Source: a virus. Taken from it: 64,000 nucleotides of DNA. Below, one piece after another: positions 1-64,000 of this stretch; positions within the stretch are counted from its first letter, which is position 1; each line of letters starts with the position of its first letter. Under the pieces are notes generated by a model that was given only the letters and a program-made list of their open reading frames with translations, did no database searches and was not told the origin of the DNA. The stretch lies in the IMG/VR virus record IMGVR_UViG_3300017917_001123, positions 267,571 through 331,570 of that record. One strand, written 5' to 3'. The position numbers were made by a program, and so were the translations under genes.

Positions 1-39
1 TAATACCTTTGATCATATAATTAATTATCGTAAAAAATT

Positions 40-744
40 ATGACACAAACTAAGTTTGAATATTACTACAATAACGTCCCTGGTCACGGATTGTGTCGTA
101 ACAACCTTGTCTATACAAGTCTAATCTCAGCTGACAAGAAAACATTCTGCCAACACTATGTTAATGATCCTGTGTATCACATGGGACAGAATACAGTAGA
201 TCCTGCGCTAATGAATGACAAATGGGCTCGAGAGCTATGTTGGCTTAATCATATGGCAACGTGGTATCCTGACCTTGTTCCTGAGATACAAGACATTGAC
301 TTATTAAACAAGAAGATTTATTTGCGTGTTGACGGGGTTGACTTCTGGGAACGTGCTGGATGTCTGACAGAAAACTTTGATAATGTTCTTCCTGACTGGC
401 AGGAACAAATGCTTAACATTATCAAAGTACATCACAACGAAGGCATGTTTAAGTACAGCATGCATCCTAGCAGTTACTTTGTTGTAGACGGCAAACTTAA
501 GAGCATTAATTATTTCTTCACATACAGCAAAGATGAAGGTCCTATTAAAATATCAGATCATCAGAGTCATCTAAGCGAGATACGACAAGCAGATCTGCGT
601 AAGAAAGTCGAAGCACTGGGCATGGAGTGGGATGCTGTTACTCCATTGAAAGACTTAGAGTACTTGTGCTGGGAAAGTTTTAGAACAAACTATCCAAACG
701 AGTTTGTAAAAAAGGTACACAATCTATGTACGACATACTTGTAA
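40..744 (+). CDS. hypothetical protein
   Basis: 234-aa ORF with coding-like composition and no recognisable motif. Confidence 0.45.
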   Translation: MTQTKFEYYYNNVPGHGLCRNNLVYTSLISADKKTFCQHYVNDPVYHMGQNTVDPALMNDKWARELCWLNHMATWYPDLVPEIQDIDLLNKKIYLRVDGVDFWERAGCLTENFDNVLPDWQEQMLNIIKVHHNEGMFKYSMHPSSYFVVDGKLKSINYFFTYSKDEGPIKISDHQSHLSEIRQADLRKKVEALGMEWDAVTPLKDLEYLCWESFRTNYPNEFVKKVHNLCTTYL

Positions 745-1466
745 ACGAATCTGATAAGTTCCACAACGATTACAACCAATGGCGTGTTAATCGTGTGCGT
801 AAGATGGAACAGGTGCTAGGCAAGGAATGGTTTAAGGGCAAGCGTGTACTAGAGCTTGCCTGCGGACAAGGAAACATTAGCGCATATCTAAAAAGCCTAG
901 GAGCAGACGTAACCGCTAGCGATGCTAGGGCGCAACATTTAATACATGTTGAAAGCACGTACAATATTGATACGTTGCTTATTGATCAGGACAAGCCTTG
1001 GACATTAGATGAACACTACGATTTGATTGTACACTTTGGTGTATTATATCATTTAAAGAACTGGAAGCAGGATTTGTCCTGTGCTCTTAAACACACAGAC
1101 ATGATGTTCTTAGAAAGTGTCGTAGCAGATACAGACGATGCGTACTTTGAACATCAGCTCGCTGAAGCAGAAGAAGGCGGACAGAATGCTTTTCATGGTG
1201 TCGGTACTGTTATGAGTGCGAGTAATGTAGAGCGTGTAATAGAAGAACTGGGTTACGAGTGGATTAGGTTTGATGATCCTGATCTAAACTTACCTAATAG
1301 AAGATTGTATCAATACGATTGGACCGTTAGTAACAACATCGATGGGTACGAGTCCGCAACATCGTTTGAAGACAAGCCATTATACGGCGGCCGCCGACTG
1401 TGGCTTATTAAGAAATCTTTCTCCAACGATCGGCTAGGGCATATGAGCCTTGGTGTACGTGCATAG
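726..1466 (+). CDS. class I SAM-dependent methyltransferase
   Basis: Motif I 'VLELACGQGN' followed by an acidic residue ('DVTASD') typical of a Rossmann MTase. Ends in TAG. Confidence 0.6.
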   Translation: MYDILVNESDKFHNDYNQWRVNRVRKMEQVLGKEWFKGKRVLELACGQGNISAYLKSLGADVTASDARAQHLIHVESTYNIDTLLIDQDKPWTLDEHYDLIVHFGVLYHLKNWKQDLSCALKHTDMMFLESVVADTDDAYFEHQLAEAEEGGQNAFHGVGTVMSASNVERVIEELGYEWIRFDDPDLNLPNRRLYQYDWTVSNNIDGYESATSFEDKPLYGGRRLWLIKKSFSNDRLGHMSLGVRA

Positions 1467-2022
1467 ATATCGCCATACGTCCGCCGTCGACAGGTTGTTC
1501 TTCTACTTCGTGCCACAAGAATCCGGGCCATGCTAATAAGTCACCTTCTTCTGGTTGTATAGTAACTAGCTTTTGTCTATACGGAGCCATTCCTGTTTGC
1601 CCTTCAAAAGGATTGTAGAAAGTAATTGCGCTACTGCCTGCGGGCATTTTGTGATAGTAAGTCATTACCATCTCAGTCGACCCGTGTGCGTGTCCGCCTA
1701 GCTTAGACCCTTTAAAGAACTGATTAATCCAACTGCGCTCTATAGCAATATCGCAGTCTTCGTAGCCAATTTCTCTCCACAGATCTTTCATGACGCTTTC
1801 GGCCCATTTGCGAAAAGGATAAACACTAGGTAAGTTCATGATGTCGTTAAACTGACGAATGGTAGTGCTGTATTCGCCCTTAGCAGTATCAATTTTTCTA
1901 TCCTCTGGTACATTGTTGAGGATATCGTTGATCTCTTTATCAAATGCTTCGCCTAGTAAATGACGATCCTGCCATTTGGTTTTGGCAATGATGACAGGAA
2001 AAACATTTTGTGCTATAATCAT
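1408..2022 (-). CDS. hypothetical protein, possibly 2OG-Fe(II)-oxygenase-like
   Basis: 204-aa ORF. 'HAHGSTEM...WHEVEEQ' His/acidic cluster is weak evidence for a cupin/2OG fold. Its 5' end overlaps the promoter for the divergent gene. Confidence 0.35.
   Translation of the reverse strand: MIIAQNVFPVIIAKTKWQDRHLLGEAFDKEINDILNNVPEDRKIDTAKGEYSTTIRQFNDIMNLPSVYPFRKWAESVMKDLWREIGYEDCDIAIERSWINQFFKGSKLGGHAHGSTEMVMTYYHKMPAGSSAITFYNPFEGQTGMAPYRQKLVTIQPEEGDLLAWPGFLWHEVEEQPVDGGRMAISMHVHQGSYALADRWRKIS
1991..2019 (+). promoter_or_regulatory. sigma70-type early promoter ATGACA-17-TATAAT
   Basis: -35 ATGACA (1991-1996), 17-nt spacer, -10 TATAAT (2014-2019), 22 nt upstream of the 2041 ATG. Confidence 0.45.
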
Positions 2023-2040
2023 GATGTAAATACTTAGCTT

Positions 2041-2592
2041 ATGACATACACCATTAAACCCTATTCCGATGACTTAGACCTAACAGAGTTTTACCAAGAA
2101 GCAGAGCGTCGTGGTTTTGTCAATAATGCTAACAAGAAGATGCTAGTTGATAGCATTTCAAAAGAGCGAGAGTGGTGCGTGTGGGTTCTTTACTACAACG
2201 ATAAAGCCGTAGGCACAGTAGGCGCACACACTCTAGATATGTTTCCAAACGCTGTCCGTATTTGTGTAAGGACTTGTGCATTTACTGATATGTTGCCTAC
2301 TCCTAGTCTTCGTACTCGAGTAGGCATCACAAGTCATCAGCACGTTACAGCACAGTTCTTTATGCCTATTTGTATCGAATGGGCAGGTAACAGAGATATG
2401 TATATTACCAGTCATGATAGTGATGTAGGAACACAGCGATTAGTTCATACTATCTGGGGACCTACATTAGAGATGACTGGTGTGTTGTCCAACGCGGGTG
2501 CTTATGATTATAGAGGACACAGACAAACGTTCTGGAAACTAAACAAGGATGTATTCCTTGAGCAGTTAAACAAGGAACCTAGATGGAAATAA
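2041..2592 (+). CDS. hypothetical protein
   Basis: 183-aa ORF. Its stop overlaps the next start (ATGGAAATAA). Confidence 0.45.
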   Translation: MTYTIKPYSDDLDLTEFYQEAERRGFVNNANKKMLVDSISKEREWCVWVLYYNDKAVGTVGAHTLDMFPNAVRICVRTCAFTDMLPTPSLRTRVGITSHQHVTAQFFMPICIEWAGNRDMYITSHDSDVGTQRLVHTIWGPTLEMTGVLSNAGAYDYRGHRQTFWKLNKDVFLEQLNKEPRWK

Positions 2593-3551
2593 GAATTCCT
2601 CTTAATACGATTACAAAGTTTGGTCAGCAGACAATGTTAGATCGCCCTTTATTCAATGTAAGTTGGATACTAGGGCGATTCTGTAATTACAAGTGTTCTT
2701 ACTGCTGGCCTTATGCTAGATCAGACAAGTTAGACTTTTTGCCTATAGAAACTTATACTAAAGTTATAGACGAAATAAAGCGGCAAGCCAGGGCGAACGG
2801 CTTCACAGAGTTTCACTGGAGTTTTAGTGGAGGCGAACCTACAGCTTTTAAACAGTTGCCAGAAATCTTTAAACACATTGAACGCGATCTTGTAAGTCCT
2901 TATCAGAGTGTTCATATGACTACTAATCTAAGCCCGGGAAGCAATTGGTGGAGAAACTGGTGCTTAATTACAAGTCCTTTACAGCGTAGAAGTATTACTG
3001 CCAGTTACCACGAAGAGTTTGCTAAAGAGCAAGAGTTTGGTGATAAGTGTCTACAGCTAATGTATGAAAGTGTTTTTGTAACAGTTAACCAAGTAATGGT
3101 TCCTGAGCGTTTCTATGAGCTGTATGAACGTTGTGCTAGACTGCGTCAGCGTGGTATCAACGTAACTCTAAAGCCACAGACAAATCCTACAGCTACAGCC
3201 GTTGTTGACGGATACACTGAAGATATGATTGCTATAATGAAGAAAGATTTTCAACAGCAGGCAAACGGAGAACAGCTACATCAAATACGACTAACTGACG
3301 GAAACAATACCTATTTTATTGATCAAGCAGAACGGTTTAATGCTTTAGGATTCAACAAGTTTAAAGGATGGAATTGCGTTGCGGGTTATCAAAGTGTTGT
3401 AATTAGAGGACAAGAAGTTAAACGTAGTCATAGTTGTCACGAAGATTCTTTAGGCACGGTTGATAATTTTACTTTGTTTAAAGAATTAAAGCCCTGTATA
3501 ACTGAGTCTTGTATGAGCTCTGCGGACAGTAAGTTACCTAAGACTAAATAG
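2583..3551 (+). CDS. radical SAM protein (with extra C-terminal Cys cluster)
   Basis: CxxxCxxC motif 'FCNYKCSYCWP'. C-terminal cysteines ('CVAGYQ...SHSCHED...KPCITESC') suggest a SPASM/twitch auxiliary cluster. Ends TAG immediately followed by TAA. Confidence 0.7.
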   Translation: MEIRIPLNTITKFGQQTMLDRPLFNVSWILGRFCNYKCSYCWPYARSDKLDFLPIETYTKVIDEIKRQARANGFTEFHWSFSGGEPTAFKQLPEIFKHIERDLVSPYQSVHMTTNLSPGSNWWRNWCLITSPLQRRSITASYHEEFAKEQEFGDKCLQLMYESVFVTVNQVMVPERFYELYERCARLRQRGINVTLKPQTNPTATAVVDGYTEDMIAIMKKDFQQQANGEQLHQIRLTDGNNTYFIDQAERFNALGFNKFKGWNCVAGYQSVVIRGQEVKRSHSCHEDSLGTVDNFTLFKELKPCITESCMSSADSKLPKTK

Positions 3552-3576
3552 TAAAAAGAAACGGTTATTCTGTCCT

Positions 3577-4299
3577 ATGATCAATACACTACGAGAAAAA
3601 ATACTGAGCTGGACCCCTGAGTTAGCAAATTCTATGTACAATAACGTACCTAGAGTAAGTGATCTCGGAGGCATGATCTACGAAAAAACAGACAATGGTT
3701 GGTTTCTTTACTCAGTAGAAAAAGCCGCATACTACGACTTAAATGGAGAAAGTTTTATTCTAGAACAGAATTCTCCAGAAATAGAAGAATCTTTAAACGT
3801 ACAAAAAACCTATTCTGATTATGCTGACGTACATAATCTTGTTAAGATAGAAAAGCCTGTAGAAATACAACAAGTTAATATCTACGGAAGAACGTACATT
3901 TATTACAAAATGGTAAGACCGTATAATACTCACGGAATACCACAGCTTAATATGATTTACGTCCCTGAAGATCAAAAAGCCTCCGCAGTTCTTGAGCTTT
4001 CAAAAATAAACTTTAAGAAAATGGATGAGCTGTTTCAGTTAATCGATGCTTGTAACGGAACATTGTATCCTAAAGAGCTTAACACTGAAAATCTACATTA
4101 TGATCCGGCAACTGACAATTACTTTTGGGCGGGTGATTTACTATTTGTTAAACCAAGACAAGAGTCAATTGATGCTCATGTATTAATGATTCCTAATTTA
4201 AGTTATTATGTAACTAAGGTAGTAGGAAAACAGGTAGATCTACAGAGCGCAATTACTAACTACGTGAATACAGAATGTTCAATACTTCAACTTCCTTAA
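3577..4299 (+). CDS. hypothetical protein
   Basis: 240-aa ORF, no motif recognised. Confidence 0.45.
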   Translation: MINTLREKILSWTPELANSMYNNVPRVSDLGGMIYEKTDNGWFLYSVEKAAYYDLNGESFILEQNSPEIEESLNVQKTYSDYADVHNLVKIEKPVEIQQVNIYGRTYIYYKMVRPYNTHGIPQLNMIYVPEDQKASAVLELSKINFKKMDELFQLIDACNGTLYPKELNTENLHYDPATDNYFWAGDLLFVKPRQESIDAHVLMIPNLSYYVTKVVGKQVDLQSAITNYVNTECSILQLP

Positions 4300-5060
4300 T
4301 CAGTTATAGAATTAAGTCTAGCAATGGTTCAGTTCTTTTTGAAGGACTAGTACCTTACGGACTACTGCCATTTGTTCAAAAAGCATTTCTTACAAATCAA
4401 GATAGATTAATGGAGTTTGAAGTAGCAACAACATCTCACGTAATTTCTAGAAACTTTTCAGACTTACCGTCAAACACTCAATACGATACAACCAATCCAG
4501 CACACATTTCAAACAGAATGTATCAGGATTTGATTACAAGCAAAGAATTAACACGCATTGCCTCTTTGAATAATGCGGCATTTGAAACTTGGCAAGCACA
4601 GTTAGATGCTGAGAGAGTTCAACAAGAACAAAACGCACTCAATGAAGTAGCCACTCAGGCACAGACATTATACGAGCAGTCCTTATTAAATCAACAACAG
4701 ATTAGTGAAGAATATGCTCAACATCTAAGAGACGAAGCATACAGATTAGACATGCTCCGTGCTCAAACTGTTACACAGATAGCAGTTGATCCTACAACCA
4801 GCGTCAGTGCTCTAATGAGCGAAGTTGGACATAACTCGGATGTACAGCGACAAATTGCCGCGTGTATGCGAGCAAACAAAGAAATTACTAAACTAGTTCT
4901 AGCTAGCACATCAACATTGTGGAATACCAGCTACGAAATTATGGATGTTGTTGCTATACAAGCGGCAACGGATAACGAAATTGCTGATCAATTAGTTGGT
5001 AAGATTCCAGAAACAAGTCTTTTATATCAAAGCCTACAACGTCTCGGTATTCTTAGTTAA
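4275..5060 (+). CDS. hypothetical protein (Gln/Glu-rich coiled-coil region)
   Basis: 261-aa ORF. Central 'QAQLDAERVQQEQNALNEVATQAQTLYEQSLLNQQQ' segment. Confidence 0.45.
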   Translation: MFNTSTSLISYRIKSSNGSVLFEGLVPYGLLPFVQKAFLTNQDRLMEFEVATTSHVISRNFSDLPSNTQYDTTNPAHISNRMYQDLITSKELTRIASLNNAAFETWQAQLDAERVQQEQNALNEVATQAQTLYEQSLLNQQQISEEYAQHLRDEAYRLDMLRAQTVTQIAVDPTTSVSALMSEVGHNSDVQRQIAACMRANKEITKLVLASTSTLWNTSYEIMDVVAIQAATDNEIADQLVGKIPETSLLYQSLQRLGILS

Positions 5061-6528
5061 AGACTTTGACACCGTAGGTATTTTCCCATTCTCTAGAATC
5101 CTCTTCGTTGTTAACCATAGGCTTGCCTTTGATGTTAAGGCTTGTGTTTAACAGTACAGGACACCCTGTAGTTTTATACCACATAACTAGTAGGGCATGA
5201 AACTCAGGATTCATTTCTTTCGTGACAGTTTGTACACGACTAGTCCCGTCAGCATGGACGATAGCAGGAAATAGCTCAGGATTCCGGCAACGAGCGACCA
5301 TTTGCATATAAGGACTGCTACCACTAGGGATATCAAAGTAATAGTGAGCCAGCTCAGCCAAAACTGCCGGCGCAAAAGGTCTGAATTCTTGTCGTTGTTT
5401 AATTCCATTTACTTTATCCTTCATCTCTAAACTTCTAGGGTCGGCTAATAGACTTCTATTACCCAATGCTCTTGGTCCAAACTCTGCTGGCCCTCTTGCT
5501 ACTCCACAAATGCCTCTGGTCATTAAGAAATGTAATATCTTAGCGTTGTTATGTTTTGTTGGGATGTTGTATCCCAAGTATGGTGTGTAGTCGATACGTT
5601 GTTTTGTTTTTGCCAATACACTACCAATTGCGCTTCCGCTATCGCCCGGAGCAGGCATAATCCAAACGTTATCAAAATACTTGTAGGCAATAGGATTTGC
5701 TGAACAGTTCAAAGCACAGCCGCCCATAAAGACTAAATTCTTGCTAGGAACACATTGTCTAGCATACTGTAACACACGTTCGAATAGTAGTTCATATACT
5801 GCCTGCGTTGCTGCCGCAATATCAAACATATCCTGCTCTGTAGTCAAATCAGGACGCCAGTCTTTACAACCTTTGTGAAAATTTCTTTTAAATGAGACTA
5901 GTCCATTAGTTTCACTAAACGGAAAATGAATAAAATCATTTAACATTGTTGTGAATAACCTCTTAGGATCACCATATGCGGCCATGCCCATGAGAATGTA
6001 CTCTTCCTCGTTGGGCTTCAATCCACACCGTTGTGTCATTGCGCTATACCACAAGCCGATACTTTCTGGATACTCTAAACTGAATACCTTTGTAAGCTCG
6101 TCATCCTTGCCCTGCCAAATAGACAGCGTATCATATTCTCCGATGGCATCGATAACTAGAACGCAGGCTTCATCAAACTTGCTAGTGTAGTAGCCTGCTG
6201 CCGCATGGCTATAATGATGTGCTACATATTCTATTGCTGTAGGAAATATGCGTTTTGATACATATTTCTTTACATTGTTTTCTCCCCACATCCATCCTTG
6301 ACCTGCTTCTAGTTGACGCATAGTTTTAAGGAACGGACGTTCGTACCAAACAACTTTGTCTGGCGTGAGTCCTCTGTTATGTAGGTAGTAAGTTAAGTCA
6401 GAGTCCAAATCTGGATCGTTTTTAATTCCAGACCACCGCTCTGTTTCTGTGGCAAATACTAGCCGATCGTTATCAAATACCGCAACTGCGGCATTGTGAC
6501 TGTTAGCTGATATTCCCCAAGTAATCAT
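5053..6528 (-). CDS. carbamoyltransferase (NodU/CmcH/NovN family)
   Basis: N-terminus 'ITWGISANSHNAAVAVFDNDRLVFATETERWSGIKND' is the hallmark of the carbamoyltransferase N-terminal domain. 491 aa, typical length. Confidence 0.8.
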   Translation of the reverse strand: MITWGISANSHNAAVAVFDNDRLVFATETERWSGIKNDPDLDSDLTYYLHNRGLTPDKVVWYERPFLKTMRQLEAGQGWMWGENNVKKYVSKRIFPTAIEYVAHHYSHAAAGYYTSKFDEACVLVIDAIGEYDTLSIWQGKDDELTKVFSLEYPESIGLWYSAMTQRCGLKPNEEEYILMGMAAYGDPKRLFTTMLNDFIHFPFSETNGLVSFKRNFHKGCKDWRPDLTTEQDMFDIAAATQAVYELLFERVLQYARQCVPSKNLVFMGGCALNCSANPIAYKYFDNVWIMPAPGDSGSAIGSVLAKTKQRIDYTPYLGYNIPTKHNNAKILHFLMTRGICGVARGPAEFGPRALGNRSLLADPRSLEMKDKVNGIKQRQEFRPFAPAVLAELAHYYFDIPSGSSPYMQMVARCRNPELFPAIVHADGTSRVQTVTKEMNPEFHALLVMWYKTTGCPVLLNTSLNIKGKPMVNNEEDSREWENTYGVKVFN

Positions 6529-6609
6529 TTGTAAATGTAAGGATCCATTTTACGCAGTTTCTTTATTTGCTGTCTGCGTTTATACCATCTATACGGTGTT
6601 AGCAACCAA

Positions 6610-7290
6610 TCAAGTATTCTTTTCATATTGTTCTCTTAACCAATTATAATTATTAATCAACAACAGGGCTTCTGGGTTATCTTGATTGTACTCTCCGTAG
6701 GACCTTCCTGCTAGTGCGCCACGAATAGCGTCGTGTCCAAATGGTTTGTCCTCTCCTACAGAGCACCATACCTTAAGACGTATAGAAGTTTCCGTGTCTA
6801 CTTGATTGTTAATTGTTTTGCTGGCTAGCTTACAACATTCTCTAAACCCGCTACGCCATGCGCTAAATGCGTCTGTGTTAAATGCTGTGTTGTTACTAAC
6901 TTCGGGCATAGCATTAAACCTAGTACCGATGCTAGTTGTCATGTCGGGCTTGCTAGTATCCATCTCCAGTGTTTGCTTTTTTGGTAAAAGTTTAACACCG
7001 CCGTATCCATATTCTAGTCCGTTAACAGGATTACGACTGCGCCATACATGAACAGCATCGTAGTCCCATTCGGGTGCCTGATAGCTAAAGTCAAAGCTGT
7101 CTAATACATCAGCGTCGCCGTCGATTACCCAAAACATTTCTGTAAACGATTTCTTTGCGGCGGCAAGGTGTGCGTTATGAATACCTTCTACATCCTTAAC
7201 CCGCTTTAATAAAGGAAAGCGACTCTTTAGCTTTTTGTAGTTTTCTTCAGCATTTGGTTCTCCATAGCTGATAAAGATCATATCATACAT
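6610..7290 (-). CDS. nucleotide-diphospho-sugar-transferase-like protein (paralog of 9814..10689)
   Basis: 'IFISYGEPNAEENY...WVIDGDADV' matches 'VFISYDEPNAEMNY...FVTVDADNIV' in the paralog. The DxD-like motif suggests a GT-A fold. Confidence 0.45.
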   Translation of the reverse strand: MYDMIFISYGEPNAEENYKKLKSRFPLLKRVKDVEGIHNAHLAAAKKSFTEMFWVIDGDADVLDSFDFSYQAPEWDYDAVHVWRSRNPVNGLEYGYGGVKLLPKKQTLEMDTSKPDMTTSIGTRFNAMPEVSNNTAFNTDAFSAWRSGFRECCKLASKTINNQVDTETSIRLKVWCSVGEDKPFGHDAIRGALAGRSYGEYNQDNPEALLLINNYNWLREQYEKNT

Positions 7291-8476
7291 TAAAGTAGGC
7301 CTTATAGTGTTCTTCTAACTCAATCATTGCTTTGTGCTTTTTAATCGTTGTTAGATTTTCATAGTTGTGTTTTAAAATTGGTTTGATTGATTCTAACCAG
7401 CTTGCTTTGTCTTCTATGGCTTTTAGTTTTTGTAGACTATTGATAATAGCATCTAGTCTTTGCTCTGTAGGCAATGTGTCGTAGCTTTCGTCTATAAATC
7501 CGTCAAACGTTTTATATCCTAAATCTCGCAACCTCTTCAAACTTCCCCGGCCACCCACAACAATAAACGGCTGTAGACAAGCAATAGGTTTAAAAATCTT
7601 TTCACTACAAAATGTAGATAACTCGTAGTCAGCAAACTGCGGCTCTGTTACAATGCTAACCCATGACTGTGCGTACAGATTTGGTAACACTCTTCCAATG
7701 TACACAGGATCTGGTTCTACATTGTTCGGCTTGCCATCAATTAACATAGGCAAATACTTGCGTCCTTGTTCTAGCAAACTTTGACTTGGCCAATCATTAG
7801 TTAATGGATGTATATGATGACCGTAGTCGTTCATACTAACAATACCGTCATCAAGTAAGCCCGCTTCTAATAACTTTAAGAAGAACCAGCTTCTATGTGA
7901 ACGTGGCCTCTTGTTTAAGCAATCATATAGTTTAGTCTTTGTATTAGCAGACACAACGGGCATTGGTCTAGAACGAGCATACCACATAAGGTCTGGTTCA
8001 AAGTGCTCAAATGTAATAACCTTCATAGGCTTTACATTGTGTGTGCTAACATATATCGAATACTGCTCCGGTGCCTGTGCGTTGCCTGTTATGTATATAA
8101 CTGCCTGCGGGGTAACACTATGGTTAGCTAACTCTTGATGAAACCAATCCCATAACTGAGGTGTCTGATAACCTTCAAGTGATTGATCGATACACAACAT
8201 TGCCCGCCCTTCCTGTAGGTCTAGCAAGTTCTGCTTAGGCAAATGGTTTAGAATACTGTCTCTAGCCCAGTCGTGCGGATGATGGTTAACACCTGTGCCA
8301 ATAATGTAATGATCTGCGCTTCCTGTGATAATGCTTATGTGATTGTCTTGATTAAAGTGATTAATCATTCTATCTAGCATAGGAGGTGTGGTAAATCGTT
8401 TGATACCAGATCCTGCCCTGTCTGTACAAGCAATAAAGTTTTCTCTAGCAGATATATTTTCAAACGCTACACGCAC
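7283..8476 (-). CDS. hypothetical protein (possible glycosyltransferase)
   Basis: 397-aa ORF embedded in the transferase cluster, no clear motif. Confidence 0.4.
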   Translation of the reverse strand: MRVAFENISARENFIACTDRAGSGIKRFTTPPMLDRMINHFNQDNHISIITGSADHYIIGTGVNHHPHDWARDSILNHLPKQNLLDLQEGRAMLCIDQSLEGYQTPQLWDWFHQELANHSVTPQAVIYITGNAQAPEQYSIYVSTHNVKPMKVITFEHFEPDLMWYARSRPMPVVSANTKTKLYDCLNKRPRSHRSWFFLKLLEAGLLDDGIVSMNDYGHHIHPLTNDWPSQSLLEQGRKYLPMLIDGKPNNVEPDPVYIGRVLPNLYAQSWVSIVTEPQFADYELSTFCSEKIFKPIACLQPFIVVGGRGSLKRLRDLGYKTFDGFIDESYDTLPTEQRLDAIINSLQKLKAIEDKASWLESIKPILKHNYENLTTIKKHKAMIELEEHYKAYFNV

Positions 8477-9821
8477 GATAAAACTCCGCTAGGTGTGGGA
8501 AAGTTGTAGTAAAGTTTGTACCACGTCTGCGGTCATGTTCTTTAAACCATTCGTAGAAGTCTTTACGTCCCTCTGTTAACTTGTCCTCTGGATAGTGGGT
8601 AGTTTCCATATAGTCTACTACACGTCTAAACTTTTCGTACTCTAATTCGCTAAACTTTCCTCTAGTCAGTCCCTTCATATGATTCTTAATGAATTCTAAA
8701 TGGCTGTACATGTAAGGCATAAACTCCTCTTTTGGTAGTATGTTCATGTCGTACTGTAAAGGTTCTTTGAGATAGGGTGTGTCAAATCGAATACGCTGAT
8801 ACTGTGTTTGGAATATCTTGTTATACTTCTTACGCCATTCTAGGATCTTTTCTAACAAGCTAGTAAAGCTAGTAACTGCTAGAATGTTAAATGTGATCAT
8901 AAAGGTAATGGGCAAGTTTGTCTTGGTAAGGTATATATCTAAGTTCTTTTCCCAAACTGTTAAGTCTAGTCCTGTGCGAGCATACTCCGCAGGCTTACCC
9001 CACGTGTCGATACTAGTAAACAGTTTAAACTTTTTAATCTTACCTTCTTTGAGCAACTTGTTAACACGTTCTGTTAATCGTTCTACTAGGATAGGCTTTA
9101 CACCTAAGTTACTGTTTAAATTAAGTTCTAAATTAGGTTTAGGATTGTTGTCTAACTCGTCAAACAAACGCCACGTGCTTTTTTGTAGCAAAGGTTCGCC
9201 GCCTGTGATGCGTAAGATGTTTAGTGTCTTACTAACTTCGGGCCACCATTGCCACCATGCGTTAACATACGGGTTATTATCTTCTTCATAGACTTGGAAC
9301 CAATCGACATCGTTTCTATGATTCTTAACCATACTATAAGGGCCGTGATCTCTAATCTCTTTGTAGTAGGCAGAACTATGCTTTGGATGGCAGTAACCGC
9401 ATTTGAAGTTGCACTCGTTTCCAAAACTTATTTCAATGTATTCTGGATTTACGTTAGCCATTGGTGCGTTTTTAATTTCTGCAAAACGCTCGGGTGTATA
9501 GATACTAGCATTTCTTTCGTATCTATCGCTAATGTAGTCTGGACCCATTGCTTCGATGTTCCAGCAATATTGGCAACCACTTGGCTTTTCTCCCTGTAGC
9601 ATAGCGTAACGCTCATCACGCTTTTGATTTGTGTTGTGTAATGCGCTAGGATTAATAGCTAATTCCAACAAAGGAACTACATGCGGTCTTGGATGATAGC
9701 AACTATGTGTCTGCCCTGTTTGTAAGTAGATAGTTGTGTGATGCCACTTAGCCATACAAAATGTAGGGCTAATTTCATTCATTATAGGAATAATCTTTTT
9801 AATGCGATCTACGTCAGACAC
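8460..9821 (-). CDS. radical SAM protein (paralog of 2583..3551)
   Basis: CxxxCxxC 'FGNECNFKCGYCHP' in the same sequence context as the other radical SAM enzyme. Additional Cys motifs 'SGCQYCWNIEA' and 'SCYHPRPH'. Confidence 0.7.
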   Translation of the reverse strand: MSDVDRIKKIIPIMNEISPTFCMAKWHHTTIYLQTGQTHSCYHPRPHVVPLLELAINPSALHNTNQKRDERYAMLQGEKPSGCQYCWNIEAMGPDYISDRYERNASIYTPERFAEIKNAPMANVNPEYIEISFGNECNFKCGYCHPKHSSAYYKEIRDHGPYSMVKNHRNDVDWFQVYEEDNNPYVNAWWQWWPEVSKTLNILRITGGEPLLQKSTWRLFDELDNNPKPNLELNLNSNLGVKPILVERLTERVNKLLKEGKIKKFKLFTSIDTWGKPAEYARTGLDLTVWEKNLDIYLTKTNLPITFMITFNILAVTSFTSLLEKILEWRKKYNKIFQTQYQRIRFDTPYLKEPLQYDMNILPKEEFMPYMYSHLEFIKNHMKGLTRGKFSELEYEKFRRVVDYMETTHYPEDKLTEGRKDFYEWFKEHDRRRGTNFTTTFPHLAEFYRACSV

Positions 9822-10689
9822 GATTTAACCTATAAAATTCGTCAAACGTATGAACTACGTACCCACTAACATCAGCGTCAAGAACAGGAACATCGATAAA
9901 GTTTATCGACTGTGCTTTAAACTTTTTAATCAAATCGTCTGCGCCAAATCGTTCAATTGCTTTAAACATGGTAGTTAGTGTTTCGAAGTCGCGGACGTTA
10001 GTAACATCCCAGTCTGTACACATTGTTAGATAAACACCTTGCCATGCTCCGGCAATAGCCCATAGACCGTTTTCTACGTGTGCGCCAAGGGTAAGCCATT
10101 GCTTTAATCTATGTAGGTTCTCCCACCAAATAACTTCTTTGGCAGGTTTGCCCTGTTCTACTCTAACGCCTTTGTCTAAACACATCTTAACACCTTCGCG
10201 AAACCCTGCTCGCCATGCTTGAAGCGGTGTTGTGTTTATAATAGTATCGCTGTATGAAACTGTGAGTGGATAGTACCCTGCTTCCCAACAGAAGTCTACT
10301 TGGCCTTTGTCTTCTTCTGCGGCTTCGTGTGTTTTCATGTTAAGCACAAAGTCCTTGCGCCAAACTTTAAGACTGCCGTTTCCGTAGCGTAGTCCGTTAA
10401 TACAGTTACGTCCTGGCCAATTGAACGCCTGTGCGTTTGGATATTGGTCTAAGTCTAATTGTAAATCCCAAAACTTAGGATTAACAATGTTGTCAGCATC
10501 AACGGTAACAAACCATTCTGTATTGCTTAGGTTAGCAGCCGCCTTGTGGCAAGCATCACTGCCCTTAACACCGTGAACACGTTCGACCCACGGCGCATCC
10601 TGTAACAGTTTAGCATAGTTCATTTCTGCGTTAGGTTCATCGTACGAGATAAACACACAGTCTAATTCATTAATTTTTAGCAACGACAT
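9814..10689 (-). CDS. nucleotide-diphospho-sugar-transferase-like protein (paralog of 6610..7290)
   Basis: The longest ORF runs to 10767. The paralog alignment supports the internal start 'MSLLKINELDCVFISYDEPNAEMNY' at 10689, which removes most of the overlap with the upstream gene. Confidence 0.45.
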   Translation of the reverse strand: MSLLKINELDCVFISYDEPNAEMNYAKLLQDAPWVERVHGVKGSDACHKAAANLSNTEWFVTVDADNIVNPKFWDLQLDLDQYPNAQAFNWPGRNCINGLRYGNGSLKVWRKDFVLNMKTHEAAEEDKGQVDFCWEAGYYPLTVSYSDTIINTTPLQAWRAGFREGVKMCLDKGVRVEQGKPAKEVIWWENLHRLKQWLTLGAHVENGLWAIAGAWQGVYLTMCTDWDVTNVRDFETLTTMFKAIERFGADDLIKKFKAQSINFIDVPVLDADVSGYVVHTFDEFYRLNRV

Positions 10690-11233
10690 AAACAGAAATA
10701 TCCTTAGGACCTTGATAAGGTAACGACATAGTTCCTTTTGTAATAAAAGGTTCAAGAGTAATCTCAAAGCTATCGTATATAGCGAATGGATTACCTTTGC
10801 GAGTTACATATAGATTGTACACTTTATCTTTAACTAAAGTCAATCGGTCGATGTTCTCTTGATTGGTAATTGTATCAAAGTAATTAGGATCGTAAATTAA
10901 GGTTAAACCTTTATCAGTTGCTTCGGTAATAATTCTTGCGCTGGCAATGAAATTTTCAAAACTACGTAATGCTCTAACAACTTCGTCTTCTGTGTTCAAG
11001 ACGATCTGACTCTCAAAAATTTCTTTTCGTCTAAATCCTACAATGTTACTATCAACTATTAACGGATAGTATTCGCTAGGTATTTTCTTTAAGGTAAAGA
11101 ACGGTTCCAATAGACTGAAATCGTCTACTGGTAAGACTGTATATCCTTCTGCCTCTTCAAATTCAAACCCGATGCCCTTGATAACTAGCGTATCGGATTC
11201 AAACTTTACATAACGTCTTTGTACTTGTTCCAT
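10670..11233 (-). CDS. hypothetical protein
   Basis: 187-aa ORF. Confidence 0.4.
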   Translation of the reverse strand: MEQVQRRYVKFESDTLVIKGIGFEFEEAEGYTVLPVDDFSLLEPFFTLKKIPSEYYPLIVDSNIVGFRRKEIFESQIVLNTEDEVVRALRSFENFIASARIITEATDKGLTLIYDPNYFDTITNQENIDRLTLVKDKVYNLYVTRKGNPFAIYDSFEITLEPFITKGTMSLPYQGPKDISVYVVAKN

Positions 11234-12069
11234 ACTAATGACTCTAATGTGTTGATGAAGTTATCTGTAATAAGATCCTTCTTTGTGTAATGTAGGATAT
11301 CGGACTGAGCGTATGGCCCAATCTTTATATTTAGGTCCCCGTCATAGTAAAACGGAATACGTTCTGTCCATTCGTAGTCTGTTGCGCCAAGCCCTTGACT
11401 TCTGCCCTTCATGTGTGTAAAGCGAGGAAATGGTACAGCAGGATTACTCATATCTTCTACCATATCTAACATCTTAGCAGTTAGCGCACAGGCTTCGTCT
11501 GTTGGGATGCTGTCAAACTTGTAATCCTCTAATTGTTCTTTCCACAGCTCTGGATAATCAGTTAGTGCTTCTAGTACACGAAAAAACTTTGTAGTTTCTC
11601 TACTTTGTTTGAAGTATAACCAGCCACTGTAGAAGTCTGGCAATTTGTTTTGATCAACGACATATCTGTAATAACGATCTGTCATTGTTTCTCCTCTGAA
11701 CGTCATAGGGCGGGTAGCAACATACAAGTCGTGTTTTCTAACAAACGGAAGCCAATGACTAACATCGCTTAGGAACAGCAGGTCGCTATCTAAGAATATA
11801 GTTTCTTTATAAGGCGTGTGCTCATAGGCTCTGCTTCTGGCATTCATTCCTTTAGGGCCATCGTAATTAATGACGGTATCAAATACCCATTTTAGTTTTA
11901 AGTTTTGAACAACCTTTGGAGTAGTTGTTGCGATGCTTACAGAATTAAATCCCTGCGGTTGTGTTAGTTTAATTGTTAGCGCAGTAGCATAGGCTAATCT
12001 AAGATAGTCTGTAGTCTGCGTGTTGTTGGCTATCATAAAGTAGCCTAGGTTAAACTCTTTTGAAATCAT
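11206..12069 (-). CDS. hypothetical protein with DxD motif (glycosyltransferase-like)
   Basis: 'IFLDSDLLFLSD' DxD-type motif. 287 aa. Confidence 0.4.
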   Translation of the reverse strand: MISKEFNLGYFMIANNTQTTDYLRLAYATALTIKLTQPQGFNSVSIATTTPKVVQNLKLKWVFDTVINYDGPKGMNARSRAYEHTPYKETIFLDSDLLFLSDVSHWLPFVRKHDLYVATRPMTFRGETMTDRYYRYVVDQNKLPDFYSGWLYFKQSRETTKFFRVLEALTDYPELWKEQLEDYKFDSIPTDEACALTAKMLDMVEDMSNPAVPFPRFTHMKGRSQGLGATDYEWTERIPFYYDGDLNIKIGPYAQSDILHYTKKDLITDNFINTLESLVWNKYKDVM

Positions 12070-12866
12070 TTGACTAACTCCATGAGCTTTGGTAACTTAT
12101 CTAGCAAGTCGAATTTATTCATGTAGTGTATGTCTTGCCCTTGCGTTTTAACAAGCGTTTCTCCACACATTAGGACTGTCAGTGTTTGATCTTTAACCTG
12201 TAGAATCTCATCTTTGTCTGTAAAGATTATAGGACTTGGTAAGGCAGTATAAAACTTATCAAGACCAAACCCGCCCATAGTATGACAAGCAACACTAAAT
12301 GCGTAATCGTTTCTAAATCTTCTTGTATCGAACTTATAGAGTGCGCCGTAGTAACTCCAGTTTTCTCTAACATGGTCAACAAGTTCAAACAGGGCTTTAA
12401 CTTCAGGTGTCTTGTTAAAAATAATGTTTGTAGCCCAGAGCATAGGAATACTAGCAGGGTCTAGCATTAGTGCGCCTAGTGAATTGCCCAGCATGTCGTT
12501 CATACCTTCGCAAATCATAAAGTCTCTATCTGCTTCTAAGTAAGGCTTCAAGCAACTGCTTTGAACTAAGAAATCGCTGTCAATCACTAGTGTTCTGTCA
12601 TAAGGGCTTAGTTCGTATGCCGAACTTCTGTTGGTGTTCTTAAACGAAATGGTCTTACCGGCAAGTGTTCTAGTATTGTCTGTTTCCACAGTAGTAACAA
12701 TCAGTCCATCAAATACGCCCACATCTGTTGCGTCCAAGGTCTTGCTGTCTGTAACAAGCGTGACAGGAATGTTAAGATGTTTCTTAACAAGGCCTGCGGC
12801 TAAAACAGCTTGAGGGCCGTATGCTATGTCGCCATCAAAGGCGAAAATGACGCACCCTGTTGTCAT
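12066..12866 (-). CDS. hypothetical protein with DxD motif (glycosyltransferase-like)
   Basis: 'LVIDSDFLVQS' DxD-type motif. Start overlaps the previous gene's stop (ATGA). Confidence 0.4.
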   Translation of the reverse strand: MTTGCVIFAFDGDIAYGPQAVLAAGLVKKHLNIPVTLVTDSKTLDATDVGVFDGLIVTTVETDNTRTLAGKTISFKNTNRSSAYELSPYDRTLVIDSDFLVQSSCLKPYLEADRDFMICEGMNDMLGNSLGALMLDPASIPMLWATNIIFNKTPEVKALFELVDHVRENWSYYGALYKFDTRRFRNDYAFSVACHTMGGFGLDKFYTALPSPIIFTDKDEILQVKDQTLTVLMCGETLVKTQGQDIHYMNKFDLLDKLPKLMELVK

Positions 12867-13204
12867 AGGTCCACCAGTTTGGCTGCGGTTCGTTTTTGTT
12901 TGATTTGACTGTAGTCTGTCATGTATCTGTTTGTTACTTCAAAATACACACCTACAATCTTGTTGAAGAAATCCTGTAGGTTTTCAATTTCTACAGGATA
13001 TTCGTTGTCGTCTAAGATAACGGCAGATTCATAATCTTTAATTGAACTGATAAAACCAATCAGTTCTCTGCCTACAGTGAAAATGCCTCCGTTGTGTGCG
13101 ATAACAAGTTCAGCAAGTGCTTTGTCTTTTAAGCGTTGTCTTTCTATTCCTAGTGTCTGTCTATAGTTTGCGTGTTCGATTGCTTGTTTAAGCCGATCAT
13201 CCAT
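12863..13204 (-). CDS. hypothetical protein
   Basis: 113-aa ORF, translationally coupled (ATGA overlap). Confidence 0.4.
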   Translation of the reverse strand: MDDRLKQAIEHANYRQTLGIERQRLKDKALAELVIAHNGGIFTVGRELIGFISSIKDYESAVILDDNEYPVEIENLQDFFNKIVGVYFEVTNRYMTDYSQIKQKRTAAKLVDL

Positions 13205-13213
13205 GTGTGCCTC

Positions 13214-14095
13214 TTAGTAGTTGTTTGGTTTTGTCTGTGAATAAGGATAGTAGATTGCTACGTTATGATATATGTTACCATTAACATAGTCCGGACCGCC
13301 TGCGATGCCCGGGTGATCATCGACATAATACACGGTCATAGTAATAGCAGTTCTTTGTTTAACGTCTGTGTTATTATGCCACAGATATATTTGTACATAG
13401 TTTGCTGTATAAGGACTTTCTGGACTATAAATTCTAAATGCTTCGTTAGCGCCTGTGTTTGATGTTCCATAAACACCACCTGATCCCCAGCTGTTGTAGA
13501 ATGTTCCGCCCCAGGCTGCGCCCGATTGGAACATCCCCGTACGAGTCAGAACAATAGTTCCCATGTTTGCTAGCAAGTTTGACCATGTTGCGTTTTGGCT
13601 AGTGCCGTCGCCCCCTGATCGACTTCCTGTAAATTGTAGTCTGCCACCGCCATTCCAGAAACCCCTGTATGCGGCATTGTCTGCCCAAGTAACTGACACA
13701 GATCCTAATGGAGTTAATACTCCGTTCCATGCTCCGCCATACCCATATGACGGGCCAGCAACATAAGCTAGCTGACCTGTACTGATAGCACCCCTATTAG
13801 AGTAAGCAGTATCAACACGAGCAGAGATTGTTGACAAATCAGTTGAAGTAATAATCGCCGTATCGGCTCTTGTTGTAAGGTCTGAGTTAGCACCTGTTTG
13901 TAATAGGTATGCTTTGTTAACGTCGGCTCTTAGATTGTTCCATTGAACACCGGTAATTTTTTCATTATCGGCTACCGTTGCCGCAGAGTAAGTTGTGTTA
14001 TAGCCAAGATCGTTAGTAGTACCATCTGGTGTGCTTAACACACTACGCATTTTAAGAATAACTGGGTTCCAGTCTTCGTTTTGAATGATTGCCAT
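13214..14095 (-). CDS. hypothetical beta-rich protein, paralog A
   Basis: 293 aa, Gly/Ser/Thr/Asn/Tyr/Trp-rich. Shares 'DLGYN', 'RxDxAY(S/A)xR' and 'SGGxGxSQxxSW(T/S)N' blocks with the adjacent gene. Confidence 0.5.
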   Translation of the reverse strand: MAIIQNEDWNPVILKMRSVLSTPDGTTNDLGYNTTYSAATVADNEKITGVQWNNLRADVNKAYLLQTGANSDLTTRADTAIITSTDLSTISARVDTAYSNRGAISTGQLAYVAGPSYGYGGAWNGVLTPLGSVSVTWADNAAYRGFWNGGGRLQFTGSRSGGDGTSQNATWSNLLANMGTIVLTRTGMFQSGAAWGGTFYNSWGSGGVYGTSNTGANEAFRIYSPESPYTANYVQIYLWHNNTDVKQRTAITMTVYYVDDHPGIAGGPDYVNGNIYHNVAIYYPYSQTKPNNY

Positions 14096-14099
14096 AATT

Positions 14100-14999
14100 T
14101 TATCCTAATGTAGATCCTAGCTGTGTAGCTGTTGGTGTTTTATTATACGAGTAATATGTGTTAACAGAAAAACCTAATGTGCCGTCGACTAGGTCTGGAC
14201 CTTGCCCTGTTGCTACGTGTGGGTCTAGTAATACATATTCGATCTCAAAACCTGTTGCAGTAAGAACATTATTACCGCCATATGGTCTAATATAAATGGT
14301 AAAGCTATTAGAAGTGTAGTTTGCGTCACTGGCAAGTATTCTAAAAGCAATACCAGCGTTTACACCAGTTTGTCCATTCTGTAACAAATTATATAGCCCG
14401 CCGTTTGGAAAACTACCGTTACGTGATTGATTTTGTTGAATGGCAGAGTTACCACTGAATACTAAAATTCCAATAGCCTGGAAGATATTAGTCCAGGAAG
14501 AAGTTTGACTTGAACCACTACCTCCTGTCATTGATCCGCCAATGGTAATAAATCCGCCTAAGTTAGCCCACCCACGAAACTCTGCGTTTGATCCCCAATC
14601 GAATCTTACTTTATATTTGTGCTCGGTCTTCCATGTGGAACCGTTAACATAATTATCTGATGTTGTAATTTGTAATTTTCCAACACCGGCAGTAGTTCTG
14701 CTAGCATAGGCAATGTCAACTTTTGCTGATACTTCTGTTAAGTCGTCTGTTTCGATTAACTGACTTCTGTTGTAGATAGCTAGTCCAGTAGACAATCCTG
14801 TTTGATGTTCAATTGCTAGGTTAACGTCTTGAATTACTAGGTTAAGGTCTTGTCCAACAACTTTGGCGCCTTGGACGGCAGGCAAACTAGCAACAGCTAG
14901 GTTGTATCCGAGGTCGAACACCGTGCCGCTAGGTGATCCGATAATTGATGCTATTTTGTTCTGTACTAAATTGAACGCTTCGTCCGTTACTTTTGCCAT
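14100..14999 (-). CDS. hypothetical beta-rich protein, paralog B
   Basis: 299 aa. Collinear similarity to 13214..14095 ('FDLGYN', 'AKVDIAYASR', 'GGSGSSQTSSWTN'). Confidence 0.5.
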   Translation of the reverse strand: MAKVTDEAFNLVQNKIASIIGSPSGTVFDLGYNLAVASLPAVQGAKVVGQDLNLVIQDVNLAIEHQTGLSTGLAIYNRSQLIETDDLTEVSAKVDIAYASRTTAGVGKLQITTSDNYVNGSTWKTEHKYKVRFDWGSNAEFRGWANLGGFITIGGSMTGGSGSSQTSSWTNIFQAIGILVFSGNSAIQQNQSRNGSFPNGGLYNLLQNGQTGVNAGIAFRILASDANYTSNSFTIYIRPYGGNNVLTATGFEIEYVLLDPHVATGQGPDLVDGTLGFSVNTYYSYNKTPTATQLGSTLG

Positions 15000-15010
15000 C
15001 AGTTGCTCCG

Positions 15011-15331
15011 TTATACCCTAAACGACTCGCCGCATCCGCAACGATCTCTTTCATTAGGGTTCTTAAATTCAAATCCTTCGTTTAGCCCGTTCCTTACATA
15101 ATCAACAGTTAGGCCATCTACATAAACATGGCTTTTGGGATCAACAAAAATGCTGAATCCGGTTTTTTCAAACACTAAATCGGAACTGTCGGGCTCGTCT
15201 ACATATTCTAACACATAAGCTAGCCCTGAACAGCCAGTAGTTTTAACGCCTATCCGAATGCCCATTCCTTTCCCTCTCTTTTGTAGGTTTAACAAGAATT
15301 TATTGTAGGCTTCAGTTGTTAAGTTGACCAT
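15011..15331 (-). CDS. Fe-S cluster assembly protein IscA/HesB/ErpA family
   Basis: 106 aa. 'GCSGLAY' and C-terminal 'CGCGESF' are the three conserved Cys of A-type carriers. Confidence 0.8.
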
Positions 15332-15353
15332 AAAGTGTTAAAATAAATATTAT
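15324..15353 (+). promoter_or_regulatory. sigma70-type promoter TTGACC-18-TATTAT (rightward, iscU)
   Basis: -35 at 15324-15329, -10 at 15348-15353. Overlaps a leftward promoter in the same AT-rich stretch. Confidence 0.35.
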
Positions 15354-15377
15354 ACGCATATTTAGCGAGTAAAGCAA
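15349..15377 (-). promoter_or_regulatory. sigma70-type promoter TTGCTT-17-TATAAT (leftward, minus-strand gene array)
   Basis: On the minus strand, TTGCTT (complement of 15372-15377), a 17-nt spacer, and TATAAT (complement of 15349-15354). Confidence 0.35.
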
Positions 15378-15397
15378 CGGCTTAAAAGGAGTCTGAT

Positions 15398-15796
15398 ATG
15401 GCATACAGCGAAAAGGTAATTGATCATTATGAAAACCCCAGAAATGTGGGTAGTTTTGATAAGTCTGATACTTCCGTTGGTACTGGTATGGTTGGTGCAC
15501 CTGCTTGCGGCGATGTTATGAAATTACAAATAAAGGTGGACGATGCTACAGGTATTATTACAGATGCGAAATTTAAAACGTATGGCTGTGGATCGGCTAT
15601 CGCAAGTTCGAGCCTTGTCACAGAGTGGGTCAAAGGAAAAACTCTTGACGAAGCCGGAGCAATCAAAAACAGCCAAATTGCCGAAGAATTAGCCCTTCCC
15701 CCGGTAAAGATTCACTGTTCAATTCTAGCAGAAGATGCTATCAAAGCCGCAGTAGCGGACTACAAGGAAAAACATGGAAGCAATAACAGTAACTGA
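15398..15796 (+). CDS. iscU: Fe-S cluster scaffold protein IscU/NifU-like
   Basis: '[13 protein letters not shown]', '[11 protein letters not shown]' and '[12 protein letters not shown]' are the three conserved Cys motifs of IscU. Confidence 0.85.
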
Positions 15797-16100
15797 TGCG
15801 GCTTATGACAAGATAATTGACGTACTTGCCGAAGAAAACAATCCTAATATTGCTCTTAGGGTATTTGTTCAGGGCGGCGGCTGTTCGGGCTTCCAATATG
15901 GTTTTACCCTAGACGAAGAACAAAACGAAGACGACTTTGTTATTGAAGGCAAAGTTAAGATTTTAGTTGACTCGATGAGCTACCAGTACCTTGTAGGTGC
16001 TACTATAGATTACAAAGATGAAATCTACGGTAGCCAATTTACTATTAAAAATCCCAACGCCCAATCAACTTGTGGCTGTGGCTCTAGTTTTTCCGTTTAA
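15774..16100 (+). CDS. Fe-S cluster assembly protein IscA/HesB family (second copy)
   Basis: '[11 protein letters not shown]' and C-terminal 'CGCGSSFSV'. Confidence 0.8.
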
Positions 16101-16108
16101 GGATATTA

Positions 16109-17359
16109 ATGAAGATAGCTATACTAGGTGTAGGTTCAGCAGGTTCTATTTCAATTGCCCAACTTTGTGCTCATGTTCCTAAAGGTTGTAAAGTAGTCAG
16201 CATACACGATCCATCAATTCCTATGTTTCAAATAGGCGAAAGTACAAATGCTAATATGGTATCTGTTCTTGAGCAAGCATGTCACTTTAGTTTCACTGAA
16301 GATCTTCCAGCAATGGAAAGTACAATCAAATTCGGTAATAAGTTTATGAAGTGGCGTGACCGAGATTGGTTCAACCCTTTGCTCGATGGTGGCATCGGAA
16401 TACATTTCAACAACTTTAAATTAAAAGAATTTGTAATCAGTCGAGTTAAAAAACATTGGCCTGATAAATTTGAAATGATAGAGGGAAACGTTTCTAATTT
16501 AGTGAACCATGGAACGTATGCCGACGTTGTAGTTGACGGACAGACCCATAGGTTTGATTGGGTAATTGATACACGAGGAACACCAACCAACTGGAGCGAA
16601 TACGAAATTGTAGACGGCATTTCGATTAATAGCGGAATTATTCATACAGTAAACGAGCCAGGAAACTTTCAATATACAGAACATCTAGCAACAGCAAATG
16701 GCTGGATGTTCGGAGTACCACTAACATCTCGTCATACTCACGGTTATCTCTTTAATGATAAAATTACTTCTAAAGAAGAAGCCATTGAAGATATGAAAAA
16801 ATATTTTGGCACAGACGATATTGGCCGTAAGAATGCTCCGGTACACTATCAATTTAAGAGTTACTTTGCTAAAAAAGTTCTAGAAGGTAGAGTCTTAAAG
16901 AACGGCAACAGGGCTAACTTCTTTGAACCAATTAGCGCCAGTGGAATATTCTACTATATCTATACAAACTATCTTCTAATTGATTTGTTTAAGAAAAGAC
17001 ACAACGAAGATGAACTAAATCAAAAATTTAGAGATTTCGGAAATCAGTTGGCAGATCTTATTTGTTTCTTTTATCACGGCGGAAGTACTTACGATACACC
17101 ATTTTGGAAATATGCCAAAGAAAACGCAAGACAGCGACTTTTTAGAAGTCCGTTTTTTAGAAAAGCGTTAATTGACTGTTTTGTCAAGGGCGAAGCAGGG
17201 TTACCACATTATGCTGACCCGTGGATCTTTAGTGGATATCATCTTCATTTAATCGATAAAAAGTTTGGATATAATTACTTCACAGATCCTGTAAAAAATC
17301 GGCAAGCAGTAGCAGAAATTGATGCCAACTTAAAGTCTCAAGGAAAAATAATATTATGA
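16109..17359 (+). CDS. flavin-dependent (tryptophan-type) halogenase-like protein
   Basis: N-terminal dinucleotide-binding 'IAILGVGSAGSI'. 'QIGESTNA' resembles the halogenase 'IGVGEAT' motif. 'ANGWMFGVPL' resembles the 'GWxWxIPL' motif. Confidence 0.5.
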   Translation: MKIAILGVGSAGSISIAQLCAHVPKGCKVVSIHDPSIPMFQIGESTNANMVSVLEQACHFSFTEDLPAMESTIKFGNKFMKWRDRDWFNPLLDGGIGIHFNNFKLKEFVISRVKKHWPDKFEMIEGNVSNLVNHGTYADVVVDGQTHRFDWVIDTRGTPTNWSEYEIVDGISINSGIIHTVNEPGNFQYTEHLATANGWMFGVPLTSRHTHGYLFNDKITSKEEAIEDMKKYFGTDDIGRKNAPVHYQFKSYFAKKVLEGRVLKNGNRANFFEPISASGIFYYIYTNYLLIDLFKKRHNEDELNQKFRDFGNQLADLICFFYHGGSTYDTPFWKYAKENARQRLFRSPFFRKALIDCFVKGEAGLPHYADPWIFSGYHLHLIDKKFGYNYFTDPVKNRQAVAEIDANLKSQGKIIL

Positions 17360-18075
17360 TTGAATATAGATCGCCGACAACTGTAAAAGATTCTCTACCC
17401 CAAACAGAACAACGTACCGAATGGATGGATGGTTGGTTTAAAATTCGTAAGCTCGACTTGAACATGGATGCTCTAAGACACGAATGTCTAGGAGTTCAAA
17501 AAATGGTCAAGGAACGTTACGGAGACCAAGACGGAATGAATTACTATGAGAATAAGACAACAAACTTATTTGGCAAGTACAACATTTTTATGTTTAGTTC
17601 TTTTTCTCTACATACATTGTACTCTGAGATAGTTAAGACTTGGAACATGGTCAAACCCGATGATCAAAAATATTATCTACAAAGTTGGTTAAATGTCTAT
17701 GACCAGAGCAAAAGTATTGGCTGGCACTATCATTGGACAGAAAAGTATCTTGCTTGGCATGGATTTTTCTGTGTTGATGTCGACGTGAGTAAAACAACTT
17801 ACGCATTACAGCCACCACACTTTCAGCGTAGCAAGTCAATTCCTTACGGAACTTACAACGGTCGAGAAATCCTTGAATACAACGATGAGTACGAACTAAT
17901 CGATGTAGTAGGACAAGACGGTCTCTTAATTATGAGCCCTAGCGCAGGAGATAGCCACAGAAATATTCCGTGGAAGATTGCGGAACGTCCTCGAATTACT
18001 ATTGCGTTTGATATTGTGCCAGGTCAACATATTTTTAATGAAGACTGGGAGAATCACTGGATACCTCTAGTATGA
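17356..18075 (+). CDS. hypothetical protein
   Basis: 239-aa ORF, ATGA overlap with the upstream gene. Confidence 0.45.
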   Translation: MIEYRSPTTVKDSLPQTEQRTEWMDGWFKIRKLDLNMDALRHECLGVQKMVKERYGDQDGMNYYENKTTNLFGKYNIFMFSSFSLHTLYSEIVKTWNMVKPDDQKYYLQSWLNVYDQSKSIGWHYHWTEKYLAWHGFFCVDVDVSKTTYALQPPHFQRSKSIPYGTYNGREILEYNDEYELIDVVGQDGLLIMSPSAGDSHRNIPWKIAERPRITIAFDIVPGQHIFNEDWENHWIPLV

Positions 18076-18326
18076 GCTTATATAAACAACTACACATTGA
18101 CACAATTAAGTTAGGAGCCCGTGCCCAAACTGAACACGATTTTGGAGAGGAGGGAGCCATTCTTATTCCAAATGGAAAATCCAAAATATTTGTACATTGG
18201 ATGACCGACAAAGGCAATATTCGTTCAACTTGGACTATGACTTATGCGTCCAAAATAAAAGGAAAAGTTCGTTTAATTAACGGTTTGGACAATGAACTTT
18301 CAATTCAAGTCTTGACAGACTGGTAA
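18072..18326 (+). CDS. hypothetical protein
   Basis: 84-aa ORF. Its 3' end carries the ligase promoter. Confidence 0.35.
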   Translation: MSLYKQLHIDTIKLGARAQTEHDFGEEGAILIPNGKSKIFVHWMTDKGNIRSTWTMTYASKIKGKVRLINGLDNELSIQVLTDW

Positions 18327-18340
18327 ATCTTTGCTATAAT
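18312..18340 (+). promoter_or_regulatory. consensus sigma70-type early promoter TTGACA-17-TATAAT
   Basis: Perfect hexamers: -35 at 18312-18317, -10 at 18335-18340, 30 nt upstream of the ligase ATG. Confidence 0.55.
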
Positions 18341-18369
18341 ATACATATAGACACTGAAAAAGGATCCAA

Positions 18370-19659
18370 ATGTATCAGATTATTCAAGAGCTTGAAGCAG
18401 ACAATAGTCGCCTTGCTAAAGAAGCAATCATTGAACGTGAAAAAGATAATGCTGAATTGTTTGAGGGCTTTGAACTTGCCCTAAGTCCATACATTACTTT
18501 TGGTGTTAAGAAAGTCCCTACACACGGTGGTCCAGACGGGCAAGGACTTCCTTGGGACGCATTTAAAGAACTTTGTCATCTTCTTAGCACTCGTCAGCTA
18601 ACTGGCGACGATGCTCGTTCTGCTATTGAACTAGCCCTTGGCGCAAGCACTAAAGCTCAATGGAATGATTGGTACCGTCGAATTCTTATTAAAGACCTCC
18701 GTTGCGGCGTTAGCGAAAAAACTGTAAATAAAGTTAAGAAAAACGCTGTACCAGTGTTTGAATGTATGCTGGCACACGACGGAGCCAATCATGAGAAGAA
18801 AATTAACGGTCTACGACTCCTCGAACCAAAGTTGGACGGTGTACGATGCCTCACAATCGTCGACTATGAATCTCGAACCGTGGTTCAGTACACACGAAAT
18901 GGCAAAGTATTGGAAAACTTTAGCCACATTACAGATAGCCTTCTTGCTAACATCGATGATATTGGTCGATCATATGTTCTTGACGGAGAAGTCGTTAGTC
19001 ATAGCTTCCAAGACTTGATGAAGCAGGTACATCGCAAAGACGATGTAAAAGCACAAGACGCTCGGCTGATGCTGTTTGACATTTTGCCTCTTAGCGAGTT
19101 TAAGAAAGGCAAGAGCATCATGGGCCAAAAGCGCCGTAGCAATCTACTCAAAACCCTCAAACCCATCTTTGACAAGTGCGGTAGCATCGATGTTATTCCG
19201 CAAATTGAAGTCGACCTCGACAGCTATGTGGGAGAACTTCAATTCAAAGAATTTAACAAACAAGCAATCGAAGACGGCTTCGAAGGCATTATGATCAAGG
19301 TGCCAGATGCGGCATATGAATGTAAGCGAAGCACTAGCTGGCTCAAAATTAAACCCTTTATCGAAGTGTCGCTAACTGTAGTTGGCATTGAAGAGGGTAC
19401 TGGTAAAAACGAAGGCCGACTTGGCGCATTAATCTGTGAGGGTGTAGATGACGGAAAAACTATCTCTGTCAATGTTGGATCGGGCTTTACTGACGACCAA
19501 CGTTCTGAATTCTGGTCCGATCAAGGATCTTTGGTTGGTCAAGTCGTGGAGATCCGCGCTGATGCGGCGACTCGGAGCCAAGATAGCGAGGATGTGTGGT
19601 CGCTACGTTTTCCTCGTTTTCTCCGATTCCGAGGTTTCAAAGCAGGTGAAAAAATTTAA
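18370..19659 (+). CDS. ATP-dependent DNA ligase
   Basis: Adenylation motif I 'EPKLDGVRC' (KxDG). Length and 'EGIMIK' motif fit the T4/T7-like ligase family. Confidence 0.85.
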   Translation: MYQIIQELEADNSRLAKEAIIEREKDNAELFEGFELALSPYITFGVKKVPTHGGPDGQGLPWDAFKELCHLLSTRQLTGDDARSAIELALGASTKAQWNDWYRRILIKDLRCGVSEKTVNKVKKNAVPVFECMLAHDGANHEKKINGLRLLEPKLDGVRCLTIVDYESRTVVQYTRNGKVLENFSHITDSLLANIDDIGRSYVLDGEVVSHSFQDLMKQVHRKDDVKAQDARLMLFDILPLSEFKKGKSIMGQKRRSNLLKTLKPIFDKCGSIDVIPQIEVDLDSYVGELQFKEFNKQAIEDGFEGIMIKVPDAAYECKRSTSWLKIKPFIEVSLTVVGIEEGTGKNEGRLGALICEGVDDGKTISVNVGSGFTDDQRSEFWSDQGSLVGQVVEIRADAATRSQDSEDVWSLRFPRFLRFRGFKAGEKI

Positions 19660-19660
19660 G

Positions 19661-19921
19661 ATGGAAAAATCAGCAGTTAAAGACTTACTATTTGGGGGCA
19701 TCAATGAGTTGATGCGTGACCGAAGATACTACTATCACAGTTCGGTAGGATCGGGTTACAGTTATTGGACTGATGAAGGCAAGGAAGCCCTTATTGAGTA
19801 TATGAATGTAATGGGCTGGAAACTAAAGGAAGCCGAAGAGGCCGACTTGAATAAGCGTTCGAAGGATATGGTAATGAACGCATTAAAGGGAAAGAATCTT
19901 GACGGAAGTAAGAGTTCTTGA
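19661..19921 (+). CDS. hypothetical protein
   Basis: The ORF track gives 19448..19921, but that overlaps the ligase 3' end. The internal ATG at 19661, right after the ligase stop, is taken as the start (MEKSAVKDLL...). Confidence 0.4.
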   Translation: MEKSAVKDLLFGGINELMRDRRYYYHSSVGSGYSYWTDEGKEALIEYMNVMGWKLKEAEEADLNKRSKDMVMNALKGKNLDGSKSS

Positions 19922-20507
19922 TAATGTAGTACCTGTAGAAATACAGGATAAGGTGCTGGACATGGTTCAGCACCATCGCTTCAATTGGCATTTCGCACCT
20001 AGTAATGTCTATGAAGACGATGAAAATCGTGGCCAGACTTTTCTGGACAATCAAACTGTAGATTCTTATCAGTTTTATCATTTGTTTCTACAGACTCAAA
20101 TGGGTTACAACGAGCCTTTCTATCAAAATTTTAGGCCGTTAATTCAAGAGATACAAAAGTCGTTTGATCTACAAAGCCGAAATGTCTTGCGTGTTAAAGC
20201 AAATATGCTGACTAACAACAGACGTTTCTATCCACTGGCGTATAATCCTGCCCATGTGGATAATGAAGAAGAACATTGGGTAGTTGTTTACTATGTTAAC
20301 GATTCGGATGGGGATACAGTAATTTTCAATGAAACTTACGGTTCTTCGTTTGATAAACTTACCGAACAGGCAAGAGTTTCGCCTAAGAAAGGCAGAGCTG
20401 TATGCTTTCCGGGTAAGTATTTTCACGCTAGTTCAAATCCTATCAATTCGGAGTGGAGATGCGTGTTTAACATTAACCTGTCGATGACAGGGCCCATTGT
20501 TCTATAA
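19899..20507 (+). CDS. 2OG-Fe(II) oxygenase superfamily protein
   Basis: HxD 'HVDNEEE', distal His 'KYFHASS' and basic 'RCVFNIN' fit the 2-His-1-carboxylate facial triad plus the 2OG-binding residue. Confidence 0.55.
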   Translation: MTEVRVLDNVVPVEIQDKVLDMVQHHRFNWHFAPSNVYEDDENRGQTFLDNQTVDSYQFYHLFLQTQMGYNEPFYQNFRPLIQEIQKSFDLQSRNVLRVKANMLTNNRRFYPLAYNPAHVDNEEEHWVVVYYVNDSDGDTVIFNETYGSSFDKLTEQARVSPKKGRAVCFPGKYFHASSNPINSEWRCVFNINLSMTGPIVL

Positions 20508-20523
20508 GGAGATGTAACTCAAA

Positions 20524-20739
20524 GTGGCAAAAGACGATTGTATCGTAATGTTCGGTACTGTTGAAGAAGTACTACCCAACGCAATGTTTCGCGTTAAGCT
20601 CGAAAGCGGACAATATGTTCTAGGACATATCTCTGGTAAGATGCGTCAAAACAGAATTCAAATTCTACTAGGTGATAATGTCAAAATTGAAATGAGTCCA
20701 TATGATTTGTCTAAGGGACGAATAGTTTATAGACAATGA
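20524..20739 (+). CDS. infA: translation initiation factor IF-1
   Basis: 71 aa, GTG start. '[60 protein letters not shown]' is near-identical in pattern to bacterial IF-1 ('...HISGKMRKNYIRILTGDKV...[12 protein letters not shown]'). Confidence 0.85.
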
Positions 20740-21536
20740 TCCCTATCATTACAGGTTCTGACGGTTATATAGGAACCAACCTATCCCAGCTATTCAATAA
20801 GCACAATAGATCTTTTGTTGGGCTTGATCGCAAATCAGGTCCAGATCTCCTGAGTGCCGAGGGCAAGGATCTTTTTGAGGAATGTGCTAGTACAGCGGAT
20901 GTAGTTATACATCTTGCGGCTCGTCCTCGAATTCCTCCTAGCTGGGTAGATACTACTGCTTATATTCGTGATAACATTGAGCTAACAGAATATGTTGCTC
21001 GAATATGCGCCGAACAAGGCTGTCATTTAATATTTGCTAGTTCTAGCTCTGTTTACGGGAACGGAACAGGTCCTCTGAATCCCTATGCTTGGACTAAAAA
21101 AGCCGGAGAGGACATTATTCGTATCTACGGCGAAAAAGGACTAAGTTACACAATTTGTCGCTTGTTTACTACCTTTGGCAATAACGGACCCTTGGTTTTA
21201 GATAAGTGGCTCAAGCAAAGCCTAGCCGGAGAACCTATAACACTCTACGGCGATGGCACACAAAGTAGAGATTTTATTCATGTAGAGGATGTAGCAGATG
21301 CTCTTTACTCTGCTTATCTTGCCAAATTAGACAAAGAAACGCTAGATGTAGGCACAGGCAAAGCCCACAAACTACAGGATATTGCGGACTGGTACGGGAA
21401 CGAAATTATTCGTGGTCCTGCTCAAGAGGGCTATGCTCACAGCACTCAAGCGAAAGCCCAGCGAACAATGGAATTGCTCAACTGGGCTCCTAAACGTCCA
21501 GTAATTAGTTGGATCCGTTCTGGCCTAGATATGTAG
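20736..21536 (+). CDS. NAD-dependent epimerase/dehydratase (SDR family)
   Basis: N-terminal 'ITGSDGYIG' GxxGxxG and 'YAWTKK' YxxxK catalytic motif. Ends in TAG. Confidence 0.65.
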
Positions 21537-22038
21537 CCCAACTTGGGTGCGCCATGTGAAATGGCAACTTCTTACGTTGTTCAATAAGTTCCCAATAAGT
21601 AGGCTTATAAGGCTTCTTCTTAGGCACGATTTTCTTGTTGTTACCCTTGTTTGCGTTACATGGAGAACAGGCAGTCGTTGCGTTTTCAAAGGTAGACTTA
21701 CCACCGTGCGATGTTGGAACCACGTGGTCTAGGGTAGCAGTCTTTTTATTGACTTCGGTACCGCAGTACTGGCATTTAAATCCGTCGCGAAGAAATACGT
21801 TCTGCTTAGAGTAGCGAACGCCTGTTTTCGGCTTCATGTATTCTTTTACCATAATAACAGCCGGTACAGGAGTAGACCAGCGAGCTGATCTAACGACCCA
21901 GTCGTCGTGCCATTCCAATACAATAGCTTTGTCCAAAACCATGTATCGAATAGCTTCCTGCCATGTAATTACACTCAACGGAAGCATTGAAACTGGGCTT
22001 CCGTCTGTGTTTAAAACTAAAACGTCTGACATAATCAC
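21505..22038 (-). CDS. HNH homing endonuclease
   Basis: 'CQYCGTE...LDHVVPTSHGGKSTFENATTACSPCNANKG' is a canonical HNH motif. Free-standing, opposite strand, overlaps the 3' end of the epimerase gene. Confidence 0.8.
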   Translation of the reverse strand: MIMSDVLVLNTDGSPVSMLPLSVITWQEAIRYMVLDKAIVLEWHDDWVVRSARWSTPVPAVIMVKEYMKPKTGVRYSKQNVFLRDGFKCQYCGTEVNKKTATLDHVVPTSHGGKSTFENATTACSPCNANKGNNKKIVPKKKPYKPTYWELIEQRKKLPFHMAHPSWATYLGQNGSN

Positions 22039-22120
22039 ATATTTAGTGGGGGTTAAAACAGCTTTTAGTATAACAGATCACAATGGTTTAATCAAGAGCT
22101 CTAGGCAATAAATACGCAGT

Positions 22121-22387
22121 ATGAGCCGCCAAAAATCACTATTACAAGAATATACCGCCGATCCAAAAGCTATAAAAGAAGCACGTTCTGAGCCCTTTCC
22201 AGAGCCAGTAATCGACCGCAGTTTGAGCTTTTTACGTGCTATTGTGCTAGATTTACCCATCCAAACGGGTAGTGTAGTAGAAAGTACACAAGAATATACC
22301 GAAATGGAACGAGCAATTATGGAAGGTGGACACAGTTTAGAAGAAGAACAAATGGCAATGCTTAAAAAATTAGCAGGATTAAAATAA
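22121..22387 (+). CDS. hypothetical protein
   Basis: 88-aa ORF immediately upstream of the fibre genes. Confidence 0.4.
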   Translation: MSRQKSLLQEYTADPKAIKEARSEPFPEPVIDRSLSFLRAIVLDLPIQTGSVVESTQEYTEMERAIMEGGHSLEEEQMAMLKKLAGLK

Positions 22388-24145
22388 ATGACAACAGCGA
22401 CAATTCTTTTTATTAACACAGGAACATCTGCTAATAAGGGCGACGGTGATAGTCTACGCCTAGCATTTCACAAAGTAAACAAAAACTTTGAGCTTTTAGG
22501 TGTTACTACAGGTTTCGACACAAATGCTGTCAAAGATACAGTTTCGGAAATTTTAACTCAAGGAACACACTACGGTATTTCATATCTGTACAACACAGCA
22601 ACAAACGTAATTATTTCTAGTTTAACTACAGCAACAACTGATCGTTTAGGCGGTGTTAAACCGGGATCGGGAATTTCTATTACCGCAGACGGTACAATTT
22701 CTGCGGCTACTGCTTATGTGCTACCTATTGCTACAGCAAACCAATTAGGCGGTGTGCGTGTAGGTAATGGCCTAGCAATTGATCAATTTGGTGTGCTTTC
22801 AAATGACGGCGTTACAGCATTCCGTCCTAATGTAAGTCAACCATTTAGAACAGGTAATATTACATTACAATCAACAGACATTAGTTTTGCCCTAGGATTT
22901 ACTCCTCTTAACGCAAACCTAAAAGGCGCCCTAAACGGCGTAGCAGAATTAGACGGTACAGGTAAGGTTCCGTTAAGTCAAATGAACGAGGCAGTTCTTG
23001 GAGGATTGAACTTCCAAGGAACATGGAACGCAAGTTCAAACAATCCACAGATACAAAGCGGAGTTGGTACTAAAGGTTACTACTATAAAGTCAGTGTAGC
23101 AGGTACTACTAGCATTGACGGGATTGGTATTTGGAACGTTGGTGACTTAATTCTTTATAATGGTACTGCTTGGCTAAAGATTGACGGTACTACAACAGAA
23201 GTTTTATCTGTTGCAGGCCGTACAGGCGACGTTGTACTTTCTTTTACAGACATCAACGGAAATATCGATCGTTCTGCGTTCAGCGCAACAAGTACAGCAA
23301 CTAACCTAGCACTGGGCACAGTTAAGTTAGGTACAGGTCTAGTAGGTGCGGTAGACGGAACAGTTAGTGTATCTGAAGCACTACTTGGAAGTACATTACC
23401 TGCCACAACATCTACACTTGGAGTTATTAAAGTTGGAGATGGTTTATTAATTACTCCAGACGGTACATTAAGTGCTGTTGTTGGTAGTTCTGGAAACATT
23501 ACTTTCCAAGGCAACGAAATTAGAACTATTGAATTAGATACTGATCTAGTTCTTCGTCCGACCAGTAACGTAGTAAGATTCTATACAACATTGTTACATA
23601 TGGGCGGTAATAACAACTTGTTGTTAAGAACTAACCAATTTTTAAATGCAGGTCTAGCAACAGATTCAACAAACTTCAGCTTACGTATTGTAGGTGATAG
23701 TAACGTAGGTACTACATTATTTGATGCTGGTATCTACAATAGCCCAATTGCAACCACTGGTTGGTCAAGTAAGATGCTGTTAACAAAGAATGGTAACTTA
23801 ACAGTTGCTGGTACGTTGCGTGTTAACGGTGTGGGCGGAATTACATTTGCGGACGGATCAACTCAAACAACCGCAGCCGCATTAACTACAGCAACAACTA
23901 CAGCAGTCGGTGGTATTGTTGTAGGCAATGGTTTGACAATAGATGGTGCTGGTGTTCTTAGCGTTGTGTTAGGAACAACAGGCGGACAGATTACGGACGT
24001 AAGCGCAACAAGAGGTACTATTACTTCTGGAACAGAACCAGGTGATCCAGGTATGGTATCTTATGACGGTTCTTATCTATATCTATGTATTGCTACAAAT
24101 ACATGGGCAAGGATCGCAATCGTTGACGTTCCAGGACAATGGTAA
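22388..24145 (+). CDS. tail fibre protein (repeat-containing)
   Basis: 585 aa, Thr/Gly/Ser-rich. Recurrent 'TTATxxxLGGV(K/R)xGxGLxIDxxG(V/T)LS' repeats typical of long tail fibres. Confidence 0.6.
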   Translation: MTTATILFINTGTSANKGDGDSLRLAFHKVNKNFELLGVTTGFDTNAVKDTVSEILTQGTHYGISYLYNTATNVIISSLTTATTDRLGGVKPGSGISITADGTISAATAYVLPIATANQLGGVRVGNGLAIDQFGVLSNDGVTAFRPNVSQPFRTGNITLQSTDISFALGFTPLNANLKGALNGVAELDGTGKVPLSQMNEAVLGGLNFQGTWNASSNNPQIQSGVGTKGYYYKVSVAGTTSIDGIGIWNVGDLILYNGTAWLKIDGTTTEVLSVAGRTGDVVLSFTDINGNIDRSAFSATSTATNLALGTVKLGTGLVGAVDGTVSVSEALLGSTLPATTSTLGVIKVGDGLLITPDGTLSAVVGSSGNITFQGNEIRTIELDTDLVLRPTSNVVRFYTTLLHMGGNNNLLLRTNQFLNAGLATDSTNFSLRIVGDSNVGTTLFDAGIYNSPIATTGWSSKMLLTKNGNLTVAGTLRVNGVGGITFADGSTQTTAAALTTATTTAVGGIVVGNGLTIDGAGVLSVVLGTTGGQITDVSATRGTITSGTEPGDPGMVSYDGSYLYLCIATNTWARIAIVDVPGQW

Positions 24146-24165
24146 AAACTTTTTAGGATAGATAT

Positions 24166-27100
24166 ATGGGTATTAAGATTTCACAACTGCCAACACTGAC
24201 TCTTGGAAACATCAGAGATGCTAACCAATTGCCAGTAGTTGATACTACAACACTAGGTACTAAAAAAGTTACCATCGGTGACATTAAAACCTATGCGACA
24301 CAGGGATTAAGTGCGCTGGCGTTTTCTGGAAGCTACGCAGATCTAGTTAACGTTCCAACAACGTTTCCAATTCCTACAGCTAGCCCAACAACGTTGGGTG
24401 GTATACGTGTTGGTGGATTTTTAAATATTGACCAAAACGGTGTTCTAAGCGCAGACCCTGGCTTCTATAACATCAACGTAGGTAACGTACAGATTAACTC
24501 TGCCAATGGCGCATTAAACGTTATTGCTGGTAATAACGTAACTATTGACGCAGACGATCTAACTAACACAATTATTATCAACAGCTCCGGTGGCAGCGGC
24601 GGTGGCTCTGGCAACGTAGGAAAAGCAAACACAGGAACATTAGCAGTTTACTTTAATACTAATACCGTAACAGGTACAAACATTACAATCGAAGGCGGAA
24701 GTATTACTACTGACGGAGTAGTAACAGCCGCAGGCTTTGTTGGCGAAAGACTTACCGCAACTAGCATTGTTACTACAGTAGGCGATTTAATACTAGCACC
24801 AAGCGCAAACGTTTCTGTAACAGGAAAACGTATCGTTAACTTATCAACACCAGTTGGTTCAAACGATGCGGCAACCAAAGCCTACGTAGATGCTCAGACA
24901 AGTCGTGCGTTTGGTAAAGTTTCTGTTCCAGGACAGGGACTAGTATCAGCAACTTCTGGTACAGATACATTAAACTTTGCCGCAGGTAATAACGTTACGC
25001 TTTCGACTAACCCTGCTACAAAGACAGTTACTATCGCAGTTAACAATACACTATCTTTTGCTCTATTACCTGCTACAACAAGTAGTATCGGTGGTGTTAT
25101 CATTGGCTCAGGATTGTCAATTGACCAAAACGGTGTAGTAACTGCTTCGGCTCAAGCTCTTACAACCGCAACAACAAGTACGCTCGGCGGAATCATTATC
25201 GGTGATGGACTATCAATTGACGGCAATGGAAGATTAAGTTCAGCCGCTCAGTTTGTTCTTAATACTGCGTCTTCAACAGTTGTTGGTGGTGTTAAGATTG
25301 GTTTTGGTTTACAAATTGATAGTCAAGGTACTATTAGCGTACCAACACAAGTTTTAACAACAGCAACTAAATTCTTATTAGGTGGTGTTAAGATTGGTAA
25401 CTCGATTGCTGCCGCGGTAGACGGAACAATTGATGTTAACGTAGGTCAACTAACTCCAGCAACTACATCTTCCTTAGGAGTTGTAAAACCGGGTTACGGT
25501 CTAAGTGTAAGACCAGATGGATCACTAGACTTAGGAGTCGACGGTAACTTTACTATCACAGGTAACCTAAGCGTTGCTGGTGTAATTAGTGCCACAAACA
25601 TTTTTACAACAGGCACAGCAGTTACTATTATTAGTAGTGCTAATGATCTTCAATTACGTGCGGCAGGCCAAGTAATTACAAATACAACATTGTATGTAAA
25701 CACTAGTACACCTGCTACTTCTACATCAACTGGTGCTTTACAAGTGTGGGGCGGAATTGGCGTAGGTAAGAATATTATTACAGGTGAACCAAGTATTATT
25801 GATGGCGTTTATATCAGCGGTTCTCGTACAGCCGGAGGTGTTTACAACATTGCTTTAGGTTCAGGTGCGTTGGGATCTAACGCAGGCGCATCTTATCTAA
25901 CAGCAGTCGGTTATAATGCTCTTCAATTAGCAAACGTAAGTGAAAACTCTGCGTTCGGGTATAATGCTGGTAATTCTTTAACTAACGGCAGCAAGAATAC
26001 ATTCATCGGACAAGCCGCCGGTTCTGGACTGGCAAGCGGAACATTTAACTCTGTATTAGGCCATCAGTCTTATACTGGTCAAGGTGCTAGTTCGTACAAT
26101 ACTATTTTAGGTAGCAATATCAATGCTAACGCTAACCAAGTACAAAGTTACAATACATTTATTGGTTATAATATTGCTAACATTACAAACCGTCCTGGTT
26201 CGTATAACATCGCAATCGGTGGTAACAACCTACAGGCAACAACTGGCACAAGTAACATTGTAATTGGATACGGTGCTGGAAGCGGATTAACAACAGCCAG
26301 CAACCAAGTTATCATTGGTGGATACAACGGAACGGCTATTGCTACACAAACAGGCTACATTAGTCTTGCTGACGGAATAGGTAATCTTCGTGCTCAGTGG
26401 GATAACAAAGGACAGGTTACATTCTTTAATACAGCAACATTCTTTGCCACACAGAATGCTACTAACTCTACAAACAGCGGCGCATTAATTGTTGCTGGTG
26501 GTGCTGGTATTGGACAGGATTTATATGTTGGCGGAACAATTTACTCACAAGGTTCTCCAGTAATTACACAGGCGTATCTTGGTACTCCAATTAGTACAAT
26601 CACAGCAGGTACTGATACTAAAGTAGTTACAGCAGGTAGCGCAGTTACAATTTGGAATACATCGACTCTACAATCTATTACGTCAAGAGGAAACACTACT
26701 TCTAACCCAATTAGAATTACAAGTCAAGCATCAACAACTGGTACTAGTACAGGTGCCTTAATCCTTGACGGCGGACTAGGACTAGCAGGAAGTATCCAAG
26801 CAGGTGGTACTATTAACGCAGGTGCTGACAGTACCGCAAGTTCGATTGCTGAAACTGTTGGTTTATTTGATCGTGGCCGTCGTGTAATGACACAGGCAAT
26901 TTTAACTGGCGACCTAGGAATCGAAGTAACATCAAGTAGCAATACTGCTACTGTAATGGCCTATAACATCAAGAACACTGGTGTAAGATTTATTACTCCG
27001 GGCGATGGCCTTGCTATGTTAGTAAACGGAACAAGTGCGGTTGCTAATGGTACTGGCTCTGTTACACTTTCTGTTACTGCGGGCCTTGAACAAGTTTCTG

Positions 27101-28041
27101 TAAACGGTAATACAACAGCATTCCCGATTAAAGTTCTAAGTACAGGATCTGTTTCAACAAGTTCCAACTCTGGTGCTCTTGTTGTTGCGGGCGGTATGGG
27201 TGTAACTGGTGCTGTTAATATTTCTGGTAGTTTAACTTTAAACGGCGCGGCAATTACAACATCTACTGTGTTTAACGGTGGAACAATTACCGGAGCATTG
27301 TTTGTTAATAATGCTACTGCTAGTACAACTCCGACAACTGGTGCGTTACGTGTAGCAGGCGGAGCAGGTATTCAAGGAGATGTTAACGTAGGTGGAAGTA
27401 TCTTCATCAACGGTGTTCAGTTATCAACAAGTACAATCTTTAACGGCGGTACTATTACTGGAGCATTAACAGTTAATAATGCCACTGATGCTACTTCAAC
27501 CGGAACTGGTGCTATTATTACTACAGGTGGCGTAGGTATTGGTAAGAACTTGTACGTCGGCGGAAGTATTTTTGAAGTAAACGTTGCGTCAGGAACTACA
27601 TCGTTGGTTGGCAATGGACCTTCATTTAGTGCCTATAGGTCGACCACCCAGGCAGTTGCCTCCGGAGCAACACCAGTTAAGATTACTTACAACACAGAAG
27701 AATTTGATACAGATGGCGCATACGACAACGTTTCAAATTTCCGCTTCCAACCTGTAGTTGCTGGATATTATAGAGTTAGTGCGTCAATACAGCAAGGCGG
27801 TACAAGTGCTACTGGCTATTCAGCAATATCAATTTACAAAAACGGTTCGGCATTTAAACACGGTAATCGCTTGCCAAACAACGCTAACTCGGTTGTTGTA
27901 CAAGTGACTGCTCTAATTCAAATGAACGGCACTACTGATTACTTAGAAATCTTTTACGCACAAACAACTGGCGCAAGTATGACTATTGCGGCAAGCCAGC
28001 AATACAATTATTTCCAAGCAGAATTTGTAAGAGGTCTGTAA
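24166..28041 (+). CDS. large tail fibre protein
   Basis: 1291 aa with the same 'LGG(I/V)xxGxGLSIDxNG' repeat family and extreme Gly/Thr/Asn/Ser content. Confidence 0.65.
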   Translation: MGIKISQLPTLTLGNIRDANQLPVVDTTTLGTKKVTIGDIKTYATQGLSALAFSGSYADLVNVPTTFPIPTASPTTLGGIRVGGFLNIDQNGVLSADPGFYNINVGNVQINSANGALNVIAGNNVTIDADDLTNTIIINSSGGSGGGSGNVGKANTGTLAVYFNTNTVTGTNITIEGGSITTDGVVTAAGFVGERLTATSIVTTVGDLILAPSANVSVTGKRIVNLSTPVGSNDAATKAYVDAQTSRAFGKVSVPGQGLVSATSGTDTLNFAAGNNVTLSTNPATKTVTIAVNNTLSFALLPATTSSIGGVIIGSGLSIDQNGVVTASAQALTTATTSTLGGIIIGDGLSIDGNGRLSSAAQFVLNTASSTVVGGVKIGFGLQIDSQGTISVPTQVLTTATKFLLGGVKIGNSIAAAVDGTIDVNVGQLTPATTSSLGVVKPGYGLSVRPDGSLDLGVDGNFTITGNLSVAGVISATNIFTTGTAVTIISSANDLQLRAAGQVITNTTLYVNTSTPATSTSTGALQVWGGIGVGKNIITGEPSIIDGVYISGSRTAGGVYNIALGSGALGSNAGASYLTAVGYNALQLANVSENSAFGYNAGNSLTNGSKNTFIGQAAGSGLASGTFNSVLGHQSYTGQGASSYNTILGSNINANANQVQSYNTFIGYNIANITNRPGSYNIAIGGNNLQATTGTSNIVIGYGAGSGLTTASNQVIIGGYNGTAIATQTGYISLADGIGNLRAQWDNKGQVTFFNTATFFATQNATNSTNSGALIVAGGAGIGQDLYVGGTIYSQGSPVITQAYLGTPISTITAGTDTKVVTAGSAVTIWNTSTLQSITSRGNTTSNPIRITSQASTTGTSTGALILDGGLGLAGSIQAGGTINAGADSTASSIAETVGLFDRGRRVMTQAILTGDLGIEVTSSSNTATVMAYNIKNTGVRFITPGDGLAMLVNGTSAVANGTGSVTLSVTAGLEQVSVNGNTTAFPIKVLSTGSVSTSSNSGALVVAGGMGVTGAVNISGSLTLNGAAITTSTVFNGGTITGALFVNNATASTTPTTGALRVAGGAGIQGDVNVGGSIFINGVQLSTSTIFNGGTITGALTVNNATDATSTGTGAIITTGGVGIGKNLYVGGSIFEVNVASGTTSLVGNGPSFSAYRSTTQAVASGATPVKITYNTEEFDTDGAYDNVSNFRFQPVVAGYYRVSASIQQGGTSATGYSAISIYKNGSAFKHGNRLPNNANSVVVQVTALIQMNGTTDYLEIFYAQTTGASMTIAASQQYNYFQAEFVRGL

Positions 28042-28042
28042 T

Positions 28043-29611
28043 ATGAAGTATAGATATTACGTAGTTGTAAATGATCCGCAGTTTAAGGCTGCGGTTCATA
28101 CAGAATTAGTCAGTGACAGAGGAACAGAATTTGTCCCTTCAAGAAGAGTATCGGCAGACAATCCAATGCGCCATAGCGAGTATAATGGTTGTTATATGTT
28201 AACTCCTGAAGAAGCTCAACAACTACAAAACGACTCTAGAGTAAATGCTGTAGAGCGTGTTCCTGAAGATATTGGGATCAGTTTAAAACCACTGTCTGTT
28301 ATGACAGCACAATATAATAAGACAACCGCTATAGCAAACACTCACAGAAATTGGGGGTTAGTTAGATCTTCTAGCAGAGCAGAGCCTTACGGTGCGGCAA
28401 CTAATTTAACTACTTTCAATTACAACCTAGATGGAACAGGAGTAGACATTGTTATTATGGATAGTGGTGTTTTAAAATACCATCCAGAAATGGCAAAACG
28501 TTCAGATGGTACTGGCGGAACACGATATGTAGACATTAACTGGAGTCAGTTTGGTATCATAGCAAATAACGGTTCAGGTAGCTGGCAAGGGGATATTGAC
28601 GGTCACGGAAGTCACTGTGCCGGCATTGCCGCAGGTATCACCTGCGGATGGGCCAAAGGCGCACAAGTCTATGGATTTAATATTTTAGATCCTAACAATG
28701 CTACAACCTACGTTAGTCCGTTGCTGGCCTTCCAAACAGTACGTGCTTGGCATAATGCCAAACCTATTGATCCTAATACAGGTTATAAACGCCCGACTGT
28801 TGTTTCAATGAGTTTTGGTTACGAACTGACCTACACTGACATGGTTACAACAACATGGCGCGGCACAACATACAATACAACTGGCCCGGCAAGCGCATAC
28901 GGTCAAGTTAGTGCCGATGGTAGTGCTCCTCTAGCAGATAGCGACTTGTCAACACACGGATATCGATCACCTTCCTTAGAAGCAGAAATACAAAGCTGTA
29001 TTGATGCTGGCATTATTATGATTGGTGCGGCAGGTAATCAAGCAATAAAAGTAGATGTTCCAGGAGGAATCGACTACGATAACTACTATACCGACTCGTT
29101 TGGCGATCGTTGGTATTATCATAGAGGTACAACTCCTAGCGCAACATCAAATGTCGTTTGCGTAGGATCAATTAGCTATTCAACTCCAGAACATAAAGTA
29201 AGTTATTCAAATACTGGGCCTAGAGTTGATGTGTTTGCTCCGGGACTTGCTATTGCTAGTGCCTACATTAATCAAACAGAGGGAGGCAATCCTGCGGTCA
29301 TAGATCCACGCAGTACAGCAAGCACCTCATCTGTTACAACATCGTTCTACTTACAAAAGATTGGCGGCACGAGTATGGCATGTCCACAGGTTGCTGGAGT
29401 TGTTGCTTGCTTGTTACAAAGTCGTCCTTGGTACACACAGTGGCAAGTATCGCAATGGGTTAAAGAAAATGCCACAACGGGGTTATTAGACGAAACTTTT
29501 TACGGCGGAGCAGGCTATACACAATACGGCGGACTACAGGGGGCAGGGAATAGAATTTTATTCCAGCCATTTAATGATCCGAATCCTTGGTCAATAACAA
29601 GCAACTCTTAA
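28043..29611 (+). CDS. subtilisin-like serine protease (peptidase S8)
   Basis: Catalytic triad motifs in order: Asp 'VDIVIMDSGV', His 'HGSHCAGIAAG', Ser 'GGTSMACPQVAGVVA'. Confidence 0.8.
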   Translation: MKYRYYVVVNDPQFKAAVHTELVSDRGTEFVPSRRVSADNPMRHSEYNGCYMLTPEEAQQLQNDSRVNAVERVPEDIGISLKPLSVMTAQYNKTTAIANTHRNWGLVRSSSRAEPYGAATNLTTFNYNLDGTGVDIVIMDSGVLKYHPEMAKRSDGTGGTRYVDINWSQFGIIANNGSGSWQGDIDGHGSHCAGIAAGITCGWAKGAQVYGFNILDPNNATTYVSPLLAFQTVRAWHNAKPIDPNTGYKRPTVVSMSFGYELTYTDMVTTTWRGTTYNTTGPASAYGQVSADGSAPLADSDLSTHGYRSPSLEAEIQSCIDAGIIMIGAAGNQAIKVDVPGGIDYDNYYTDSFGDRWYYHRGTTPSATSNVVCVGSISYSTPEHKVSYSNTGPRVDVFAPGLAIASAYINQTEGGNPAVIDPRSTASTSSVTTSFYLQKIGGTSMACPQVAGVVACLLQSRPWYTQWQVSQWVKENATTGLLDETFYGGAGYTQYGGLQGAGNRILFQPFNDPNPWSITSNS

Positions 29612-29623
29612 TTTGGAAAAAAT

Positions 29624-32374
29624 ATGTCAGCAATTAAATTTAGTCAATTAAAACTTTTAACAAACCCAACAGGTGAAATATTTTTTCCTGTAGTTTATAA
29701 TGGAACAAACTGGAAACTAACTTTAGATTCGATAAAAGGATCGTTCGCTCCATCATGGACTGATCTTCAGAACAAACCTGTGTTCCATGAAACAGCAATC
29801 AGTGGAGATTATACAAGACTAAACAACTTACCTGCTATTCCTTCTAATACAAGCCAACTAACTAACGGCGCAGGATTTATCACCACAGCTAGTCTAACAT
29901 GGAACAATATCACTGGGAAGCCTAATTTATTCAGCGGCGTGTATAATGACCTAAGTGGCAAACCTAATTTATTCAGCGGTAGCTATAACGATTTAACGGA
30001 CAAGCCTCAGTTGTTTGACGGCAATTACAATTCATTATCGAACAGACCTGAGATACCATCAAACACTAATCAACTAGCCAACGGTGCTGGATTTATTACA
30101 ACTGCTAGCATCACATGGGAATCTCTACAAAGTAGTGTTCCTCTAGCAATGGTTGCCAAAACCGGTAGTTATACTGACTTAGGAAATAAACCAGATCAAG
30201 CATTAAACACTAATAGCAATGTTACTTTCTCTAGTATAACATTCCCAGATGCTAGTGTACAATCGACGGCGTTTATTCCGTTAACTTTTATTACTCCCGA
30301 TGACATCTCATTATCGGGCATTACAACAATCGCACTTACTGGTACTGGAGTAACTGCTTCTGCAGTAGGCAATGCTATTACACTAGATATATCAGGTGGC
30401 GGCAGTGGAAATGTAGGAGACTTTACATTTGTAGGTGGAACAGCAAGTCTTCCTCTAGGAAGCACAATGACTCTTCAAACCTACCAAAACGGTGGAAACA
30501 GAGAGTCTGTGTTAACATTGGCTCCTATTGGAGATTCTGCTCTTGATGTCGGTGGAGGATTAAGAGTAAGAACTGCCTACGGTACAGGTTTTGAAAAGTC
30601 TTGGACATTTAATACAGATGGTAGTATAACATTTCCAGATGCTACATTACAATCAACCGCGTTTGTCGGTACCGGCAATATCCAATTTAGAAATGATACA
30701 TTAAACAATCTTAATGGTGTTATCATTACTAATGCTGATCAAACCACTACTGCTACTGCTCAGATAAGTGTTCCTGCCAATGGCTCTGGAAGTATACTAA
30801 TCACTAATAATAACACCAGTTGGGGATTTGAAAGTAACGGCAATCTATCACTCCCAGGAGATTTAACATTACCTACCGGATGGAGGATTTCATCTAATCA
30901 AATCAACACAGGACTCGGAACCACAGTAACTTCTATTTCATTGATTACAGAGAGTCTATCTGTGGACCGTCGTTTAGAAATATATTCTGAAAGTAATCGA
31001 CTACATTTAGATTCACACAACCCAACTACTGAATTATACATAGGTGATAATTCACAGTTTATCGCTTTGCAACAAAGTGGCGAGATATTTGTCAGTGCTA
31101 CTGGTGGCTTAAGCCTTCATGGTGGCGGGGCAAACAGTCTCGCAAGAGTTGTTATACCCGACCAAGAAGATGCACCGTTTACACCTCTTTATGTAATAAA
31201 CACAGGAACTCCTGGAGTTATAATACAAGCTGGCGCAACTCCGCGGAATTGGCAGTTCCGTGGTAGCGACGGTGGGTTAGTATTCCCAGACAATACCGTT
31301 CAGACTACTGCTTGGTTAGGTACCGCGGACGTAGTTAGAAATGTCACCAGCCTTGGTGGCACGGTCAGTATTCAAACAGCCAGTCAGCAGGGTGATCCTG
31401 ATAAAACTTGGTTGTTTAAGCACGATGGCGCCGGTGCATTAGTTCTAACAGATGGTAGTACCATTAGAGCAAAACACGGATTTAACATTTTAGCCACTGC
31501 GCCAGAATTTGTTAACTTCACGAGCATAAGAAACTTTGATTCTCTGTCATTCCTTGATCTCACTAACATCGTAATAATAAATCCAACAGCTAGTATTTTA
31601 GCCGCCATTGATCCCTCAACTTCCACCTGCGTAGCAGTAACCGGCACTACAGTCAGACTTATGCTTGATAACGGTGTTGTACAAAACTACCAGTTGACAT
31701 CAACATTTGTTGGCGAAGAAAATAATCCGTTTTATGGGTTACCAGTATGGACAGCTACTATTCCTAACAGCGGTATTGCATCAACTTCAATCAAAGAAGT
31801 TAGTTTTGGATACTCTGCCAACTGGAGGTTTGATACAGCCGGCCGCATAACTTTCCCCGATGGTACAACATCAACTGGTGCTACTATATTTGCTAATTCT
31901 TCTAGTTATAAGATTCAAACAATATCGTTTGCCGGCAGTCCTAGCAATTTAGTTTCTACATATGAATTTGGTGTAGCTAGTATAACTATCCCCGGAAATG
32001 GAATAATTTACAATGAAGGCCAATCAGGATATTGGGCACTTGATGGTGTTAACGGAGAGTTTTCATTCCCTAACAATTCAAGAATTAGTTACGGTTTAAA
32101 TAATGCTGGACTAACTGAAGACGACTTAAAAATTCAAGCCATTAACACAGGTAATGTAGTTGTATCCGCCAACGGAGCTGACTGGATATTCGGAACCGAC
32201 GGCAGTCTAACACTCCCAGACTCTACTGTACAAACTACCGCATGGACTACAACATCTAACTATACTCCCGCAACACCCAGTGACTGGTCAGGAACACCTC
32301 CTACTACCATAGCAGAAGCATTAGATAGGTTAGCCGCAAGGATTAAATTAATTGACGGCGGCATCGGAGCATAA
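29624..32374 (+). CDS. tail fibre protein with tandem 14-aa repeats
   Basis: 916 aa. 'KPNLFSGxYNDLS' tandem repeats and duplicated 'SNTxQLxNGAGFITTAS(L/I)TW' blocks. Confidence 0.6.
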   Translation: MSAIKFSQLKLLTNPTGEIFFPVVYNGTNWKLTLDSIKGSFAPSWTDLQNKPVFHETAISGDYTRLNNLPAIPSNTSQLTNGAGFITTASLTWNNITGKPNLFSGVYNDLSGKPNLFSGSYNDLTDKPQLFDGNYNSLSNRPEIPSNTNQLANGAGFITTASITWESLQSSVPLAMVAKTGSYTDLGNKPDQALNTNSNVTFSSITFPDASVQSTAFIPLTFITPDDISLSGITTIALTGTGVTASAVGNAITLDISGGGSGNVGDFTFVGGTASLPLGSTMTLQTYQNGGNRESVLTLAPIGDSALDVGGGLRVRTAYGTGFEKSWTFNTDGSITFPDATLQSTAFVGTGNIQFRNDTLNNLNGVIITNADQTTTATAQISVPANGSGSILITNNNTSWGFESNGNLSLPGDLTLPTGWRISSNQINTGLGTTVTSISLITESLSVDRRLEIYSESNRLHLDSHNPTTELYIGDNSQFIALQQSGEIFVSATGGLSLHGGGANSLARVVIPDQEDAPFTPLYVINTGTPGVIIQAGATPRNWQFRGSDGGLVFPDNTVQTTAWLGTADVVRNVTSLGGTVSIQTASQQGDPDKTWLFKHDGAGALVLTDGSTIRAKHGFNILATAPEFVNFTSIRNFDSLSFLDLTNIVIINPTASILAAIDPSTSTCVAVTGTTVRLMLDNGVVQNYQLTSTFVGEENNPFYGLPVWTATIPNSGIASTSIKEVSFGYSANWRFDTAGRITFPDGTTSTGATIFANSSSYKIQTISFAGSPSNLVSTYEFGVASITIPGNGIIYNEGQSGYWALDGVNGEFSFPNNSRISYGLNNAGLTEDDLKIQAINTGNVVVSANGADWIFGTDGSLTLPDSTVQTTAWTTTSNYTPATPSDWSGTPPTTIAEALDRLAARIKLIDGGIGA
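29918..30043 (+). repeat. 3 x 42-nt tandem repeat inside fibre gene
   Basis: Units 29918-29959, 29960-30001 and 30002-30043 (the third is degenerate). Each encodes 'KPNLFSG(V/S)YNDL(S/T)(G/D)'. Confidence 0.7.
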
Positions 32375-32388
32375 GGTTAAATATAACT

Positions 32389-32733
32389 ATGAGAGCAACT
32401 GACCTAATCCGAAGCGTACTTTGCGTGATCGACCAAATTGAACAAAAAGAACAACAAGCAGAAATTCCAGCGTCGGCTACTATTTCTGTAAGTGTTCCAC
32501 CAGAAGAAGTTCACCAAGCTGATGTAGTAGAGCCAGGGTTTAAGCAGATCTTTGATTTGCTTTCCGGACGTAGACACGGTCAGTATGCCAATAGCCCAAC
32601 CGAAACAGTAGCAGGTATTGATTCAGTAACCAAAGACGCCGGAGCAGAAGGTTGGAACGGAACAAAGCATCCAGCAGATTTACGTGTAAAGGATCCTTCA
32701 ATGTATCCTAACTCACAATTAGGGAGTCAATAA
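32389..32733 (+). CDS. hypothetical protein
   Basis: 114-aa ORF in the fibre module. Confidence 0.4.
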   Translation: MRATDLIRSVLCVIDQIEQKEQQAEIPASATISVSVPPEEVHQADVVEPGFKQIFDLLSGRRHGQYANSPTETVAGIDSVTKDAGAEGWNGTKHPADLRVKDPSMYPNSQLGSQ

Positions 32734-32960
32734 TGTCTTTAAACGGAATAAGCACACTACCTACAAAACGCGAGCGCCAAGATGCTAAACTAGCACAGGC
32801 GGCATTAGATCGTGCGGCAGATGGCAATCCTCGTTCTACTCTTAACGCAACTCAATTACCTACAAGATATAAAGTAGGCGACAACGATACAGCAGATGTT
32901 GTTGATAATCCTAACGTTGGAGGCCTAGTACAAGGCAGACCCTGGACAACCGGAGATTAA
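32733..32960 (+). CDS. hypothetical protein
   Basis: 75-aa ORF, ATGA overlap with the upstream gene. Confidence 0.35.
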   Translation: MSLNGISTLPTKRERQDAKLAQAALDRAADGNPRSTLNATQLPTRYKVGDNDTADVVDNPNVGGLVQGRPWTTGD

Positions 32961-32963
32961 TCA

Positions 32964-34586
32964 ATGACGGTTGACCGCTATCAAAATAGTACCAGCTACG
33001 AACACCCACAGGAGAGCAATCTTCTAAACGTTCATAAGGCTATGGAGTACGACCTTGGCGGTAAGCCAATGCTTCGTGTTGCAGCTAAATTGTCGGGCCC
33101 GAGTATTGCTGGACAAGTATCAGCGTTCGGTGAGCCATTAGCAATCTCACCAACTGCAGTTATACAGTTAGATGGTATTTACGGTACTACCAATGATGTT
33201 ATACAAACATACACTAACGGCACCGGTTCAAGCGCAGGATCAGTAGATGGTATGTTCAGAGTACATTCAGGAACTAGCCAAGGTGGATATGGTGTGCTTC
33301 GTAGCAAACGCTTTGTTCGCTATCGTCCAGGACAGGGTATTCAATGTCGTATGACTGCTGGGTTTACCACAGGTGTAGCAGGTAGCAGTCAGTTTGCTGG
33401 ACTTGCTAACCAAGAGAACCGTGTAGGCTTTGGCTACGATGGCACACGCTTTGGTGTTGTTCGCTCAACAGGCGGCAAGGCTGTAATATTAACTATGGTT
33501 ATTAACACAGCACCCGACGCACCGCAGACTGCTACTATTACTCTAAACGGTGTTGCCTATACTGTAGCACTGACAGCAGGTACGGCCGCACACGCAGTCA
33601 CTGAAATGGTTAATCGTGTAGGTGGGTATGGAACTTGGCTGACACAACAAACAGACGGTGCTATGCTATGGCTAGGGCCAGTAGGCGTTGCCAACGGAGC
33701 ATTTAATTTTACCAGCACAGGTAATGCCACAGCTACGTTTACGGTTGTACAGGCAGGTGTTAACCAAACCCACAACTGGACCTATCAAGAAGAATGGAAT
33801 GTGGACAAGTTAGACGGCAGTGGCGCTATTGACACTAATCCTAGTGGTATGCTGTTAGACACAACTAAACTTAATGTTTATCAAGTTAGTATGCGATGGC
33901 TAGGAGCAGGTGTAATCAGTTATGCTATAGAAGACGAACTATCTGGCACATTAGTCTATGTTCATAGAGAACATTATGTAAACCAACATACTACAACACA
34001 TACCGCTAATCCAAGTTTTAAAGTTCAGTACAATGCCGTTAATACAACCAATACTACAGACATACAGGTCTACGGCGGCAGTATGTATGCGGCAATTGAA
34101 GGTACTATTCACTTAAACGAACTTACACGTTCTGCTTCGACTAGCAAAACAGGATTGGTAAAAGATGTTATTCATCATATGATGACCATTAAGAACTCTG
34201 TGGTCACTAACGGGCTTGCTGGTGCTAACAACGGAAACTATGTGCTCAACACCAAAGAAGCTATCGTTAAAAGTCTAAGCGTATCCTGTCAAAGTACAGA
34301 CCCTGTAGAAGTTTATCTGTACTTTGAACCAGCTGGATTTTCTGGCGCACACGAATACTATGCCATTCCACGTTGTAATGAAGTTAAGAGTACAGTAACA
34401 GGTACATTTAACGGCACTTCAGATACACCTATATATACAGGCTTCTGCGGCATCAACGGGACTATCAACGTTGATCTAAGCCAGTACCGTATTACTATAC
34501 CTCCAGGCAGTTGGCTAAGTATTGCGGTAAAGAGTACTAACTCAATCAGCCCTTGTATCGCTGCCTTGACTTGGAGTGAAGATTAA
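32964..34586 (+). CDS. putative distal tail fibre / receptor-binding protein
   Basis: 540 aa, beta-rich with fibre-like composition. Last large gene of the fibre module. Confidence 0.45.
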   Translation: MTVDRYQNSTSYEHPQESNLLNVHKAMEYDLGGKPMLRVAAKLSGPSIAGQVSAFGEPLAISPTAVIQLDGIYGTTNDVIQTYTNGTGSSAGSVDGMFRVHSGTSQGGYGVLRSKRFVRYRPGQGIQCRMTAGFTTGVAGSSQFAGLANQENRVGFGYDGTRFGVVRSTGGKAVILTMVINTAPDAPQTATITLNGVAYTVALTAGTAAHAVTEMVNRVGGYGTWLTQQTDGAMLWLGPVGVANGAFNFTSTGNATATFTVVQAGVNQTHNWTYQEEWNVDKLDGSGAIDTNPSGMLLDTTKLNVYQVSMRWLGAGVISYAIEDELSGTLVYVHREHYVNQHTTTHTANPSFKVQYNAVNTTNTTDIQVYGGSMYAAIEGTIHLNELTRSASTSKTGLVKDVIHHMMTIKNSVVTNGLAGANNGNYVLNTKEAIVKSLSVSCQSTDPVEVYLYFEPAGFSGAHEYYAIPRCNEVKSTVTGTFNGTSDTPIYTGFCGINGTINVDLSQYRITIPPGSWLSIAVKSTNSISPCIAALTWSED

Positions 34587-34923
34587 GATAAGTACTATTA
34601 TGAAAATACAGCAAATTTTTGAAGCACCTATTGCCGCTACAGACGATCCTAATAATCCTATGATTTATGGACATGAAAAAGCTAATCCAATGGACCTAAA
34701 GGGTCGCATTGTACAAGCTCGCGGACAATTAAAAGAATTAGCTCAGTTAGCAGAAACAAATGATCTAGCTAGCTGGCAACGTATTTGTCAATTAGCCAAG
34801 GGCGGAATGTTTATGGGCCTAGAGCAGAACTTAGAACAAATTCGTCATGGTATAGAAGAACTAAGTAAAAAGAGAGCCAAAGGCGGTGTTCAAAGCCGCG
34901 GCATAGATAAAAACATAGGATAA
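34576..34923 (+). CDS. hypothetical protein
   Basis: 115-aa ORF. Confidence 0.4.
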   Translation: MKIKISTIMKIQQIFEAPIAATDDPNNPMIYGHEKANPMDLKGRIVQARGQLKELAQLAETNDLASWQRICQLAKGGMFMGLEQNLEQIRHGIEELSKKRAKGGVQSRGIDKNIG

Positions 34924-34925
34924 AA

Positions 34926-35360
34926 ATGAAAAAATTATTAGCATTATTATTGTTAGTTCCAACACTAGCATTAGCACAAAAGACACCACAGGGTGTTACG
35001 TATGACGCACAAATTCTAAGGGTAAATGACGGCGATACTGTAGTAATCAGTGCGCCGTTTCTTCCTAAACCCCTTAAGCCAGAACTTGCTGTTCGAGTTT
35101 ACGGAGTTGACACACCTGAAAAAGGATTTAGAGCACAATGCCCAAGCGAAGACCAACGTGGACAAGCTGCCACTGCCTTTACCAAAAACGCAGTTGCTAC
35201 TACCCAAAAGCATCAGGTTACGCTCTATGGATGGGATAAGTTCGGCGGTCGTGTTTTGGGAGACGTCATTCTAAATGGTGTTAGCCTACGTGCTGAATTG
35301 ATTAAAAACGGCTTTGCTCGTGAATACTACGGTGAGGCAAAACAAAGCTGGTGTCAGTAA
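34926..35360 (+). CDS. secreted thermonuclease (staphylococcal nuclease / SNase family)
   Basis: Signal peptide 'MKKLLALLLLVPTLALA'. SNase motifs 'LRVNDGDTVV' and 'RVYGVDTPEKG'. Confidence 0.8.
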   Translation: MKKLLALLLLVPTLALAQKTPQGVTYDAQILRVNDGDTVVISAPFLPKPLKPELAVRVYGVDTPEKGFRAQCPSEDQRGQAATAFTKNAVATTQKHQVTLYGWDKFGGRVLGDVILNGVSLRAELIKNGFAREYYGEAKQSWCQ

Positions 35361-35679
35361 TGAATCCAGATAATCCTAACGATTACCCAGTTTACCCGGA
35401 GGATGATGGTTATGACCGTCCGAGAAACCCTTACAGCCCTGTATAAAAATATTATTATGGGCTTTGCCATGTATGGTATTAGTATGAGTCTAGCCTATGG
35501 TGGCTATGTAGGTCAAGATTACAACGACTTATGTGACCCTAGATATTGCTGTCCTCCAAAAGACATTAACTGATTATAAGAACATACCCTAGGACCGTTT
35601 GGGGTTATGTGGCCGGCTGCTGGCCTGGGACTGAAAGATTCGCTACCTAGTAGGTTCCTAAAGTGAGCACATATTCAAG

Positions 35680-35705
35680 AGAACGCCCCAATTAAGGGGC
35701 GTTCT
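35680..35705. terminator. 10-bp perfect hairpin between convergent gene blocks (bidirectional terminator candidate)
   Basis: agaacgcccc / ggggcgttct arms with an aattaa loop. Lies between the end of the rightward block (35360) and the end of the leftward block (35777). No U-tract. Confidence 0.4.
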
Positions 35706-35776
35706 GCTTTACGGATTAAAGTATAGTAAACTAATACGGGCTATGCCCCGATAATATATTATTTTTGTAAAGCAAA

Positions 35777-36046
35777 TTACTTCTTAGCGCCAGTGTTAAC
35801 AAAGGCATACATCTTTTCAGCTGTCTCTAGAACTTTATCAAGTCCTGGAAACTCTGGCATTTCTACCTTGCTAACGATTTGACCAGTCTTCTCATCACGT
35901 TGAGCAGTCATTTCCCAACCGGCAAATTTAACTTGAAAGTCTTGCTGAACAAGTTCTTTAGCCATTGCTAAGATGTCTGTACGGATTTCGTAACCGTTTT
36001 TATTGAACTTTACTTCTGGTAGTTTTGGTGTATTGAATTCTGACAT
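35777..36046 (-). CDS. hypothetical protein
   Basis: 89-aa ORF preceded by the conserved ACATACACACAGGAGAA ribosome-binding motif. Confidence 0.45.
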   Translation of the reverse strand: MSEFNTPKLPEVKFNKNGYEIRTDILAMAKELVQQDFQVKFAGWEMTAQRDEKTGQIVSKVEMPEFPGLDKVLETAEKMYAFVNTGAKK

Positions 36047-36076
36047 AATTTTTCTCCTGTGTGTATGTCTTACTGC

Positions 36077-36280
36077 TTATTTGGCCACTGCGTTTTTAAA
36101 AAACTTAATGACCGCATCATTAAGTGCGGAATTGCCCTTAACAATACTCTTGGCAAACTCACGTTGTGCTTCTACGTAAGCTAGCATCCCGTTTTTCAGC
36201 GGCTCGTTGGTTACAAATGTATTAACAAACTGTGCCTTGGCATTCTGAATGCCGTCAATGAAAAAATCTGGTGTAAACAT
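36077..36280 (-). CDS. hypothetical protein
   Basis: 67-aa ORF preceded by the same conserved motif. Confidence 0.4.
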   Translation of the reverse strand: MFTPDFFIDGIQNAKAQFVNTFVTNEPLKNGMLAYVEAQREFAKSIVKGNSALNDAVIKFFKNAVAK

Positions 36281-36344
36281 TTTTATTCTCCTGTGTGTAT
36301 GTTTAACAATGCGTTGAACATTGTACTATTATATATCTTTTTAT

Positions 36345-36917
36345 TTAAAATGTCAAAGGAAACCTGAGCATTTGAGCAAATTTTCTCTGAGCCTTACCTA
36401 AGTGATCAATCTTAGCAAGGCTATCGCTAACCGCTTCTCTCCATACACTAACCGGAGTTGGGGCAGGAATTGCTATCTCAGCACTAGCATCGCCGTGCTC
36501 TGACTTAACTAAAATACCGTGCTTACGTGCCAGGCTTTTAATCTTATCGTTGCTACCCAAGCAGACCATACAACCTGTTTTGATACTGTGGTTTTGACAA
36601 TACTCAATGGTACGAGCCATTAGGGCATCGCCCATACCTTGTCCTTGGCATTCTTTTAAAACACTAAAAGCTAGCTCAGCAGGATCATCTTCTAAACTGA
36701 TGTGACCGATACCTACAATTTCAAGGTCATCATTTTCGATCGCAAAGATAATGTGCTTGTCCGAGTTATCGCGCCACTTGTTACAAAGATCGATAATCTG
36801 TTCATTTCGAATGTGGTATCCAAAACGCATATATCGACTTTCTTCATCCAGACTAAGCAGATGTAGTTTGTATCTGTGATACTCGGGCTTTTCTAACTTG
36901 TAGATGGTATGTACCAT
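36345..36917 (-). CDS. GNAT family N-acetyltransferase
   Basis: Motif A 'CQGQGMGDALMARTIEY' (Q/RxxGxG/A). Confidence 0.7.
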   Translation of the reverse strand: MVHTIYKLEKPEYHRYKLHLLSLDEESRYMRFGYHIRNEQIIDLCNKWRDNSDKHIIFAIENDDLEIVGIGHISLEDDPAELAFSVLKECQGQGMGDALMARTIEYCQNHSIKTGCMVCLGSNDKIKSLARKHGILVKSEHGDASAEIAIPAPTPVSVWREAVSDSLAKIDHLGKAQRKFAQMLRFPLTF

Positions 36918-37043
36918 TTACTTTCCTTCCATTACCGCTCTAGCTTCGTCGTATTTGCGGGCTCTAGCTAATTCTGCCGCATACTTAGCACGGCCAATTG
37001 AGCAAAGAAAATCCCAAATAAATTTAATTGTTGTTTTGAACAT
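36918..37043 (-). CDS. small ORF (41 aa), translationally coupled to the GNAT gene
   Basis: MFKTTIKFIWDFLCSIGRAKYAAELARARKYDEARAVMEGK. Its stop overlaps the GNAT start (TAAATG). Preceded by a third copy of the conserved CACACA-GGAGA motif. Missing from the ORF track because it is under 60 aa. Confidence 0.3.
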   Translation of the reverse strand: MFKTTIKFIWDFLCSIGRAKYAAELARARKYDEARAVMEGK

Positions 37044-37131
37044 TGTGTGTTCTCCTTGTGTGTATGTAGCTACTCATGGTTTCTACTGAGTATTTAGCAC
37101 ATTATATGTTGCGGCCGCATAAAACACAAGT

Positions 37132-37160
37132 TTGCGTTTTGCCAAACAAGATGTTATTAT
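37132..37160 (+). promoter_or_regulatory. sigma70-type promoter TTGCGT-17-TATTAT
   Basis: -35 at 37132-37137, -10 at 37155-37160. A back-to-back leftward TTGTGT-17-TATAAT candidate lies just upstream. Confidence 0.4.
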
Positions 37161-37162
37161 AG

Positions 37163-37513
37163 TTGAAGTTAGCCGCTAAATACCAAGTAGAAAAAGGAAA
37201 TGACGTGAAACGCCATACTCGAAGCTTACTAGAAGAACTTAACGATATTGCTGTCCGTAAGGACGCAGAAAGCGTTATCGAAAGTAGAGCACAGCACATT
37301 ATTGACTCAGCAATTAACCTTCTCCACCTTATACGTGAGAATTTTGATCCAGAACAAGCATACGAACTAGAGCGCCGTTTCCTTAATTCAATCAAGGGTG
37401 CTGACCCTGCTAAATTTACACGCGGTATTCGCAAGTTCCGCGATGCTAAACACTCCGATAGTCCGCTACATTCTATCGAAGAAACTGCTAAATCTGACGA
37501 AGATAGCGTCTAA
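37163..37513 (+). CDS. hypothetical protein
   Basis: The ORF starts with TTG at 37163. An in-frame GTG at 37205 with an AAGGAA Shine-Dalgarno is an alternative start. Preferred over the antisense ORF 37102..37434. Confidence 0.4.
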   Translation: MKLAAKYQVEKGNDVKRHTRSLLEELNDIAVRKDAESVIESRAQHIIDSAINLLHLIRENFDPEQAYELERRFLNSIKGADPAKFTRGIRKFRDAKHSDSPLHSIEETAKSDEDSV

Positions 37514-37611
37514 AATTCCCCCATTTGACACGGTTTTTCCTTAACTGGATAAATATTGTTACCAATGCTTCAGAGTAGAAGCGTTAGACATATCGAGTTA
37601 AGGAGAAAATT

Positions 37612-38055
37612 ATGTCAGCAGGAATTACAAGAGTAAATGGTAAGGCCGAAATCGGTGCTTCCCTAAATGTTACAGGTGAAAAGAGCTTTTTCATCGGTGG
37701 TTATCAGCCACTATTTGTTACTATCCAAACAGTAACAGCAACTTACGACTTCACAACAAACTACGGTAACGTAAACAGCGAATTCGAACAAGTCATCCGT
37801 GCTTGCGAAACAGTTGGTACAGTAGTTGGTTATGGTAAGCCAGCAAATGCTAACTCTAGCTCAACAATGGTTGTTATCTATGATGCAGGTTCTGTAAACC
37901 AAGGTGACGGCGCAGGTGGTCAAGCTGGTGCTACAACTGGTTTTGGTGCTCTAAAGTCTGCTTTAGCAGCCGCAGGTGGTGTTACAGCTAGCGATTTCGC
38001 AGTTACAACATACACAGGCTTCTTAGGTGCCGCTTTAGCTAACAACGCATCTTAA
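37612..38055 (+). CDS. hypothetical Gly/Ala/Thr-rich protein, probably highly expressed (structural?)
   Basis: Very strong RBS 'TTAAGGAGAAAATTATG' and a strong intrinsic terminator immediately downstream. Confidence 0.5.
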   Translation: MSAGITRVNGKAEIGASLNVTGEKSFFIGGYQPLFVTIQTVTATYDFTTNYGNVNSEFEQVIRACETVGTVVGYGKPANANSSSTMVVIYDAGSVNQGDGAGGQAGATTGFGALKSALAAAGGVTASDFAVTTYTGFLGAALANNAS

Positions 38056-38076
38056 TCTAATCTAAATTAGATACAA

Positions 38077-38107
38077 GGGCATCTTTTTTAAGGTGCCCTT
38101 TTTCTTT
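38077..38107 (+). terminator. rho-independent terminator
   Basis: GGGCATC / GGTGCCC 7-bp stem (one G-U) followed by TTTTTCTTT. Confidence 0.6.
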
Positions 38108-38138
38108 GGCTTAAATATCAGACAAGAATTGAGCCACA

Positions 38139-38555
38139 ATGCAGAGAATCAAAATAGAAACTTTAATAGATGTTACATGTTCTAGCGCCAAGCGACCTGG
38201 ACAAGGTGATGCTACAGAAATGAACCAGTATAGAAACTATACAACATTGTTACAGGCTATTGGTCTACGAGCCAACGTTTCGTTTGAAGATCCTCCAACA
38301 TGCTCTGTTCAGAAATTAAACGGAAAGAAGTTTGGTACTGAATACGATGGGAAAAGTCACGCTGTTTGGACATTTGAATTTACTACCGATCGTGACGATG
38401 TTTACAATGATGGTAACGGGGAGTTATCTCTGTTAAAAGAAGATCTACACAATGTCCCAGTGGTAAGAAACTTAAAAGAAACAATAAATACAGACAAGAG
38501 CGTATTTGACCTTAAATCAGTCAAATATAGAAACACTATTGTTTCTTTAGATTAA
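38139..38555 (+). CDS. hypothetical protein
   Basis: 138-aa ORF. Confidence 0.4.
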   Translation: MQRIKIETLIDVTCSSAKRPGQGDATEMNQYRNYTTLLQAIGLRANVSFEDPPTCSVQKLNGKKFGTEYDGKSHAVWTFEFTTDRDDVYNDGNGELSLLKEDLHNVPVVRNLKETINTDKSVFDLKSVKYRNTIVSLD

Positions 38556-38567
38556 TGGAGCAAGGTA

Positions 38568-38807
38568 ATGTCCTTACAACCAACAGATATTGAAAAAGAA
38601 AATCTAGAAAGCCACGTTGAACTATGTGCTTTACGTTATGGTGAACTAGAGCGTCGCCTTAGTTCTATTGAAGACAAAGTCGGCAAATTAGCAGAAGCTA
38701 TTCAAGAAAGCCGTACTAGCATGACAAAGGTATTAATTGCCACAGCTGGTACAGTAGTAGCAGGAGTACTTTCTACTCTTGTAGTTTTATTAACAAAGTC
38801 ACTATAA
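38568..38807 (+). CDS. small C-terminally membrane-anchored protein
   Basis: 79 aa with an N-terminal coiled-coil and a C-terminal 'VLIATAGTVVAGVLSTLVVLL' transmembrane segment. Confidence 0.4.
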   Translation: MSLQPTDIEKENLESHVELCALRYGELERRLSSIEDKVGKLAEAIQESRTSMTKVLIATAGTVVAGVLSTLVVLLTKSL

Positions 38808-38808
38808 A

Positions 38809-39231
38809 ATGCGTATCCAAGACTTACTTTCAGAAACCGCTCCAGGAACTATGGGCGTCGGAAATACAATCAAAACAGGTATGGGTTTTAATGCCGGCGC
38901 AGGAACAGGAGCAGTTTTAAAGACAATGGCGTTAAAAGGCCTAGGTCTTGGAAATACAGCTAACGCATACGCACAGCAAAAAGGTGCTATTGGCGACACA
39001 ACTAATCTCGCTAAACAGACACCCCAACAACTAGCACAAAATCTTGCTCTGAAGCCTGGATCTACAGTAGACTTAGGCAACGGACAAAAAGGTCAAATTA
39101 AAGCAATCGATCAAACTGGTGTTAAATTTGCCGACGGCACAATCTGGGGAAGTGAAAAATTAGCTACCCTGGCACAGCAACGTCAAGCACTTCAAACACT
39201 AAGTCAGCAAGGCCAACCGAAGGTTCAGTAA
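38809..39231 (+). CDS. hypothetical protein
   Basis: 140 aa, Gly-rich. Confidence 0.4.
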   Translation: MRIQDLLSETAPGTMGVGNTIKTGMGFNAGAGTGAVLKTMALKGLGLGNTANAYAQQKGAIGDTTNLAKQTPQQLAQNLALKPGSTVDLGNGQKGQIKAIDQTGVKFADGTIWGSEKLATLAQQRQALQTLSQQGQPKVQ

Positions 39232-39232
39232 T

Positions 39233-39451
39233 ATGAGAATTCATCATTTGCTAGATCAGCCTTCTATTATCTTAACAAATGAAGAAAAAGAATTCATTGA
39301 CGCAATGGGCAATGAAATTAGATTGAACGCACTTAAAGAGCGCGAGCAAGTTTTAGCTCGTAACCTTGTCCGTAAGGGCGTTTATACAATAAGTAAAACA
39401 AACGAAACACTTCATTTAAGCCATGCCGAAAGTCCAAAAAGATTTAGTTGA
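39233..39451 (+). CDS. hypothetical protein
   Basis: 72-aa ORF. Confidence 0.35.
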   Translation: MRIHHLLDQPSIILTNEEKEFIDAMGNEIRLNALKEREQVLARNLVRKGVYTISKTNETLHLSHAESPKRFS

Positions 39452-39884
39452 ACGAGTTAACACCATAGCAGAACACGTTAAAGATGATCTGCGTAAAAAA
39501 GGTGTTATTGTTCCTGTCAAACAAAAAGACGGTTCCGTACACTTTGACGATTACATAATGGTCAAAGAGTCCGACGGATACCACATCTATAAAAAGAAAC
39601 TACATATTGCCGGCCCAATAAATTTGCCGCAAACTGCTATCGTTATTGCTAACGGACTAGCACTTGGTAGATTAGTAGATGACAAACTAATAGAACAAGA
39701 TCGCTGGTATGGATTTAAGCTATTTGATGAAGAAGTTTACACAAAGTCAGCAAATAACAGTCTAAAAAGCAAAAACTACGACAAAGCCGACTTCTGTTTT
39801 ACACGGGCTAGTATTGCTAAACAGCAAAAAGAGACTCATAAACGAGATATTATGAGTCACTTCAACCGTATCAAACTAGCTTAA
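39423..39884 (+). CDS. hypothetical protein
   Basis: 153-aa ORF. Confidence 0.4.
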   Translation: MPKVQKDLVERVNTIAEHVKDDLRKKGVIVPVKQKDGSVHFDDYIMVKESDGYHIYKKKLHIAGPINLPQTAIVIANGLALGRLVDDKLIEQDRWYGFKLFDEEVYTKSANNSLKSKNYDKADFCFTRASIAKQQKETHKRDIMSHFNRIKLA

Positions 39885-39888
39885 CGGA

Positions 39889-39896
39889 TATAAATA
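39889..39896 (+). promoter_or_regulatory. T4-type late promoter TATAAATA
   Basis: Exact TATAAATA followed by ACATTACTATT, 29 nt upstream of the 39925 ATG. T4 late consensus is TATAAATActATT. Confidence 0.45.
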
Positions 39897-39924
39897 ACAT
39901 TACTATTGATTTAGGGAAACCTTT

Positions 39925-41424
39925 ATGAGAACGAACGATTTTACAGCACCTATCACAAGCAAACAATTGAACGAAAACATGTTCAAGAAATTCGGAGTTA
40001 AGATAAACTTCGAAAAATACGACCGCGAGCAACTAGAAAACTATCGCAATCTGCTACGTACAAAGTTACACCAGACAGAGCTTTCTAGCAATTTTAACGC
40101 TCTTTTAAGCAACGAGTCATACCAAAAAGATAAGCACATGATGGATCTTTTAACTGCTCGTATTAAAGAGATGCTCGGCGAAGCTAAATTACCAATGAAA
40201 ACCGTTAACGGTAAGAAAGTTCCAGCATTTGCAGCAGATGGCAAGGGCAAGAACGATATTGCTAAGAACAAGAAAACTAAAGAAGGTCTTGATCCAGTTG
40301 GCAAAGAAGATGATGACGTTAACAACGATGGTAAGAAAGACAAGAGTGATTCCTATTTGAAAAATCGTCGTGCGGCAGTTGCTAAGGCAGTTGCTAAGAA
40401 AGGTTCTGTTAAAGAAGGCAAAGCACATGCTTATGAAATGGCACACCGCTATGCTATGGAATACGCAAAAGCAGTTAAAGAAGGCAACCTAGATTACGCA
40501 ATCGAAATGCGTGATGCTTGTGAAAGCTGGGGTGGAAAGATTAGCCACGGTGCTATGGGCGAAGCATTCCACACTCATATGGGATTAAACAATGGCCAGG
40601 CTTACAAGTGCGATGAAGGCGCAGTTGGTATGGGCGTTGGCGGACTAGCAGGCGGAACATTAGGTAAAGCCGGAGGAGCCGCATTAGGTACAACAGTCGG
40701 CGGTCCAATTGGTGGGGTTATTGGCGCAGTTGCCGGCGATATCGCAGGAACAGCATTAGGCGCTAAAGCCGGAGACAAGTTAACTGGTGAGTCAGTTGGA
40801 GAAGGCCTAAAAGGCGGTCAGAAAAAACTTGATAAGAATAAGAACGGCAAGTTAGACGCAAAAGACATGGCAATGCTACGTGCTAGTAAGGACAAAAAAA
40901 TGAAAAAAGTTAAAGAAGGTATTACAGAATCAATCGCACGTTATATTGCTGAAGACGAAGAAGGCAAGGCAAAATCAATTACAGCCGGTCTTGATATGGT
41001 CAACGACTTTACAAGCTGGATGCAACGTATTGCTACATACCAAACAAAGTCAATGATTGAATTAAGCGATCAGATTCGCGCTCACTTTGGTGACGCAGAA
41101 GCTCAACGCTTCAAAGAAGAAACTTATGCGGCTTTAGAAGCATCTCTAAATGCTCTAACACAAAGTCGTGAGCAACTAAGCAATTCTGTTGCTGTTCTAG
41201 CAGGCGAAGCTCCAGCTGAAGAGCCAATGGGAAGCGAGCCAGCAATGGACGCAGGTATGGACGCAGACATGGGCGGCGATATGGCAGGCGCTGAAGAAAT
41301 GCCTCCAGTAGAAGACGAGTTTGGTGCCGCAGACGCTGCCGCCGGCGGTCCAGAAACAACAGGCCGCATTAAACGTGAGAGCATTGAGCGTGGTAATCGC
41401 TTAATGAAAATCTTAGGAGCATAA
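39925..41424 (+). CDS. hypothetical late protein (Lys-rich N-terminus, glycine-zipper segment, acidic C-terminus)
   Basis: 499 aa. 'GAVGMGVGGLAGGTLGKAGGAALGTTVGGPIGGVIGAVAGDIAGTALGAKAGDK' followed by a D/E/M-rich tail. Sits under the late promoter. Confidence 0.45.
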   Translation: MRTNDFTAPITSKQLNENMFKKFGVKINFEKYDREQLENYRNLLRTKLHQTELSSNFNALLSNESYQKDKHMMDLLTARIKEMLGEAKLPMKTVNGKKVPAFAADGKGKNDIAKNKKTKEGLDPVGKEDDDVNNDGKKDKSDSYLKNRRAAVAKAVAKKGSVKEGKAHAYEMAHRYAMEYAKAVKEGNLDYAIEMRDACESWGGKISHGAMGEAFHTHMGLNNGQAYKCDEGAVGMGVGGLAGGTLGKAGGAALGTTVGGPIGGVIGAVAGDIAGTALGAKAGDKLTGESVGEGLKGGQKKLDKNKNGKLDAKDMAMLRASKDKKMKKVKEGITESIARYIAEDEEGKAKSITAGLDMVNDFTSWMQRIATYQTKSMIELSDQIRAHFGDAEAQRFKEETYAALEASLNALTQSREQLSNSVAVLAGEAPAEEPMGSEPAMDAGMDADMGGDMAGAEEMPPVEDEFGAADAAAGGPETTGRIKRESIERGNRLMKILGA

Positions 41425-41772
41425 ATGAGACTGTTTGAGTTTGCCAATCAAGCGGCAGACGATGTTGAAACAGTTTTAAGAAATTTACTTGGGCAGGCTG
41501 ATACAAATCAACAAACTGCCCAAGTTGATTACCAAACACTCAGCAATCTGCTCAATCCCCTAGGCTACGGCGAAATGGATTACGATGCTTTTAAAGCATT
41601 ACATGATGCCGACCCTGACAAATTTAAAGACGTTGTAGCTAACTTTGACAGCGAAGGCGTTACATTAAAAACCAAAGCAGAAACCCCAGCACAAAAACTT
41701 ACGCCAAGTACATCCAGCGGTAAATCCGTTGATCAAATGGCACACAACGTAGTTTCCAAAGAGTTGTCCTAA
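41425..41772 (+). CDS. hypothetical protein
   Basis: 115-aa ORF, ATGA overlap. Confidence 0.4.
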   Translation: MRLFEFANQAADDVETVLRNLLGQADTNQQTAQVDYQTLSNLLNPLGYGEMDYDAFKALHDADPDKFKDVVANFDSEGVTLKTKAETPAQKLTPSTSSGKSVDQMAHNVVSKELS

Positions 41773-41799
41773 CACTAATTAGATGTTATAATTAGTGTT
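41771..41799. repeat. 10-bp inverted repeat (hairpin) filling the intergenic gap
   Basis: aacactaatt-(9 nt)-aattagtgtt, from the stop of the upstream gene to 3 nt before the next ATG. Confidence 0.5.
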
Positions 41800-41801
41800 A
41801 T

Positions 41802-42533
41802 ATGACTACAACTATAATTAACCCACCTCCATTCGTTGAGCGTTTTCAATATAAAAACTGTAAACAAATCAACGACCCTGTAACTGGTAAGAGAGTATAT
41901 GCCACACCAGACGGGGAAACACTTCCAAGCGTAACAACAATCCTTAGTGCTACTAAAGACATGACCCACCTGAATGAGTGGAAAAAGCGTGTCGGTGAAG
42001 ATAACGCTAAACGCATTACGCAAGAAGCCGCAGGCATAGGCACAGCAATGCATAATAATCTAGAAAGATTTATTGCTGGACTAGATCGTATGCCGGGCAA
42101 TAATCATGTTCACCAACATGCCCATAAGATGGCTGATCAGATTATTGAGAATGGGTTAAAGTTTGTAGACGAGGTATGGGCAATCGAGCAGAGTTTATAT
42201 TTCCCTGGGTTGTATTCAGGAACCACAGACATAGTCGGTGTGTACAAGGGCAAGCCTGCGGTAATGGATTACAAACAAACTAACAAGCCTAAGAAAGAAG
42301 AGTGGATTGAAGATTATAAGATGCAGTTGATGGCTTATATTCTAGCACATAACGAAGTCTATGGCACAGACATTCGAGAAGGACATGTTTTTATGTGTTC
42401 AAGAGAATTCCAATATCAACACTTTGAGCTTCGTACAGAAGATTTCAACAAGTATCAAGATTTATGGTTAAGCAAAGTTGAAGAGTTTTACACAACTGGC
42501 TTAATGGGTATGAAACAATTACTAACACAATGA
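41802..42533 (+). CDS. PD-(D/E)XK family nuclease (RecB/Cas4-like exonuclease fold)
   Basis: 'GTTDIVGVY...PAVMDYKQT' matches motifs II/III (D...D/E-x-K) of RecB-family nucleases. Confidence 0.45.
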   Translation: MTTTIINPPPFVERFQYKNCKQINDPVTGKRVYATPDGETLPSVTTILSATKDMTHLNEWKKRVGEDNAKRITQEAAGIGTAMHNNLERFIAGLDRMPGNNHVHQHAHKMADQIIENGLKFVDEVWAIEQSLYFPGLYSGTTDIVGVYKGKPAVMDYKQTNKPKKEEWIEDYKMQLMAYILAHNEVYGTDIREGHVFMCSREFQYQHFELRTEDFNKYQDLWLSKVEEFYTTGLMGMKQLLTQ

Positions 42534-42982
42534 ACGAACAACAGTTAAAAGAATTAGCAAAAGCACTGGCTCCGTACATTAGCCAAGAGTTGTTAAGTCA
42601 GCCCTCTGTTTGGGGAGATCCAAACAGACTACATCTAGGCAACGATGTACATGTAATTAACACTTTCTTTAACTTGTCCTGCGGACATGTTTATATTGGT
42701 GACCATAGCTTTTTTGGAAACCACTGTTCCCTTCTAACAGGAACACACCCTATTGATCGTAAAAACAAGGCAAGACATCATCATCCAGACTCCGGAAACG
42801 ATATTGTAATCGGACAAGGTGTGTGGATTGCTAGCCATGCGGTAGTCATCGGTCCTTGTAAAATTGGTGACCACGCTGTGATTGCGTCGGGGTCTGTGTT
42901 ACTTCCGGGTGAATATGAAGGCGGGTATCTTTATGCTGGATTACCTGCTGTAGCAAAACGCAAAATAGATTTTAAGGACTAA
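42530..42982 (+). CDS. hexapeptide-repeat (left-handed beta-helix) acyl/acetyltransferase
   Basis: Imperfect hexapeptide repeats 'IGDHSFFGNHCSLL...IGQGVWIASHAVVIGPCKIGDHAVIASGSVL'. Confidence 0.6.
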   Translation: MNEQQLKELAKALAPYISQELLSQPSVWGDPNRLHLGNDVHVINTFFNLSCGHVYIGDHSFFGNHCSLLTGTHPIDRKNKARHHHPDSGNDIVIGQGVWIASHAVVIGPCKIGDHAVIASGSVLLPGEYEGGYLYAGLPAVAKRKIDFKD

Positions 42983-42983
42983 T

Positions 42984-43568
42984 ATGAATTTAACACTTCA
43001 AGAAATGCTGAATAAAACTAATCAGCGTCAAATTACTTTTCAGCTAATGCTTGATCATCTTAGAAGGACTAACAATCCTCTTATCATCGAAACAGGGTGT
43101 GCTAGAGCAGAACGTCATGGCTTTGACGGCGATGGATATAGCACATTGATCTTTGATAAGTTTGTAAATGAACACGGCGGAGAATTACGCACAGTTGATA
43201 TTAGTCCTGAAAGTGTAGCATGGGGTAAATCTCAAACCAGTTCCAAAGCACAGTTTTTCTGCGAAGATAGTGTCAGTTTTCTATGGAAATTGAACAAAGA
43301 ATTGGCTGAATCTGGTCGTTATATTGACCTATTGTACTTAGACAGTTTTGACTTTGAACCAAGCAATCCGCATCCTAGCTCTTTCCACCATGTAAAAGAA
43401 TTAACTGCTATCTTTAGTCGTTTGCGTCCCGGTACTATGATTGCTGTAGATGATAACTTTGGCAATGCTGAAAATCGTACAGGCAAAGGCAAATACGTTG
43501 AAGAATTCATGAAAAACATTGGTGTTCCGTTAGTTTACGATGGGTATCAATTGCTGTGGGTGCTTTAA
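42984..43568 (+). CDS. putative class I SAM-dependent methyltransferase (TylF/O-MTase-like)
   Basis: 'LIIETGCARA' glycine-rich loop and 'AVDDNFG' are weak Rossmann-MTase signatures. Confidence 0.35.
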   Translation: MNLTLQEMLNKTNQRQITFQLMLDHLRRTNNPLIIETGCARAERHGFDGDGYSTLIFDKFVNEHGGELRTVDISPESVAWGKSQTSSKAQFFCEDSVSFLWKLNKELAESGRYIDLLYLDSFDFEPSNPHPSSFHHVKELTAIFSRLRPGTMIAVDDNFGNAENRTGKGKYVEEFMKNIGVPLVYDGYQLLWVL

Positions 43569-43582
43569 GGTAAAAGCTAGAT

Positions 43583-43607
43583 AAATATCCTTGTTAAGAG
43601 GATATTT
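43583..43607 (+). promoter_or_regulatory. 9-bp inverted repeat sequestering the Shine-Dalgarno of the tailspike gene
   Basis: aaatatcct-(7 nt)-aggatattt ending 3 nt before the ATG at 43610. AGAGGA lies inside the 3' arm. Confidence 0.35.
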
Positions 43608-43609
43608 TC

Positions 43610-45238
43610 ATGGCTGTATTACAGATCTCCAAAATTCAGGTCCGAAGAGGACAAAAATCACAAGCAGGTATTCCTACTCTGTCCGCGGGCGAATTTGCCT
43701 GGGCAGTTGATGCTCAGGAACTGTACATTGGTAACGGTTCTGTTGGTGAAGGTGCTCCGTTTGTTGGAAACACTCGTCTTTTAACTGAATTGGATGCTAG
43801 TAACATTTTTAAACTAGCAGGTACATACGGTTACGAAGGCAACACTAGTGCTACTGTTATCACAGGCCCGGATGCTAATAGTCCTATTTCAAGAACACTA
43901 CAAGACAAGTTAGATGATTTTGTATCTCTAGCAGATTTTGGGGCAGTAGGTGATGGTGTTACAAATGACACAAGTGCTTTACAACGTGCTATTGATCAGA
44001 TCTACTTAAATTCAGACAAGTCAATTCCTTTAGCTAGAAAAAGACTACGTTTCCCAGCAGGCACATACTTAATTACAGGAACAATTTATATTCCTAGTTA
44101 TGCTACATTAGAAGGCGACGGAATTGATAGAACAATTATCAAACAATCTACAACAGCAACCGCTATTTTTCAAACAGTAGACTTTACTTCTACTCCTAGT
44201 TCAAAGGTATTGTTTCCATCGATTCAAAGCACTACACAACCTAGAAATATCAATGTTTCTGGAATGACACTACAATACGATCAAGCATCAAAACAAGGCA
44301 GTGGCGCATTAATTAATGTAGACTGTGCGACTGACATGACTGTTGAAAAATGTAAGTTTCTAGGACTTGCTTCTAGTCCAGAAAATGATCTTCAAGAATC
44401 TATTCAAATTAGAGGACAAGGCGCAACTACCACAGACAGATTAAAGATCAAAGACTGTGTGTTTAAAAATATTGCCTTAGGTGTTGTTAGCGACTACGAT
44501 GTAACTAACATTGAAATCAGCGACAATAAGTTCATGAACATGGGCCTTAGTATCAAGTTTGCTGAAAACTTGTTAGGAGTAAGTCCTAGCATCTCTGGAC
44601 CAACTAAGGTTGATATTTTAAACAATTACTTCAGTGACATCTTCTCTAGCGCAATTTTTAGTGGCAGTAATACCTCAGGAGTTCCTCTAAACATTCTAAG
44701 TCAAGGAAACAGATTTTATAATTGCGGTAACGAATTAGACCTAAGCCAAGAAGAAAATCAAAAGTATCCTGTTATAATTTTCTTAGGAGAAGGTTGCCGT
44801 TCAATTGATGATCAATTTGGACGATCAGAAGCAAATATCTCCGGCGTTGTTGGCCTATACAATCCAGAAATTCTTGGTCATGTAGCCGACTTCCAACCGT
44901 TAGCAGTTCGTTCTATTGATTTGCCTGTTCAATCTTTTCCAACAACTATTGCTGTTGTTCCAATGGTAACGACAACAGATGTTAGACTAACATTAGACTA
45001 TGTTGCTAGACAACCTAGTTTAAATGTTGCTAGAGTTGGACAAGTACAAGTAATGACTAACGTAACAACCGCAACATGGGTTGAAAGTTTCCAGTACACT
45101 GGATCTACAAACCTAACTGGAGACCTACGTTTTACAGCAAGTTTAAATACTGCTACACAGCTTCTAACAGTTGAGGTTCTTAACCCAACAGGAAGCGTTG
45201 ACACTAATTTAACTTACAAATATAACTTGTTGTTCTAA
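43610..45238 (+). CDS. right-handed beta-helix protein (pectate-lyase-3-like) - putative tailspike/depolymerase
   Basis: 'LADFGAVGDGVTNDTSALQRAID' is characteristic of the pectate_lyase_3 / tailspike N-terminus. 542 aa. Confidence 0.55.
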   Translation: MAVLQISKIQVRRGQKSQAGIPTLSAGEFAWAVDAQELYIGNGSVGEGAPFVGNTRLLTELDASNIFKLAGTYGYEGNTSATVITGPDANSPISRTLQDKLDDFVSLADFGAVGDGVTNDTSALQRAIDQIYLNSDKSIPLARKRLRFPAGTYLITGTIYIPSYATLEGDGIDRTIIKQSTTATAIFQTVDFTSTPSSKVLFPSIQSTTQPRNINVSGMTLQYDQASKQGSGALINVDCATDMTVEKCKFLGLASSPENDLQESIQIRGQGATTTDRLKIKDCVFKNIALGVVSDYDVTNIEISDNKFMNMGLSIKFAENLLGVSPSISGPTKVDILNNYFSDIFSSAIFSGSNTSGVPLNILSQGNRFYNCGNELDLSQEENQKYPVIIFLGEGCRSIDDQFGRSEANISGVVGLYNPEILGHVADFQPLAVRSIDLPVQSFPTTIAVVPMVTTTDVRLTLDYVARQPSLNVARVGQVQVMTNVTTATWVESFQYTGSTNLTGDLRFTASLNTATQLLTVEVLNPTGSVDTNLTYKYNLLF

Positions 45239-45672
45239 TGTTTAAAACTGAAACGGACCAGCGTCTACATCTCTGGTTTGAATTTAGATCTAATCTAGAA
45301 GTCAGCGAAACTCCTTTACAGGATTTAATAGACTTTTGGAATCCTGCTCCTCGCATTCCACACAACCATCTCATCGATCCTTACTTTGATAGGGATTGGC
45401 CTACACCTTGGGAAATTATCGAACGCAACAAATATGATGATTTTACACTCACGTTGATGATGGGTTGGACACTACTAATGACCAAACGGTTTGAAAAAAG
45501 CCAAATGGAAATTAGAACTATAGTTGACGACCGTTCAAAACGAATGTATAATGTTCTATGCGTAGATAATAAATGGGCACTCAATTTCAACGACCTAGAA
45601 CCGGTTTTACTAAGTTCTGTACCGAGTTTATACAGAGTAGAAAATATTGTGCCTCTAAAACGCCCAAGGTAA
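45238..45672 (+). CDS. hypothetical protein
   Basis: 144-aa ORF, ATGT overlap with the upstream gene. Confidence 0.4.
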   Translation: MFKTETDQRLHLWFEFRSNLEVSETPLQDLIDFWNPAPRIPHNHLIDPYFDRDWPTPWEIIERNKYDDFTLTLMMGWTLLMTKRFEKSQMEIRTIVDDRSKRMYNVLCVDNKWALNFNDLEPVLLSSVPSLYRVENIVPLKRPR

Positions 45673-45747
45673 ATATCAATTCCAACAAAAAGATTTCTCG
45701 CCAAAGGTCCGTGCCTTTGGCCATTATAATAATAAGATAGGTGAAGC

Positions 45748-48102
45748 ATGATCACAGTTGTTAAACGCAGTGGAGAAAAAGTACCACTAGACATTAGCAA
45801 AATACAGAGACAGGTAGCATACGGGTGTAAGGGGATAGATGGAGTTAGTCCATCGATGATTGAGATCAAAGCCCAGATCGAATTACACGACGGAATGTCA
45901 ACAGAGACCATCGACGAGCTGTTGTTAAAGGCCATGGTTAACCTGATTGACGAAACAGAAAATCCAGAAATCAATCACACAAATTATCAATATGTAGCAG
46001 GCCGTCAAAAGGTTAGTATGCTACGTAAAGAAGTCTATGGCAAATATACGCCACCACCTCTCTACGAGATTGTTAAAAGAAACGTAGAACTAGGAATGTA
46101 CACACCAGAACTATTAGACTGGTACACAAAAGAAGAATGGGATATTATTGATCTTTTCATTGATCATGCTAAAGATGAAAATTACACCTATGCGGCTATT
46201 GCTCAACTAGCAGAAAAATATCTAGTACAAAATAGGGCAACAGGCAAGATATACGAAACTCCACAGGTGCGTTATGCTGTAGCTGCCGCTACTGCTTTCC
46301 ATAACGAACCAAAAGATAAAAGATTAAAATATGTTAAAGAATATTACGAGTGTGCATCTGATGGTCACTTTACTTTGGCTACTCCTGTACTTGCTGGCCT
46401 CGGTACTCCTACCAAGCAGTTCAGTAGTTGTGTTCTTATTAGTTCTGACGATACACTTGACTCTATTTTTGCCGCAGGCGAAATGATGGCCAAGTATGCT
46501 AGCAAACGTGCTGGCATTGGCTTAGAGATTGGTCGTATTCGCCCACTAGGTGCTCCTATTCGTAACGGAGAGATCAAACATACCGGTCTAATTCCATTTA
46601 TGAAAAAATGGTTTGCTGACTTGCGTAGCTGTTCACAGGGCGGTATTCGTAACGCATCATGTACAGTTACATTTCCTATCTGGCACGCTCAGTTCGAAGA
46701 CCTAATCGTTCTAAAGAATAATCAGGGAACAGAAGAAACTCGTGTTCGTCAGATGGACTACTCAGTTGTAGTTAATGCCATGTTCTGGCGCCGTTATAAG
46801 AATGGCGAAAACATTACATTGTTTGACCCAAGTGAAGTACCGGACTTATACGAAGCATTTTACCGTAGCACAAGCGAGTTTGAGAAGTTATACTTACAGT
46901 ATGAACAAGACAAGACAAAGAAGAAAAAAGTCCTTACGGCCAACCAAGTGTTTAAGGACGGCATACTTAAAGAGCGTACGGATACTGGAAGAATCTACCT
47001 TGTCTTCATCGACAACGTCATCAACCAAGGCCCGTTCGATACAACTGTTGACCCGATATATCAATCAAATCTCTGCCAAGAAATTCTCTTGCCCACAAGA
47101 CCTTTTCAACGCATTGAAGACCCGACGGGGAGAATTGCTCTTTGCACTCTTGGCTCAATCAACTGGGGAAGTTTCAGAAACCCACAAGAGATGAGAAAGG
47201 CTTGCCGTGTACTTGTACGTAGTCTAAGTAACTTATTAAATTACCAAGACTTCTTAAGTATTCAGAGTAAGTTAGCCAACGAAGACTTTGAACCACTAGG
47301 TGTTGGAATTACCAATTTAGCATACTGGCATGCCAAGAGACATTTCAAATATGGTGAAGCAGAATCACTAGCAGAAGTTAAGCGTTGGATGGAACATCAG
47401 GCATATTTCTTAACAGAGATGTCAGTGGAACTTGCCCAAGAACGCGGCGCATGTAAGCGTAGCGAATTTACCTATTATGGCAAAGGTGTGTTTCCTTGGG
47501 AACGCCGTGCTAAGGGTGTAAATGAACTAACGGATTTTACCCCAAGCACAAACCTAGATTGGGAAGGACTACGTGCTAGATTAAAACAGTATGGTATCCG
47601 TAACGCTACACTAATGGCAGTTGCTCCTGTTGAGTCCAGTTCAGTTGTACTTAACAGTACTAACGGCATTGAAATGCCGATGGAAATGATTTCAGTAAAA
47701 GAATCTAAAGCAGGATCATTTGTACAGGTTGTACCAGAATACCGTCGTCTAAAGAATCGCTATCAGTTAATGTGGGATCAAACAAACTGCGAAGATTACT
47801 TAAAGACTGCCGCGGTATTAGCCGTATATATCGACCAAAGTTTATCTACCAATACATTCTATAATCCAGCACATTTCCCAGGCGGAAAGGTTCCGGGTAC
47901 TTTGGTTGCCAAGAACTTAATGTTGGCTTACAAATGGGGCCTAAAGACTATATACTATAGTTTAATTAATAAGGTAGGAGCAAAGGTTAGTGTTACGGGC
48001 ACTAATACACAAACTAACGGCGCCCACGATGTTCCTGCGTTAGCCGGTGAACCTATTACAGTATATGAAGATGACGCAGACTGCGAGGCATGTAAACTAT
48101 GA
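45748..48102 (+). CDS. nrdA: ribonucleoside-diphosphate reductase alpha subunit (class Ia)
   Basis: N-terminal ATP-cone ('VVKRSGEKVPLDISKIQ'), 784 aa. C-terminal 'CEAC' thiol pair. Overlaps nrdB by 4 nt. Confidence 0.9.
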   Translation: MITVVKRSGEKVPLDISKIQRQVAYGCKGIDGVSPSMIEIKAQIELHDGMSTETIDELLLKAMVNLIDETENPEINHTNYQYVAGRQKVSMLRKEVYGKYTPPPLYEIVKRNVELGMYTPELLDWYTKEEWDIIDLFIDHAKDENYTYAAIAQLAEKYLVQNRATGKIYETPQVRYAVAAATAFHNEPKDKRLKYVKEYYECASDGHFTLATPVLAGLGTPTKQFSSCVLISSDDTLDSIFAAGEMMAKYASKRAGIGLEIGRIRPLGAPIRNGEIKHTGLIPFMKKWFADLRSCSQGGIRNASCTVTFPIWHAQFEDLIVLKNNQGTEETRVRQMDYSVVVNAMFWRRYKNGENITLFDPSEVPDLYEAFYRSTSEFEKLYLQYEQDKTKKKKVLTANQVFKDGILKERTDTGRIYLVFIDNVINQGPFDTTVDPIYQSNLCQEILLPTRPFQRIEDPTGRIALCTLGSINWGSFRNPQEMRKACRVLVRSLSNLLNYQDFLSIQSKLANEDFEPLGVGITNLAYWHAKRHFKYGEAESLAEVKRWMEHQAYFLTEMSVELAQERGACKRSEFTYYGKGVFPWERRAKGVNELTDFTPSTNLDWEGLRARLKQYGIRNATLMAVAPVESSSVVLNSTNGIEMPMEMISVKESKAGSFVQVVPEYRRLKNRYQLMWDQTNCEDYLKTAAVLAVYIDQSLSTNTFYNPAHFPGGKVPGTLVAKNLMLAYKWGLKTIYYSLINKVGAKVSVTGTNTQTNGAHDVPALAGEPITVYEDDADCEACKL

Positions 48103-49199
48103 GTAAACAACAATACGATTTTTCTAAACCAACAAACTATCTAAAGCGCCATATGTTTCTGGATCCAGCAGGTCCTGTTACAGTCCAGCGTTTTGAAGAA
48201 GTTAAGTATCCTAAAGTCCAAAAGTACGAAGAATTAGCACGTGGCTTCTTTTGGGTTCCAGAAGAAATTAGTCTTACCAAAGATAAAATTGATCACAAGG
48301 AAGCCAGTGAAGCGGTAAAACATATCTTTACCAGCAACCTATTGCGTCAAACAGCCCTTGACTCAATTCAAGGCCGAGCACCGTTCCAGGTATTTGGTCC
48401 TGTGACAAGTATTCCAGAACTTGAAGCTCTAGCATTAACTTGGAGTTTCTTTGAAACATCGATTCACAGTAAGAGCTACAGTCATATCATTCGTAACGTC
48501 TACGGTGTACCAAAAGAAGAATTTAACAAGATTCATGACACACAAGAAATTGTGGGAATGGCAAGTCACGTTGGCAAGTATTACGAAGATTTACACATTC
48601 TAAACATTCGTAAAGAATTAGGCGAGACAATTCCTCTCAAGGAACATAAGAAGGCAATTTGGTTAGCCCTACATGCTTCTTATGCCCTAGAAGCTCTACG
48701 CTTCATGGTATCCTTTGCTACAAGCCTAGCAATGGTAGAAAATAAAATCTATATCGGTAATGGTAATATCATTAGTCTTATTCTTCAAGACGAATTATTA
48801 CACACCGAGTGGACAGCCTGGCTAATTAACAATGTAACTAAAGACGATCCTGACTTTGTACCAATTGCGGAAGAATGTAAGGATGAAGTCTACGCAATGT
48901 ATTTGGATGTTATCCGTGAAGAAAAAGAATGGGCAGATTACCTATTCAAGAAAGGCGTTGTTATTGGCCTTAACGCTAACATCTTAAAAGACTTTGTAGA
49001 CTACACAGCTTACACTCGTCTAAAAGAAGTCGGTATCAAGTATCTTGAGGATCATCCGAAGACTACACCTATTCCGTGGTTTAATAAGCACGTGAATATT
49101 AATAAAAAACAAACGGCATTACAGGAAAATGAAAGTACTAACTATGTTATCGGTGTTATGAGTGACGCAGTTAGTTACGAAGAACTTCCTGATCTATAA
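48099..49199 (+). CDS. nrdB: ribonucleoside-diphosphate reductase beta subunit
   Basis: Di-iron ligand motifs 'FFETSIHSKSY' and 'QDELLHTEW' (ExxH x2), and 'LHASYALEALRF'. Confidence 0.85.
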   Translation: MSKQQYDFSKPTNYLKRHMFLDPAGPVTVQRFEEVKYPKVQKYEELARGFFWVPEEISLTKDKIDHKEASEAVKHIFTSNLLRQTALDSIQGRAPFQVFGPVTSIPELEALALTWSFFETSIHSKSYSHIIRNVYGVPKEEFNKIHDTQEIVGMASHVGKYYEDLHILNIRKELGETIPLKEHKKAIWLALHASYALEALRFMVSFATSLAMVENKIYIGNGNIISLILQDELLHTEWTAWLINNVTKDDPDFVPIAEECKDEVYAMYLDVIREEKEWADYLFKKGVVIGLNANILKDFVDYTAYTRLKEVGIKYLEDHPKTTPIPWFNKHVNINKKQTALQENESTNYVIGVMSDAVSYEELPDL

Positions 49200-49217
49200 T
49201 AAAAAGAAGGTAGCGAA

Positions 49218-49439
49218 ATGAAAGCGATTGTATGGTCAAAGTATAACTGCCCCTATTGCGAGCAGGCAAAGTCCCTTTTAAAAATGAAGGGCATCGAATT
49301 CGAGGAGCGAAAAATCGGAGACGGCTACACTAAGGAGGACTTGTTGGAAGCAGTTCCAACAGCTCGAACCGTACCCCAAATCTTTTTAGATGAGGAGTTA
49401 GTAGGTGGCTTCGACGATCTTAAACGCAAACTCGGCTAA
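49218..49439 (+). CDS. glutaredoxin (NrdH/Grx-like redoxin)
   Basis: 73 aa with a 'CPYC' active site and a 'TVPQIF' cis-Pro loop. Confidence 0.8.
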   Translation: MKAIVWSKYNCPYCEQAKSLLKMKGIEFEERKIGDGYTKEDLLEAVPTARTVPQIFLDEELVGGFDDLKRKLG

Positions 49440-49818
49440 TGTAACTGCCGGCGGTCAAGGAGGTTCTAATTCAGGTGGAAATGTTTACATCTGGAATAAT
49501 ACAGGAACTTACTCTACTGGCAGTATAACAGTTCCGTCGTCATATTATGTGTCTGGCACAAATGGAGCGTCTTGGTCCACTATTACAACCAGCAACGCAC
49601 AGTCTCAACTGACTGTAACAGGCGATGCCGAAATTGAAGGATCACTTAAAGTGGGCGGCAAAGATATTGCTAAAAGTTTAGAAGCAATAGAAAAACGTCT
49701 TGCTATACTTGTTCCTGATCCAGAGAAGTTAGAACACTTCGAAGCTCTAAAAAAAGCCTATAACCATTACAAAATGTTAGAAGCACTTTGTGAATTACCA
49801 ACAGAAAAGAAAGAATAA
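49405..49818 (+). CDS. hypothetical protein (fibre-like Gly/Ser/Thr N-half, coiled-coil C-half)
   Basis: 137 aa, 35-nt overlap with the glutaredoxin gene. Confidence 0.35.
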   Translation: MASTILNANSANVTAGGQGGSNSGGNVYIWNNTGTYSTGSITVPSSYYVSGTNGASWSTITTSNAQSQLTVTGDAEIEGSLKVGGKDIAKSLEAIEKRLAILVPDPEKLEHFEALKKAYNHYKMLEALCELPTEKKE

Positions 49819-49820
49819 TT

Positions 49821-50522
49821 ATGGATGTTAAACTTGTTTCCTACAGTCAACCAACTGGAGAATTTAAAAACATGGGTCTCGAAGATGCGCAGGATCTCAT
49901 CGCGTATTGTGCCCGTGTGTCAAACCCAGCTAACCAATTCAACAACGAGACAGCAGAAAAGCTCATCAAGTATCTCGTTAAACACGCACACTGGAGCCCA
50001 CTCGAAATGGTGTCAGCCTGCTGTGAAATCACAACCACACGTGACATTGCCCGACAGATTCTACGTCACAGAAGTTTCAGCTTCCAAGAGTTCTCCCAGC
50101 GATATGCTGATCCTACAGCAGAGCTTGACGAAGCGTTTGTTATACGTGAGGCAAGACTCCAGGACACAAAGAATCGACAGAACAGCATAGAAATTCCTAT
50201 GAACAGTCCTGAGAATCGTATGTTAGCCTACGAATGGGAACGTGCTCAGAAACGTGTGCTACACGCAGTTAAAGATTCATATCGTTGGGCTATCGAAAAC
50301 GGTATTGCTAAAGAACAGGCTCGTGCCGTCCTTCCAGAGGGACTAACAATTAGTCGTATGTATATGAACGGAACACTTCGTAGTTGGATTCACTTTATTC
50401 AATTGCGTAGTGGCAACGGCACACAAAAAGAGCACATGGAAGTTGCTCGTGCTTGCGCCAAAGTAATCGCAGAAATCTTCCCAATGGCACAGGACTATGT
50501 CGAACCTAGCCAAGGGGCGTAA
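49821..50522 (+). CDS. thyX: flavin-dependent thymidylate synthase
   Basis: ThyX signature 'RHRSFSFQEFSQRY' (RHRx7S). Confidence 0.85.
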   Translation: MDVKLVSYSQPTGEFKNMGLEDAQDLIAYCARVSNPANQFNNETAEKLIKYLVKHAHWSPLEMVSACCEITTTRDIARQILRHRSFSFQEFSQRYADPTAELDEAFVIREARLQDTKNRQNSIEIPMNSPENRMLAYEWERAQKRVLHAVKDSYRWAIENGIAKEQARAVLPEGLTISRMYMNGTLRSWIHFIQLRSGNGTQKEHMEVARACAKVIAEIFPMAQDYVEPSQGA

Positions 50523-50964
50523 TAGCTACGATTCGACCTCCACTGGAGGTCTTATTGCGTTTTTTAATAAAAACGTAACTCCTTATGCGACTGAGGCAGG
50601 CGGACCTAAGTTTGACCTAGTTCCGGTTACAAAACAAAAAGACATAATGCTAAACAATGCTAGGCATTTTGCTAGGCAAGAATATAATCGCATTATGGAA
50701 CTAGTTGCTGTATTAGAAAAACAAGCACAGGATATTAAACGAAGGTTGGACATTACAGATGCTGTCCATGCCGCAGAGTATCAATTTCAACTATCAGTGG
50801 GTCATGCTTATTGGTTAGTTTGGGATAAACGTAAGGAAAAAACTTTGCTGGTTCATATGGGTCCGACTGAATGGACTACAGGTGTTCCGGTAGATTATGA
50901 TTATATAACACAAGTTCGGTTCCTTGGAGACCATACTTGGGAAGAAATTACAGAAGAGGAATAA
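50497..50964 (+). CDS. hypothetical protein
   Basis: 155-aa ORF. Confidence 0.4.
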   Translation: MSNLAKGRNSYDSTSTGGLIAFFNKNVTPYATEAGGPKFDLVPVTKQKDIMLNNARHFARQEYNRIMELVAVLEKQAQDIKRRLDITDAVHAAEYQFQLSVGHAYWLVWDKRKEKTLLVHMGPTEWTTGVPVDYDYITQVRFLGDHTWEEITEEE

Positions 50965-50965
50965 T

Positions 50966-51256
50966 ATGTTAATTAGTAAACCATACACAGTAGGTGATGT
51001 AGTAAGTATTAAGTTAGTCAATGGTGACGAGCTTATCGCAAAACTTGAAGCAGATGACACTGATACAATCACTGTTAGTCGTCCGCTAGCAATTACAATG
51101 AGTGCTCAAGGCATGGGTTTAATTCCTTGGGTATTTTTAGGCGAAGACGGCAAAATTACTTTGCGTAAAAAACATACATTCTTTGTTGTTACAAGTAAGA
51201 AAGAAGCCGCACAGCAATACATAGAAGGAACCACTGGTATTGCTCTAGTTAAATAA
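50966..51256 (+). CDS. hypothetical protein
   Basis: An in-frame ATG immediately after the upstream stop (TAATATG) is preferred over the longer 50924 start. Confidence 0.4.
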   Translation: MLISKPYTVGDVVSIKLVNGDELIAKLEADDTDTITVSRPLAITMSAQGMGLIPWVFLGEDGKITLRKKHTFFVVTSKKEAAQQYIEGTTGIALVK

Positions 51257-51260
51257 CAGT

Positions 51261-52301
51261 ATGGCACAACAGCATATATTGATCCCCGGAACGCTGACGT
51301 TCGATTTAACAGCCCCGTTTACACAACAGGGGATCTATAATGCTATCCGTACTGCCTATGCTCCTAGCCCTGAATATACAGTTGTCAGTGTAGCAGTTCC
51401 GTTTGTTTACATTAACTGCTTAGATGTTGGCGTTATTGACCCAGTAGGAATGTTCAAAGATGCGGCCCTTAAGTTATACAACTATCTGATGCAATACTAC
51501 ATACAACCAATATGGAATGCTCTGTATTCGTTGTACGAAGCATTAAAAGGATTCGGGCTAGCAATTTTAGATATAACTATTCCTATCCTCGGTTTAACTC
51601 TAGCAGATTTATTTGACCCTAACCTTTTTGAAAAGATTAAATTAAAAGTCTTAGAATGGTATTATTCAGCAAAAGACAAGCTGATTGAACTATTAAACTT
51701 TTTAGGAATCAAGTGGCCTATTACATTTAATGTTTCTTCTCCACAGTTTGAAATTGACTATATCATTAATGCTATTCTTAATAGCCTTTGGAGTTTTATC
51801 TTAAGATTAGTAAAGCAGGTAATCGCATTAATCAAACAAGGGTTAAGATTATGGGAACTAGCAACACAGCAAGGTAGAATTGTTTGGAGCCAAATCTGGG
51901 ATAATCTAGTAGACAGTATATTAGGGGCTATTCTAGGTTTCTTAACAAACGTACCCACCATTCAAGAAATCTGGGATGCTCTAGTTGCCTTTGCTAAAAG
52001 TGTGTACAATAAGGCTGTGGTTACTATTGAAGAAATTTTAGCAGTAATCAAGGATTTTAAATTCTTTGGGTTAAAACCATTTGACTGGGACCTTCCTTGG
52101 AATCTTAAGGTAAACTTTCCAGAAGTTGATCTAATGCGTATGCTAAACTCAATGCTAGTTTGGTTTAAAAATTTCTTATTTTCCATCATCAAACAATTTG
52201 TAGATGCCATAGCAGATATTCTAAACTATTTTGGAATTAATTTGGCAAACTTATTAACCATAAACATACCAATTACGTTCTGTGCGGTAAAAAACGAATA
52301 A
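51261..52301 (+). CDS. hypothetical protein (hydrophobic, Leu/Ile-rich)
   Basis: 346-aa ORF. Confidence 0.4.
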   Translation: MAQQHILIPGTLTFDLTAPFTQQGIYNAIRTAYAPSPEYTVVSVAVPFVYINCLDVGVIDPVGMFKDAALKLYNYLMQYYIQPIWNALYSLYEALKGFGLAILDITIPILGLTLADLFDPNLFEKIKLKVLEWYYSAKDKLIELLNFLGIKWPITFNVSSPQFEIDYIINAILNSLWSFILRLVKQVIALIKQGLRLWELATQQGRIVWSQIWDNLVDSILGAILGFLTNVPTIQEIWDALVAFAKSVYNKAVVTIEEILAVIKDFKFFGLKPFDWDLPWNLKVNFPEVDLMRMLNSMLVWFKNFLFSIIKQFVDAIADILNYFGINLANLLTINIPITFCAVKNE

Positions 52302-52363
52302 GTAATATTATCCGTTGAGCGTACTTGCGTAGCGAGTTTAGTAGTGGTTTGGCGAGGGCTTTC

Positions 52364-52392
52364 TTGACGGGCTCGTCAACTTGTTTTATAAT
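52364..52392 (+). promoter_or_regulatory. sigma70-type promoter TTGACG-17-TATAAT driving the tmRNA precursor
   Basis: -35 at 52364-52369, -10 at 52387-52392. Confidence 0.55.
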
Positions 52393-52469
52393 ATATAAAC
52401 TTTGAAAGGACTACATCATGGCATATAGAGCTAAAAATGGTAGCGTAAAGGCAGCGGCACGTAGAGCAT

Positions 52470-52557
52470 TACGTCGTCGACAGAAATAATTTTATTGCTG
52501 TATGAAGCAAACCCAAAAGGGTTCTGGACGCGGGTTCGACTCCCGCCAGGTCCACCA
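52470..52557 (+). ncRNA. ssrA: tmRNA acceptor piece (3' tRNA-like half, ends CCA) of a permuted two-piece ssrA; 5' boundary approximate
   Basis: T-arm 'GCGGG-TTCGACT-CCCGC' (52530-52546), 3' acceptor strand 'CAGGTCC' + A + CCA (52547-52557). No matching 5' acceptor strand upstream, so this is not a tRNA. Confidence 0.65.
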
Positions 52558-52645
52558 AAAGAGGATTGTATGAACGAAGAAGTAACTAAATGGATGCTGG
52601 GCGTGGGCCTAGTTCTTTTAATGTTCTTTTTAGTCCTTTTTTGAT

Positions 52646-52839
52646 GGGCCTGTACTGGATTTCGACAGGGTCAAGAGTAGGCGAGTGGACAGCACGGTAG
52701 GCGATGACCGTAAATCAAGCAAAACAAAATAGACGCAAACGATGAAGTTTACGCATTGGCGGCCTAATAACGGCTTCCTAGGGTAGGAAATACCTCGTAA
52801 CAGAAAATACCAAAAGGCTCTTCGGAGCCTTTTTCTTTG
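52646..52839 (+). ncRNA. ssrA: tmRNA coding piece (5' acceptor strand, tag reading frame ANDEVYALAA, terminator)
   Basis: 5' 'GGGCCTGTACTGGATTTCGACAGGG' matches the tmRNA 5' consensus (E. coli GGGGCUGAUUCUGGAUUCGACGGG). GGGCCUG pairs with CAGGUCC of the upstream piece. 'UAG-AC-GCA AAC GAU GAA GUU UAC GCA UUG GCG GCC UAA UAA' at 52730-52770 parallels the E. coli resume region and tag. Confidence 0.75.
52813..52839 (+). terminator. rho-independent terminator of the tmRNA transcript
   Basis: AGGCTC-ttcg-GAGCCT followed by TTTTTCTTT. Confidence 0.65.
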
Positions 52840-52853
52840 AGTCAAAAAATGTC

Positions 52854-52882
52854 TTGACTCTTCAGTGAAAACACTATATAAT
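52854..52882 (+). promoter_or_regulatory. sigma70-type promoter TTGACT-17-TATAAT with overlapping palindrome
   Basis: -35 at 52854-52859, -10 at 52877-52882. A 7-bp inverted repeat gagtcaa-N8-ttgactc (52839-52860) overlaps the -35. Confidence 0.5.
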
Positions 52883-52959
52883 ATTCTAAGCTGTGTTGTT
52901 TATCTAAGTGTTACACATAACGAAATGGCACACAGTTAATACATAAAGGAAATTTAAAA

Positions 52960-53424
52960 ATGAGAAAATTCGCAATCGCATCAATCTTGGCTTTGGCCGC
53001 AGTTTCAGCTTCGGCTGTAGAACTTGGCGTTACCGCAACACGTGGTGACACCACAGGTGATACTCGCAACTACGCAGGTGTTACCCTTGGTCAAAGTTTT
53101 GGCAAGCTAAATGCAACTGCTGGCTTTGAGCGTTCAACTGTTGGCGCACAGGGCAATCAGAACCGCTGGAGCTTGGTTGGTGGATACGACATTGCCAAGG
53201 TTGGTCCAGTTACTTTTACTCCTAAACTTGGTTATGCTTACTTAGACAATCAGACTCCGGGTGTTGCCAGCGGCAATGCTTATACAGTTGGTCTAGGCGC
53301 ATCATACGCTCTCACTAAGCAAGTTAGCCTTACCGCAGACTATGCTTATCAAAAGGCCTTTGAAACAAAGGTTGAGCAGTTTGATGGCAACCGAGTTACA
53401 TTGGGTGCTAAGTACCGCTTCTAA
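52960..53424 (+). CDS. small outer-membrane beta-barrel protein (OmpX/Ail/OmpA-like OMP)
   Basis: Signal peptide 'MRKFAIASILALAAVSASAVE', alternating amphipathic beta-strands, and a C-terminal aromatic 'YRF' terminal signature. Confidence 0.6.
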   Translation: MRKFAIASILALAAVSASAVELGVTATRGDTTGDTRNYAGVTLGQSFGKLNATAGFERSTVGAQGNQNRWSLVGGYDIAKVGPVTFTPKLGYAYLDNQTPGVASGNAYTVGLGASYALTKQVSLTADYAYQKAFETKVEQFDGNRVTLGAKYRF

Positions 53425-53442
53425 TTTTTAAATTAGATATCA

Positions 53443-53468
53443 AAGGGGGCTTAGGCCCCCTTTTTATT
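53443..53468 (+). terminator. rho-independent terminator
   Basis: AGGGGGC-ttag-GCCCCCT followed by TTTTTAT. Confidence 0.7.
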
Positions 53469-53479
53469 AGGAACAAGTT

Positions 53480-53725
53480 ATGGGCAATCAAACAGACTAC
53501 TTTAATAAAATTGGATACAAGCCTACCTACTTCATTGGGGATAGAGTTTTCGGCCACTGGAATAAAATTCCCTTTGTTGGAACTGTTGGCAACGATACAC
53601 TTATTAATCACGAAGAAGGACCTAGAATCAGCGTCCATGTAGATCTGCCAATTAAATACAAGGACACTATAAAGAGTGTTATAATTGTAAAACACAAAGA
53701 CATTAAACTATTAAAGGAGATTTAA
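53480..53725 (+). CDS. hypothetical protein
   Basis: 81-aa ORF. Confidence 0.4.
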   Translation: MGNQTDYFNKIGYKPTYFIGDRVFGHWNKIPFVGTVGNDTLINHEEGPRISVHVDLPIKYKDTIKSVIIVKHKDIKLLKEI

Positions 53726-53783
53726 AATGTCGTAGATTGAATATGCGTGTAAAGATATTGTTTTCCACTTTAACAAAAAGCAC

Positions 53784-54302
53784 TTGGAAGACCAGACCAT
53801 TCCCATGTGGGTCTTAAAATTTCATGGCGAAACCCTGTATGTAAATCACGTTGATTGTAGTGTTCCCTGGAGCACAAAAGAGACGCCCGATAACAGCCAT
53901 ACTAAAGGTAGCATCAAAGTTAAAGACGTATTGTTACGTGTTGACAACGAAAACTGTGCTACAATTTCCCAACTAACTCTAATTGACAAGTATAGACTTC
54001 GTAACCAGAAGCTAGGCATCACACGAATTATGTTTAGTCCTGGTACTGCTTTTCACAAGGCTTTACAGAATAACGAATTTAAACATAGTCCGTTTAAGAC
54101 TATTCGTGGCGCCTGTGCTAGTACGTTTATTATCTGTGATCTTTTAAACAAAGCAGATGTAACCATGGCAGGACTGAAGTACACAAGTCAGTTTAGAATT
54201 GTCAAACCAAACGAGGGCTACTTCCAACAGTACGACGAAATCAAAGGGGATAACATTCCTGTAGATTATGGACACCCAAGTACTCCTTACGAGTACAGCT
54301 AA
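53784..54302 (+). CDS. hypothetical protein (start uncertain: TTG at 53784 or ATG at 53805)
   Basis: 172-aa ORF. Confidence 0.4.
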   Translation: MEDQTIPMWVLKFHGETLYVNHVDCSVPWSTKETPDNSHTKGSIKVKDVLLRVDNENCATISQLTLIDKYRLRNQKLGITRIMFSPGTAFHKALQNNEFKHSPFKTIRGACASTFIICDLLNKADVTMAGLKYTSQFRIVKPNEGYFQQYDEIKGDNIPVDYGHPSTPYEYS

Positions 54303-55074
54303 GGTTGTAAATACTCTCATGGACTTTGAGAGAGTATTTTGTTTTGGTTGTAGTTGGACCCATTATCGTTGGCCAACTTGGGCAGACATGTGCCGATACG
54401 GAACGGACAAACCAGTTTATAATTGGGGACTCCGTGGTATCGGCAATGTTGGCATTTTACATAGAATGTTAGAAGCTGATCTTAAACATCAGTTCACAGA
54501 CCGAGACCTGATACTAGTTCAATGGACAACATGGACACGAGAAGATAGGTACTTTGATAAGTGGCAAGCAGGCGGCGCAGTTTTTAATAATAATTTCTAC
54601 GACAAAGCCTTTGTTAACAAGTACTGGAGTTGGAACAACGACATAATAAAAAATGCCACAGCAATTATTACAGCAAATCGCATGTTCAAAATTGCCTATC
54701 AATATACGTTCCATCCGTTTCCTGTAAGCCCGGATTTTGACTATACAGACTCTTTAACAAAACAAGAAATTCTATCCTTTTATAGAACAAATCTTCCTGC
54801 GGTGCCTGTATTTCCGCAGAACCTAAACACAGACTTTGGCAAGAATTGTTTAGACGGACACGCAGATATTAACGCACATCTAAAGTTCTTTGATCAAAAC
54901 ATAAAACCCTTGGGCTTTGACCTAAAGGACAACCATCTAAGACTAGCAGTCCTACACGATTCTATCTCGCAACAGCTAGACAAAAAACAATCGCATAATC
55001 AACAATGGGCAGTTATCAAAGAGCTTGTTCACAAGTTTGATAAAACCATTGACGGTCCTACTCTAGGATTCTAA
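54268..55074 (+). CDS. hypothetical protein
   Basis: 268-aa ORF. Confidence 0.4.
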   Translation: MDTQVLLTSTAKVVNTLMDFERVFCFGCSWTHYRWPTWADMCRYGTDKPVYNWGLRGIGNVGILHRMLEADLKHQFTDRDLILVQWTTWTREDRYFDKWQAGGAVFNNNFYDKAFVNKYWSWNNDIIKNATAIITANRMFKIAYQYTFHPFPVSPDFDYTDSLTKQEILSFYRTNLPAVPVFPQNLNTDFGKNCLDGHADINAHLKFFDQNIKPLGFDLKDNHLRLAVLHDSISQQLDKKQSHNQQWAVIKELVHKFDKTIDGPTLGF

Positions 55075-55088
55075 TTTCTCCAAAACGC

Positions 55089-55117
55089 TTGCTTTTCGCC
55101 CAGTTTTCGCCTATTAT
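55089..55117 (+). promoter_or_regulatory. sigma70-type promoter TTGCTT-17-TATTAT
   Basis: -35 at 55089-55094, -10 at 55112-55117. Confidence 0.4.
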
Positions 55118-55181
55118 TAATTCATAGAGCATAAGTAAAAGTATATGATTGCTCTAAGTTAATGCTCTAAGGAAAGGAAAG

Positions 55182-55538
55182 ATGGCTGAGATTTTTAAAT
55201 GCTTAAACTGCGGGAGAGAAAACCCTGTTAAAGGCGCAAATTATTCAAACAAGTATTGTAATAATCATTGCCAGCAACAGCATAGAAAGAAACTCCTAAA
55301 CGAAAAGCGTATTCAAGAATGGAAGTCAGGATGCGGGCTTTATGTATGGAAGGAAGTTCCGGATTACATTAAAGAACACCTTATCCAAGAGCGTGGGCAT
55401 CAATGTGAAGTATGCGGTATTACAGAGTGGCAGGGCAATCCGGCTCCGCTAACTGTAACGCAGAAAGACCGAGATGCTTATAACAACAAAGAAGATAACT
55501 TAGAAGTCATCTGTTATAATTGCTTATCGCAAAAATAA
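55182..55538 (+). CDS. Cys-rich zinc-ribbon protein with degenerate HNH-like C-terminal module
   Basis: 'CLNCG...CNNHC' and 'CEVCG...NLEVICYNC' CxxC pairs. The usual catalytic His is replaced ('TVTQKDRD' in place of 'xVDHIxP'). Confidence 0.4.
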   Translation: MAEIFKCLNCGRENPVKGANYSNKYCNNHCQQQHRKKLLNEKRIQEWKSGCGLYVWKEVPDYIKEHLIQERGHQCEVCGITEWQGNPAPLTVTQKDRDAYNNKEDNLEVICYNCLSQK

Positions 55539-55565
55539 TTTCATTTCACACAAGGAGAAACACAA

Positions 55566-56105
55566 ATGAAAACCGTTGGACAAAAATTAGATCCGTTTAT
55601 CGTAACTGGTGTTAAGCCAGGTCAACCTGAAGATGCTTTCTTCGACATCACCGAGGAATCATTCCCAGGTAAGTGGAAAGTAATCGTTTACTATCCAAAG
55701 GACTTTACATTCGTTTGCCCAACTGAAATTGTTGCCTACGATAAGTTGGCACAGGATTTCGCAGACCGCGACGCTGTATTGCTAACTGGTTCAACAGACA
55801 ACGAGTTCTGTAAGGTAGCTTGGCAGAAGGCACACCCAGATCTACAAAAGATCACTCACACTCAGTTCGCTGATACACAGCGTGGTGAGAACAGCCTAAT
55901 CGAGCAACTAGGTGTATTCTATGCTCCAGCAGGTGCGGCTCTTCGTGCTACATTCATTGTTGATCCTAACAACGAAATCCAGCACGTTACAGTCAACAAC
56001 TTGAACGTTGGTCGTAGCCCAGAGGAAACACTTCGTGTTCTTGATGCGCTACAAACTGGCGAGCTTTGCGCTTGTAACCGTGCTGTAGGCGGCGAAACAC
56101 TTTAA
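55566..56105 (+). CDS. peroxiredoxin (AhpC/Prx family)
   Basis: Peroxidatic Cys motif 'DFTFVCPTEI'. C-terminal 'GELCACN' is a candidate resolving Cys. Confidence 0.85.
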   Translation: MKTVGQKLDPFIVTGVKPGQPEDAFFDITEESFPGKWKVIVYYPKDFTFVCPTEIVAYDKLAQDFADRDAVLLTGSTDNEFCKVAWQKAHPDLQKITHTQFADTQRGENSLIEQLGVFYAPAGAALRATFIVDPNNEIQHVTVNNLNVGRSPEETLRVLDALQTGELCACNRAVGGETL

Positions 56106-56320
56106 GGGAATACAATGACCGGTAAAGAATTTGAACGTAAGATAAGACAATATCATTACCGTCTCGAGTTGCTACGCACAGTAGCACCGGTCATTATCAT
56201 TACCTTACAATGTATCATCTTATATAAGATTTTTTGGGGGTAGTATTATGAGTTTTCAAGAACAATTTGCTTACTTAAAAAGATGGCATTGCCCATCTTG
56301 TAACACACAAGGAAAATAAA

Positions 56321-56827
56321 ATGGCTTTTATTGAATCAATTAAACAAGCCTTGCCAGAGTACGCAAAGGATACCAAACTTAACTTGGATGCTGTCCTTTT
56401 GCGTAGCACATTGGATGCCGATGTGGCTATGGGCTGTGCGGTTGCCGCATTGGCCGCAACTGGCAATGGAAAGGTACTCGCAGTAATGTTGGCAGATGCT
56501 CCGGTACATGCCGAATCTGCGATGTGTGCCGCAAGCATTATGGCACAGAACAATGTATGGTATCCATATGTTGAAATGGCAGATGATGAGCAACTCAAAG
56601 GCTTGCCAGCACAGTTACGCATGAACGCAATCGCAAGTCATGGCGGAACTACAAAGGCAAACTTTGAAGCATTTAGTTTGGCGGCTAGTATTGTTGGCAA
56701 ATGTCATTTCTGTGTTAAGGCACACTATGACACATTGAAGCAAGAAGGCTACACAGTAGAACAGCTTCGTGACATTGGCCGTATTGCTAGTGTTATGAAC
56801 GCAGTAGCCAAAGTTTTAAACAGTTAA
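56321..56827 (+). CDS. ahpD: alkylhydroperoxidase AhpD-like (carboxymuconolactone decarboxylase family)
   Basis: 'GKCHFCVKAH' CxxC(H) active-site motif of AhpD. Confidence 0.7.
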   Translation: MAFIESIKQALPEYAKDTKLNLDAVLLRSTLDADVAMGCAVAALAATGNGKVLAVMLADAPVHAESAMCAASIMAQNNVWYPYVEMADDEQLKGLPAQLRMNAIASHGGTTKANFEAFSLAASIVGKCHFCVKAHYDTLKQEGYTVEQLRDIGRIASVMNAVAKVLNS

Positions 56828-56833
56828 TCCAAA

Positions 56834-56866
56834 AGCCCTGTTTCCAGGGCTTTCCCTCCTTTCTTC
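56834..56866 (+). terminator. rho-independent terminator
   Basis: AGCCCTG-tttc-CAGGGCT followed by a pyrimidine/T-rich tract. Confidence 0.5.
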
Positions 56867-56898
56867 CAAAATTTTGGTAAATTCTTTGCCAAAAGTGG

Positions 56899-56927
56899 TT
56901 GACCTTTTACCACTTTGACCTTATAAT
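56899..56927 (+). promoter_or_regulatory. sigma70-type early promoter TTGACC-17-TATAAT (rIIA)
   Basis: -35 at 56899-56904, -10 at 56922-56927, 43 nt upstream of the rIIA ATG. Confidence 0.55.
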
Positions 56928-56970
56928 ATATACATACAGTTAGATAACAGACACACAGAAAGGGTCTAAA

Positions 56971-59148
56971 ATGCAACTTTTGAACGCTGTCCAAAACGAA
57001 GCTATTTTGAGCAACGTTGGCGAAATTGGTGAGTTTCGTATCCGCAACTCTGCCAAAGCCTTTAACATCTTGTCCAGCGGTTTGTACGCAAACAAGATTA
57101 AGGCAATCGTTCGCGAATTGAGCTGTAACGCAGTTGACTCGCATACTGCCGCTGGTAAGTCAGACGTTCCGTTTGATGTTCATCTTCCTTCACAATTCGA
57201 ACCTTGGTTTGCTATTCGCGACTACGGTACTGGACTAAGCCATGAACAAGTTACTAACATCTATACGACTTATTTTGAGTCCACTAAGACTGCTTCAAAT
57301 GATTTCATTGGTGCTTTGGGTCTTGGCTCTAAGTCTCCTTTCAGCTACACTGACAATTTCACCGTAACCGCTATCCAAAACGGTCGCAAGGGTATCTACT
57401 CTGCTTTCATTAACGAAGCAGGTGTGCCTAGCATCGCATTGATGATGGAAGAAGCTACAGACGAAGCTAACGGTGTTGAAGTTAAGTTCTCTGTGAACGA
57501 ACGCTGGGACTTTGACAAGTTCCGCCAAGAAGCTCGTTCAGTCTACAAGTGGTTCAAGCAACAGCCCAATGTTATCGGTGTCAGCGACTTCAAGATCGAA
57601 GAAGTTGACTACGAAGACATGAACATTGTTCCTGGAGTTCACAGCCGTCAGCGCGGTTACGGCCATTCGGTTGCCGTTATGGGTAATATTGCTTACCCTA
57701 TCGAAATTCCTAACGCTGACCAAAGCCTCGGTGCTCTGCGTAAACTGTTGAGCTGTGGTCTTGTTATGGAGTTCAAAATTGGTGAACTGGACTTCCAAGC
57801 AAGCCGCGAAGGTTTGAGCTACATTCCTCAGACCATCGCTAGCATTAAGGCTAAGTTGGAAGAACTGAACGGTGCTTTGGCCGGAAAGTTGGCTGAAGAA
57901 GCAGATGCTATTACTAACCAGTGGGAAAAGGCTTTGTTCCTGTCCACTCGTGCTGATAAGGATCTGTGGTCTGCGGCTACTCGTAAGTACATCGCTGACA
58001 CTAAGTTTGAGCTGATCGAAGATCGTTCTGGCTATCTGCGTACTAAGGCATTTGGTCTTAAGACTGAAGATCTCCAAAAGGACTACAACATTATCCTTCG
58101 TGGCTTTAGCAAAGGTCGCGGATCTGTTACTTGTTCTAACATGACTGCTGGTCGTGAATACGACTATCACAAAAAGGACGCTAACGGTCATTCGCTGTCT
58201 TGGACTGAGTGGCGCATGAGCATCAGCAACGGTGTTCAGTTTGTTGTAAACGATACCAAAGTTGGTGCTACCGAACGTGCTAAGAACCACTGGCGCAAGT
58301 GTAAGCAGGACGACCTGCCGCACCAAAGCCATGTGTATGTTGTCGAGCCGTTTGACCGCACTAAGCCGATGAAGACCAAGGAGTTTTTTGAGTTGATCAA
58401 GAATCCTCCGGAGTGCCAAATCCGTTTGGCAAGCTCGCTGATTGAGAAGGAACGTGCCCAAGGTACTAGCCTGAAGAACGTTACTATCCTTAAGCTGGCT
58501 CCTCGTGGCTACGGCGGTTACTATCGTGAACGTGAAATGGTTTGGAAGGACGCAGGTAAGGCTGATCAGTTTGATCAGACCAAAACTTACTACTACATTC
58601 CGTTGAGCGGTTTCGAAATGAACAGTTCTTGTGGTTACACTTCTGGTAAAGAATTGTGGACTGAACTCAAAGAAAGTAAGATGGGTGTTTGCCCAGAAAC
58701 TATCTACGGTGTTCGCAAGTCGGACATTGAGTTTATCCGTACACAAGCTAACTGGGTTAATTTGGAAAAGCATATCAAGGAAACTTTGGAAAAAGTAACC
58801 GAACAAGATATGGTGAAATTTGCTGTTAGCCTACTTGACAATTCCAATGTTGCCAAGTACAATAGTAGCATTGTAAACGGTATTTCAAACCCGAATAGCC
58901 CTTACGTGGTCTTTGTGAATAAACTCAAGGACGTCCAAGCAGAGAGCTTTAACGAACATTACGTCAAGCGTCTGTTTAGTCGTTTCAAGATTCAAGCGCA
59001 CGACCCGTCTGCTATCGCTGAGAAGTTCCGTAAGGAATGTAACGATGTTATCAGTCGTTATCCGTTGATCGACTACGTGCCTAGTAGTAAAGCTACCCAA
59101 GCCCTGGTTGATTACATTAATATGGTTGACACACAGAAAGGTGTTTAA
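56971..59148 (+). CDS. rIIA: rIIA protein (membrane-associated, GHKL-ATPase-like N-terminus)
   Basis: '[30 protein letters not shown]' and '[27 protein letters not shown]' closely match T4 rIIA ('[30 protein letters not shown]', '[27 protein letters not shown]'). Confidence 0.85.
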   Translation: [725 protein letters not shown]

Positions 59149-59149
59149 A

Positions 59150-59917
59150 ATGAGCTATCCGTTTTTGATTCAAGGTAAGAACATTGTTGTCGTTATCGGC
59201 AATAACAGTCATACCATCAGTTCTACTCATATCAGCTATGAGAAGATCAAAGAGGCTATTAAGGCCAACGATTGGGATACTGTAAAGGATCTCATTGAGC
59301 CTCGTAAGGTTGTGCTGAACTACGGTGCTGGTAACATCGCTATCCAAGGTGATAAGATGTTCTGGAAGGGCACCGAGTTCCATAACACTTTGGCCGCCCG
59401 CATTGTTGAGATGTACCAAGAAGGCTTCCCGATTGAGCCAATGGTTAACTTCATGGAAAACTTGATGACTAACCCTAGTAAGCGAGCCGTCGATGAACTG
59501 TACAAGTTCCTCGAAAAGGGTAACCTGCCGATTACTTCGGACGGTCACTTCCTGGCTTACAAGAAAGTCCGTGAAGACTATTTGGACTGCCACAGTGGTA
59601 CTATGGACAATAGTGTCGGTAAGATTGTCGAAATGGAACGTAACCAAGTCGATGACGACAAGAATAACACTTGTTCTACCGGTCTCCACTTCTGTAGCAA
59701 GGAGTACTTGAACCACTTTGGTGGAGCTCGTACTATGATCCTTAAGATCAACCCTCGCGATGTAGTTTCTATTCCTAGCGACTACAATGCAACCAAGGGT
59801 CGTGCTTGCCGCTACGAAGTGGTTGGCGAAGTTGGTGTTTCGGTTGAAGAAGCAGAAGCGGCATTCACTGCTCCTGTCCAAGACTGGAATGTCAATAACC
59901 CGAGTGACATGGAATGA
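59150..59917 (+). CDS. rIIB: rIIB protein
   Basis: 'FMENLMTNPSKRAVDELYKFL...DGHFLAYKKVREDYLDCHSGTMDNSVGKIVEM...TCSTGLHFCSKEY...INPRDVVSIPSDYN' parallels T4 rIIB ('FLENLLENPSQKAVSRLFDFL...DGYFYAWKVVRSNYFDCHSNTFDNSPGKVVKM...TCSRGLHVCSKSY...VHPRDVVSIPIDYN'). Start taken at the ATG right after the rIIA stop. Confidence 0.8.
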   Translation: MSYPFLIQGKNIVVVIGNNSHTISSTHISYEKIKEAIKANDWDTVKDLIEPRKVVLNYGAGNIAIQGDKMFWKGTEFHNTLAARIVEMYQEGFPIEPMVNFMENLMTNPSKRAVDELYKFLEKGNLPITSDGHFLAYKKVREDYLDCHSGTMDNSVGKIVEMERNQVDDDKNNTCSTGLHFCSKEYLNHFGGARTMILKINPRDVVSIPSDYNATKGRACRYEVVGEVGVSVEEAEAAFTAPVQDWNVNNPSDME

Positions 59918-60090
59918 TTAAGATCATTCTTGCGTTTCTGATTGCCTTTGGTATCTGCTTTTTGGGTATCAAAGGCTTCAGAAATTTAACCGGAAAAGAC
60001 CGTTGGGCATTGACAAAACTCCTTGCCTACAGTACAATATGTTCATTGCTAGCAATAGCAATACTTGTTTTAATCGTCATTCTTTTTTAA
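59914..60090 (+). CDS. small membrane protein (2 predicted TM helices)
   Basis: 58 aa 'MIKIILAFLIAFGICFLG...LLAIAILVLIVILF'. ATGA overlap with the rIIB stop. Under 60 aa, so absent from the ORF track. Confidence 0.35.
   Translation: MIKIILAFLIAFGICFLGIKGFRNLTGKDRWALTKLLAYSTICSLLAIAILVLIVILF
60010..60038 (+). promoter_or_regulatory. sigma70-type promoter TTGACA-17-TACAAT
   Basis: -35 at 60010-60015, -10 at 60033-60038, 64 nt upstream of the lipoprotein ATG. Confidence 0.45.
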
Positions 60091-60101
60091 GGAAATTTAC
60101 A

Positions 60102-60896
60102 ATGAAGCGTTCCGCAATTTTGGGTATTTTGGGTTTGGCTATTTTGGCTACGGGTTGTACCCGAATCGAAACCGGTGAGGTTGGTGTGCGAGTGGGCTTT
60201 GACAAACAAGTCCAACCTGGCGAACTGTTGCCCGGTAGTTTCAATCAAGTTATCATCGGTGATGTGCTTACATTCCCAATCAAGGACGTTAACGTCAAAT
60301 TGGAAGACATGACTCCGGTTGCTAAAGATAATAGTACAATGAAAGACCTTGATGCTGTGGTTATCTACAACATCAATCAAGCGCAGGTTGCTGAACTGTA
60401 CAGTCAAAAGAGTCAAGCGTTTCACGCTAAACACCAAGGCGATATCTACTTGATGTACAACTACATTGTTCAAACTGCTCGTAATGCGATCTACAAAGAA
60501 GCACGTAAGTATGAAGCATTGGACATGGCGGACAATCGACAGGCAATGGAACAAGCAATTAAAGAACAAATCCAAAAGTCGTTGGCTGAAGAAAAGCTCG
60601 ACGGTAGTTTGGTTGTTAGTCAAGTTTTGATTCGTAACATTGTGCCTGCTGATTCTGTAGTTGAAAGTGCCAACGCTCTTGTTCGTGCTAAGAACGAGTA
60701 CAAGCAGAAGGAAGTTGAAGTGGCCACTGCTAAGAAAGAAGCAGAACGTATGGCCGCACTGGCTAACAACTCTGCTAGTTCGATTGCCTTTATGAACGCA
60801 CAGGCCGCACTTAATATCTCCGAAGGTATTAAGAACGGTAAGGTACAGACTATTGTTGTACCGAGCAACATGACTGGTTTGATGATTAACAAGTAA
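60102..60896 (+). CDS. SPFH/band-7 (stomatin/prohibitin/HflK-like) domain lipoprotein
   Basis: The ORF is taken from the internal ATG at 60102, giving the lipoprotein signal 'MKRSAILGILGLAILATGC' with the lipobox LATG|C. 'IETGEVGVRVGFDK' and the following segment resemble the start of an SPFH domain. Coiled-coil C-terminus. Confidence 0.55.
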   Translation: MKRSAILGILGLAILATGCTRIETGEVGVRVGFDKQVQPGELLPGSFNQVIIGDVLTFPIKDVNVKLEDMTPVAKDNSTMKDLDAVVIYNINQAQVAELYSQKSQAFHAKHQGDIYLMYNYIVQTARNAIYKEARKYEALDMADNRQAMEQAIKEQIQKSLAEEKLDGSLVVSQVLIRNIVPADSVVESANALVRAKNEYKQKEVEVATAKKEAERMAALANNSASSIAFMNAQAALNISEGIKNGKVQTIVVPSNMTGLMINK

Positions 60897-60901
60897 TCAG
60901 G

Positions 60902-60928
60902 ATAGGGCAGGCAACTGCCCTATTTTCA
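60902..60928 (+). terminator. rho-independent terminator
   Basis: TAGGGCAG-gcaa-CTGCCCTA followed by TTTTC. Confidence 0.55.
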
Positions 60929-60930
60929 AA

Positions 60931-61191
60931 ATGAAACAGCGTGGATTTACCCTCATCGAAATGCTAATTGCTGTAGTCTTTGCCCTGTGCTTGATTACAT
61001 TCATCGCAAATGCTGTCAATGGATTCAGCAACGGTGGCAATATTAGTTTTGGAATCAACGGCATGACCGAAAGCCGTTGTATCGAAGGCTACAAGTTTAT
61101 CGTTGGACAAGAAGGACAGGCCCGTCAAATCCTCGATGAGTTTGGCAAAGGTGTACGCTGTCAGACTAATCCAACTCCGGGCAAGCTATGA
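60931..61191 (+). CDS. type IV prepilin-like protein (pilin/pseudopilin N-terminal signal)
   Basis: 'MKQRG|FTLIEMLIAVVFAL' is a class III (prepilin peptidase) signal with conserved Gly-1, Phe+1 and Glu+5. Two C-terminal Cys (RCIEG...RCQT) could form the pilin disulfide. Confidence 0.6.
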   Translation: MKQRGFTLIEMLIAVVFALCLITFIANAVNGFSNGGNISFGINGMTESRCIEGYKFIVGQEGQARQILDEFGKGVRCQTNPTPGKL

Positions 61192-61664
61192 AGTTTTTTG
61201 ATAGATCAGGAGCACATTGGTTATTCTGGGCAGGAGTGGTATATCTTGTCGTTGGACTAACTGATATCTTCTTATTCAACAAATTTTTTAGTGAATGGAT
61301 ACATGTAGTTTGGATTCTTGTAATTAGTGCGCCTTTTTGGTTTCCTCCCTTAGGGCGTTGGCTTAATTTGGATGTAACCTGGGATCAAAAAATGTTTAAC
61401 TTCTTTAAAGGCAAAAAGCCTAGTAATGTTGTTCCTTTTCCTGAACCTAAATCGGTGCCTAAAATGCCAGAAGTACACACACCTCCTGCTCCAGAACCTG
61501 ACAAAGCTGGAAAGACTTATTACCAACTTGGTCTCACTGATAACAACCGTGTATGCTTTACAATGGGCTACACTCAAATCACGATGAATCGAGCAGGTGT
61601 CCAACAAATGATTAACCAACTTGAGTTCTATCAAAGCCAGCTCTACGATGAAAGCGAAGAGTAA
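61188..61664 (+). CDS. membrane protein (2 TM helices)
   Basis: 'WLFWAGVVYLVVGLTDIFLF' and 'VVWILVISAPFWFPPLG' hydrophobic segments. Confidence 0.45.
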   Translation: MKFFDRSGAHWLFWAGVVYLVVGLTDIFLFNKFFSEWIHVVWILVISAPFWFPPLGRWLNLDVTWDQKMFNFFKGKKPSNVVPFPEPKSVPKMPEVHTPPAPEPDKAGKTYYQLGLTDNNRVCFTMGYTQITMNRAGVQQMINQLEFYQSQLYDESEE

Positions 61665-61885
61665 TGAATCGGCACTACTGTATCAGAGAAACAGACAGCG
61701 GTTCTGAACCTTGCGATATCCTTTTGGACCACGGACTTAAAAGTCCAGACTTCCGAACTTATGTTATTCGTAAGGAAGATTTGTTTCCTTGGAAGATCGC
61801 ACACGAGCTAAACAATGCTTATCAAGCAGGTCGAGCAGATGCTATGCGTGAACTAAGAGACTTCATCGGGATTAAGAGTAATTAA
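61664..61885 (+). CDS. hypothetical protein
   Basis: 73-aa ORF. Confidence 0.4.
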   Translation: MNRHYCIRETDSGSEPCDILLDHGLKSPDFRTYVIRKEDLFPWKIAHELNNAYQAGRADAMRELRDFIGIKSN

Positions 61886-62046
61886 TGGGGCTTTGGAATT
61901 TTGTAGTCGATATGTCTCAAGAAGGTCGTATAAACGAACTTCAAGAACGTGTTGAAAAGCTAGAAGAACAGAATCAAATTTTGTACGAATGGGTACAGTA
62001 CTTTAGAAAGAAAGAAGATGAGCAAAATAGCAACAAACTTCCTTGA
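61885..62046 (+). CDS. small coiled-coil ORF (53 aa)
   Basis: MGLWNFVVDMSQEGRINELQERVEKLEEQNQILYEW.... Starts at a TAATGG overlap and partially overlaps the next ORF. Low confidence. Confidence 0.25.
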   Translation: MGLWNFVVDMSQEGRINELQERVEKLEEQNQILYEWVQYFRKKEDEQNSNKLP

Positions 62047-62230
62047 CCCTATGCGTCTGCCCTGTGGCGGTACAGCATACTTTGACGAGTCTAGCGGTAT
62101 TAGTTATCGCTGTGAGGATTGCGGTGCTGTAGTTGGTAGTATCGGACAGCCTAGAAGCTGTGTAGAAGAAGCAAAGAAATACGAAGTCTGGGAATTACTG
62201 GGCGGAAAAGGTTGGGACTATTTTCAATAA
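62018..62230 (+). CDS. small zinc-ribbon protein
   Basis: 'RLPCGG...YRCEDCGAV' CxxG...CxxC pattern. 70 aa. The tRNA starts immediately after its stop. Confidence 0.4.
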   Translation: MSKIATNFLDPMRLPCGGTAYFDESSGISYRCEDCGAVVGSIGQPRSCVEEAKKYEVWELLGGKGWDYFQ

Positions 62231-62306
62231 GCGTCTGTAGCTAAGTGGCATAGCAGGAGCCTCTAAAACTCTGAATCGCGGGTTCGATTCCCGCCAGACG
62301 CACCAA
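62231..62306 (+). tRNA. tRNA with anticodon loop CU-CUA-AA (putative amber suppressor tRNA-Sup(CUA))
   Basis: Full cloverleaf by hand: acceptor gcgtctg/cagacgc, D-arm gcta-agtggca-tagc, anticodon stem ggagc/actct (one C-A mismatch at 31-39), loop ctctaaa, 5-nt variable loop, T-arm gcggg-ttcgatt-cccgc, discriminator A, encoded CCA. Confidence 0.7.
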
Positions 62307-62317
62307 ATGTTAAAACC

Positions 62318-62500
62318 ATGATACCACATACACAATACGAACGCTTAATTCTCCTCGAAGAAATTGAACGAGGTGATAAAGTTGTAATTCCTACAAGTAT
62401 GGAACATGCTCGTTTCATGTTGCGGGTAGCACAGTTTTATATTGATCAACAACATCAAAACTTGATCGATACTATCAAAAACTCGGAAGGCAAACAATGA
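62318..62500 (+). CDS. hypothetical protein
   Basis: 60-aa ORF. Confidence 0.35.
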   Translation: MIPHTQYERLILLEEIERGDKVVIPTSMEHARFMLRVAQFYIDQQHQNLIDTIKNSEGKQ

Positions 62501-62599
62501 CAGATAACATGACTTTAAATATAATCTGTGCTTTTATTGTGGGAGTGCCGATGTTCTATGTTGCGTGGAGGATTTTAAAATTAATCGACCAGAAATGAC
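62498..62599 (+). CDS. small single-TM peptide (33 aa)
   Basis: MTDNMTLNIICAFIVGVPMFYVAWRILKLIDQK, ATGA-coupled to both neighbours. Under 60 aa, so absent from the ORF track. Confidence 0.3.
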
Positions 62600-62843
62600 T
62601 CCGGAAGAAGCTCGTGCCTTTATTAGAAAGGTAATGGGTCCTCCTAAGCGACAACTTGAAGGCAAAGAACGAGATCACGTTTGGTTATTGATTAAAATGT
62701 CAACACCTGTGCGTGAATCTAACAACCAACGTTTTTGGCACGAAGAATATCTTATCGGCGGACGTAGGTATGATGTAACCTATGGTGTTGAAGATAACCC
62801 TATTGTGGAGGTCTACGAAGATGAGACTGATGTTGGGAACTAA
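62595..62843 (+). CDS. hypothetical protein
   Basis: The ATG at 62595 (ATGA overlap) is preferred over the GTG at 62565. Confidence 0.4.
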   Translation: MTPEEARAFIRKVMGPPKRQLEGKERDHVWLLIKMSTPVRESNNQRFWHEEYLIGGRRYDVTYGVEDNPIVEVYEDETDVGN

Positions 62844-63135
62844 AGATCGTCCTAGTCTGCTAGTAGATGTCGAGCAAGAATACAGCCCAAATCATTTTGA
62901 ATTTTGGGTAGTCAACGGCGCCTGGAAAGGCACATATACAAACGGACACGTTACTGTTTGGCATTACACCCCGTGGAGTGAATTAGAGGAAACAGAAATC
63001 TTGTGTGACAATCAAGATCGTCTGCGTGGTGAATATCAAGAAGTGTTTAACAACTTTTGTGACCCCAACTATGTAGCACCAAAACCCAAGAAGTTTGAAT
63101 ATCCTGCTTGTTGGGACGATGACATTCCGTTTTAA
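62821..63135 (+). CDS. hypothetical protein
   Basis: The first in-frame ATG at 62821 is preferred over the TTG-initiated 62782 start. Confidence 0.35.
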   Translation: MRLMLGTKDRPSLLVDVEQEYSPNHFEFWVVNGAWKGTYTNGHVTVWHYTPWSELEETEILCDNQDRLRGEYQEVFNNFCDPNYVAPKPKKFEYPACWDDDIPF

Positions 63136-63136
63136 C

Positions 63137-63298
63137 ATGACACTCGAAGAAGCAATCAAAATTAAAGAAAGTTTAGAAGAACTCATTGCTGATCCTGAAA
63201 TTGATTTTGGACCTGCGTATGAGTTTACTAAAATTAGGCAGGCGGAAGCTCTAAAGATAATCCGAAGAGAAATTAAACGCCTAAAGGAAGAAAGATGA
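63137..63298 (+). CDS. hypothetical protein
   Basis: In-frame ATG immediately after the upstream stop. Confidence 0.35.
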   Translation: MTLEEAIKIKESLEELIADPEIDFGPAYEFTKIRQAEALKIIRREIKRLKEER

Positions 63299-63678
63299 GA
63301 AACCCATTAAGGAACGCTATGAGATCAGTAAAAGTAGAAAAGAACGAGTTGTTGGGCATTGTCCGTGACAACAAAAAGAAGCACGTTAAAGAGTTCGACG
63401 AAGCAGTTAAGGACTATAAAAAGGCCGCAATCAAAATTGCTAAGGAACATGTTGACCTAGCAAAGACTGGAGACCTAGATCAGATTGCTCGCATTAAGGC
63501 AATGCCGCAACGTCCTACTAGCTACGAAAAAGACTACGATCGTGCTATCCGTATGCTTGAACTAAGCGTAGAGGATACAATTGAACTAGAAGAAGACGTT
63601 TTTAATCAGTTAGTGTTAGACGAGTGGACTTGGAAGAATGCCTTTGTCGCAACTAGTGCCTTGTATAAAACACTCTGA
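63295..63678 (+). CDS. hypothetical protein
   Basis: 127-aa ORF, ATGA overlap. Followed by a GC hairpin gcgggga-cgg-tccccgc at 63691-63709. Confidence 0.4.
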   Translation: MRNPLRNAMRSVKVEKNELLGIVRDNKKKHVKEFDEAVKDYKKAAIKIAKEHVDLAKTGDLDQIARIKAMPQRPTSYEKDYDRAIRMLELSVEDTIELEEDVFNQLVLDEWTWKNAFVATSALYKTL

Positions 63679-63763
63679 TAAATAGAATTGCGGGGACGGT
63701 CCCCGCAACCAACACTCTTTAAATTACTAGGTACTTAGAGTGTGTACCGTAAAAGGAAGAAAA

Positions 63764-64000
63764 ATGATGTACAATCAAAAACTCGTTGCGAGTATAAAAG
63801 CTAACGGAAAAGTCCTTCGTGAATTCAAGGACACAGTCTATATCAACTTTGGATCTGAATACAGCATCCTACTCAAAAATCTCAATACTGTTCGAGCTGT
63901 CGTAAATGTGTTTATCGACGGAGAGAATGTCGTTCCTGGCGGATTGGTCATAGACCCGGGTCGGACTGTCGACTTAGAGCGTTGGATTAAAAACGGCAAT
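63764..64000 (+). CDS. hypothetical protein (5' partial, runs off the window)
   Basis: An ORF starting ATGATG with an AAGGAAGAAAAATG RBS. No stop before the window end. Confidence 0.3.
   Translation, partial: MMYNQKLVASIKANGKVLREFKDTVYINFGSEYSILLKNLNTVRAVVNVFIDGENVVPGGLVIDPGRTVDLERWIKNGN

Follow-up and report, generated by a model that had tools for sequence, protein, structure and literature searches.

A composite island in a jumbo phage and its conserved nine-gene core, a candidate glycan-biosynthesis module

The carbamoyltransferases NovN and TobZ carbamoylate sugar hydroxyls. In phages, an enzyme of the NodU/TobZ family carbamoylates 5hmC in DNA, and the DNA-modifying clade lies within 3 kb of a thymidylate-synthase homologue (PF00303), a MazG-type pyrophosphohydrolase and a dCMP deaminase (PMC8670742). 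Phage-made nucleotide sugars can also serve to glycosylate DNA with more than one sugar (PMC13326640). The stretch of 64,000 nucleotides analysed here (the window) is part of a 331,570-bp contig, i.e. of a jumbo phage, and was originally predicted to hold one modification island. This island is real yet composite, and is not one conserved unit: the synteny of 6610-14999 bears the prediction out, while the rest of the region is not widely conserved. All of the domain assignments hold, namely the methyltransferase, two radical SAM enzymes, NodU/TobZ-type carbamoyltransferase, IscA-IscU-IscA set, halogenase-like flavoprotein, 2OG oxygenases and SDR. The array had been described as contiguous and mostly minus-strand; it is minus-strand only over 5053-15331, the methyltransferase and one radical SAM gene being on the plus strand. 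Gene spacing is operon-like, and no transmembrane segments were found in any island protein.

Nine minus-strand genes form the conserved core. Four encode transferases, two of them GT8-like and two GT-A; the others encode an N-terminal-twitch radical SAM enzyme, a member of a 397-aa family, a 113-aa protein and a pair of fibre-associated paralogs. Each of the nine is kept in 29-32 of the IMG/VR loci with enough flanking sequence (32-34 per gene), with order and strand conserved, and the block comes straight after tail-fibre genes. Of 50,697 GenBank phages, only the Ralstonia jumbo phage RsoM2USA has the core (ORF348-355), with the tail sheath and tail tube genes directly upstream; order and strand are again kept there, over ORF348-358. 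This previously unstudied block is carried by one cultured phage and by hundreds of uncultured giant phages. Given this synteny in relatives, the suggestion that the genes are acquisitions scattered across other genomes fails for the core. The window itself offers a point against a link to fibres: here roughly 7 kb separate the block from the nearest tail genes, which are encoded on the other strand. The 187-aa protein at 10670-11233 (minus strand) is variable, having homologues only in the close sublineage and being replaced elsewhere by an unrelated gene of about 200 aa. In other lineages, a variable slot, occupied in the window's sublineage by the lineage-specific genes described below, is filled by nucleotide-sugar enzymes: an SDR epimerase/dehydratase, a UDP-glucose/GDP-mannose dehydrogenase, a B12-radical SAM, a methyltransferase or a 2OG oxygenase.

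At the head of the core are two structural-type proteins, encoded on the minus strand at 14100-14999 (299 aa, 18% Ser+Thr, no Cys) and 13214-14095 (293 aa), which are 32% identical to one another. The family of the former directly follows tail-fibre genes in relatives; that of the latter is upstream of the radical SAM gene in 29 of 32 loci, and its AF2 model (pLDDT 93.5) combines a helical bundle with a beta-sandwich. RsoM2USA ORF355 joins the whole domain of this second family (hhalign 97.8%, E 9.5e-13) to an N-terminal motif of tail fibres. The sheath ORF359 and ORF356 have been identified in RsoM2USA virions, and ORF355 is not among the proteins reported from mass spectrometry of these virions, which covered 10 major bands only (PMC8504454). 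The adjacent 113-aa protein (12863-13204, minus strand), present in 31 of 32 loci and as RsoM2USA ORF354, has no match in Pfam, PHROG or PDB; it is possibly a fibre chaperone or adaptor.

Four or five DxD or GT-A-like proteins had been proposed, of which four, in two pairs, are supported. The GT8-like copies at 12066-12866 (GT-A fold, with the DxD motif 'DSD') and 11206-12069, both on the minus strand and each in 31 of 32 loci, are assigned by the same profile, which matches glycogenin-1/2 with E 3.7e-5, the alignment covering the nucleotide-sugar half with its DxD; the second copy also matches PHROG 1903 (E 5e-5). The other pair, likewise on the minus strand, had been recognised as paralogous, and rightly so: the proteins at 9814-10689 (291 aa, invariant D64xD66) and 6610-7290 (226 aa, DGDAD, in 30 of 32 loci) are 34% identical and have the same invariant motifs, and the latter is 45% identical to RsoM2USA ORF348. 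The start of the former is at 10689, in agreement with a 100% identical database protein of 291 aa; a TTG at 10767 was rejected. As this pair has a fold match and no sequence-family match, its role is read from context. The fifth candidate, the 397-aa protein at 7283-8476 (minus strand), lacks both a DxD and any match in Pfam, PDB or NCBIfam, and is a putative transferase by context. Its family comprises 8,323 representative clusters, is downstream of the radical SAM gene in 32 of 34 loci, with three to four paralogs in some, and includes a member fused to a 2OG-FeII_Oxy_3 domain. Five families of the block (the fibre-associated pair, the 113-aa, 187-aa and 397-aa proteins) are without known relatives, so their roles rest on context.

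The core radical SAM enzyme (8460-9821, minus strand) matches the N-terminal-twitch (N_Twi) model NF033640 over its full length with 313 bits (NCBIfam cut-off 170), and Pfam with only 23 bits. It has the motif ECNFKCGYC (Cys137/141/144), GGEP and four invariant N-terminal cysteines (22, 41, 83 and 86), is very strongly conserved (71-76% identity in at least 596 stretches of IMG/VR), and belongs to a family of 5,233 database clusters. Its bacterial homologues adjoin GT2, GT28-like, SGNH and carbamoyltransferase genes, and in Bdellovibrio sp. HCB2-146 the neighbour is a fibre of 1,959 aa that has an S74 chaperone domain, an adjacency found at just this one locus in Bdellovibrionota. The second enzyme (2583-3551, plus strand; 322 aa, four C-terminal cysteines) exceeds the PF04055 cut-off with 47.7 bits and has the motifs FCNYKCSYC and GGE, while no NCBIfam model reaches its cut-off. 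Both motifs lie in genuine AdoMet-radical cores. The proposed paralogy of the two is nevertheless rejected, as BLASTP aligns just the 14-residue cluster motif. The plus-strand enzyme has at least 591 relatives in IMG/VR (69-75% identity). Most of them belong to other loci, rich in radical SAM genes, and the usual home of the enzyme is such a locus next to an IF-1 gene; it adjoins the core in the window and in loci L085 and L168, with a distant (26%) homologue in L037.

The carbamoyltransferase (5053-6528, minus strand; 491 aa) matches Carbam_trans_N (E 1e-43) and Carbam_trans_C (E 3e-51). Most core loci lack it, and only in the close sublineage does it adjoin the core (1 of 34 loci). The family is nonetheless linked with the N-terminal-twitch enzymes, which are found upstream on the same strand in 25 of 46 other IMG/VR phage loci, and also paired with it in RsoM2USA L001 and in 9 of 77 bacterial loci. 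In the 358-kb relative L086, the transferases and carbamoyltransferase are present but the core radical SAM and 397-aa genes are missing, implying that the radical step is dispensable or replaced there.

The methyltransferase, plus-strand radical SAM, Fe-S trio and halogenase are specific to the window's own sublineage (L080, L085 and L086), where they accompany the core in an arrangement stable over 55-94% protein identity; of 34 loci elsewhere, 0-1 have them there. The lineage-specific accessory stretch at 40-5060 (plus strand) holds the class I SAM methyltransferase (726-1466, plus; Methyltransf_23 E 2e-13; TehB), conserved only in L085 and in 0 of 34 other loci, the plus-strand radical SAM, a solid minus-strand 2OG-Fe(II) oxygenase (1408-2022; PF13759; 93% identical to its L085 homologue) and four genes without a family match (40-744, 2041-2592, 3577-4299 and 4275-5060), which are syntenic in L085 and partly so in L080 and L086. 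On the other side of the core are an IscA/HesB-type carrier (15011-15331, minus; PF01521 E 2e-18), in the same position in L086, an IscU scaffold with the LPPVK motif (15398-15796, plus; NifU_N, 187 bits), a second IscA (15774-16100, plus; Fe-S_biosyn) and a flavin-dependent halogenase-like protein (16109-17359, plus; Trp_halogenase E 8e-31), 42% identical to the S-SSM5 'tryptophan halogenase' annotated in cyanophage genomes. Beyond these are two 2OG oxygenases below the Pfam cut-off (17356-18075 and 19899-20507), a DNA ligase (18370-19659) and a nucleotide-sugar-type SDR epimerase/dehydratase (20736-21536, plus; Epimerase E 3e-39), whose family directly follows the core radical SAM in several other lineages and is ORF358 of the RsoM2USA block. 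The description of the Fe-S set as dedicated finds no backing: outside the sublineage IscU and the second IscA do not adjoin the core, IscU or halogenase is near it in 0 of 34 other loci, and L086 retains the trio although its block lacks the core radical SAM and 397-aa genes. On the other hand, the first IscA heads the tightly packed minus-strand array, 11 nt from the following gene, so that a supporting role is plausible. Nothing ties the halogenase-like gene to the pathway, and it has no link to the core outside one sublineage.

The explanation that we favour, with about even confidence, is a composite glycan-biosynthesis island building and tailoring its product in the cytoplasm, probably to decorate virion fibre proteins, in which the core is an ancient, widespread jumbo-phage module travelling with tail-fibre and tail genes. 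A virion or fibre glycan with a carbamoylated sugar was among the roles first suggested, and is the one best supported by comparative genomics. A short glycan would be assembled from nucleotide sugars by the four soluble transferases (two GT8-like, two of GT-A fold), probably with the help of the 397-aa family. The N-terminal-twitch enzyme would perform a radical step on a sugar, of the epimerisation, oxidation or dehydration type, and where an SDR directly follows it a deoxygenation pair is plausible. Lineage-specific tailoring enzymes would diversify the product, in this phage through an O-carbamoyltransferase, presumably acting on a sugar, that has a functional tie with the radical SAM family; the methyltransferase, plus-strand radical SAM and 2OG oxygenases may contribute as well. 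A virion fibre protein is the most likely acceptor, the two Ser/Thr-rich paralogs heading the same operon being prime candidates. What the analysis shows directly is the identity of the genes, their folds and synteny, and which families co-occur; sugars as substrates of the radical SAM enzyme and carbamoyltransferase, and fibre proteins as acceptors, are inferred. IscA-IscU-IscA may help load clusters onto the radical SAM enzymes, as a lineage-specific addition outside the module.

It is quite possible, if short of an even chance, that no common pathway extends beyond the core, and that the methyltransferase, plus-strand radical SAM, 2OG oxygenases, Fe-S trio and halogenase have accumulated independently, as auxiliary genes, in a plastic genome region. 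Beside the core they are missing from 33-34 of the 34 other loci, they are on the opposite strand to it, the halogenase and 2OG genes resemble cyanophage-annotated genes, and the plus-strand radical SAM normally resides elsewhere, as described above. Against this stand the stable arrangement within the sublineage, the IscA heading the core operon, and the co-occurrence of the plus-strand radical SAM and N_Twi families in 59-64 of 80 other loci.

The transferases and tailoring enzymes could instead act during infection on host LPS, capsule or EPS intermediates, blocking superinfection or changing the receptor. O-antigen and capsule loci typically hold GT8 and GT2-like enzymes, carbamoyltransferases and SDRs, marine T4-like phages carry LPS-type gene sets as well as annotated carbamoyltransferase genes of the island enzyme's family in GenBank, and the variability in tailoring genes resembles serotype variation. 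This appears unlikely, as the island has no initiating phosphoglycosyltransferase, flippase, polymerase, ligase or any membrane protein, and the block is contiguous and co-directional with tail and fibre genes across very large evolutionary distances; the same core is also found in phages of very different environments, presumably with different hosts, whereas host glycans differ. Hypermodification of DNA, with transferases, radical SAM and carbamoyltransferase decorating a hydroxymethyl- or hydroxy-pyrimidine (e.g. glycosylated/carbamoylated 5hmC) against restriction, has the phage precedents cited at the outset, and would suit a set of wholly soluble proteins. The ligase is of a type enriched on modified contigs, and such ligases flank the radical SAM/carbamoyltransferase pair in RsoM2USA L001 and 5 of 54 carbamoyltransferase loci. 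We consider it quite unlikely: no PF00303, MazG-type or dCMP deaminase gene could be detected in the annotated ORFs of 1-22 kb, the window's one observed thymidylate enzyme is a ThyX 43 kb away, the core is in tail/fibre rather than nucleotide-metabolism clusters, and homologous radical SAM, GT2 and carbamoyltransferase sets are found in bacterial chromosomes. Highly unlikely is a soluble small molecule, such as an aminoglycoside- or nucleoside-like glycoside or free oligosaccharide, made during infection and acting on the host or competitors. The twitch-type radical SAM enzymes BtrN, NeoN and AprD4 do act on aminoglycosides, the carbamoyltransferase has natural-product enzymes as its closest characterised relatives, and a halogenase-like flavoprotein is nearby; but the island lacks a scaffold-forming enzyme (cyclitol synthase, NRPS/PKS) or exporter, the halogenase is unlinked to the core in other lineages, and the tight linkage to fibre genes and the fibre-associated family would be left unexplained.

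A glycan for virion fibres remains our preferred reading. The closest solved relatives of the carbamoyltransferase in PDB, NovN (4e-61), GdmN and TobZ, are natural-product carbamoyltransferases, and phage carbamoyltransferases flanked by glycosyltransferases are also found on contigs of unmodified DNA (Yang et al., PMC8670742).

Every domain assignment in the original prediction holds: the methyltransferase, both radical SAM proteins, the carbamoyltransferase, the 2OG oxygenase, IscU, both IscA proteins, the halogenase-like protein, the SDR and two weaker 2OG oxygenases were all recovered. The second radical SAM protein (8460-9821, minus strand) matches NF033640, the N_Twi family, over its full length (313.1 bits against a cut-off of 170, model positions 1-398); in Pfam alone it scores 23 bits, under the cut-off. 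Across 12 sequences, down to 36% identity, C137, C141, C144 and G207-G208-E209-P210 are invariant, as are the N-terminal C22, C41, C83 and C86, which are predicted to be the auxiliary-cluster cysteines of the NF033640 type. The first radical SAM protein (2583-3551, plus strand) belongs to the superfamily (PF04055, 47.7 bits against a gathering score of 29.5), with the motifs FCNYKCSYC and SGGEP, and reaches no subfamily cut-off in NCBIfam, the best match being viperin-like at 32.9 bits against 180. The description of these two proteins as paralogous is not upheld, as BLASTP aligns only 14 residues around the CxxxCxxC motif (E = 0.003) and the first scores 27.6 bits on NF033640. The carbamoyltransferase (5053-6528, minus strand) has Kae1-like N-terminal and YrdC-like C-terminal domains (150 and 174 bits, both above the Pfam cut-offs) and the HHxSH motif, present as AHHYSHAA; its closest solved relatives are NovN (4e-61), GdmN and TobZ (4e-40), while a score of 146.8 bits against a cut-off of 1000 rules it out as a NodU orthologue or equivalog. 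The halogenase-like protein (16109-17359) matches Pfam Trp_halogenase at 107.8 bits against 21 (model positions 199-404) and retains GVGSAG; the motif region reads GWMFGVPL, deviating from WxWxIP, and there is a weak match to the monooxygenase QhpG.

Four to five DxD or GT-A-like proteins had also been proposed, and two pairs of these stand. The proteins at 9814-10689 and 6610-7290 are 34% identical and have the GT-A fold and DxD motif; no named glycosyltransferase family could be assigned to them from Pfam, NCBIfam or PHROG, nor was there a PDB-profile match with E < 1. The pair at 11206-12069 and 12066-12866 is GT8-like, with a profile match to glycogenin (E = 3.7e-5) over approximately the first 100 residues only, including the DxD, and no match to Pfam Glyco_transf_8; in sequence, the invariant H260 and K264 of this family could correspond to the GT8 C-terminal His/Lys motif. 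By contrast, the 397-aa protein at 7283-8476 (g7283) contains no DxD. It has no detectable relatives of known function, and comparison of two alignments of its family (31 and 64 sequences) with PDB profiles gave chance-level matches only, as did the GT-A pair, the fibre-associated g13214 family and the 113-aa protein g12863. A Pfam scan of long g7283 homologues for fusion partners returned one 2OG-oxygenase fusion and one TPR, and no transferase domain. In the 713-aa metagenomic protein P0354, a g7283-family member is fused to a P4H-type 2OG-Fe(II) oxygenase domain, and several phage lineages have a stand-alone 2OG-FeII_Oxy_3 gene immediately after a g7283 paralog. By analogy, this pairing is reminiscent of hydroxylase-glycosyltransferase pairs acting on proteins.

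The island had been presented as a contiguous, mostly minus-strand array, a description that fits only the minus-strand run from 15331 to 5053, in which neighbouring genes overlap or lie 4-81 nt apart. At least 596 relatives of the second radical SAM protein are present in IMG/VR at 71-76% identity, and the protein database holds 5,233 clusters. Considering only loci with enough flank (n = 32 upstream or n = 34 downstream of this gene), the upstream same-strand neighbours are highly constant: the 113-aa protein and both GT8-like genes are each found at 31 of the 32 loci, the GT-A genes at 30-31 and the g13214 family at 29. Downstream, the g7283 family is present at 32 of 34 loci, the carbamoyltransferase and the first radical SAM gene at one each, and the methyltransferase, IscU and halogenase at none. 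Beyond the window, the extended arrangement is confined to three loci, all of the window's sublineage. One of these, a 358-kb relative (L086), has retained the Fe-S trio, the halogenase, the transferases and the carbamoyltransferase, with the second radical SAM gene and g7283 absent from between its two GT-A genes. In other lineages, the slot following the radical SAM gene is filled by an SDR epimerase/dehydratase, a UDP-glucose/GDP-mannose dehydrogenase, a B12-binding radical SAM protein, a methyltransferase, a P4H-type 2OG oxygenase or extra g7283 paralogs. The pattern is one of a conserved transferase core (6610-14999, minus strand) accompanied by variable nucleotide-sugar-type tailoring enzymes. 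The idea of one island is partly retained: its synteny is real and its suggested role plausible, the unit itself being smaller than proposed and made up differently. The complete core block was also found, in phage order, in MAGs labelled 'Neomarinimicrobiota' (PBPT01000016.1, a 335-kb contig) and 'Haliscomenobacter'; both probably represent genomes of jumbo phages that were placed in bacterial bins.

The Fe-S genes (15011-16100) are a lineage-specific addition. IscU scores 187 bits and has the LPPVK motif, and both IscA proteins have the CGCG motif. It is unusual to find a full IscA-IscU-IscA trio next to radical SAM genes: an IscU-like match of any kind was found in only 17 of 50,697 phage records, in a few of which it is 76-79% identical to that of the window. 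As no cysteine desulfurase, chaperones or ferredoxin could be found in the first 22 kb of the window, the set would depend on the host. The trio had been thought to mature the radical SAM enzymes; an obligate partnership was rejected, as the trio is found at none of the 34 other core loci and is kept in L086 without the second radical SAM gene. Nevertheless, because one IscA gene heads the core operon, these proteins may help cluster loading.

The association of the core with tail fibres is observed both in uncultured lineages, where tail-fibre proteins (PHROG matches) are encoded immediately upstream, and in Ralstonia phage RsoM2USA, the only cultured phage to match the window proteins across most of their length. 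ORF348-358 of this phage, all annotated as 'hypothetical protein', carry the core in the window's own order at 30-46% identity: an SDR, a g13214-domain protein, a g12863-like protein, two GT8-like proteins, a 184-aa gene, a GT-A protein, the N_Twi radical SAM and a second GT-A protein. The block directly adjoins the tail sheath (ORF359) and tail tube (ORF356) genes, both of whose products were identified in virions. Transferases beside structural genes, as expected for virion glycosylation, are found in both settings. Unlike the window, neither of the RsoM2USA regions searched (L001 and L090) has a g7283 homologue by tblastn, nor homologues of the Fe-S trio, halogenase, methyltransferase or first radical SAM protein. 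Two further differences from the window are the direct contact of the block with the sheath and tube genes and the fusion of the fibre-associated domain to the N-terminus of a fibre: ORF355 contains the whole g13214-family domain (hhalign 97.8%, E = 9.5e-13) joined to an N-terminal motif common to tail fibres (36% identity, E = 1e-12). In the window, g13214 and its paralog g14100 are Ser/Thr-rich (18-19%) and lack Cys, with a confidently predicted fold (pLDDT 93.5) of a helical bundle and beta-sandwich that has no PDB counterpart; their homologues are uncharacterised phage proteins only. Given this fold, the adjacency to fibres in relatives and the fusion in ORF355, they are most likely fibre components.

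While rarely beside the core, the carbamoyltransferase has a partner of its own. Its family comprises 76 loci in IMG/VR at 45-63% identity, and at 25 of the 46 with enough flank an N_Twi radical SAM gene lies upstream on the same strand, often with a g7283-like gene also present. The same pair occurs at 9 of 77 bacterial loci and at a second locus of RsoM2USA (L001), where a further radical SAM copy is two genes from a 47%-identical carbamoyltransferase; the intervening genes were considered as GT8 or GT-A relatives, and hhalign against both profiles showed no relation. Bacterial homologues of the second radical SAM protein are concentrated in Bdellovibrionota (33-58% identity) and adjoin GT2, GT28-like, SGNH and further radical SAM genes. 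Bdellovibrio sp. HCB2-146 (NZ_JBLEQP010000001.1, 10-15428) encodes a 1,959-aa phage-fibre-like protein that ends in a Peptidase_S74 chaperone domain; the next few genes include those for an N_Twi radical SAM, a GT2, a second radical SAM of N-terminal-SPASM type and a further GT2. An iterated HMM search of the 77 bacterial loci recovered the S74 domain here only, along with four phage loci, so the fibre link in Bdellovibrio is anecdotal. The first radical SAM protein normally resides in other, radical-SAM-rich loci. One such cluster, a stretch of 10 kb in an uncultured phage (IMGVR_UViG_3300018050_000401, approximately 8989-18947), encodes its homologue, an SGNH-like protein, a SPASM-type radical SAM, two N_Twi-like proteins and two paralogs similar to the first radical SAM; an IF-1 gene lies upstream in 51 of 80 loci of this type.

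The window is part of an uncultured jumbo phage, with genes for rIIA, tail and virion proteins, ribonucleotide reductase, ThyX, ligase and IF-1, a permuted tmRNA and a suppressor-type tRNA. Two of the proteins it encodes have 100%-identical counterparts on a contig of 331,570 bp. Megablast of its first 22 kb detected no nucleotide relatives among 50,697 GenBank phage records. For the tmRNA (52447-52836, plus strand; tag ANDEVYALAA), the best Rfam score comes from beta_tmRNA, the permuted type of betaproteobacteria (152.6 bits), which hints at a betaproteobacterial host and fits with the only cultured relative being a Ralstonia phage. The tRNA at 62231-62305 (plus strand) has a CTA anticodon of amber-suppressor type; ARAGORN labels it Pyl, and Rfam confirms a tRNA (65 bits). 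At the edge of the region, an HNH endonuclease gene (21505-22038, minus strand), probably a homing-type insertion, shares sequence with the 3' end of the oppositely oriented SDR epimerase gene. An ORF without family match (19448-19921, plus strand), overlapping the 3' end of the ligase gene by approximately 210 nt, probably either has a misplaced start or does not encode a protein. Just 5' of the DNA ligase gene lies a perfect 12/12 sigma-70 consensus with extended -10 (18312-18340, plus strand), and just 5' of the gene at 2041-2592 an 11/12 match (1991-2019, plus strand); in the scan for promoters and terminators, counts equalled the shuffled expectation and promoter-like matches overall were not above chance. 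Elsewhere, a second set of sugar-tailoring type, a hexapeptide-repeat acyltransferase (42530-42982) and a Methyltransf_24 protein (42984-43568, plus strand), lies directly upstream of a gene for a tail-fibre-like protein with Mtd_N and pectate-lyase folds (43610-45238, plus strand).

From the observed gene identities, folds, synteny and co-occurrence, a pathway can be sketched in which the transferases would build a short glycan from nucleotide sugars, the radical SAM protein would carry out a radical step on a sugar, and the carbamoyltransferase, possibly with the methyltransferase, first radical SAM protein and oxygenases, would tailor the product. The machinery would be soluble, because no island protein has a membrane segment, and the acceptor would most likely be the fibre protein encoded at the operon head. 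We tentatively propose, as a possibility that may well prove incorrect, that this is a protein glycosylation system which depends on a radical SAM enzyme and serves tail or adhesive fibres specifically, common to an abundant, almost uncultured jumbo-phage clade and, in simpler form, to predatory Bdellovibrionota; the N_Twi radical SAM and the carbamoyltransferase paired with it would produce a modified sugar that has not been described before, and lineage-specific tailoring would diversify the fibre glycan as a determinant of host range or shielding.

The most serious rival, although distinctly improbable, is that the island enzymes hypermodify DNA, as a phage enzyme of the carbamoyltransferase family carbamoylates 5hmC (PMC8670742). 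That clade is defined by PF00303, PF01503 or PF00383 neighbours within approximately 3 kb, namely a thymidylate-synthase homologue, a MazG-type pyrophosphohydrolase or a dCMP deaminase, whereas carbamoyltransferases on unmodified contigs are flanked by glycosyltransferases (PMC8670742). None of the three families occurs among the annotated ORFs of the first 22 kb, and only ThyX, 43 kb away, is seen in the window; the carbamoyltransferase instead neighbours transferases, among them a GT-A protein, a radical SAM and uncharacterised genes, as in the unmodified class. Remodelling of the host envelope is unlikely, given an island devoid of membrane machinery, and synthesis of a small molecule very unlikely, there being no scaffold enzyme and the linkage to fibres being left unexplained. 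It is quite possible that the plus-strand accessory genes are independent acquisitions, in keeping with the usual residence of the first radical SAM gene elsewhere.

In a large group of jumbo phages that are abundant in the environment, the core block ranks with the most conserved non-replicative modules: it has at least 596 IMG/VR matches, and each of the two core proteins searched has thousands of clusters at 90% identity. All core genes are nevertheless 'hypothetical', and most of the families have no Pfam or PDB relative. Were fibre glycosylation correct, a radical-SAM step would enter viral glycobiology, NF033640 and several orphan families, one with more than 8,000 representative clusters, would gain a function, and many unexplained phage carbamoyltransferases a context; fibre glycans could then be a variable layer of host interaction in phages. 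Because a phage in culture, RsoM2USA, has the block, the question is directly testable.

No published description of a radical-SAM-containing, fibre-linked module of orphan families was found in the literature. Virus-encoded virion glycosylation is known from the capsid glycan enzymes of chlorovirus PBCV-1, the fibril glycosylation clusters of mimivirus and capsid and tail glycosylation in mycobacteriophages. The present system resembles these in encoding GT-A/GT8-type transferases and nucleotide-sugar tailoring enzymes beside structural genes, in fold matches that include PBCV-1 A64R and mimivirus R699 and R655, and in a glycan composition that would vary between lineages. It differs in having a radical SAM protein and, in the window lineage, a carbamoyltransferase, in transferase families without sequence-level relatives among characterised enzymes, and in being known from genes alone. 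Glycoproteins have been detected in virions of jumbo phage XacN1 (PMC5852040), from which the core block is absent. The NCBIfam name of NF033640, 'twitch domain-containing radical SAM protein', carries no biochemical function, and its phage clade is unusually conserved (71-76% identity). Further likeness is to cyanophage-type auxiliary genes, which include 'tryptophan halogenase' homologues (the VirX1 family), PF13759 2OG oxygenases and phage Fe-S cluster genes; the halogenase-like protein is 42% identical to its S-SSM5 homologue.

Sugar tailoring in aminoglycoside and aminocoumarin synthesis employs the radical SAM enzymes AprD4 (with its reductase AprD3), BtrN and NeoN and the carbamoyltransferases TobZ and NovN. 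Similarly, the window combines an auxiliary-cluster radical SAM protein, an SDR and an O-carbamoyltransferase of the TobZ/NovN family, all of which would have a glycoside as their substrate. The carbamoyltransferase family (PF02543 and PF16861) also includes the 5hmC-modifying enzyme described by Yang et al. 2021 (PMC8670742), which is likewise from a phage. However, the radical SAM protein is related to AprD4, BtrN and NeoN only at the superfamily core and its twitch domain is N-terminal, while the carbamoyltransferase is shorter than its aminoglycoside and aminocoumarin relatives (491 aa against 576-700 aa). The setting also differs, being one of phage structural genes rather than a natural-product cluster.

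Follow-up and report, generated by a model that had tools for sequence, protein, structure and literature searches.

Genes for an iron-sulfur cluster scaffold and two A-type carriers at one locus of a T4-like phage

Introduction

What would a phage do with a part of the iron-sulfur (Fe-S) cluster assembly pathway of bacteria? Genes for Fe-S assembly rank among the auxiliary genes encountered more often in aquatic viromes. Nishimura et al. (2017; PMC5332604) described T4-like environmental viral genomes in which genes for A-type carriers (ATC) and/or IscU occur alongside radical SAM genes, and HMO-2011-type phages carry iscU/erpA (PMC9038755). No experimental study or functional test of phage IscU or A-type carriers was found in the searchable literature. 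The question is raised here by a 64-kb stretch of DNA from an IMG/VR virus record (the window), in which iscU lies between genes for two different A-type carriers. It has several parts: whether these genes belong to the phage, whether the encoded proteins retain the features of their families, how they may be expressed, and which proteins they would serve.

The phage and its three Fe-S genes

The window encodes rIIA, NrdAB, tail fibre/spike proteins and virion proteins, and is that of a T4-like phage, the nearest cultured relatives of which are T4-like cyanomyoviruses. A megablast search of 50,697 phage records with positions 14000–18400 found no match, so a close cultured relative is absent from that set. 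The cellular IscU closest to that of the phage, and a tmRNA of beta type, point to a betaproteobacterial, freshwater-like lineage, and this large T4-like phage probably has freshwater betaproteobacteria as its hosts. AhpC/TSA and AhpD-like (CMD) peroxide-defence genes are also found in the window, as are genes for three or more proteins resembling 2OG-Fe(II) oxygenases in addition to NrdAB.

Three intact genes occupy positions 15011–16100: an iscA-like gene on the minus strand, followed by iscU and erpA on the plus strand. The original prediction was that of a phage-borne Fe-S assembly module, and family scores, ligands and viral context all agree with this; the ORF positions that it gave, and the 66-nt gap between iscA and iscU (15332–15397), are exact. 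All three genes belong to a host-derived class of phage genes, and their identity, their intact ligands, their viral context and their wide conservation under purifying selection are established.

Several records labelled as phages with matches to IscU, IscA or ErpA are in fact bacterial contigs, which raises the possibility that the window contains a misassembled or contaminant fragment of a bacterial isc operon, or else passenger genes in decay. This explanation can be set aside with very little doubt. The GC content of the three genes (40–43%) is that of the window (41%), and viral iscU genes have a GC content of 43%, versus 58% in the closest bacteria. Phage genes lie on either side of the trio, the same junctions recur in independent assemblies (related viral loci L083 and L243), none of the ORFs is broken, and the viral homologues have a dN/dS of 0.05–0.15, well below 1. 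Together, these observations refute contamination and decay. Identity statistics separate viral from bacterial IscU weakly. The genes are carried on a phage genome, recur in viruses, are subject to purifying selection and have a GC content ameliorated to the level of the phage, as phage auxiliary metabolic genes do. Most of the 'phage' database matches to the three proteins were discarded as precedents, as they correspond to mislabelled bacterial contigs; the record 'Acinetobacter phage MD-2021a', with its complete isc operon, is one such contig.

The scaffold protein IscU

The iscU gene (15398–15796, plus strand) encodes a 132-aa Fe-S cluster scaffold, identified by PF01592 (187.1 bits, for a gathering score of 22), by the equivalog family TIGR01999 (226.3 bits, above the cut-off of 192.4) and by matches to the solved IscU proteins from H. 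influenzae (E=5e-71) and E. coli (E=7e-68). The ligand set sought in IscU consisted of three cysteines plus Asp39 and His105 (E. coli numbering). The phage protein has the motifs GAPACGD (C37, D39), GCGSAIASS (C64) and LPPVKIHCS (H106, C107), and these five residues align with those of the H. influenzae and E. coli proteins; the ligand columns are 99–100% conserved across 116 viral and 79 bacterial homologues. LPPVK, the HscA recognition motif, is found at residues 100–104 and is identical to that of the solved IscU proteins. Overall, the phage IscU is 85–90% identical to IscU from Burkholderiales (Comamonadaceae).

The phage iscU is not accompanied by iscS, hscBA or fdx in the 64-kb window, and tblastn searches of the window with IscR, IscS, HscB, HscA and Fdx as queries detected no homologue. 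The closest bacterial iscU loci all have a complete iscRSUA-hscBA-fdx context (80 of 80).

The two A-type carriers

The leftward gene (15011–15331, minus strand) encodes a 106-aa IscA-like carrier (ATC-II), recognized by PF01521 (66.8 bits, cut-off 26.3) and by the subfamily model TIGR00049 (110.4 bits, cut-off 58.8). Its score against the equivalog TIGR02011 (147.0 bits) is 3.6 bits below the cut-off of 150.6, and with NF007049 it reaches 134.3 bits, short of the cut-off of 181. IscA nevertheless ranks first among the families, ahead of SufA (117) and ErpA (66), and its closest match of known structure is E. coli IscA (1S98, E=1e-36), so that 'IscA-like ATC-II' is the accurate label. The motifs GCSG (C34) and CGCGESF (C98, C100) are present, and the three cysteines are conserved in 99–100% of 96 viral homologues.

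The second carrier, of 108 aa, is encoded by erpA (15774–16100, plus strand) and belongs to ATC-I. It scores 166.4 bits with the ErpA equivalog NF010147 (cut-off 117) and 68 bits with PF01521, the other families being far lower (SufA 84, IscA 79), and its best solved relative is HI1723 from H. influenzae (2APN, E=2e-38), an ErpA orthologue. It contains GGCSG (C37) and CGCGSSF (C100, C102), with all three cysteines 100% conserved in 84 viral homologues.

By HMM score ranking, used as a proxy for the phylogeny by which Vinella et al. define the subfamilies, the two carriers are members of the classical subfamilies ATC-II (IscA) and ATC-I (ErpA). They share 34.9% identity and are old paralogues from different subfamilies rather than, as had been proposed against, products of a recent duplication. 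Thus, alignment to the IscU, IscA, ErpA and SufA families leaves the picture of an IscU between two non-identical A-type carriers intact: every cluster-ligand residue is kept, and the solved matches are IscU, IscA and an ErpA orthologue. The folds of the three proteins are settled by these sequence matches to solved structures.

Probable divergent transcription from the intergenic region

The 66-nt intergenic region (15332–15397) is conserved in the two closest related viral loci, L243 and L245, where it is 67–68 nt long; L245 keeps it even though its rightward gene encodes a halogenase instead of IscU. No stable RNA fold or regulatory RNA structure was detected in the gap between iscA and iscU (z=0.73), and transcription is likely to diverge from it. 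Overlapping divergent promoters of the sigma-70 type had been proposed here: TTGACC-18-TATTAT rightward (15324–15353, plus strand; 10 of 12 positions matching) and TTGCTT-17-TATAAT leftward (15349–15377, minus strand; a perfect -10 and three of six -35 positions, which places it below the criterion of the scan itself). The hexamers are indeed present at these places and the two -10 elements do overlap (15348–15353 and 15349–15354), but such sites occur no more often than chance predicts, and their -35 elements are not conserved. The rightward -35, which overlaps the start codon of iscA, is kept in neither L243 nor L245; the leftward -35 is not kept there either, and the leftward -10 reads TGTAAT in L245. 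A sigma-70 scan of 8 kb found 24 sites, for 19.6 ± 5.3 in shuffled sequences, and the relaxed classes to which the two sites belong are close to expectation once the six perfect TTGACN-17-TATAAT promoters of the window are removed. Divergent transcription is, therefore, probably not driven by the proposed -35/-10 pairs.

The same gap contains two boxes resembling T4 late promoters, a motif class that has been described previously (PMC1524935; PMC2984593): ATAAATA, 48 nt upstream of the iscU ATG (15343–15349, plus strand), which is invariant in alignment A1, and CTAAATA, 27 nt upstream of the iscA ATG (15359–15365, minus strand), which is invariant in the window, L243 and L245. Judged against the T4-type late motif (TATAAATA and variants), both boxes lie a short way upstream of their genes and are conserved in relatives. 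NTAAATA boxes in general are concentrated between genes: of the 22 in the window, 10 fall within intergenic DNA, which makes up 5.6% of its length (P ~1e-7). The enriched form is this looser NTAAATA; the canonical box TATAAATA was rejected in that role, as it occurs once in the window for five occurrences expected. Divergent expression thus most likely makes use of back-to-back NTAAATA promoters of the T4 late type, a type and timing suggested by the enrichment and conservation of the motif.

Overlap of iscU and erpA

A Shine-Dalgarno sequence, AAGGAG, is found 6 nt 5' of the iscU ATG (15386–15391, plus strand) and is kept in alignment A1; iscA has no recognizable Shine-Dalgarno sequence. The 3' end of iscU overlaps the start of erpA out of frame by 23 nt (15774–15796, plus strand), with a Shine-Dalgarno-like AAGGAA ahead of erpA (15764–15769, plus strand), and the translation of erpA is probably coupled to that of iscU through this overlap. 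An overlap between iscU and a carrier gene is present in 81 of 82 viral loci, as opposed to one of 75 bacterial isc operons, and is virus-specific. An IscU-ErpA fusion produced by frameshifting across the overlap was also considered and dropped, as reading of the junction by eye revealed no slippery or recoding motif.

Neighbouring genes and candidate clients

According to the ORF coordinates, the ten genes directly downstream of iscA (6610–14999, minus strand) are separated by at most 11 nt, and they probably form a single operon headed by iscA. L243 and L245 share this leftward order (IscA, then proteins of about 300, 290 and 113 aa, etc.). Searches of PHROGs, Pfam and NCBIfam with the genes downstream of iscA yielded nothing useful except for a radical SAM gene. 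This gene (8460–9821, minus strand), which lies within the gap-free array headed by iscA, encodes an enzyme with an N-terminal twitch domain (NF033640, 313 bits for a cut-off of 170), and is a candidate client. It contains a CNFKCGYC motif and additional cysteines at positions 22, 41, 83 and 86, from which at least two Fe-S clusters are expected. A second radical SAM enzyme, also a candidate client, is encoded at 2583–3551 (plus strand; PF04055, 47.7 bits for a cut-off of 29.5), with the motif CNYKCSYC; it lies outside the transcription units of both carriers. The two radical SAM genes to which the original prediction alluded are, therefore, present, both with CX3CX2C motifs.

On the other side, erpA is followed by genes for a Trp-halogenase-family flavoprotein (PF04820, 108 bits) and for a protein with a weak resemblance to 2OG-Fe(II) oxygenases, and by an ORF of 84 aa (16109–18326, plus strand), with gaps of 8 nt or overlaps. 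These genes are probably co-transcribed rightward with iscU and erpA, the next canonical promoter, TTGACA-17-TATAAT, being located at 18312–18340, ahead of a ligase gene.

Two further candidates were rejected. A PD-(D/E)XK nuclease (41802–42533) was considered as a Cas4-like 4Fe-4S client, and was ruled out because it has two cysteines only; a homologue of this nuclease adjoins iscU-iscA in many relatives. The glutaredoxin encoded after nrdB was considered as a monothiol Fe-S carrier or a YfaE-like ferredoxin, and was ruled out as a dithiol glutaredoxin with a CPYC motif.

Distribution and gene order in related viruses

At least 595 IMG/VR stretches encode IscU and at least 351 encode ErpA. 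All three genes were present in 37 of 160 fetched viral loci. Related viruses may also have iscU alone, iscU and iscA, iscU and erpA or iscA alone, and the gene orders are shuffled. The divergent layout is common to L136 and L243. In L245, iscA is kept with neither iscU nor erpA nearby, and the trio is, thus, not an obligate unit. In 80 viral loci selected for iscU, the neighbours of the module are nrdA/nrdB/grx, the PD-(D/E)XK nuclease gene or AhpC/AhpD-like genes, and no homologue of either of the two radical SAM genes of the window was found within 6 kb, which makes the link to these two clients weak.

The association with nrd genes calls for consideration of a different role, in which IscA and IscU would act as chaperones feeding iron to the class Ia NrdB and to several 2OG-Fe(II) oxygenases. 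In many relatives (L008, L012, L015, L030 and others), iscU or iscU-iscA is located between or beside nrdA and nrdB, and the window has its own NrdAB and oxygenase-like proteins. However, adjacency to nrd is absent from the window and its closest relatives, and may merely mark an insertion hotspot; the gene after nrdB does not encode a YfaE-like ferredoxin; and strict conservation extends to all the cluster-ligand cysteines, with those of ErpA among them, indicating cluster chemistry rather than the handling of iron alone. We, therefore, regard an iron-chaperone function as very improbable.

Proposed function of the module

The reading that we favour, and consider probable, is that this host-acquired trio is a phage copy of the middle and late parts of the ISC pathway, the host supplying the rest, with a relay running from IscU to IscA and then to ErpA. 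The phage IscU would dock on the IscS, ferredoxin and HscBA of the host, as suggested by the retention of its ligands and LPPVK motif and by its 85–90% identity to the Burkholderiales protein. The use of host machinery is proposed because the 64-kb window has no cysteine desulfurase, ferredoxin or HscBA; dependence on host IscS is presumed for the 64 kb seen, beyond which an IscS or ferredoxin gene could be located. Clusters built on IscU would be passed to IscA and then to ErpA, which would load apo-proteins with [4Fe-4S] clusters. Among the phage proteins, the obvious clients would be the two radical SAM enzymes, including the two-cluster twitch enzyme that shares the gene array of iscA, and host Fe-S enzymes required during infection may also benefit. 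We infer both the serial order of transfer and the identity of the clients.

The original prediction suggested distinct delivery partners for the two carriers, possibly the two radical SAM enzymes. Such an arrangement, with IscA and ErpA each serving its own dedicated client, would fit the equal numbers of carrier and radical SAM genes in the window (two of each), and iscA does share its leftward array with the twitch radical SAM gene, erpA being in a separate rightward unit. In addition, Vinella et al. (2009; PMC2682760) indicate that, in anaerobic E. coli, targets can be loaded directly by IscA and also by ErpA. That study, however, sets out an order from scaffold to ATC-II, then to ATC-I and finally to the targets on the basis of E. 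coli genetics, and it is on these genetics that a serial relay is better founded, ATC-I and ATC-II being ancient and genetically defined as serial under aerobic conditions. Furthermore, related phages vary freely in carrier number (0, 1 or 2) and in gene sets with no radical SAM homologues alongside, and the second radical SAM gene (2583–3551) is in neither carrier's transcription unit. One carrier per enzyme, thus, seems unlikely, and the carriers most likely act in series.

A broader beneficiary can also be envisaged. The module might chiefly sustain the Fe-S proteome of the host (respiration, isoprenoid synthesis, DNA repair) during infection, as would be useful in iron-poor, oxic surface waters once the expression of host genes has been shut off, rather than serve clients encoded by the phage. 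Most of the related viral loci have iscU-iscA with no radical SAM gene nearby, homologues of the AhpC/TSA and AhpD-like genes of the window adjoin iscU in L035 and L071, a peroxiredoxin gene lies near the iscU of phage C48C1, and published interpretations of such auxiliary genes point in the same direction (PMC5332604; PMC9611531). By contrast, the grouping of iscA with a two-cluster radical SAM gene, and the late-type promoter boxes, which suggest expression once host upkeep matters less, argue against host maintenance as the main role. We consider such a main role possible, with the odds against it; it is compatible with the relay proposed above rather than an exclusive alternative to it.

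More speculatively, and somewhat less plausibly still, a large and mostly undescribed lineage of T4-like phages of (freshwater) betaproteobacteria may have turned ISC parts of the host into a virus-specific cassette in which scaffold and carrier are translationally coupled, and which, in the phage studied here, has a full relay, is expressed from back-to-back late promoters and is dedicated to the maturation of multi-cluster phage radical SAM enzymes late in infection. If this is true, the cassette would be a phage-owned line for cofactor insertion, rather than a simple boost to host metabolism.

Comparison with known systems

The phage locus resembles the bacterial iscRSUA-hscBA-fdx operon in the ligands and LPPVK motif of IscU, which are identical, in its IscA-type and ErpA-type carriers, each with three invariant cysteines, and in the position of a carrier gene directly after iscU. 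It differs in possessing, within the window, the scaffold and the two carriers only, in the inversion of iscA, which heads an array of phage genes, and in its phage-like base composition. In E. coli, erpA is unlinked to isc, whereas the phage erpA follows iscU and overlaps it by 23 nt.

The Fe-S auxiliary genes of marine phages belong to the same families, are likewise found on uncultured phage genomes and include IscU of gammaproteobacterial or betaproteobacterial type; marine T4-like genomes also resemble the window in the co-occurrence of these genes with radical SAM and glutaredoxin genes. Here, by comparison, the scaffold, ATC-II and ATC-I are united at one locus, and the lineage seems to be betaproteobacterial and freshwater-like rather than associated with SAR86 or SAR116. 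The searchable literature, coverage of which is incomplete, yielded no description of the trio, of the overlap between genes or of the promoter arrangement. In the set of cultured or deposited phages, C48C1 (OQ984149, Kyanoviridae) is the one record that is clearly of a phage and has a close IscU (76% identity); its genome, too, is T4-like, with a peroxiredoxin gene near iscU. It has iscU alone, with no A-type carrier in the 16 kb around this gene, and the record is absent from the tblastn matches of both carriers of the window.

Mitochondria provide a further parallel, with one scaffold (ISCU), one ATC-II (ISA1) and one ATC-I (ISA2), as assigned in PMC2682760. The corresponding ISCA1 and ISCA2 have been reported to form a heterocomplex and have been implicated in [4Fe-4S] protein maturation (PMC5437272). 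For the phage carriers, this pair is an analogy only.

Significance

Phage iscU and carrier genes have already been published, and this locus is a real, conserved case of a known class of host-derived genes; it is not a new system, and knowledge of Fe-S biogenesis itself is unchanged by it. Its value lies in being a compact test case, in which the scaffold and both carrier subfamilies are accompanied by an obvious candidate client, the radical SAM enzyme with two clusters, encoded in the same array, and each gene of the trio has an existing E. coli mutant counterpart (iscU, iscA sufA and erpA). The match of IscU to Comamonadaceae and the beta-type tmRNA provide a hint as to the host of an uncultured phage lineage, and the locus could show whether phages top up the Fe-S pathway of their hosts or run a cluster-delivery line of their own.

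Identity of the three genes

The trio consists of iscU (15398–15796, plus strand; 132 amino acids), flanked by a gene for an IscA-like carrier (15011–15331, minus strand; 106 amino acids) and a gene for an ErpA-type carrier (15774–16100, plus strand; 108 amino acids). The iscU and erpA ORFs share 23 nt, and a 66-nt gap (15332–15397) separates iscA from iscU. These coordinates are identical to those of the original prediction, which was made from the sequence alone, and its identification of the genes as IscU and two A-type carriers is correct according to Pfam, NCBIfam and solved structures. NifU_N was found in IscU (187 bits), and Fe-S_biosyn in both flanking proteins (67 and 68 bits). The NCBIfam equivalog cut-offs were cleared by the middle protein for IscU (226.3 vs 192.4) and by the right-hand protein for ErpA (166.4 vs 117), whereas the top family of the left-hand protein, IscA, was reached at a score slightly below its cut-off (147.0 vs 150.6), and this carrier is best called IscA-like. 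The best solved matches of the left and right carriers are E. coli IscA (1S98, E=1e-36) and HI1723, the H. influenzae ErpA orthologue (2APN, E=2e-38), and IscU matches its counterparts from H. influenzae (E=5e-71) and E. coli (E=7e-68). The predicted cysteine motifs are present: IscU has LPPVKIHCS, and both A-type proteins have a mid-protein cysteine and a C-terminal CGCG(E/S)SF. In the alignment to the IscU/IscA/ErpA/SufA families suggested as a check, the families were matched and the ligand residues of IscU (Cys37, Asp39, Cys64, His106 and Cys107), together with LPPVK, aligned with those of the solved proteins. The two carriers are only 34.9% identical and are, therefore, not a recent duplicate, as had been argued. 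By HMM score ranking rather than a tree, they appear to represent two old proteobacterial subfamilies, ATC-II (IscA-like) and ATC-I (ErpA), which were defined by Vinella et al. (2009) as comprising IscA and SufA, and ErpA, respectively (PMC2682760).

Phage context and probable host

The trio lies on a phage genome. Genes for rIIA, NrdA/NrdB, ThyX, an ATP-dependent DNA ligase, virion proteins and tail fibre or spike proteins all occur in the window, and the nearest cultured relatives of a structural protein are T4-like cyanomyoviruses (28–35% identity); a DNA-level search of phage records found no cultured phage that is closely related. The three genes have a GC content (40–43%) close to that of the window (41%); for the most similar bacterial iscU genes, the mean is 58%. 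An identical erpA gene with the same neighbours was found in an independent assembly (Logan SRR5831666). No homologues of IscR, IscS, HscB, HscA or the isc ferredoxin were found within the 64-kb window; each of the 80 bacterial loci with the closest iscU has the canonical iscRSUA-hscBA-fdx context.

The closest cellular IscU proteins are from Burkholderiales (85–90% identity), mostly Comamonadaceae such as Limnohabitans, Rhodoferax, Polaromonas and Curvibacter. A permuted, two-piece tmRNA of betaproteobacterial type is also present in the window (52447–52836, plus strand; RF01850, 152.6 bits vs a gathering score of 84), with the tag peptide ANDEVYALAA according to ARAGORN. The Burkholderiales-like IscU and this independent tmRNA together suggest a betaproteobacterial host, although IscU is too conserved for a finer assignment. 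A tRNA with the anticodon CTA (62231–62305, plus strand; Rfam tRNA, 65 bits), labelled tRNA-Pyl by ARAGORN, is a potential amber suppressor. A small outer-membrane beta-barrel or porin-like protein (52960–53424, plus strand; PF13609, PF13505) and an SPFH/Band 7 protein (60003–60896, plus strand) are also encoded.

Gene arrangements in viral relatives

Relatives of IscU were found in at least 595 IMG/VR stretches and relatives of ErpA in at least 351. Over 160 fetched viral loci, the arrangements counted were iscU > iscA (52 loci), erpA > iscU > iscA (17), erpA > iscU (12) and iscU > iscA > erpA > ligase (6), with further gene orders also found; all three genes were present in 37 loci, and a bacterial-type neighbour such as IscS in only three to five. 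Many of these loci share nrdA, nrdB, grx, a tail fibre gene and a PD-(D/E)XK nuclease gene with the window, and so belong to the same broad phage group. The site of the module varies: in some loci it is between nrdA and nrdB or next to them, and in others it precedes the nuclease gene or adjoins AhpC/AhpD-like genes.

The divergent layout of the window is kept in its closest relatives, which were found by protein search with IscA. One of them, L243, has a 67-nt gap with IscA and the downstream genes known from the window to one side; the other side carries IscU, three additional genes, the halogenase, ErpA, a 227-aa ORF lacking annotation, an ORF of 84 aa and the ligase. In a second, L245, the IscA side is unchanged, the gap measures 68 nt and the next gene is the halogenase, iscU and erpA being missing there. 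A third, L136 (from a 194-kb contig), has iscA leftward and iscU, erpA and ligase rightward, and its gap contains an additional small ORF. Given these varied layouts, the trio is a mobile, modular gene set within the phage lineage rather than a fixed operon. Directly downstream of iscA lie tandem paralogues of about 295 aa (13214–14095 and 14100–14999, both minus strand), 32% identical to each other and with no Pfam or PHROG match; the pair also follows iscA in L243 and L245, even without iscU and erpA.

Signs of function and the iscU/carrier overlap

In comparisons of the window with relatives and of viral copies with each other, restricted to those with unsaturated dS, dN/dS was about 0.05–0.09 for iscU, 0.14–0.16 for iscA and 0.09 for erpA. 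Loss of the conserved cysteine ligands, named at the outset as a result that would speak against the prediction, was not seen: all ligand columns were 99–100% conserved among 116 IscU, 96 IscA and 84 ErpA viral sequences. Purifying-range dN/dS and retained ligands are evidence that the viral copies are functional. Residue 55 of IscU (15560–15562) stands out as a viral signature substitution, being Thr in 85% of the 116 viral sequences and Glu in 97% of the 79 closest bacterial ones.

Of 82 viral loci in which a carrier gene directly follows iscU, 81 have the carrier gene starting about 20–30 nt before iscU ends; such an overlap was seen in one of 75 bacterial isc operons, where the median gap is +9 nt. 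The viral junction is recognisably alike for IscA-type and ErpA-type downstream carriers: the iscU His126 codon CAT plus G provides the carrier ATG, and the iscU stop TGA lies inside the Thr-Asp/Glu codons of the carrier. In the window, it is the ErpA-type carrier that occupies this position, preceded by a Shine-Dalgarno-like AAGGAA. The overlap suggests translational coupling, and may be partly inherited rather than independently selected. An antisense 79-aa ORF within iscU (15427–15666, minus strand) had tblastn matches in all 82 loci, but these are a by-product of iscU conservation and do not speak for a gene.

Promoters in the iscA/iscU gap

The original prediction placed overlapping divergent promoters in the gap. 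Both strings are present, TTGACC-18-TATTAT rightward (15324–15353) and TTGCTT-17-TATAAT leftward (15377–15349), and their -10 hexamers overlap. Motif counts indicate that sigma-70-type promoters are used in the window, which has six perfect TTGACN-17-TATAAT sites vs 0.22 expected (18312, 36356 on the minus strand, 45524, 52364, 52854 and 56899). These sites precede the ligase gene, the nrdA region, the tmRNA (TTGACG-17-TATAAT, 52364–52392, just upstream), the porin-like gene, rIIA and a leftward gene, and are probably the early promoter set of the phage. The two sites in the gap are weaker versions, of classes that occur at about chance frequency once the six canonical sites are removed, and a scan of 8 kb for sigma-70-like sites revealed no enrichment (24 vs 19.6 ± 5.3). 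Alignment of the gap with those of L243 and L245 showed no conservation of the -35 box of either site, and the leftward -10 reads TGTAAT in L245.

The same alignment showed the whole gap to be strongly conserved, even with a different rightward gene. The invariant elements are CTAAATA leftward (15365–15359, 27 nt before the iscA ATG), ATAAATA rightward (15343–15349, 48 nt before the iscU ATG) and the iscU Shine-Dalgarno sequence. The non-coding 5.6% of the window is enriched in NTAAATA boxes, holding 10 of the 22 (binomial P ~1e-7). Intergenic NTAAATA(T) boxes at 32377, 37549, 38111, 39890 and 43581 (plus strand) and at 22046 and 37097 (minus strand) are candidate T4-type late promoters; boxes precede the genes at 32389, 37612, 38139, 39925 and 43610, and those at 39925 and 43610 match tail proteins. 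The T4 late promoter is TATAAATA, with a variable first base, and this exact consensus occurs only once in the window. CTAAATA is a late promoter variant in Aeh1 (PMC1524935), and NATAAATA, a term that occurs in PMC2984593, is the variant in cyanophages. By motif, the NTAAATA boxes match the T4-type late promoter and these variants. The conserved elements and the NTAAATA enrichment therefore make divergent promoters in the gap likely, and a leftward promoter is logically required there because iscA heads the leftward array. Divergent transcription is thus retained from the prediction, with the conserved signals appearing to be late-type boxes rather than the proposed -35/-10 pairs. A fold test found no significant RNA structure in the gap.

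Candidate clients and proposed mechanism

On the leftward side, ten genes with gaps of at most 11 nt come after iscA, down to 6610. This array includes a radical SAM enzyme (8460–9821; NF033640, 313 bits vs 170) that passes the cut-off of an N-terminal twitch-domain family and has CNFKCGYC and four further N-terminal cysteines, so at least two Fe-S clusters are expected in it. Rightward, iscU and erpA are followed without gaps by genes for a Trp-halogenase-family flavoprotein (PF04820, 108 bits) and a weak 2OG-Fe(II)-oxygenase-like protein (together 16109–18075, plus strand), which overlap by 4 nt, and by the 84-aa ORF, after which comes the canonical ligase promoter. In L243, this halogenase gene is located between iscU and erpA; in L245, it directly faces iscA, and L136 lacks it. 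A second radical SAM gene (2583–3551; CNYKCSYC) is in a separate rightward block. Two other candidates were dropped, the PD-(D/E)XK nuclease, which has only two cysteines, and the glutaredoxin, which is of the CPYC dithiol type. Positions 40–12866 form, on both strands, a dense modification-type block with the two radical SAM enzymes, a carbamoyltransferase (5053–6528), a methyltransferase (726–1466), a 2OG-Fe(II) oxygenase (1408–2022) and many ORFs without a family match. Beyond it (19899–21536) are a further 2OG-Fe(II)-oxygenase-like gene and the gene of an NAD-dependent epimerase, and all these genes together may constitute a glycan, nucleotide or DNA modification pathway.

The phage would supply an extra scaffold and both carrier types, and its module would rely on the IscS, ferredoxin and HscBA of the host. 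In E. coli, genetic studies under aerobic conditions support transfer from IscU to ATC-II, then to ErpA and apo-targets, with ATC-II near the synthesis machinery and ATC-I specialised in delivery (PMC2682760). The trio would reproduce exactly this chain, which makes a serial relay more plausible than the dedicated delivery partners originally proposed, with one carrier for each radical SAM enzyme. That proposal is unsupported: carrier number varies freely among relatives, and no homologues of the window's radical SAM genes were found in the iscU-selected viral loci, both of which point to the serial relay too. A possible further explanation, not exclusive of this relay, is that the main role of the module is to keep the Fe-S proteins of the host working under oxidative or iron stress. 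The AhpC/TSA and AhpD-like genes that co-occur with it favour such a host-maintenance role: the window encodes an AhpC/TSA peroxiredoxin (55566–56105, plus strand) and a CMD-family (AhpD-like) protein with a CHFC motif (56321–56827, plus strand), their homologues adjoin iscU in two of the viral loci (L035 and L071), and in phage C48C1 a peroxiredoxin gene lies no more than 8 kb from iscU.

Relation to known phage Fe-S genes

Genes for Fe-S assembly are well established as auxiliary genes in aquatic phages. The presence of sufA and iscU in photic-zone viromes has been reported; A-type carrier genes were found in 14 and IscU genes in six complete environmental viral genomes, including T4-like ones with many radical SAM genes, cas4, grx and paaD (Nishimura et al., 2017, PMC5332604). 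HMO-2011-type phages are reported to have iscU and erpA (PMC9038755). Within the deposited phage set, C48C1 has iscU alone, unlike the window with its trio, and two huge uncultured phages have a carrier gene. Several records labelled as phage (CAKLQH020000011, CAKLQF020000009, OR851435, OR845407 and others) match IscU/IscA/ErpA and are apparent bacterial chromosome fragments, and the one inspected, 'Acinetobacter phage MD-2021a', holds a complete iscRSUA-hscBA-fdx operon; mislabelled bacterial records can serve as spurious precedents for genes carried by phages. The incomplete body of searchable literature yielded no description of a co-located scaffold, ATC-II and ATC-I trio, of the virus-specific iscU/carrier overlap, of modular shuffling within one lineage or of a late-type divergent promoter region, and no experiment on the function of any phage IscU or A-type carrier. 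The locus is not a surprise, but a clean, experimentally tractable example of known auxiliary genes.

Follow-up and report, generated by a model that had tools for sequence, protein, structure and literature searches.

Does a short viral open reading frame (ORF) that resembles infA encode a genuine translation initiation factor IF-1, and what might such a factor do for a phage? The ORF in question lies in a 64,000 nucleotide stretch of viral DNA, positions 267,571 to 331,570 of IMG/VR record IMGVR_UViG_3300017917_001123, hereafter called the window. As a kind, phage IF-1 is already known. Genes for IF1 and IF3 were reported in huge phages by Al-Shayeb et al. (2020; PMC7162821) and in later surveys, and IF1 has also been catalogued in the huge phages of soil (PMC11748809). 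The literature searched yielded neither a functional study of any phage IF-1 nor a description of the ligase/IF-1/HNH synteny, the conserved promoter or the residue signature reported here. What is new is the evidence from operon structure, promoter, selection and signature.

Results

The window is from a T4-like phage

The window has a GC content of 41% and, read with the standard code, a high density of coding sequence. It contains rIIA (positions 56971-59148; phrog_612, 446 bits) and genes for NrdA, NrdB, ThyX and an ATP-dependent ligase. Structural genes encode tail fibre, tail spike and minor tail proteins, and there is also an S8 peptidase. Among many auxiliary genes are those for a carbamoyltransferase, a tryptophan halogenase, NifU/IscA and radical-SAM enzymes. 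The window had been assigned to a phage in a first-pass annotation; rIIA, NrdA/B, the ligase and the tail proteins bear this out, and the phage is T4-like. A megablast search with positions 15000-27000 against deposited phages (50,697 records) gave no match. Searches of deposited phages with tblastn found distant relatives only, with identities of at most 35% for the ligase and at most 45% for rIIA.

The phage gene encodes a true IF-1

The infA-like gene occupies positions 20524..20739 of the + strand. It encodes a protein of 71 amino acids and has a GTG start and a TGA stop. A Shine-Dalgarno sequence, AAGGAG, is at positions 20506..20511 (+), 12 nt before the GTG. The ORF, its start codon and the AAGGAG were all described in the first-pass annotation, and the 36-letter IF-1 peptide quoted there is matched exactly by the translated ORF.

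The protein scored 110.3 bits (E=3.2e-32) against the NCBIfam infA equivalog TIGR00008, for which the cutoff is 61.15, and the match covered profile positions 1-69 of 69. For PF01176 the score was 89.8 bits against a cutoff of 30.2 (E=8.9e-26). The protein also matched phrog_30201, a family that PHROGs labels 'unknown function'; PHROG 30201 can now be identified as IF-1. Among PDB sequences the top match was E. coli IF1 (9fco_I; E=1.1e-25), and the alignment was ungapped over residues 1-70.

An AlphaFold2 model of the protein, for which 36 homologs served as input, had a mean pLDDT of 87.3. Strands are predicted at residues 7-17, 21-26, 31-36, 52-58 and 61-70, together with a short helix at residues 38-42. 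The modelled protein is thus what an IF-1 is expected to be: a single 71-residue domain, folded as a five-stranded OB barrel, with a helix between strands 3 and 4. When the model was compared with the PDB using Foldseek, all of the top 14 matches were bacterial IF-1. The alignment with 30S-bound E. coli IF1 (9fco_I) gave a TM score of 0.94 and an rmsd of 0.9 Å. The next ranks were taken by eIF1A/aIF1A and then by RsgA N-domains.

The phage protein therefore resembles bacterial IF-1, as represented by E. coli IF1 (PDB 1AH9 and 9FCO) and T. thermophilus IF1 on the 30S subunit (1HR0), in its length of 71 residues, its ungapped end-to-end alignment and its OB fold. Identity to E. coli IF1 is about 61-66%. 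The two also share the C-terminal Arg70 and the residues in contact with the 530 loop, uS12 and A1492. They differ in genetic setting, and at several residues described below. Bacterial IF-1 is encoded at a cellular locus, mostly with an ATG start, whereas the window's IF-1 belongs to a ligase-headed phage operon and has a conserved GTG.

A small five-stranded OB fold is also found in cold-shock proteins and S1-like OB-fold RNA chaperones. This fold, which the window protein has, brings up a different role: the protein might be kept for RNA melting or antitermination, off the ribosome, and have no part in initiation. E. coli IF1 is reported to be active as an RNA chaperone and in antitermination, and to complement a B. 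subtilis csp double knockout (PMC3017892). However, the score of the window protein is that of an IF-1 equivalog, and its sequence does not match cold-shock domains: Pfam gave neither a cold-shock (CSD) nor an S1 domain at E<=1. Cold-shock proteins were likewise absent from the top structural matches, with none among the Foldseek matches listed at E<=0.001. The best matches in both sequence and fold are to IF-1, rather than to cold-shock or other S1/OB proteins, so the identity proposed in the first-pass annotation holds. ORF 20524..20739 is a true IF-1 encoded by a phage.

IF-1 is part of a conserved, ligase-headed unit

A consensus σ70 promoter of the extended type is found at positions 18312..18340 (+), with a TTGACA element, a 17 nt spacer and TG-TATAAT (12/12 matches). 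It lies 29 nt before the start of the gene for the ATP-dependent DNA ligase (18370..19659, +; PF01068 and PF14743; phrog_114, 346 bits), the first gene of the unit. An ORF of 202 amino acids resembling 2OG-Fe(II)-oxygenases follows (19899..20507, +; phrog_274 and phrog_81). Downstream of IF-1 is a gene for an NAD-dependent nucleotide-sugar epimerase (20736..21536, +; PF01370, 135 bits; phrog_540). An HNH endonuclease gene (21505..22038, −; PF14279 and PF01844; phrog_16726) converges on the unit and forms its downstream boundary.

Judged from its sequence and location, the promoter at 18312..18340 is likely to drive the unit that contains IF-1. A scan of positions 17000-23000 gave a single terminator-like site on the + strand, a weak 5-bp stem within the ligase gene (19514-19529). 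In 61 of 69 unique upstream regions from relatives, a σ70 match of 11-12/12 with a 17-nt spacer is present 26-45 nt before the ligase. The same criterion was satisfied by chance in 38/2000 random windows. T4 early promoters are read by unmodified host RNA polymerase early in infection. Together, the conserved σ70 promoter and the analogy with T4 point to early transcription of IF-1, and suggest that unmodified host RNA polymerase would express the unit early.

IF-1 had been noted to sit among auxiliary genes. The oxygenase and epimerase do flank it in the window; the epimerase match is clear (135 bits) and the oxygenase-like match is weak (PF13640, 25 bits, below the cutoff of 27). However, this arrangement is confined to the window's subclade. 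The oxygenase-like ORF is restricted to loci L001, L002, L004-L006, L088, L095, L096, L099, L100 and L171, and most relatives have an unannotated 80-aa ORF in front of IF-1. The conserved context is ligase, small ORF, IF-1 and a facing HNH gene.

Translation signals are also conserved. An AAAGGAG-type Shine-Dalgarno sequence is located ~12 nt before the start in 64 of the 66 unique upstream regions of relatives. The GTG start is used by 87/92 viral copies of IF-1; conversely, ATG is used in 63/80 of the cellular sample. Because synonymous sites are saturated, the GTG looks maintained and not inherited by inertia. Most relatives have the stop codon of the small upstream ORF directly next to the IF-1 GTG, suggesting that translation is coupled to that of this ORF. 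In the window, the AAGGAG shares bases with the stop codon of the 202-aa oxygenase-like ORF (TAA, 20505-20507). Here an ATG-TAA 'start-stop' mini-ORF (20512..20517, +) is placed between the Shine-Dalgarno sequence and the GTG. The mini-ORF is confined to the window's subclade (the window, L002, L005 and L171), with an ATG-TGA version in L088. At the other end of the gene, the IF-1 TGA and the epimerase ATG share the sequence ATGA (20736-20739), an overlap that suggests translational coupling. The 12-nt Shine-Dalgarno spacing, combined with a start codon other than ATG, suggests modest rather than high expression. With expression predicted to be modest, a role in boosting the supply of IF-1 fits less well.

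IF-1 has resided in the phage lineage for a long time

IF-1 is a cellular gene, and viral records can mislead: the 'Acinetobacter phage MD-2021a' entry is really a bacterial contig, a chromosome fragment in which IF-1 is flanked by leuBCD, truA and ansA. Could the gene in the window then be a passenger, either a recent and functionless capture from a host or cellular DNA introduced by misassembly? The relatives of the locus argue strongly otherwise. In IMG/VR, at least 199 viral contigs encode a relative of the window's IF-1. Synteny was counted in the best 80 of these, recovered by IF-1-based scans. A ligase homolog was present 1.3-2.6 kb upstream of IF-1, on the same strand, at 80/80 loci. 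The HNH gene was on the opposite strand just downstream at 78/80 loci (59-76% identity); at the remaining two, L141 and L156, the fetched sequence stops within ~150 bp of IF-1. Neither a ligase nor an HNH gene was found beside cellular IF-1 (0/80 loci). The same synteny occurs in contigs from ENA, JGI and NCBI, and contigs of syntenic relatives measure 357,895 bp (NCBI, L005), 240,024 bp (L171) and 207,813 bp (L130). A large protein database holds a dense group of IF-1s, 71-72 amino acids long and 75-95% identical to that of the window; all of the contexts examined for this group were the same phage module. A cellular IF-1 in a host contig or a chimera is effectively ruled out by the phage genes of the window and by the same synteny in 80 independent IMG/VR contigs.

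Phage IF-1 is under strong long-term purifying selection. All 92 viral copies are intact (92/92), and the 268 pairs for which dS was usable gave a median pairwise dN/dS of 0.107. Synonymous sites were saturated in 2215 of 2485 viral pairs. IF-1 has also diverged together with its neighbours. IF-1 distances correlated with those of the ligase (rho 0.34) and of the HNH protein (rho 0.43; Mantel p=0.001), comparable to the correlation between ligase and HNH distances (rho 0.50). Median divergence was 0.26 for both IF-1 and the ligase, and the GC content of the IF-1 gene is within the range of the phage.

Comparison with cellular sequences gave the same picture. We scanned one genome per species, drawn from 185,579 species. 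Among the matches listed, the best cellular IF-1 was 69% identical to that of the window, and the top ones came from unrelated phyla. The tmRNA of the phage is of the betaproteobacterial two-piece type (see below), which makes betaproteobacterial IF-1s a relevant comparison. These were 66% (Burkholderia) and 58% (Neisseria) identical; the IF-1s of E. coli (66%) and Mycobacterium (65%) are just as close. In the alignment, the nearest neighbour was viral for 92/92 viral sequences and cellular for 82/82 cellular sequences. Taken together, the fixed position, the selection, the co-divergence, the typical GC content and the scattered, distant cellular matches effectively refute a passenger or an artefact. 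IF-1 is a long-resident gene of the phage and not a recent host capture.

The clade and other phage IF-1s

Whether this IF-1 clusters with a host clade or a phage clade had been posed as a question for phylogeny. It groups with phage copies, although support in the tree is weak. In a neighbour-joining tree, the clade and Sinorhizobium phage Phosso made up one bipartition. The bootstrap for the clade, with or without Phosso, was 137/300 (74 + 63) from an alignment of 72 columns. Because this bootstrap is weak, a single origin rests on synteny and not on the tree.

Matches to the window's IF-1 occur in no more than 36 of the 50,697 deposited phage records, with identities no higher than 64%. Lak phages, Bacteroides DAC phages, Phosso and two uncultured huge phages account for most of these 36; several others are short and unannotated, and at least one, the MD-2021a entry described above, is bacterial. 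The view that IF-1 is rare in phages is thus correct for deposited records as a whole. It needs qualifying in two respects: IF-1 has been listed in huge phages since 2020, and it is present in every relative of this lineage recovered by IF-1-based scans. The IF-1s of Lak and Bacteroides DAC phages are nearer to cellular sequences than to the window's clade, and are apparently separate captures. These sequence relationships suggest repeated acquisition of IF-1 by phages. The window's IF-1 is nevertheless alike in kind to those of huge and jumbo phages (PMC7162821, PMC11748809, Lak and Phosso), being carried by a phage, probably a large one, that has other translation-related genes (tmRNA, tRNA).

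Contacts with the 30S subunit are kept and a four-position signature is gained

We compared 66 unique sequences of the phage clade with 72 unique cellular sequences, the latter taken from among the matches listed. The alignment references were the sequences of E. coli IF1, in agreement with PDB 9fco_I over residues 1-70, and of T. thermophilus IF1, in agreement with the published numbering of contact residues. From residue 4 onward, the numbering of the contact list is that of the window's IF-1.

Contacts made by T. thermophilus IF1 on the 30S subunit are listed in bioRxiv 10.1101/2023.10.27.564398. According to this list, the 530 loop is contacted by Lys2/3, His/Tyr35, Gly38, Lys39 and Arg66, and uS12 by Tyr60 and Asp61. 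Pro18, Ala20, Arg23, Arg41 and Arg/Lys64 contact A1492/h44, and Arg46 touches the flipped-out A1493. In the phage clade, K3, P18, A20, R23, H35, G38, K/R39, R41, Y60, D61, K/R64 and R66 are invariant or conservatively replaced. These positions contact the 530 loop, uS12, A1492 and G1410, and R70 is kept too. The contacts are the same or conservatively replaced in the window's IF-1 and in 80-100% of the 66 unique clade sequences. Conservation of the ribosome-contact residues on alignment had been put forward as a check on the identity of the protein, and the residues for the 530 loop, uS12 and A1492 pass it. Because the clade-invariant residues are those that selection for ribosome binding predicts, the off-ribosome chaperone role described above appears improbable.

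Other positions differ between the clade and the cellular sample. At position 34, cellular sequences have Ala (96%) and the clade has Gly (97%). Position 44 is Tyr/Phe in 93% of the cellular sample and Lys/Arg in 100% of the clade. Position 30, His in 96% of cellular sequences, is S/P/H/A/Q in the clade and Q in the window. At position 46 the cellular residues are R (57%), K (41%) and H (3%), whereas the clade has Q (86%), T (12%) or K (2%). The window protein has Gln46; here it departs from what is expected of an IF-1, since the basic residue that contacts A1493 is replaced. Further differences are found at positions 16 (Ala in 59% of cellular sequences, Val in 95% of the clade), 42 (Met/Gln/Lys against Gln in 98%) and 49 (Pro in 84%, variable in the clade).

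We scored four of these positions as a signature, the states being 30 not His, 34 Gly, 44 not aromatic and 46 not basic. Four states were present in 55 of the 66 clade sequences, three in 10 and two in 1. Conversely, 66 of the 72 cellular sequences (among the matches listed) had none, and the maximum was two. The full signature recurs in Sinorhizobium phage Phosso and in the uncultured huge phage LR756508. Elsewhere, LR756511 had zero states, Lak one and DAC one. Net charge in segment 38-50 is alike in the two groups (3.0 for the clade and 2.9 for cellular sequences), and the basic residue may, apparently, have shifted from position 46 to position 44.

With the Arg46 contact lost and His30 and Ala34 changed, the phage IF-1 may not behave like host IF-1. 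It is conceivable that the protein displaces host IF-1 and, through its changed surface (30, 34, 42, 44, 46 and 49), alters initiation. It might do so via the checking of start codons and fidelity with IF3, via IF2-dependent subunit joining or via the timing of IF-1 release. Phage mRNAs would thereby gain an advantage, or host initiation would be lowered. The signature comes close to defining the clade, its four states recur in two unrelated huge phages, and the move of the basic residue from 46 to 44 at unchanged charge looks like remodelling and not decay. Furthermore, IF1 is reported to act as an anchor for IF2 and IF3, stabilising the discriminatory state of the IF3 C-terminal domain. In the text of the structural literature searched, no residue-level IF1-IF2 or IF1-IF3 contacts are listed. 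Against a re-programming factor, single signature states are found in some cellular lineages (Gly34 in Burkholderia thailandensis IF1; Asn44 in L043, L049 and L071), and the cellular comparison is with 72 sequences from among the matches listed. We regard such a factor as possible but rather doubtful.

A tmRNA and a CUA tRNA are encoded by the same genome

The first-pass annotation had placed IF-1 in a toolkit for manipulating translation, along with a tmRNA and a suppressor tRNA. Both RNA genes are real. The tmRNA (52447..52858, +) was found with ARAGORN and is a two-piece (permuted) molecule of betaproteobacterial type, with the tag ANDEVYALAA (RF01850, 152.6 bits; RF04321, 132.8 bits). The tRNA (62231..62305, +) has a CUA anticodon, and so is of amber-suppressor type, with an encoded CCA end (ARAGORN; RF00005, 65.1 bits) and a cloverleaf fold. 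The tmRNA is a conserved feature of this phage group, as judged from its surroundings: at least 13 IMG/VR tmRNA loci share the window's flanks, with identities of 70-86% for nrdB and 74-93% for the peroxiredoxin.

The idea of a toolkit goes further than these findings, which amount to co-occurrence in one genome. The tmRNA is 32 kb and the CUA tRNA 42 kb from IF-1. No contig with both IF-1 and tmRNA was present among the matches listed in the IMG/VR sets, as expected for genes 32 kb apart and contigs that are fragmentary. A conserved 179-aa ORF near the tmRNA was considered as SmpB and rejected; it encodes the peroxiredoxin. Neither SmpB nor another translation protein was found in 20 further window ORFs scanned. 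Recoding of TAG, which the CUA tRNA brought to mind, was also rejected for the window, where the standard code (code 11) gave the best coding fraction (0.946).

Discussion

We lean towards the view that the protein is a functional IF-1, supplied early by the phage and acting on host 30S subunits. Early timing, ribosome binding and benefit to the phage are the parts of this role that we infer. In outline, unmodified host RNA polymerase would read the IF-1 unit early, from the σ70 promoter before the ligase. The protein would be translated from the conserved GTG, coupled in most relatives to the preceding small ORF. It would then take the A site of the host 30S subunit as cellular IF-1 does, between h44, the 530 loop and uS12. 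IF-1 activity would thereby be raised or kept up, with faster formation of 30S initiation complexes and cooperation with IF2 and IF3. With host gene expression being shut down meanwhile, the result would be efficient initiation on phage mRNAs. The substituted residues 30, 34, 44 and 46 probably adjust the seating of the factor on h44/A1493, or its release, and the basic role is apparently intact.

The signature also admits a bolder proposal. The T4-like clade, Phosso and LR756508 (the latter two having the same four-position signature as the window's clade) could share a distinct 'phage-type' IF-1, either as a lineage or as a convergent form. Such a protein, on the evidence of the alignment, would have kept the 30S-binding core, lost the basic residue at 46, the aromatic residue at 44 and His30, and gained Gly34. 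It might serve as an early take-over factor that alters the kinetics or fidelity of initiation toward phage mRNAs. We put this forward tentatively, and consider it on the whole unlikely. Its rationale, and that of a functional IF-1 supplied early, is shared with phage bS21, bL12, S1 and IF3, which have been proposed to redirect host translation: in each case the virus supplies a small factor for the initiation step. These are different proteins, and the site of IF-1 is the 30S A site.

Phage translation factors have so far been entries in metagenomic survey lists, without evidence that they matter to the phage. For IF-1, evolutionary evidence can now be added. The gene has a fixed operon position, with a σ70 promoter, across dozens of divergent relatives. 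Purifying selection has acted on it over a time span that saturates synonymous sites. Substitutions are reproducible at positions that are near-invariant in the cellular sequences sampled, and one of these positions is a contact with the decoding centre. Hence, the idea that phages hijack translation becomes directly testable, by setting a phage protein of 71 residues against the IF-1 of its host.

Distribution of the IF-1 signature

All four IF-1 signature states of the clade to which the window belongs (position 30 not His, 34 Gly, 44 not aromatic and 46 not basic) also occur in Sinorhizobium phage Phosso (L172) and in LR756508 (L177). Both are huge phages unrelated to this clade, and overall IF-1 identity is only 64% for Phosso and 44% for LR756508. 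The shared signature suggests either that a single IF-1 lineage has spread between phages or that the states arose by convergence.

Genes surrounding IF-1

An ATG-TAA 'start-stop' mini-ORF (20512-20517, + strand) is located exactly between the IF-1 Shine-Dalgarno sequence and the GTG start. Its conservation is limited to the subclade of the window (loci L002, L005 and L171); locus L088 has ATG-TGA. In other relatives IF-1 is preceded by a small ORF, and the mini-ORF may be what is left of the stop codon of that ORF; alternatively, it may be a re-initiation device.

Convergent on IF-1 is an HNH endonuclease gene (21505-22038, − strand). This gene is kept in 78 of the best 80 related viral contigs, always at the same position and with 59-76% identity. 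Hence, its pattern is like that of a core gene and not like that of a mobile homing endonuclease. At the ligase end, a 157-aa ORF without a family match (19448-19921, + strand) shares ~210 nt with the 3' end of the ligase gene in a different frame. The gene call is repeated on Logan contig L001; the true start of the ORF is probably further downstream.

A large auxiliary or biosynthetic gene block spans positions 5053-17359. Encoded here are a Nol-like carbamoyltransferase (5053-6528), a radical-SAM-like protein (8460-9821), NifU (15398-15796), an IscA/HesB-type Fe-S assembly protein (15774-16100) and a tryptophan-halogenase-like protein (16109-17359). A second 2OG-oxygenase-like ORF follows (17356-18075). 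SPASM/radical-SAM genes are also found in the same region of relatives (L168).

The tRNA and tmRNA genes

The window encodes a tRNA with a CUA anticodon, of the amber-suppressor type, and with an encoded CCA end (62231-62305, + strand). TAG stops are scarce, terminating 5 of 86 ORFs, and TAG shows no recoding within the window. The epimerase gene directly 3' of IF-1 has TAG as its stop codon; reading through it would lengthen the gene by 16 codons.

A two-piece, circularly permuted tmRNA (52447-52858, + strand) scored 152.6 bits against the betaproteobacterial model RF01850 and 132.8 bits against the permuted-tmRNA model RF04321. The encoded tag peptide is ANDEVYALAA. The tmRNA hints that the host is a betaproteobacterium. 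Among the window ORFs scanned, none was an SmpB gene.

The conserved neighbours of the tmRNA are nrdB and a peroxiredoxin gene, an arrangement shared by at least 13 IMG/VR contigs. In the window, a porin-like outer-membrane beta-barrel protein is encoded beside the tmRNA and, further along, a peroxiredoxin (AhpC/TSA) and then a carboxymuconolactone-decarboxylase/AhpD-like protein. These genes lie at 52960-53424 and 55566-56827 (+ strand). The peroxiredoxin is 74-93% identical to the copies of relatives, and its presence with the AhpD-like protein suggests an antioxidant pair.

IF-1 in public phage records

The record CAKLQH020000005.1 (L176), listed in the public phage collection as 'Acinetobacter phage MD-2021a', is in fact a piece of bacterial chromosome with the genes leuB, leuC, leuD, truA, ansA and infA. 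Several further short 'phage' entries that lack annotation but include IF-1 (Listeria, Staphylococcus, Enterococcus) may also be host DNA. If so, counts of phage IF-1 would be inflated. The IF-1 of the window matches phrog_30201 over 20524-20736 (E=1.2e-29), a family that PHROG labels 'unknown function'. The members of phrog_30201 are evidently IF-1, and the label is an annotation gap that conceals IF-1 in phage annotations.
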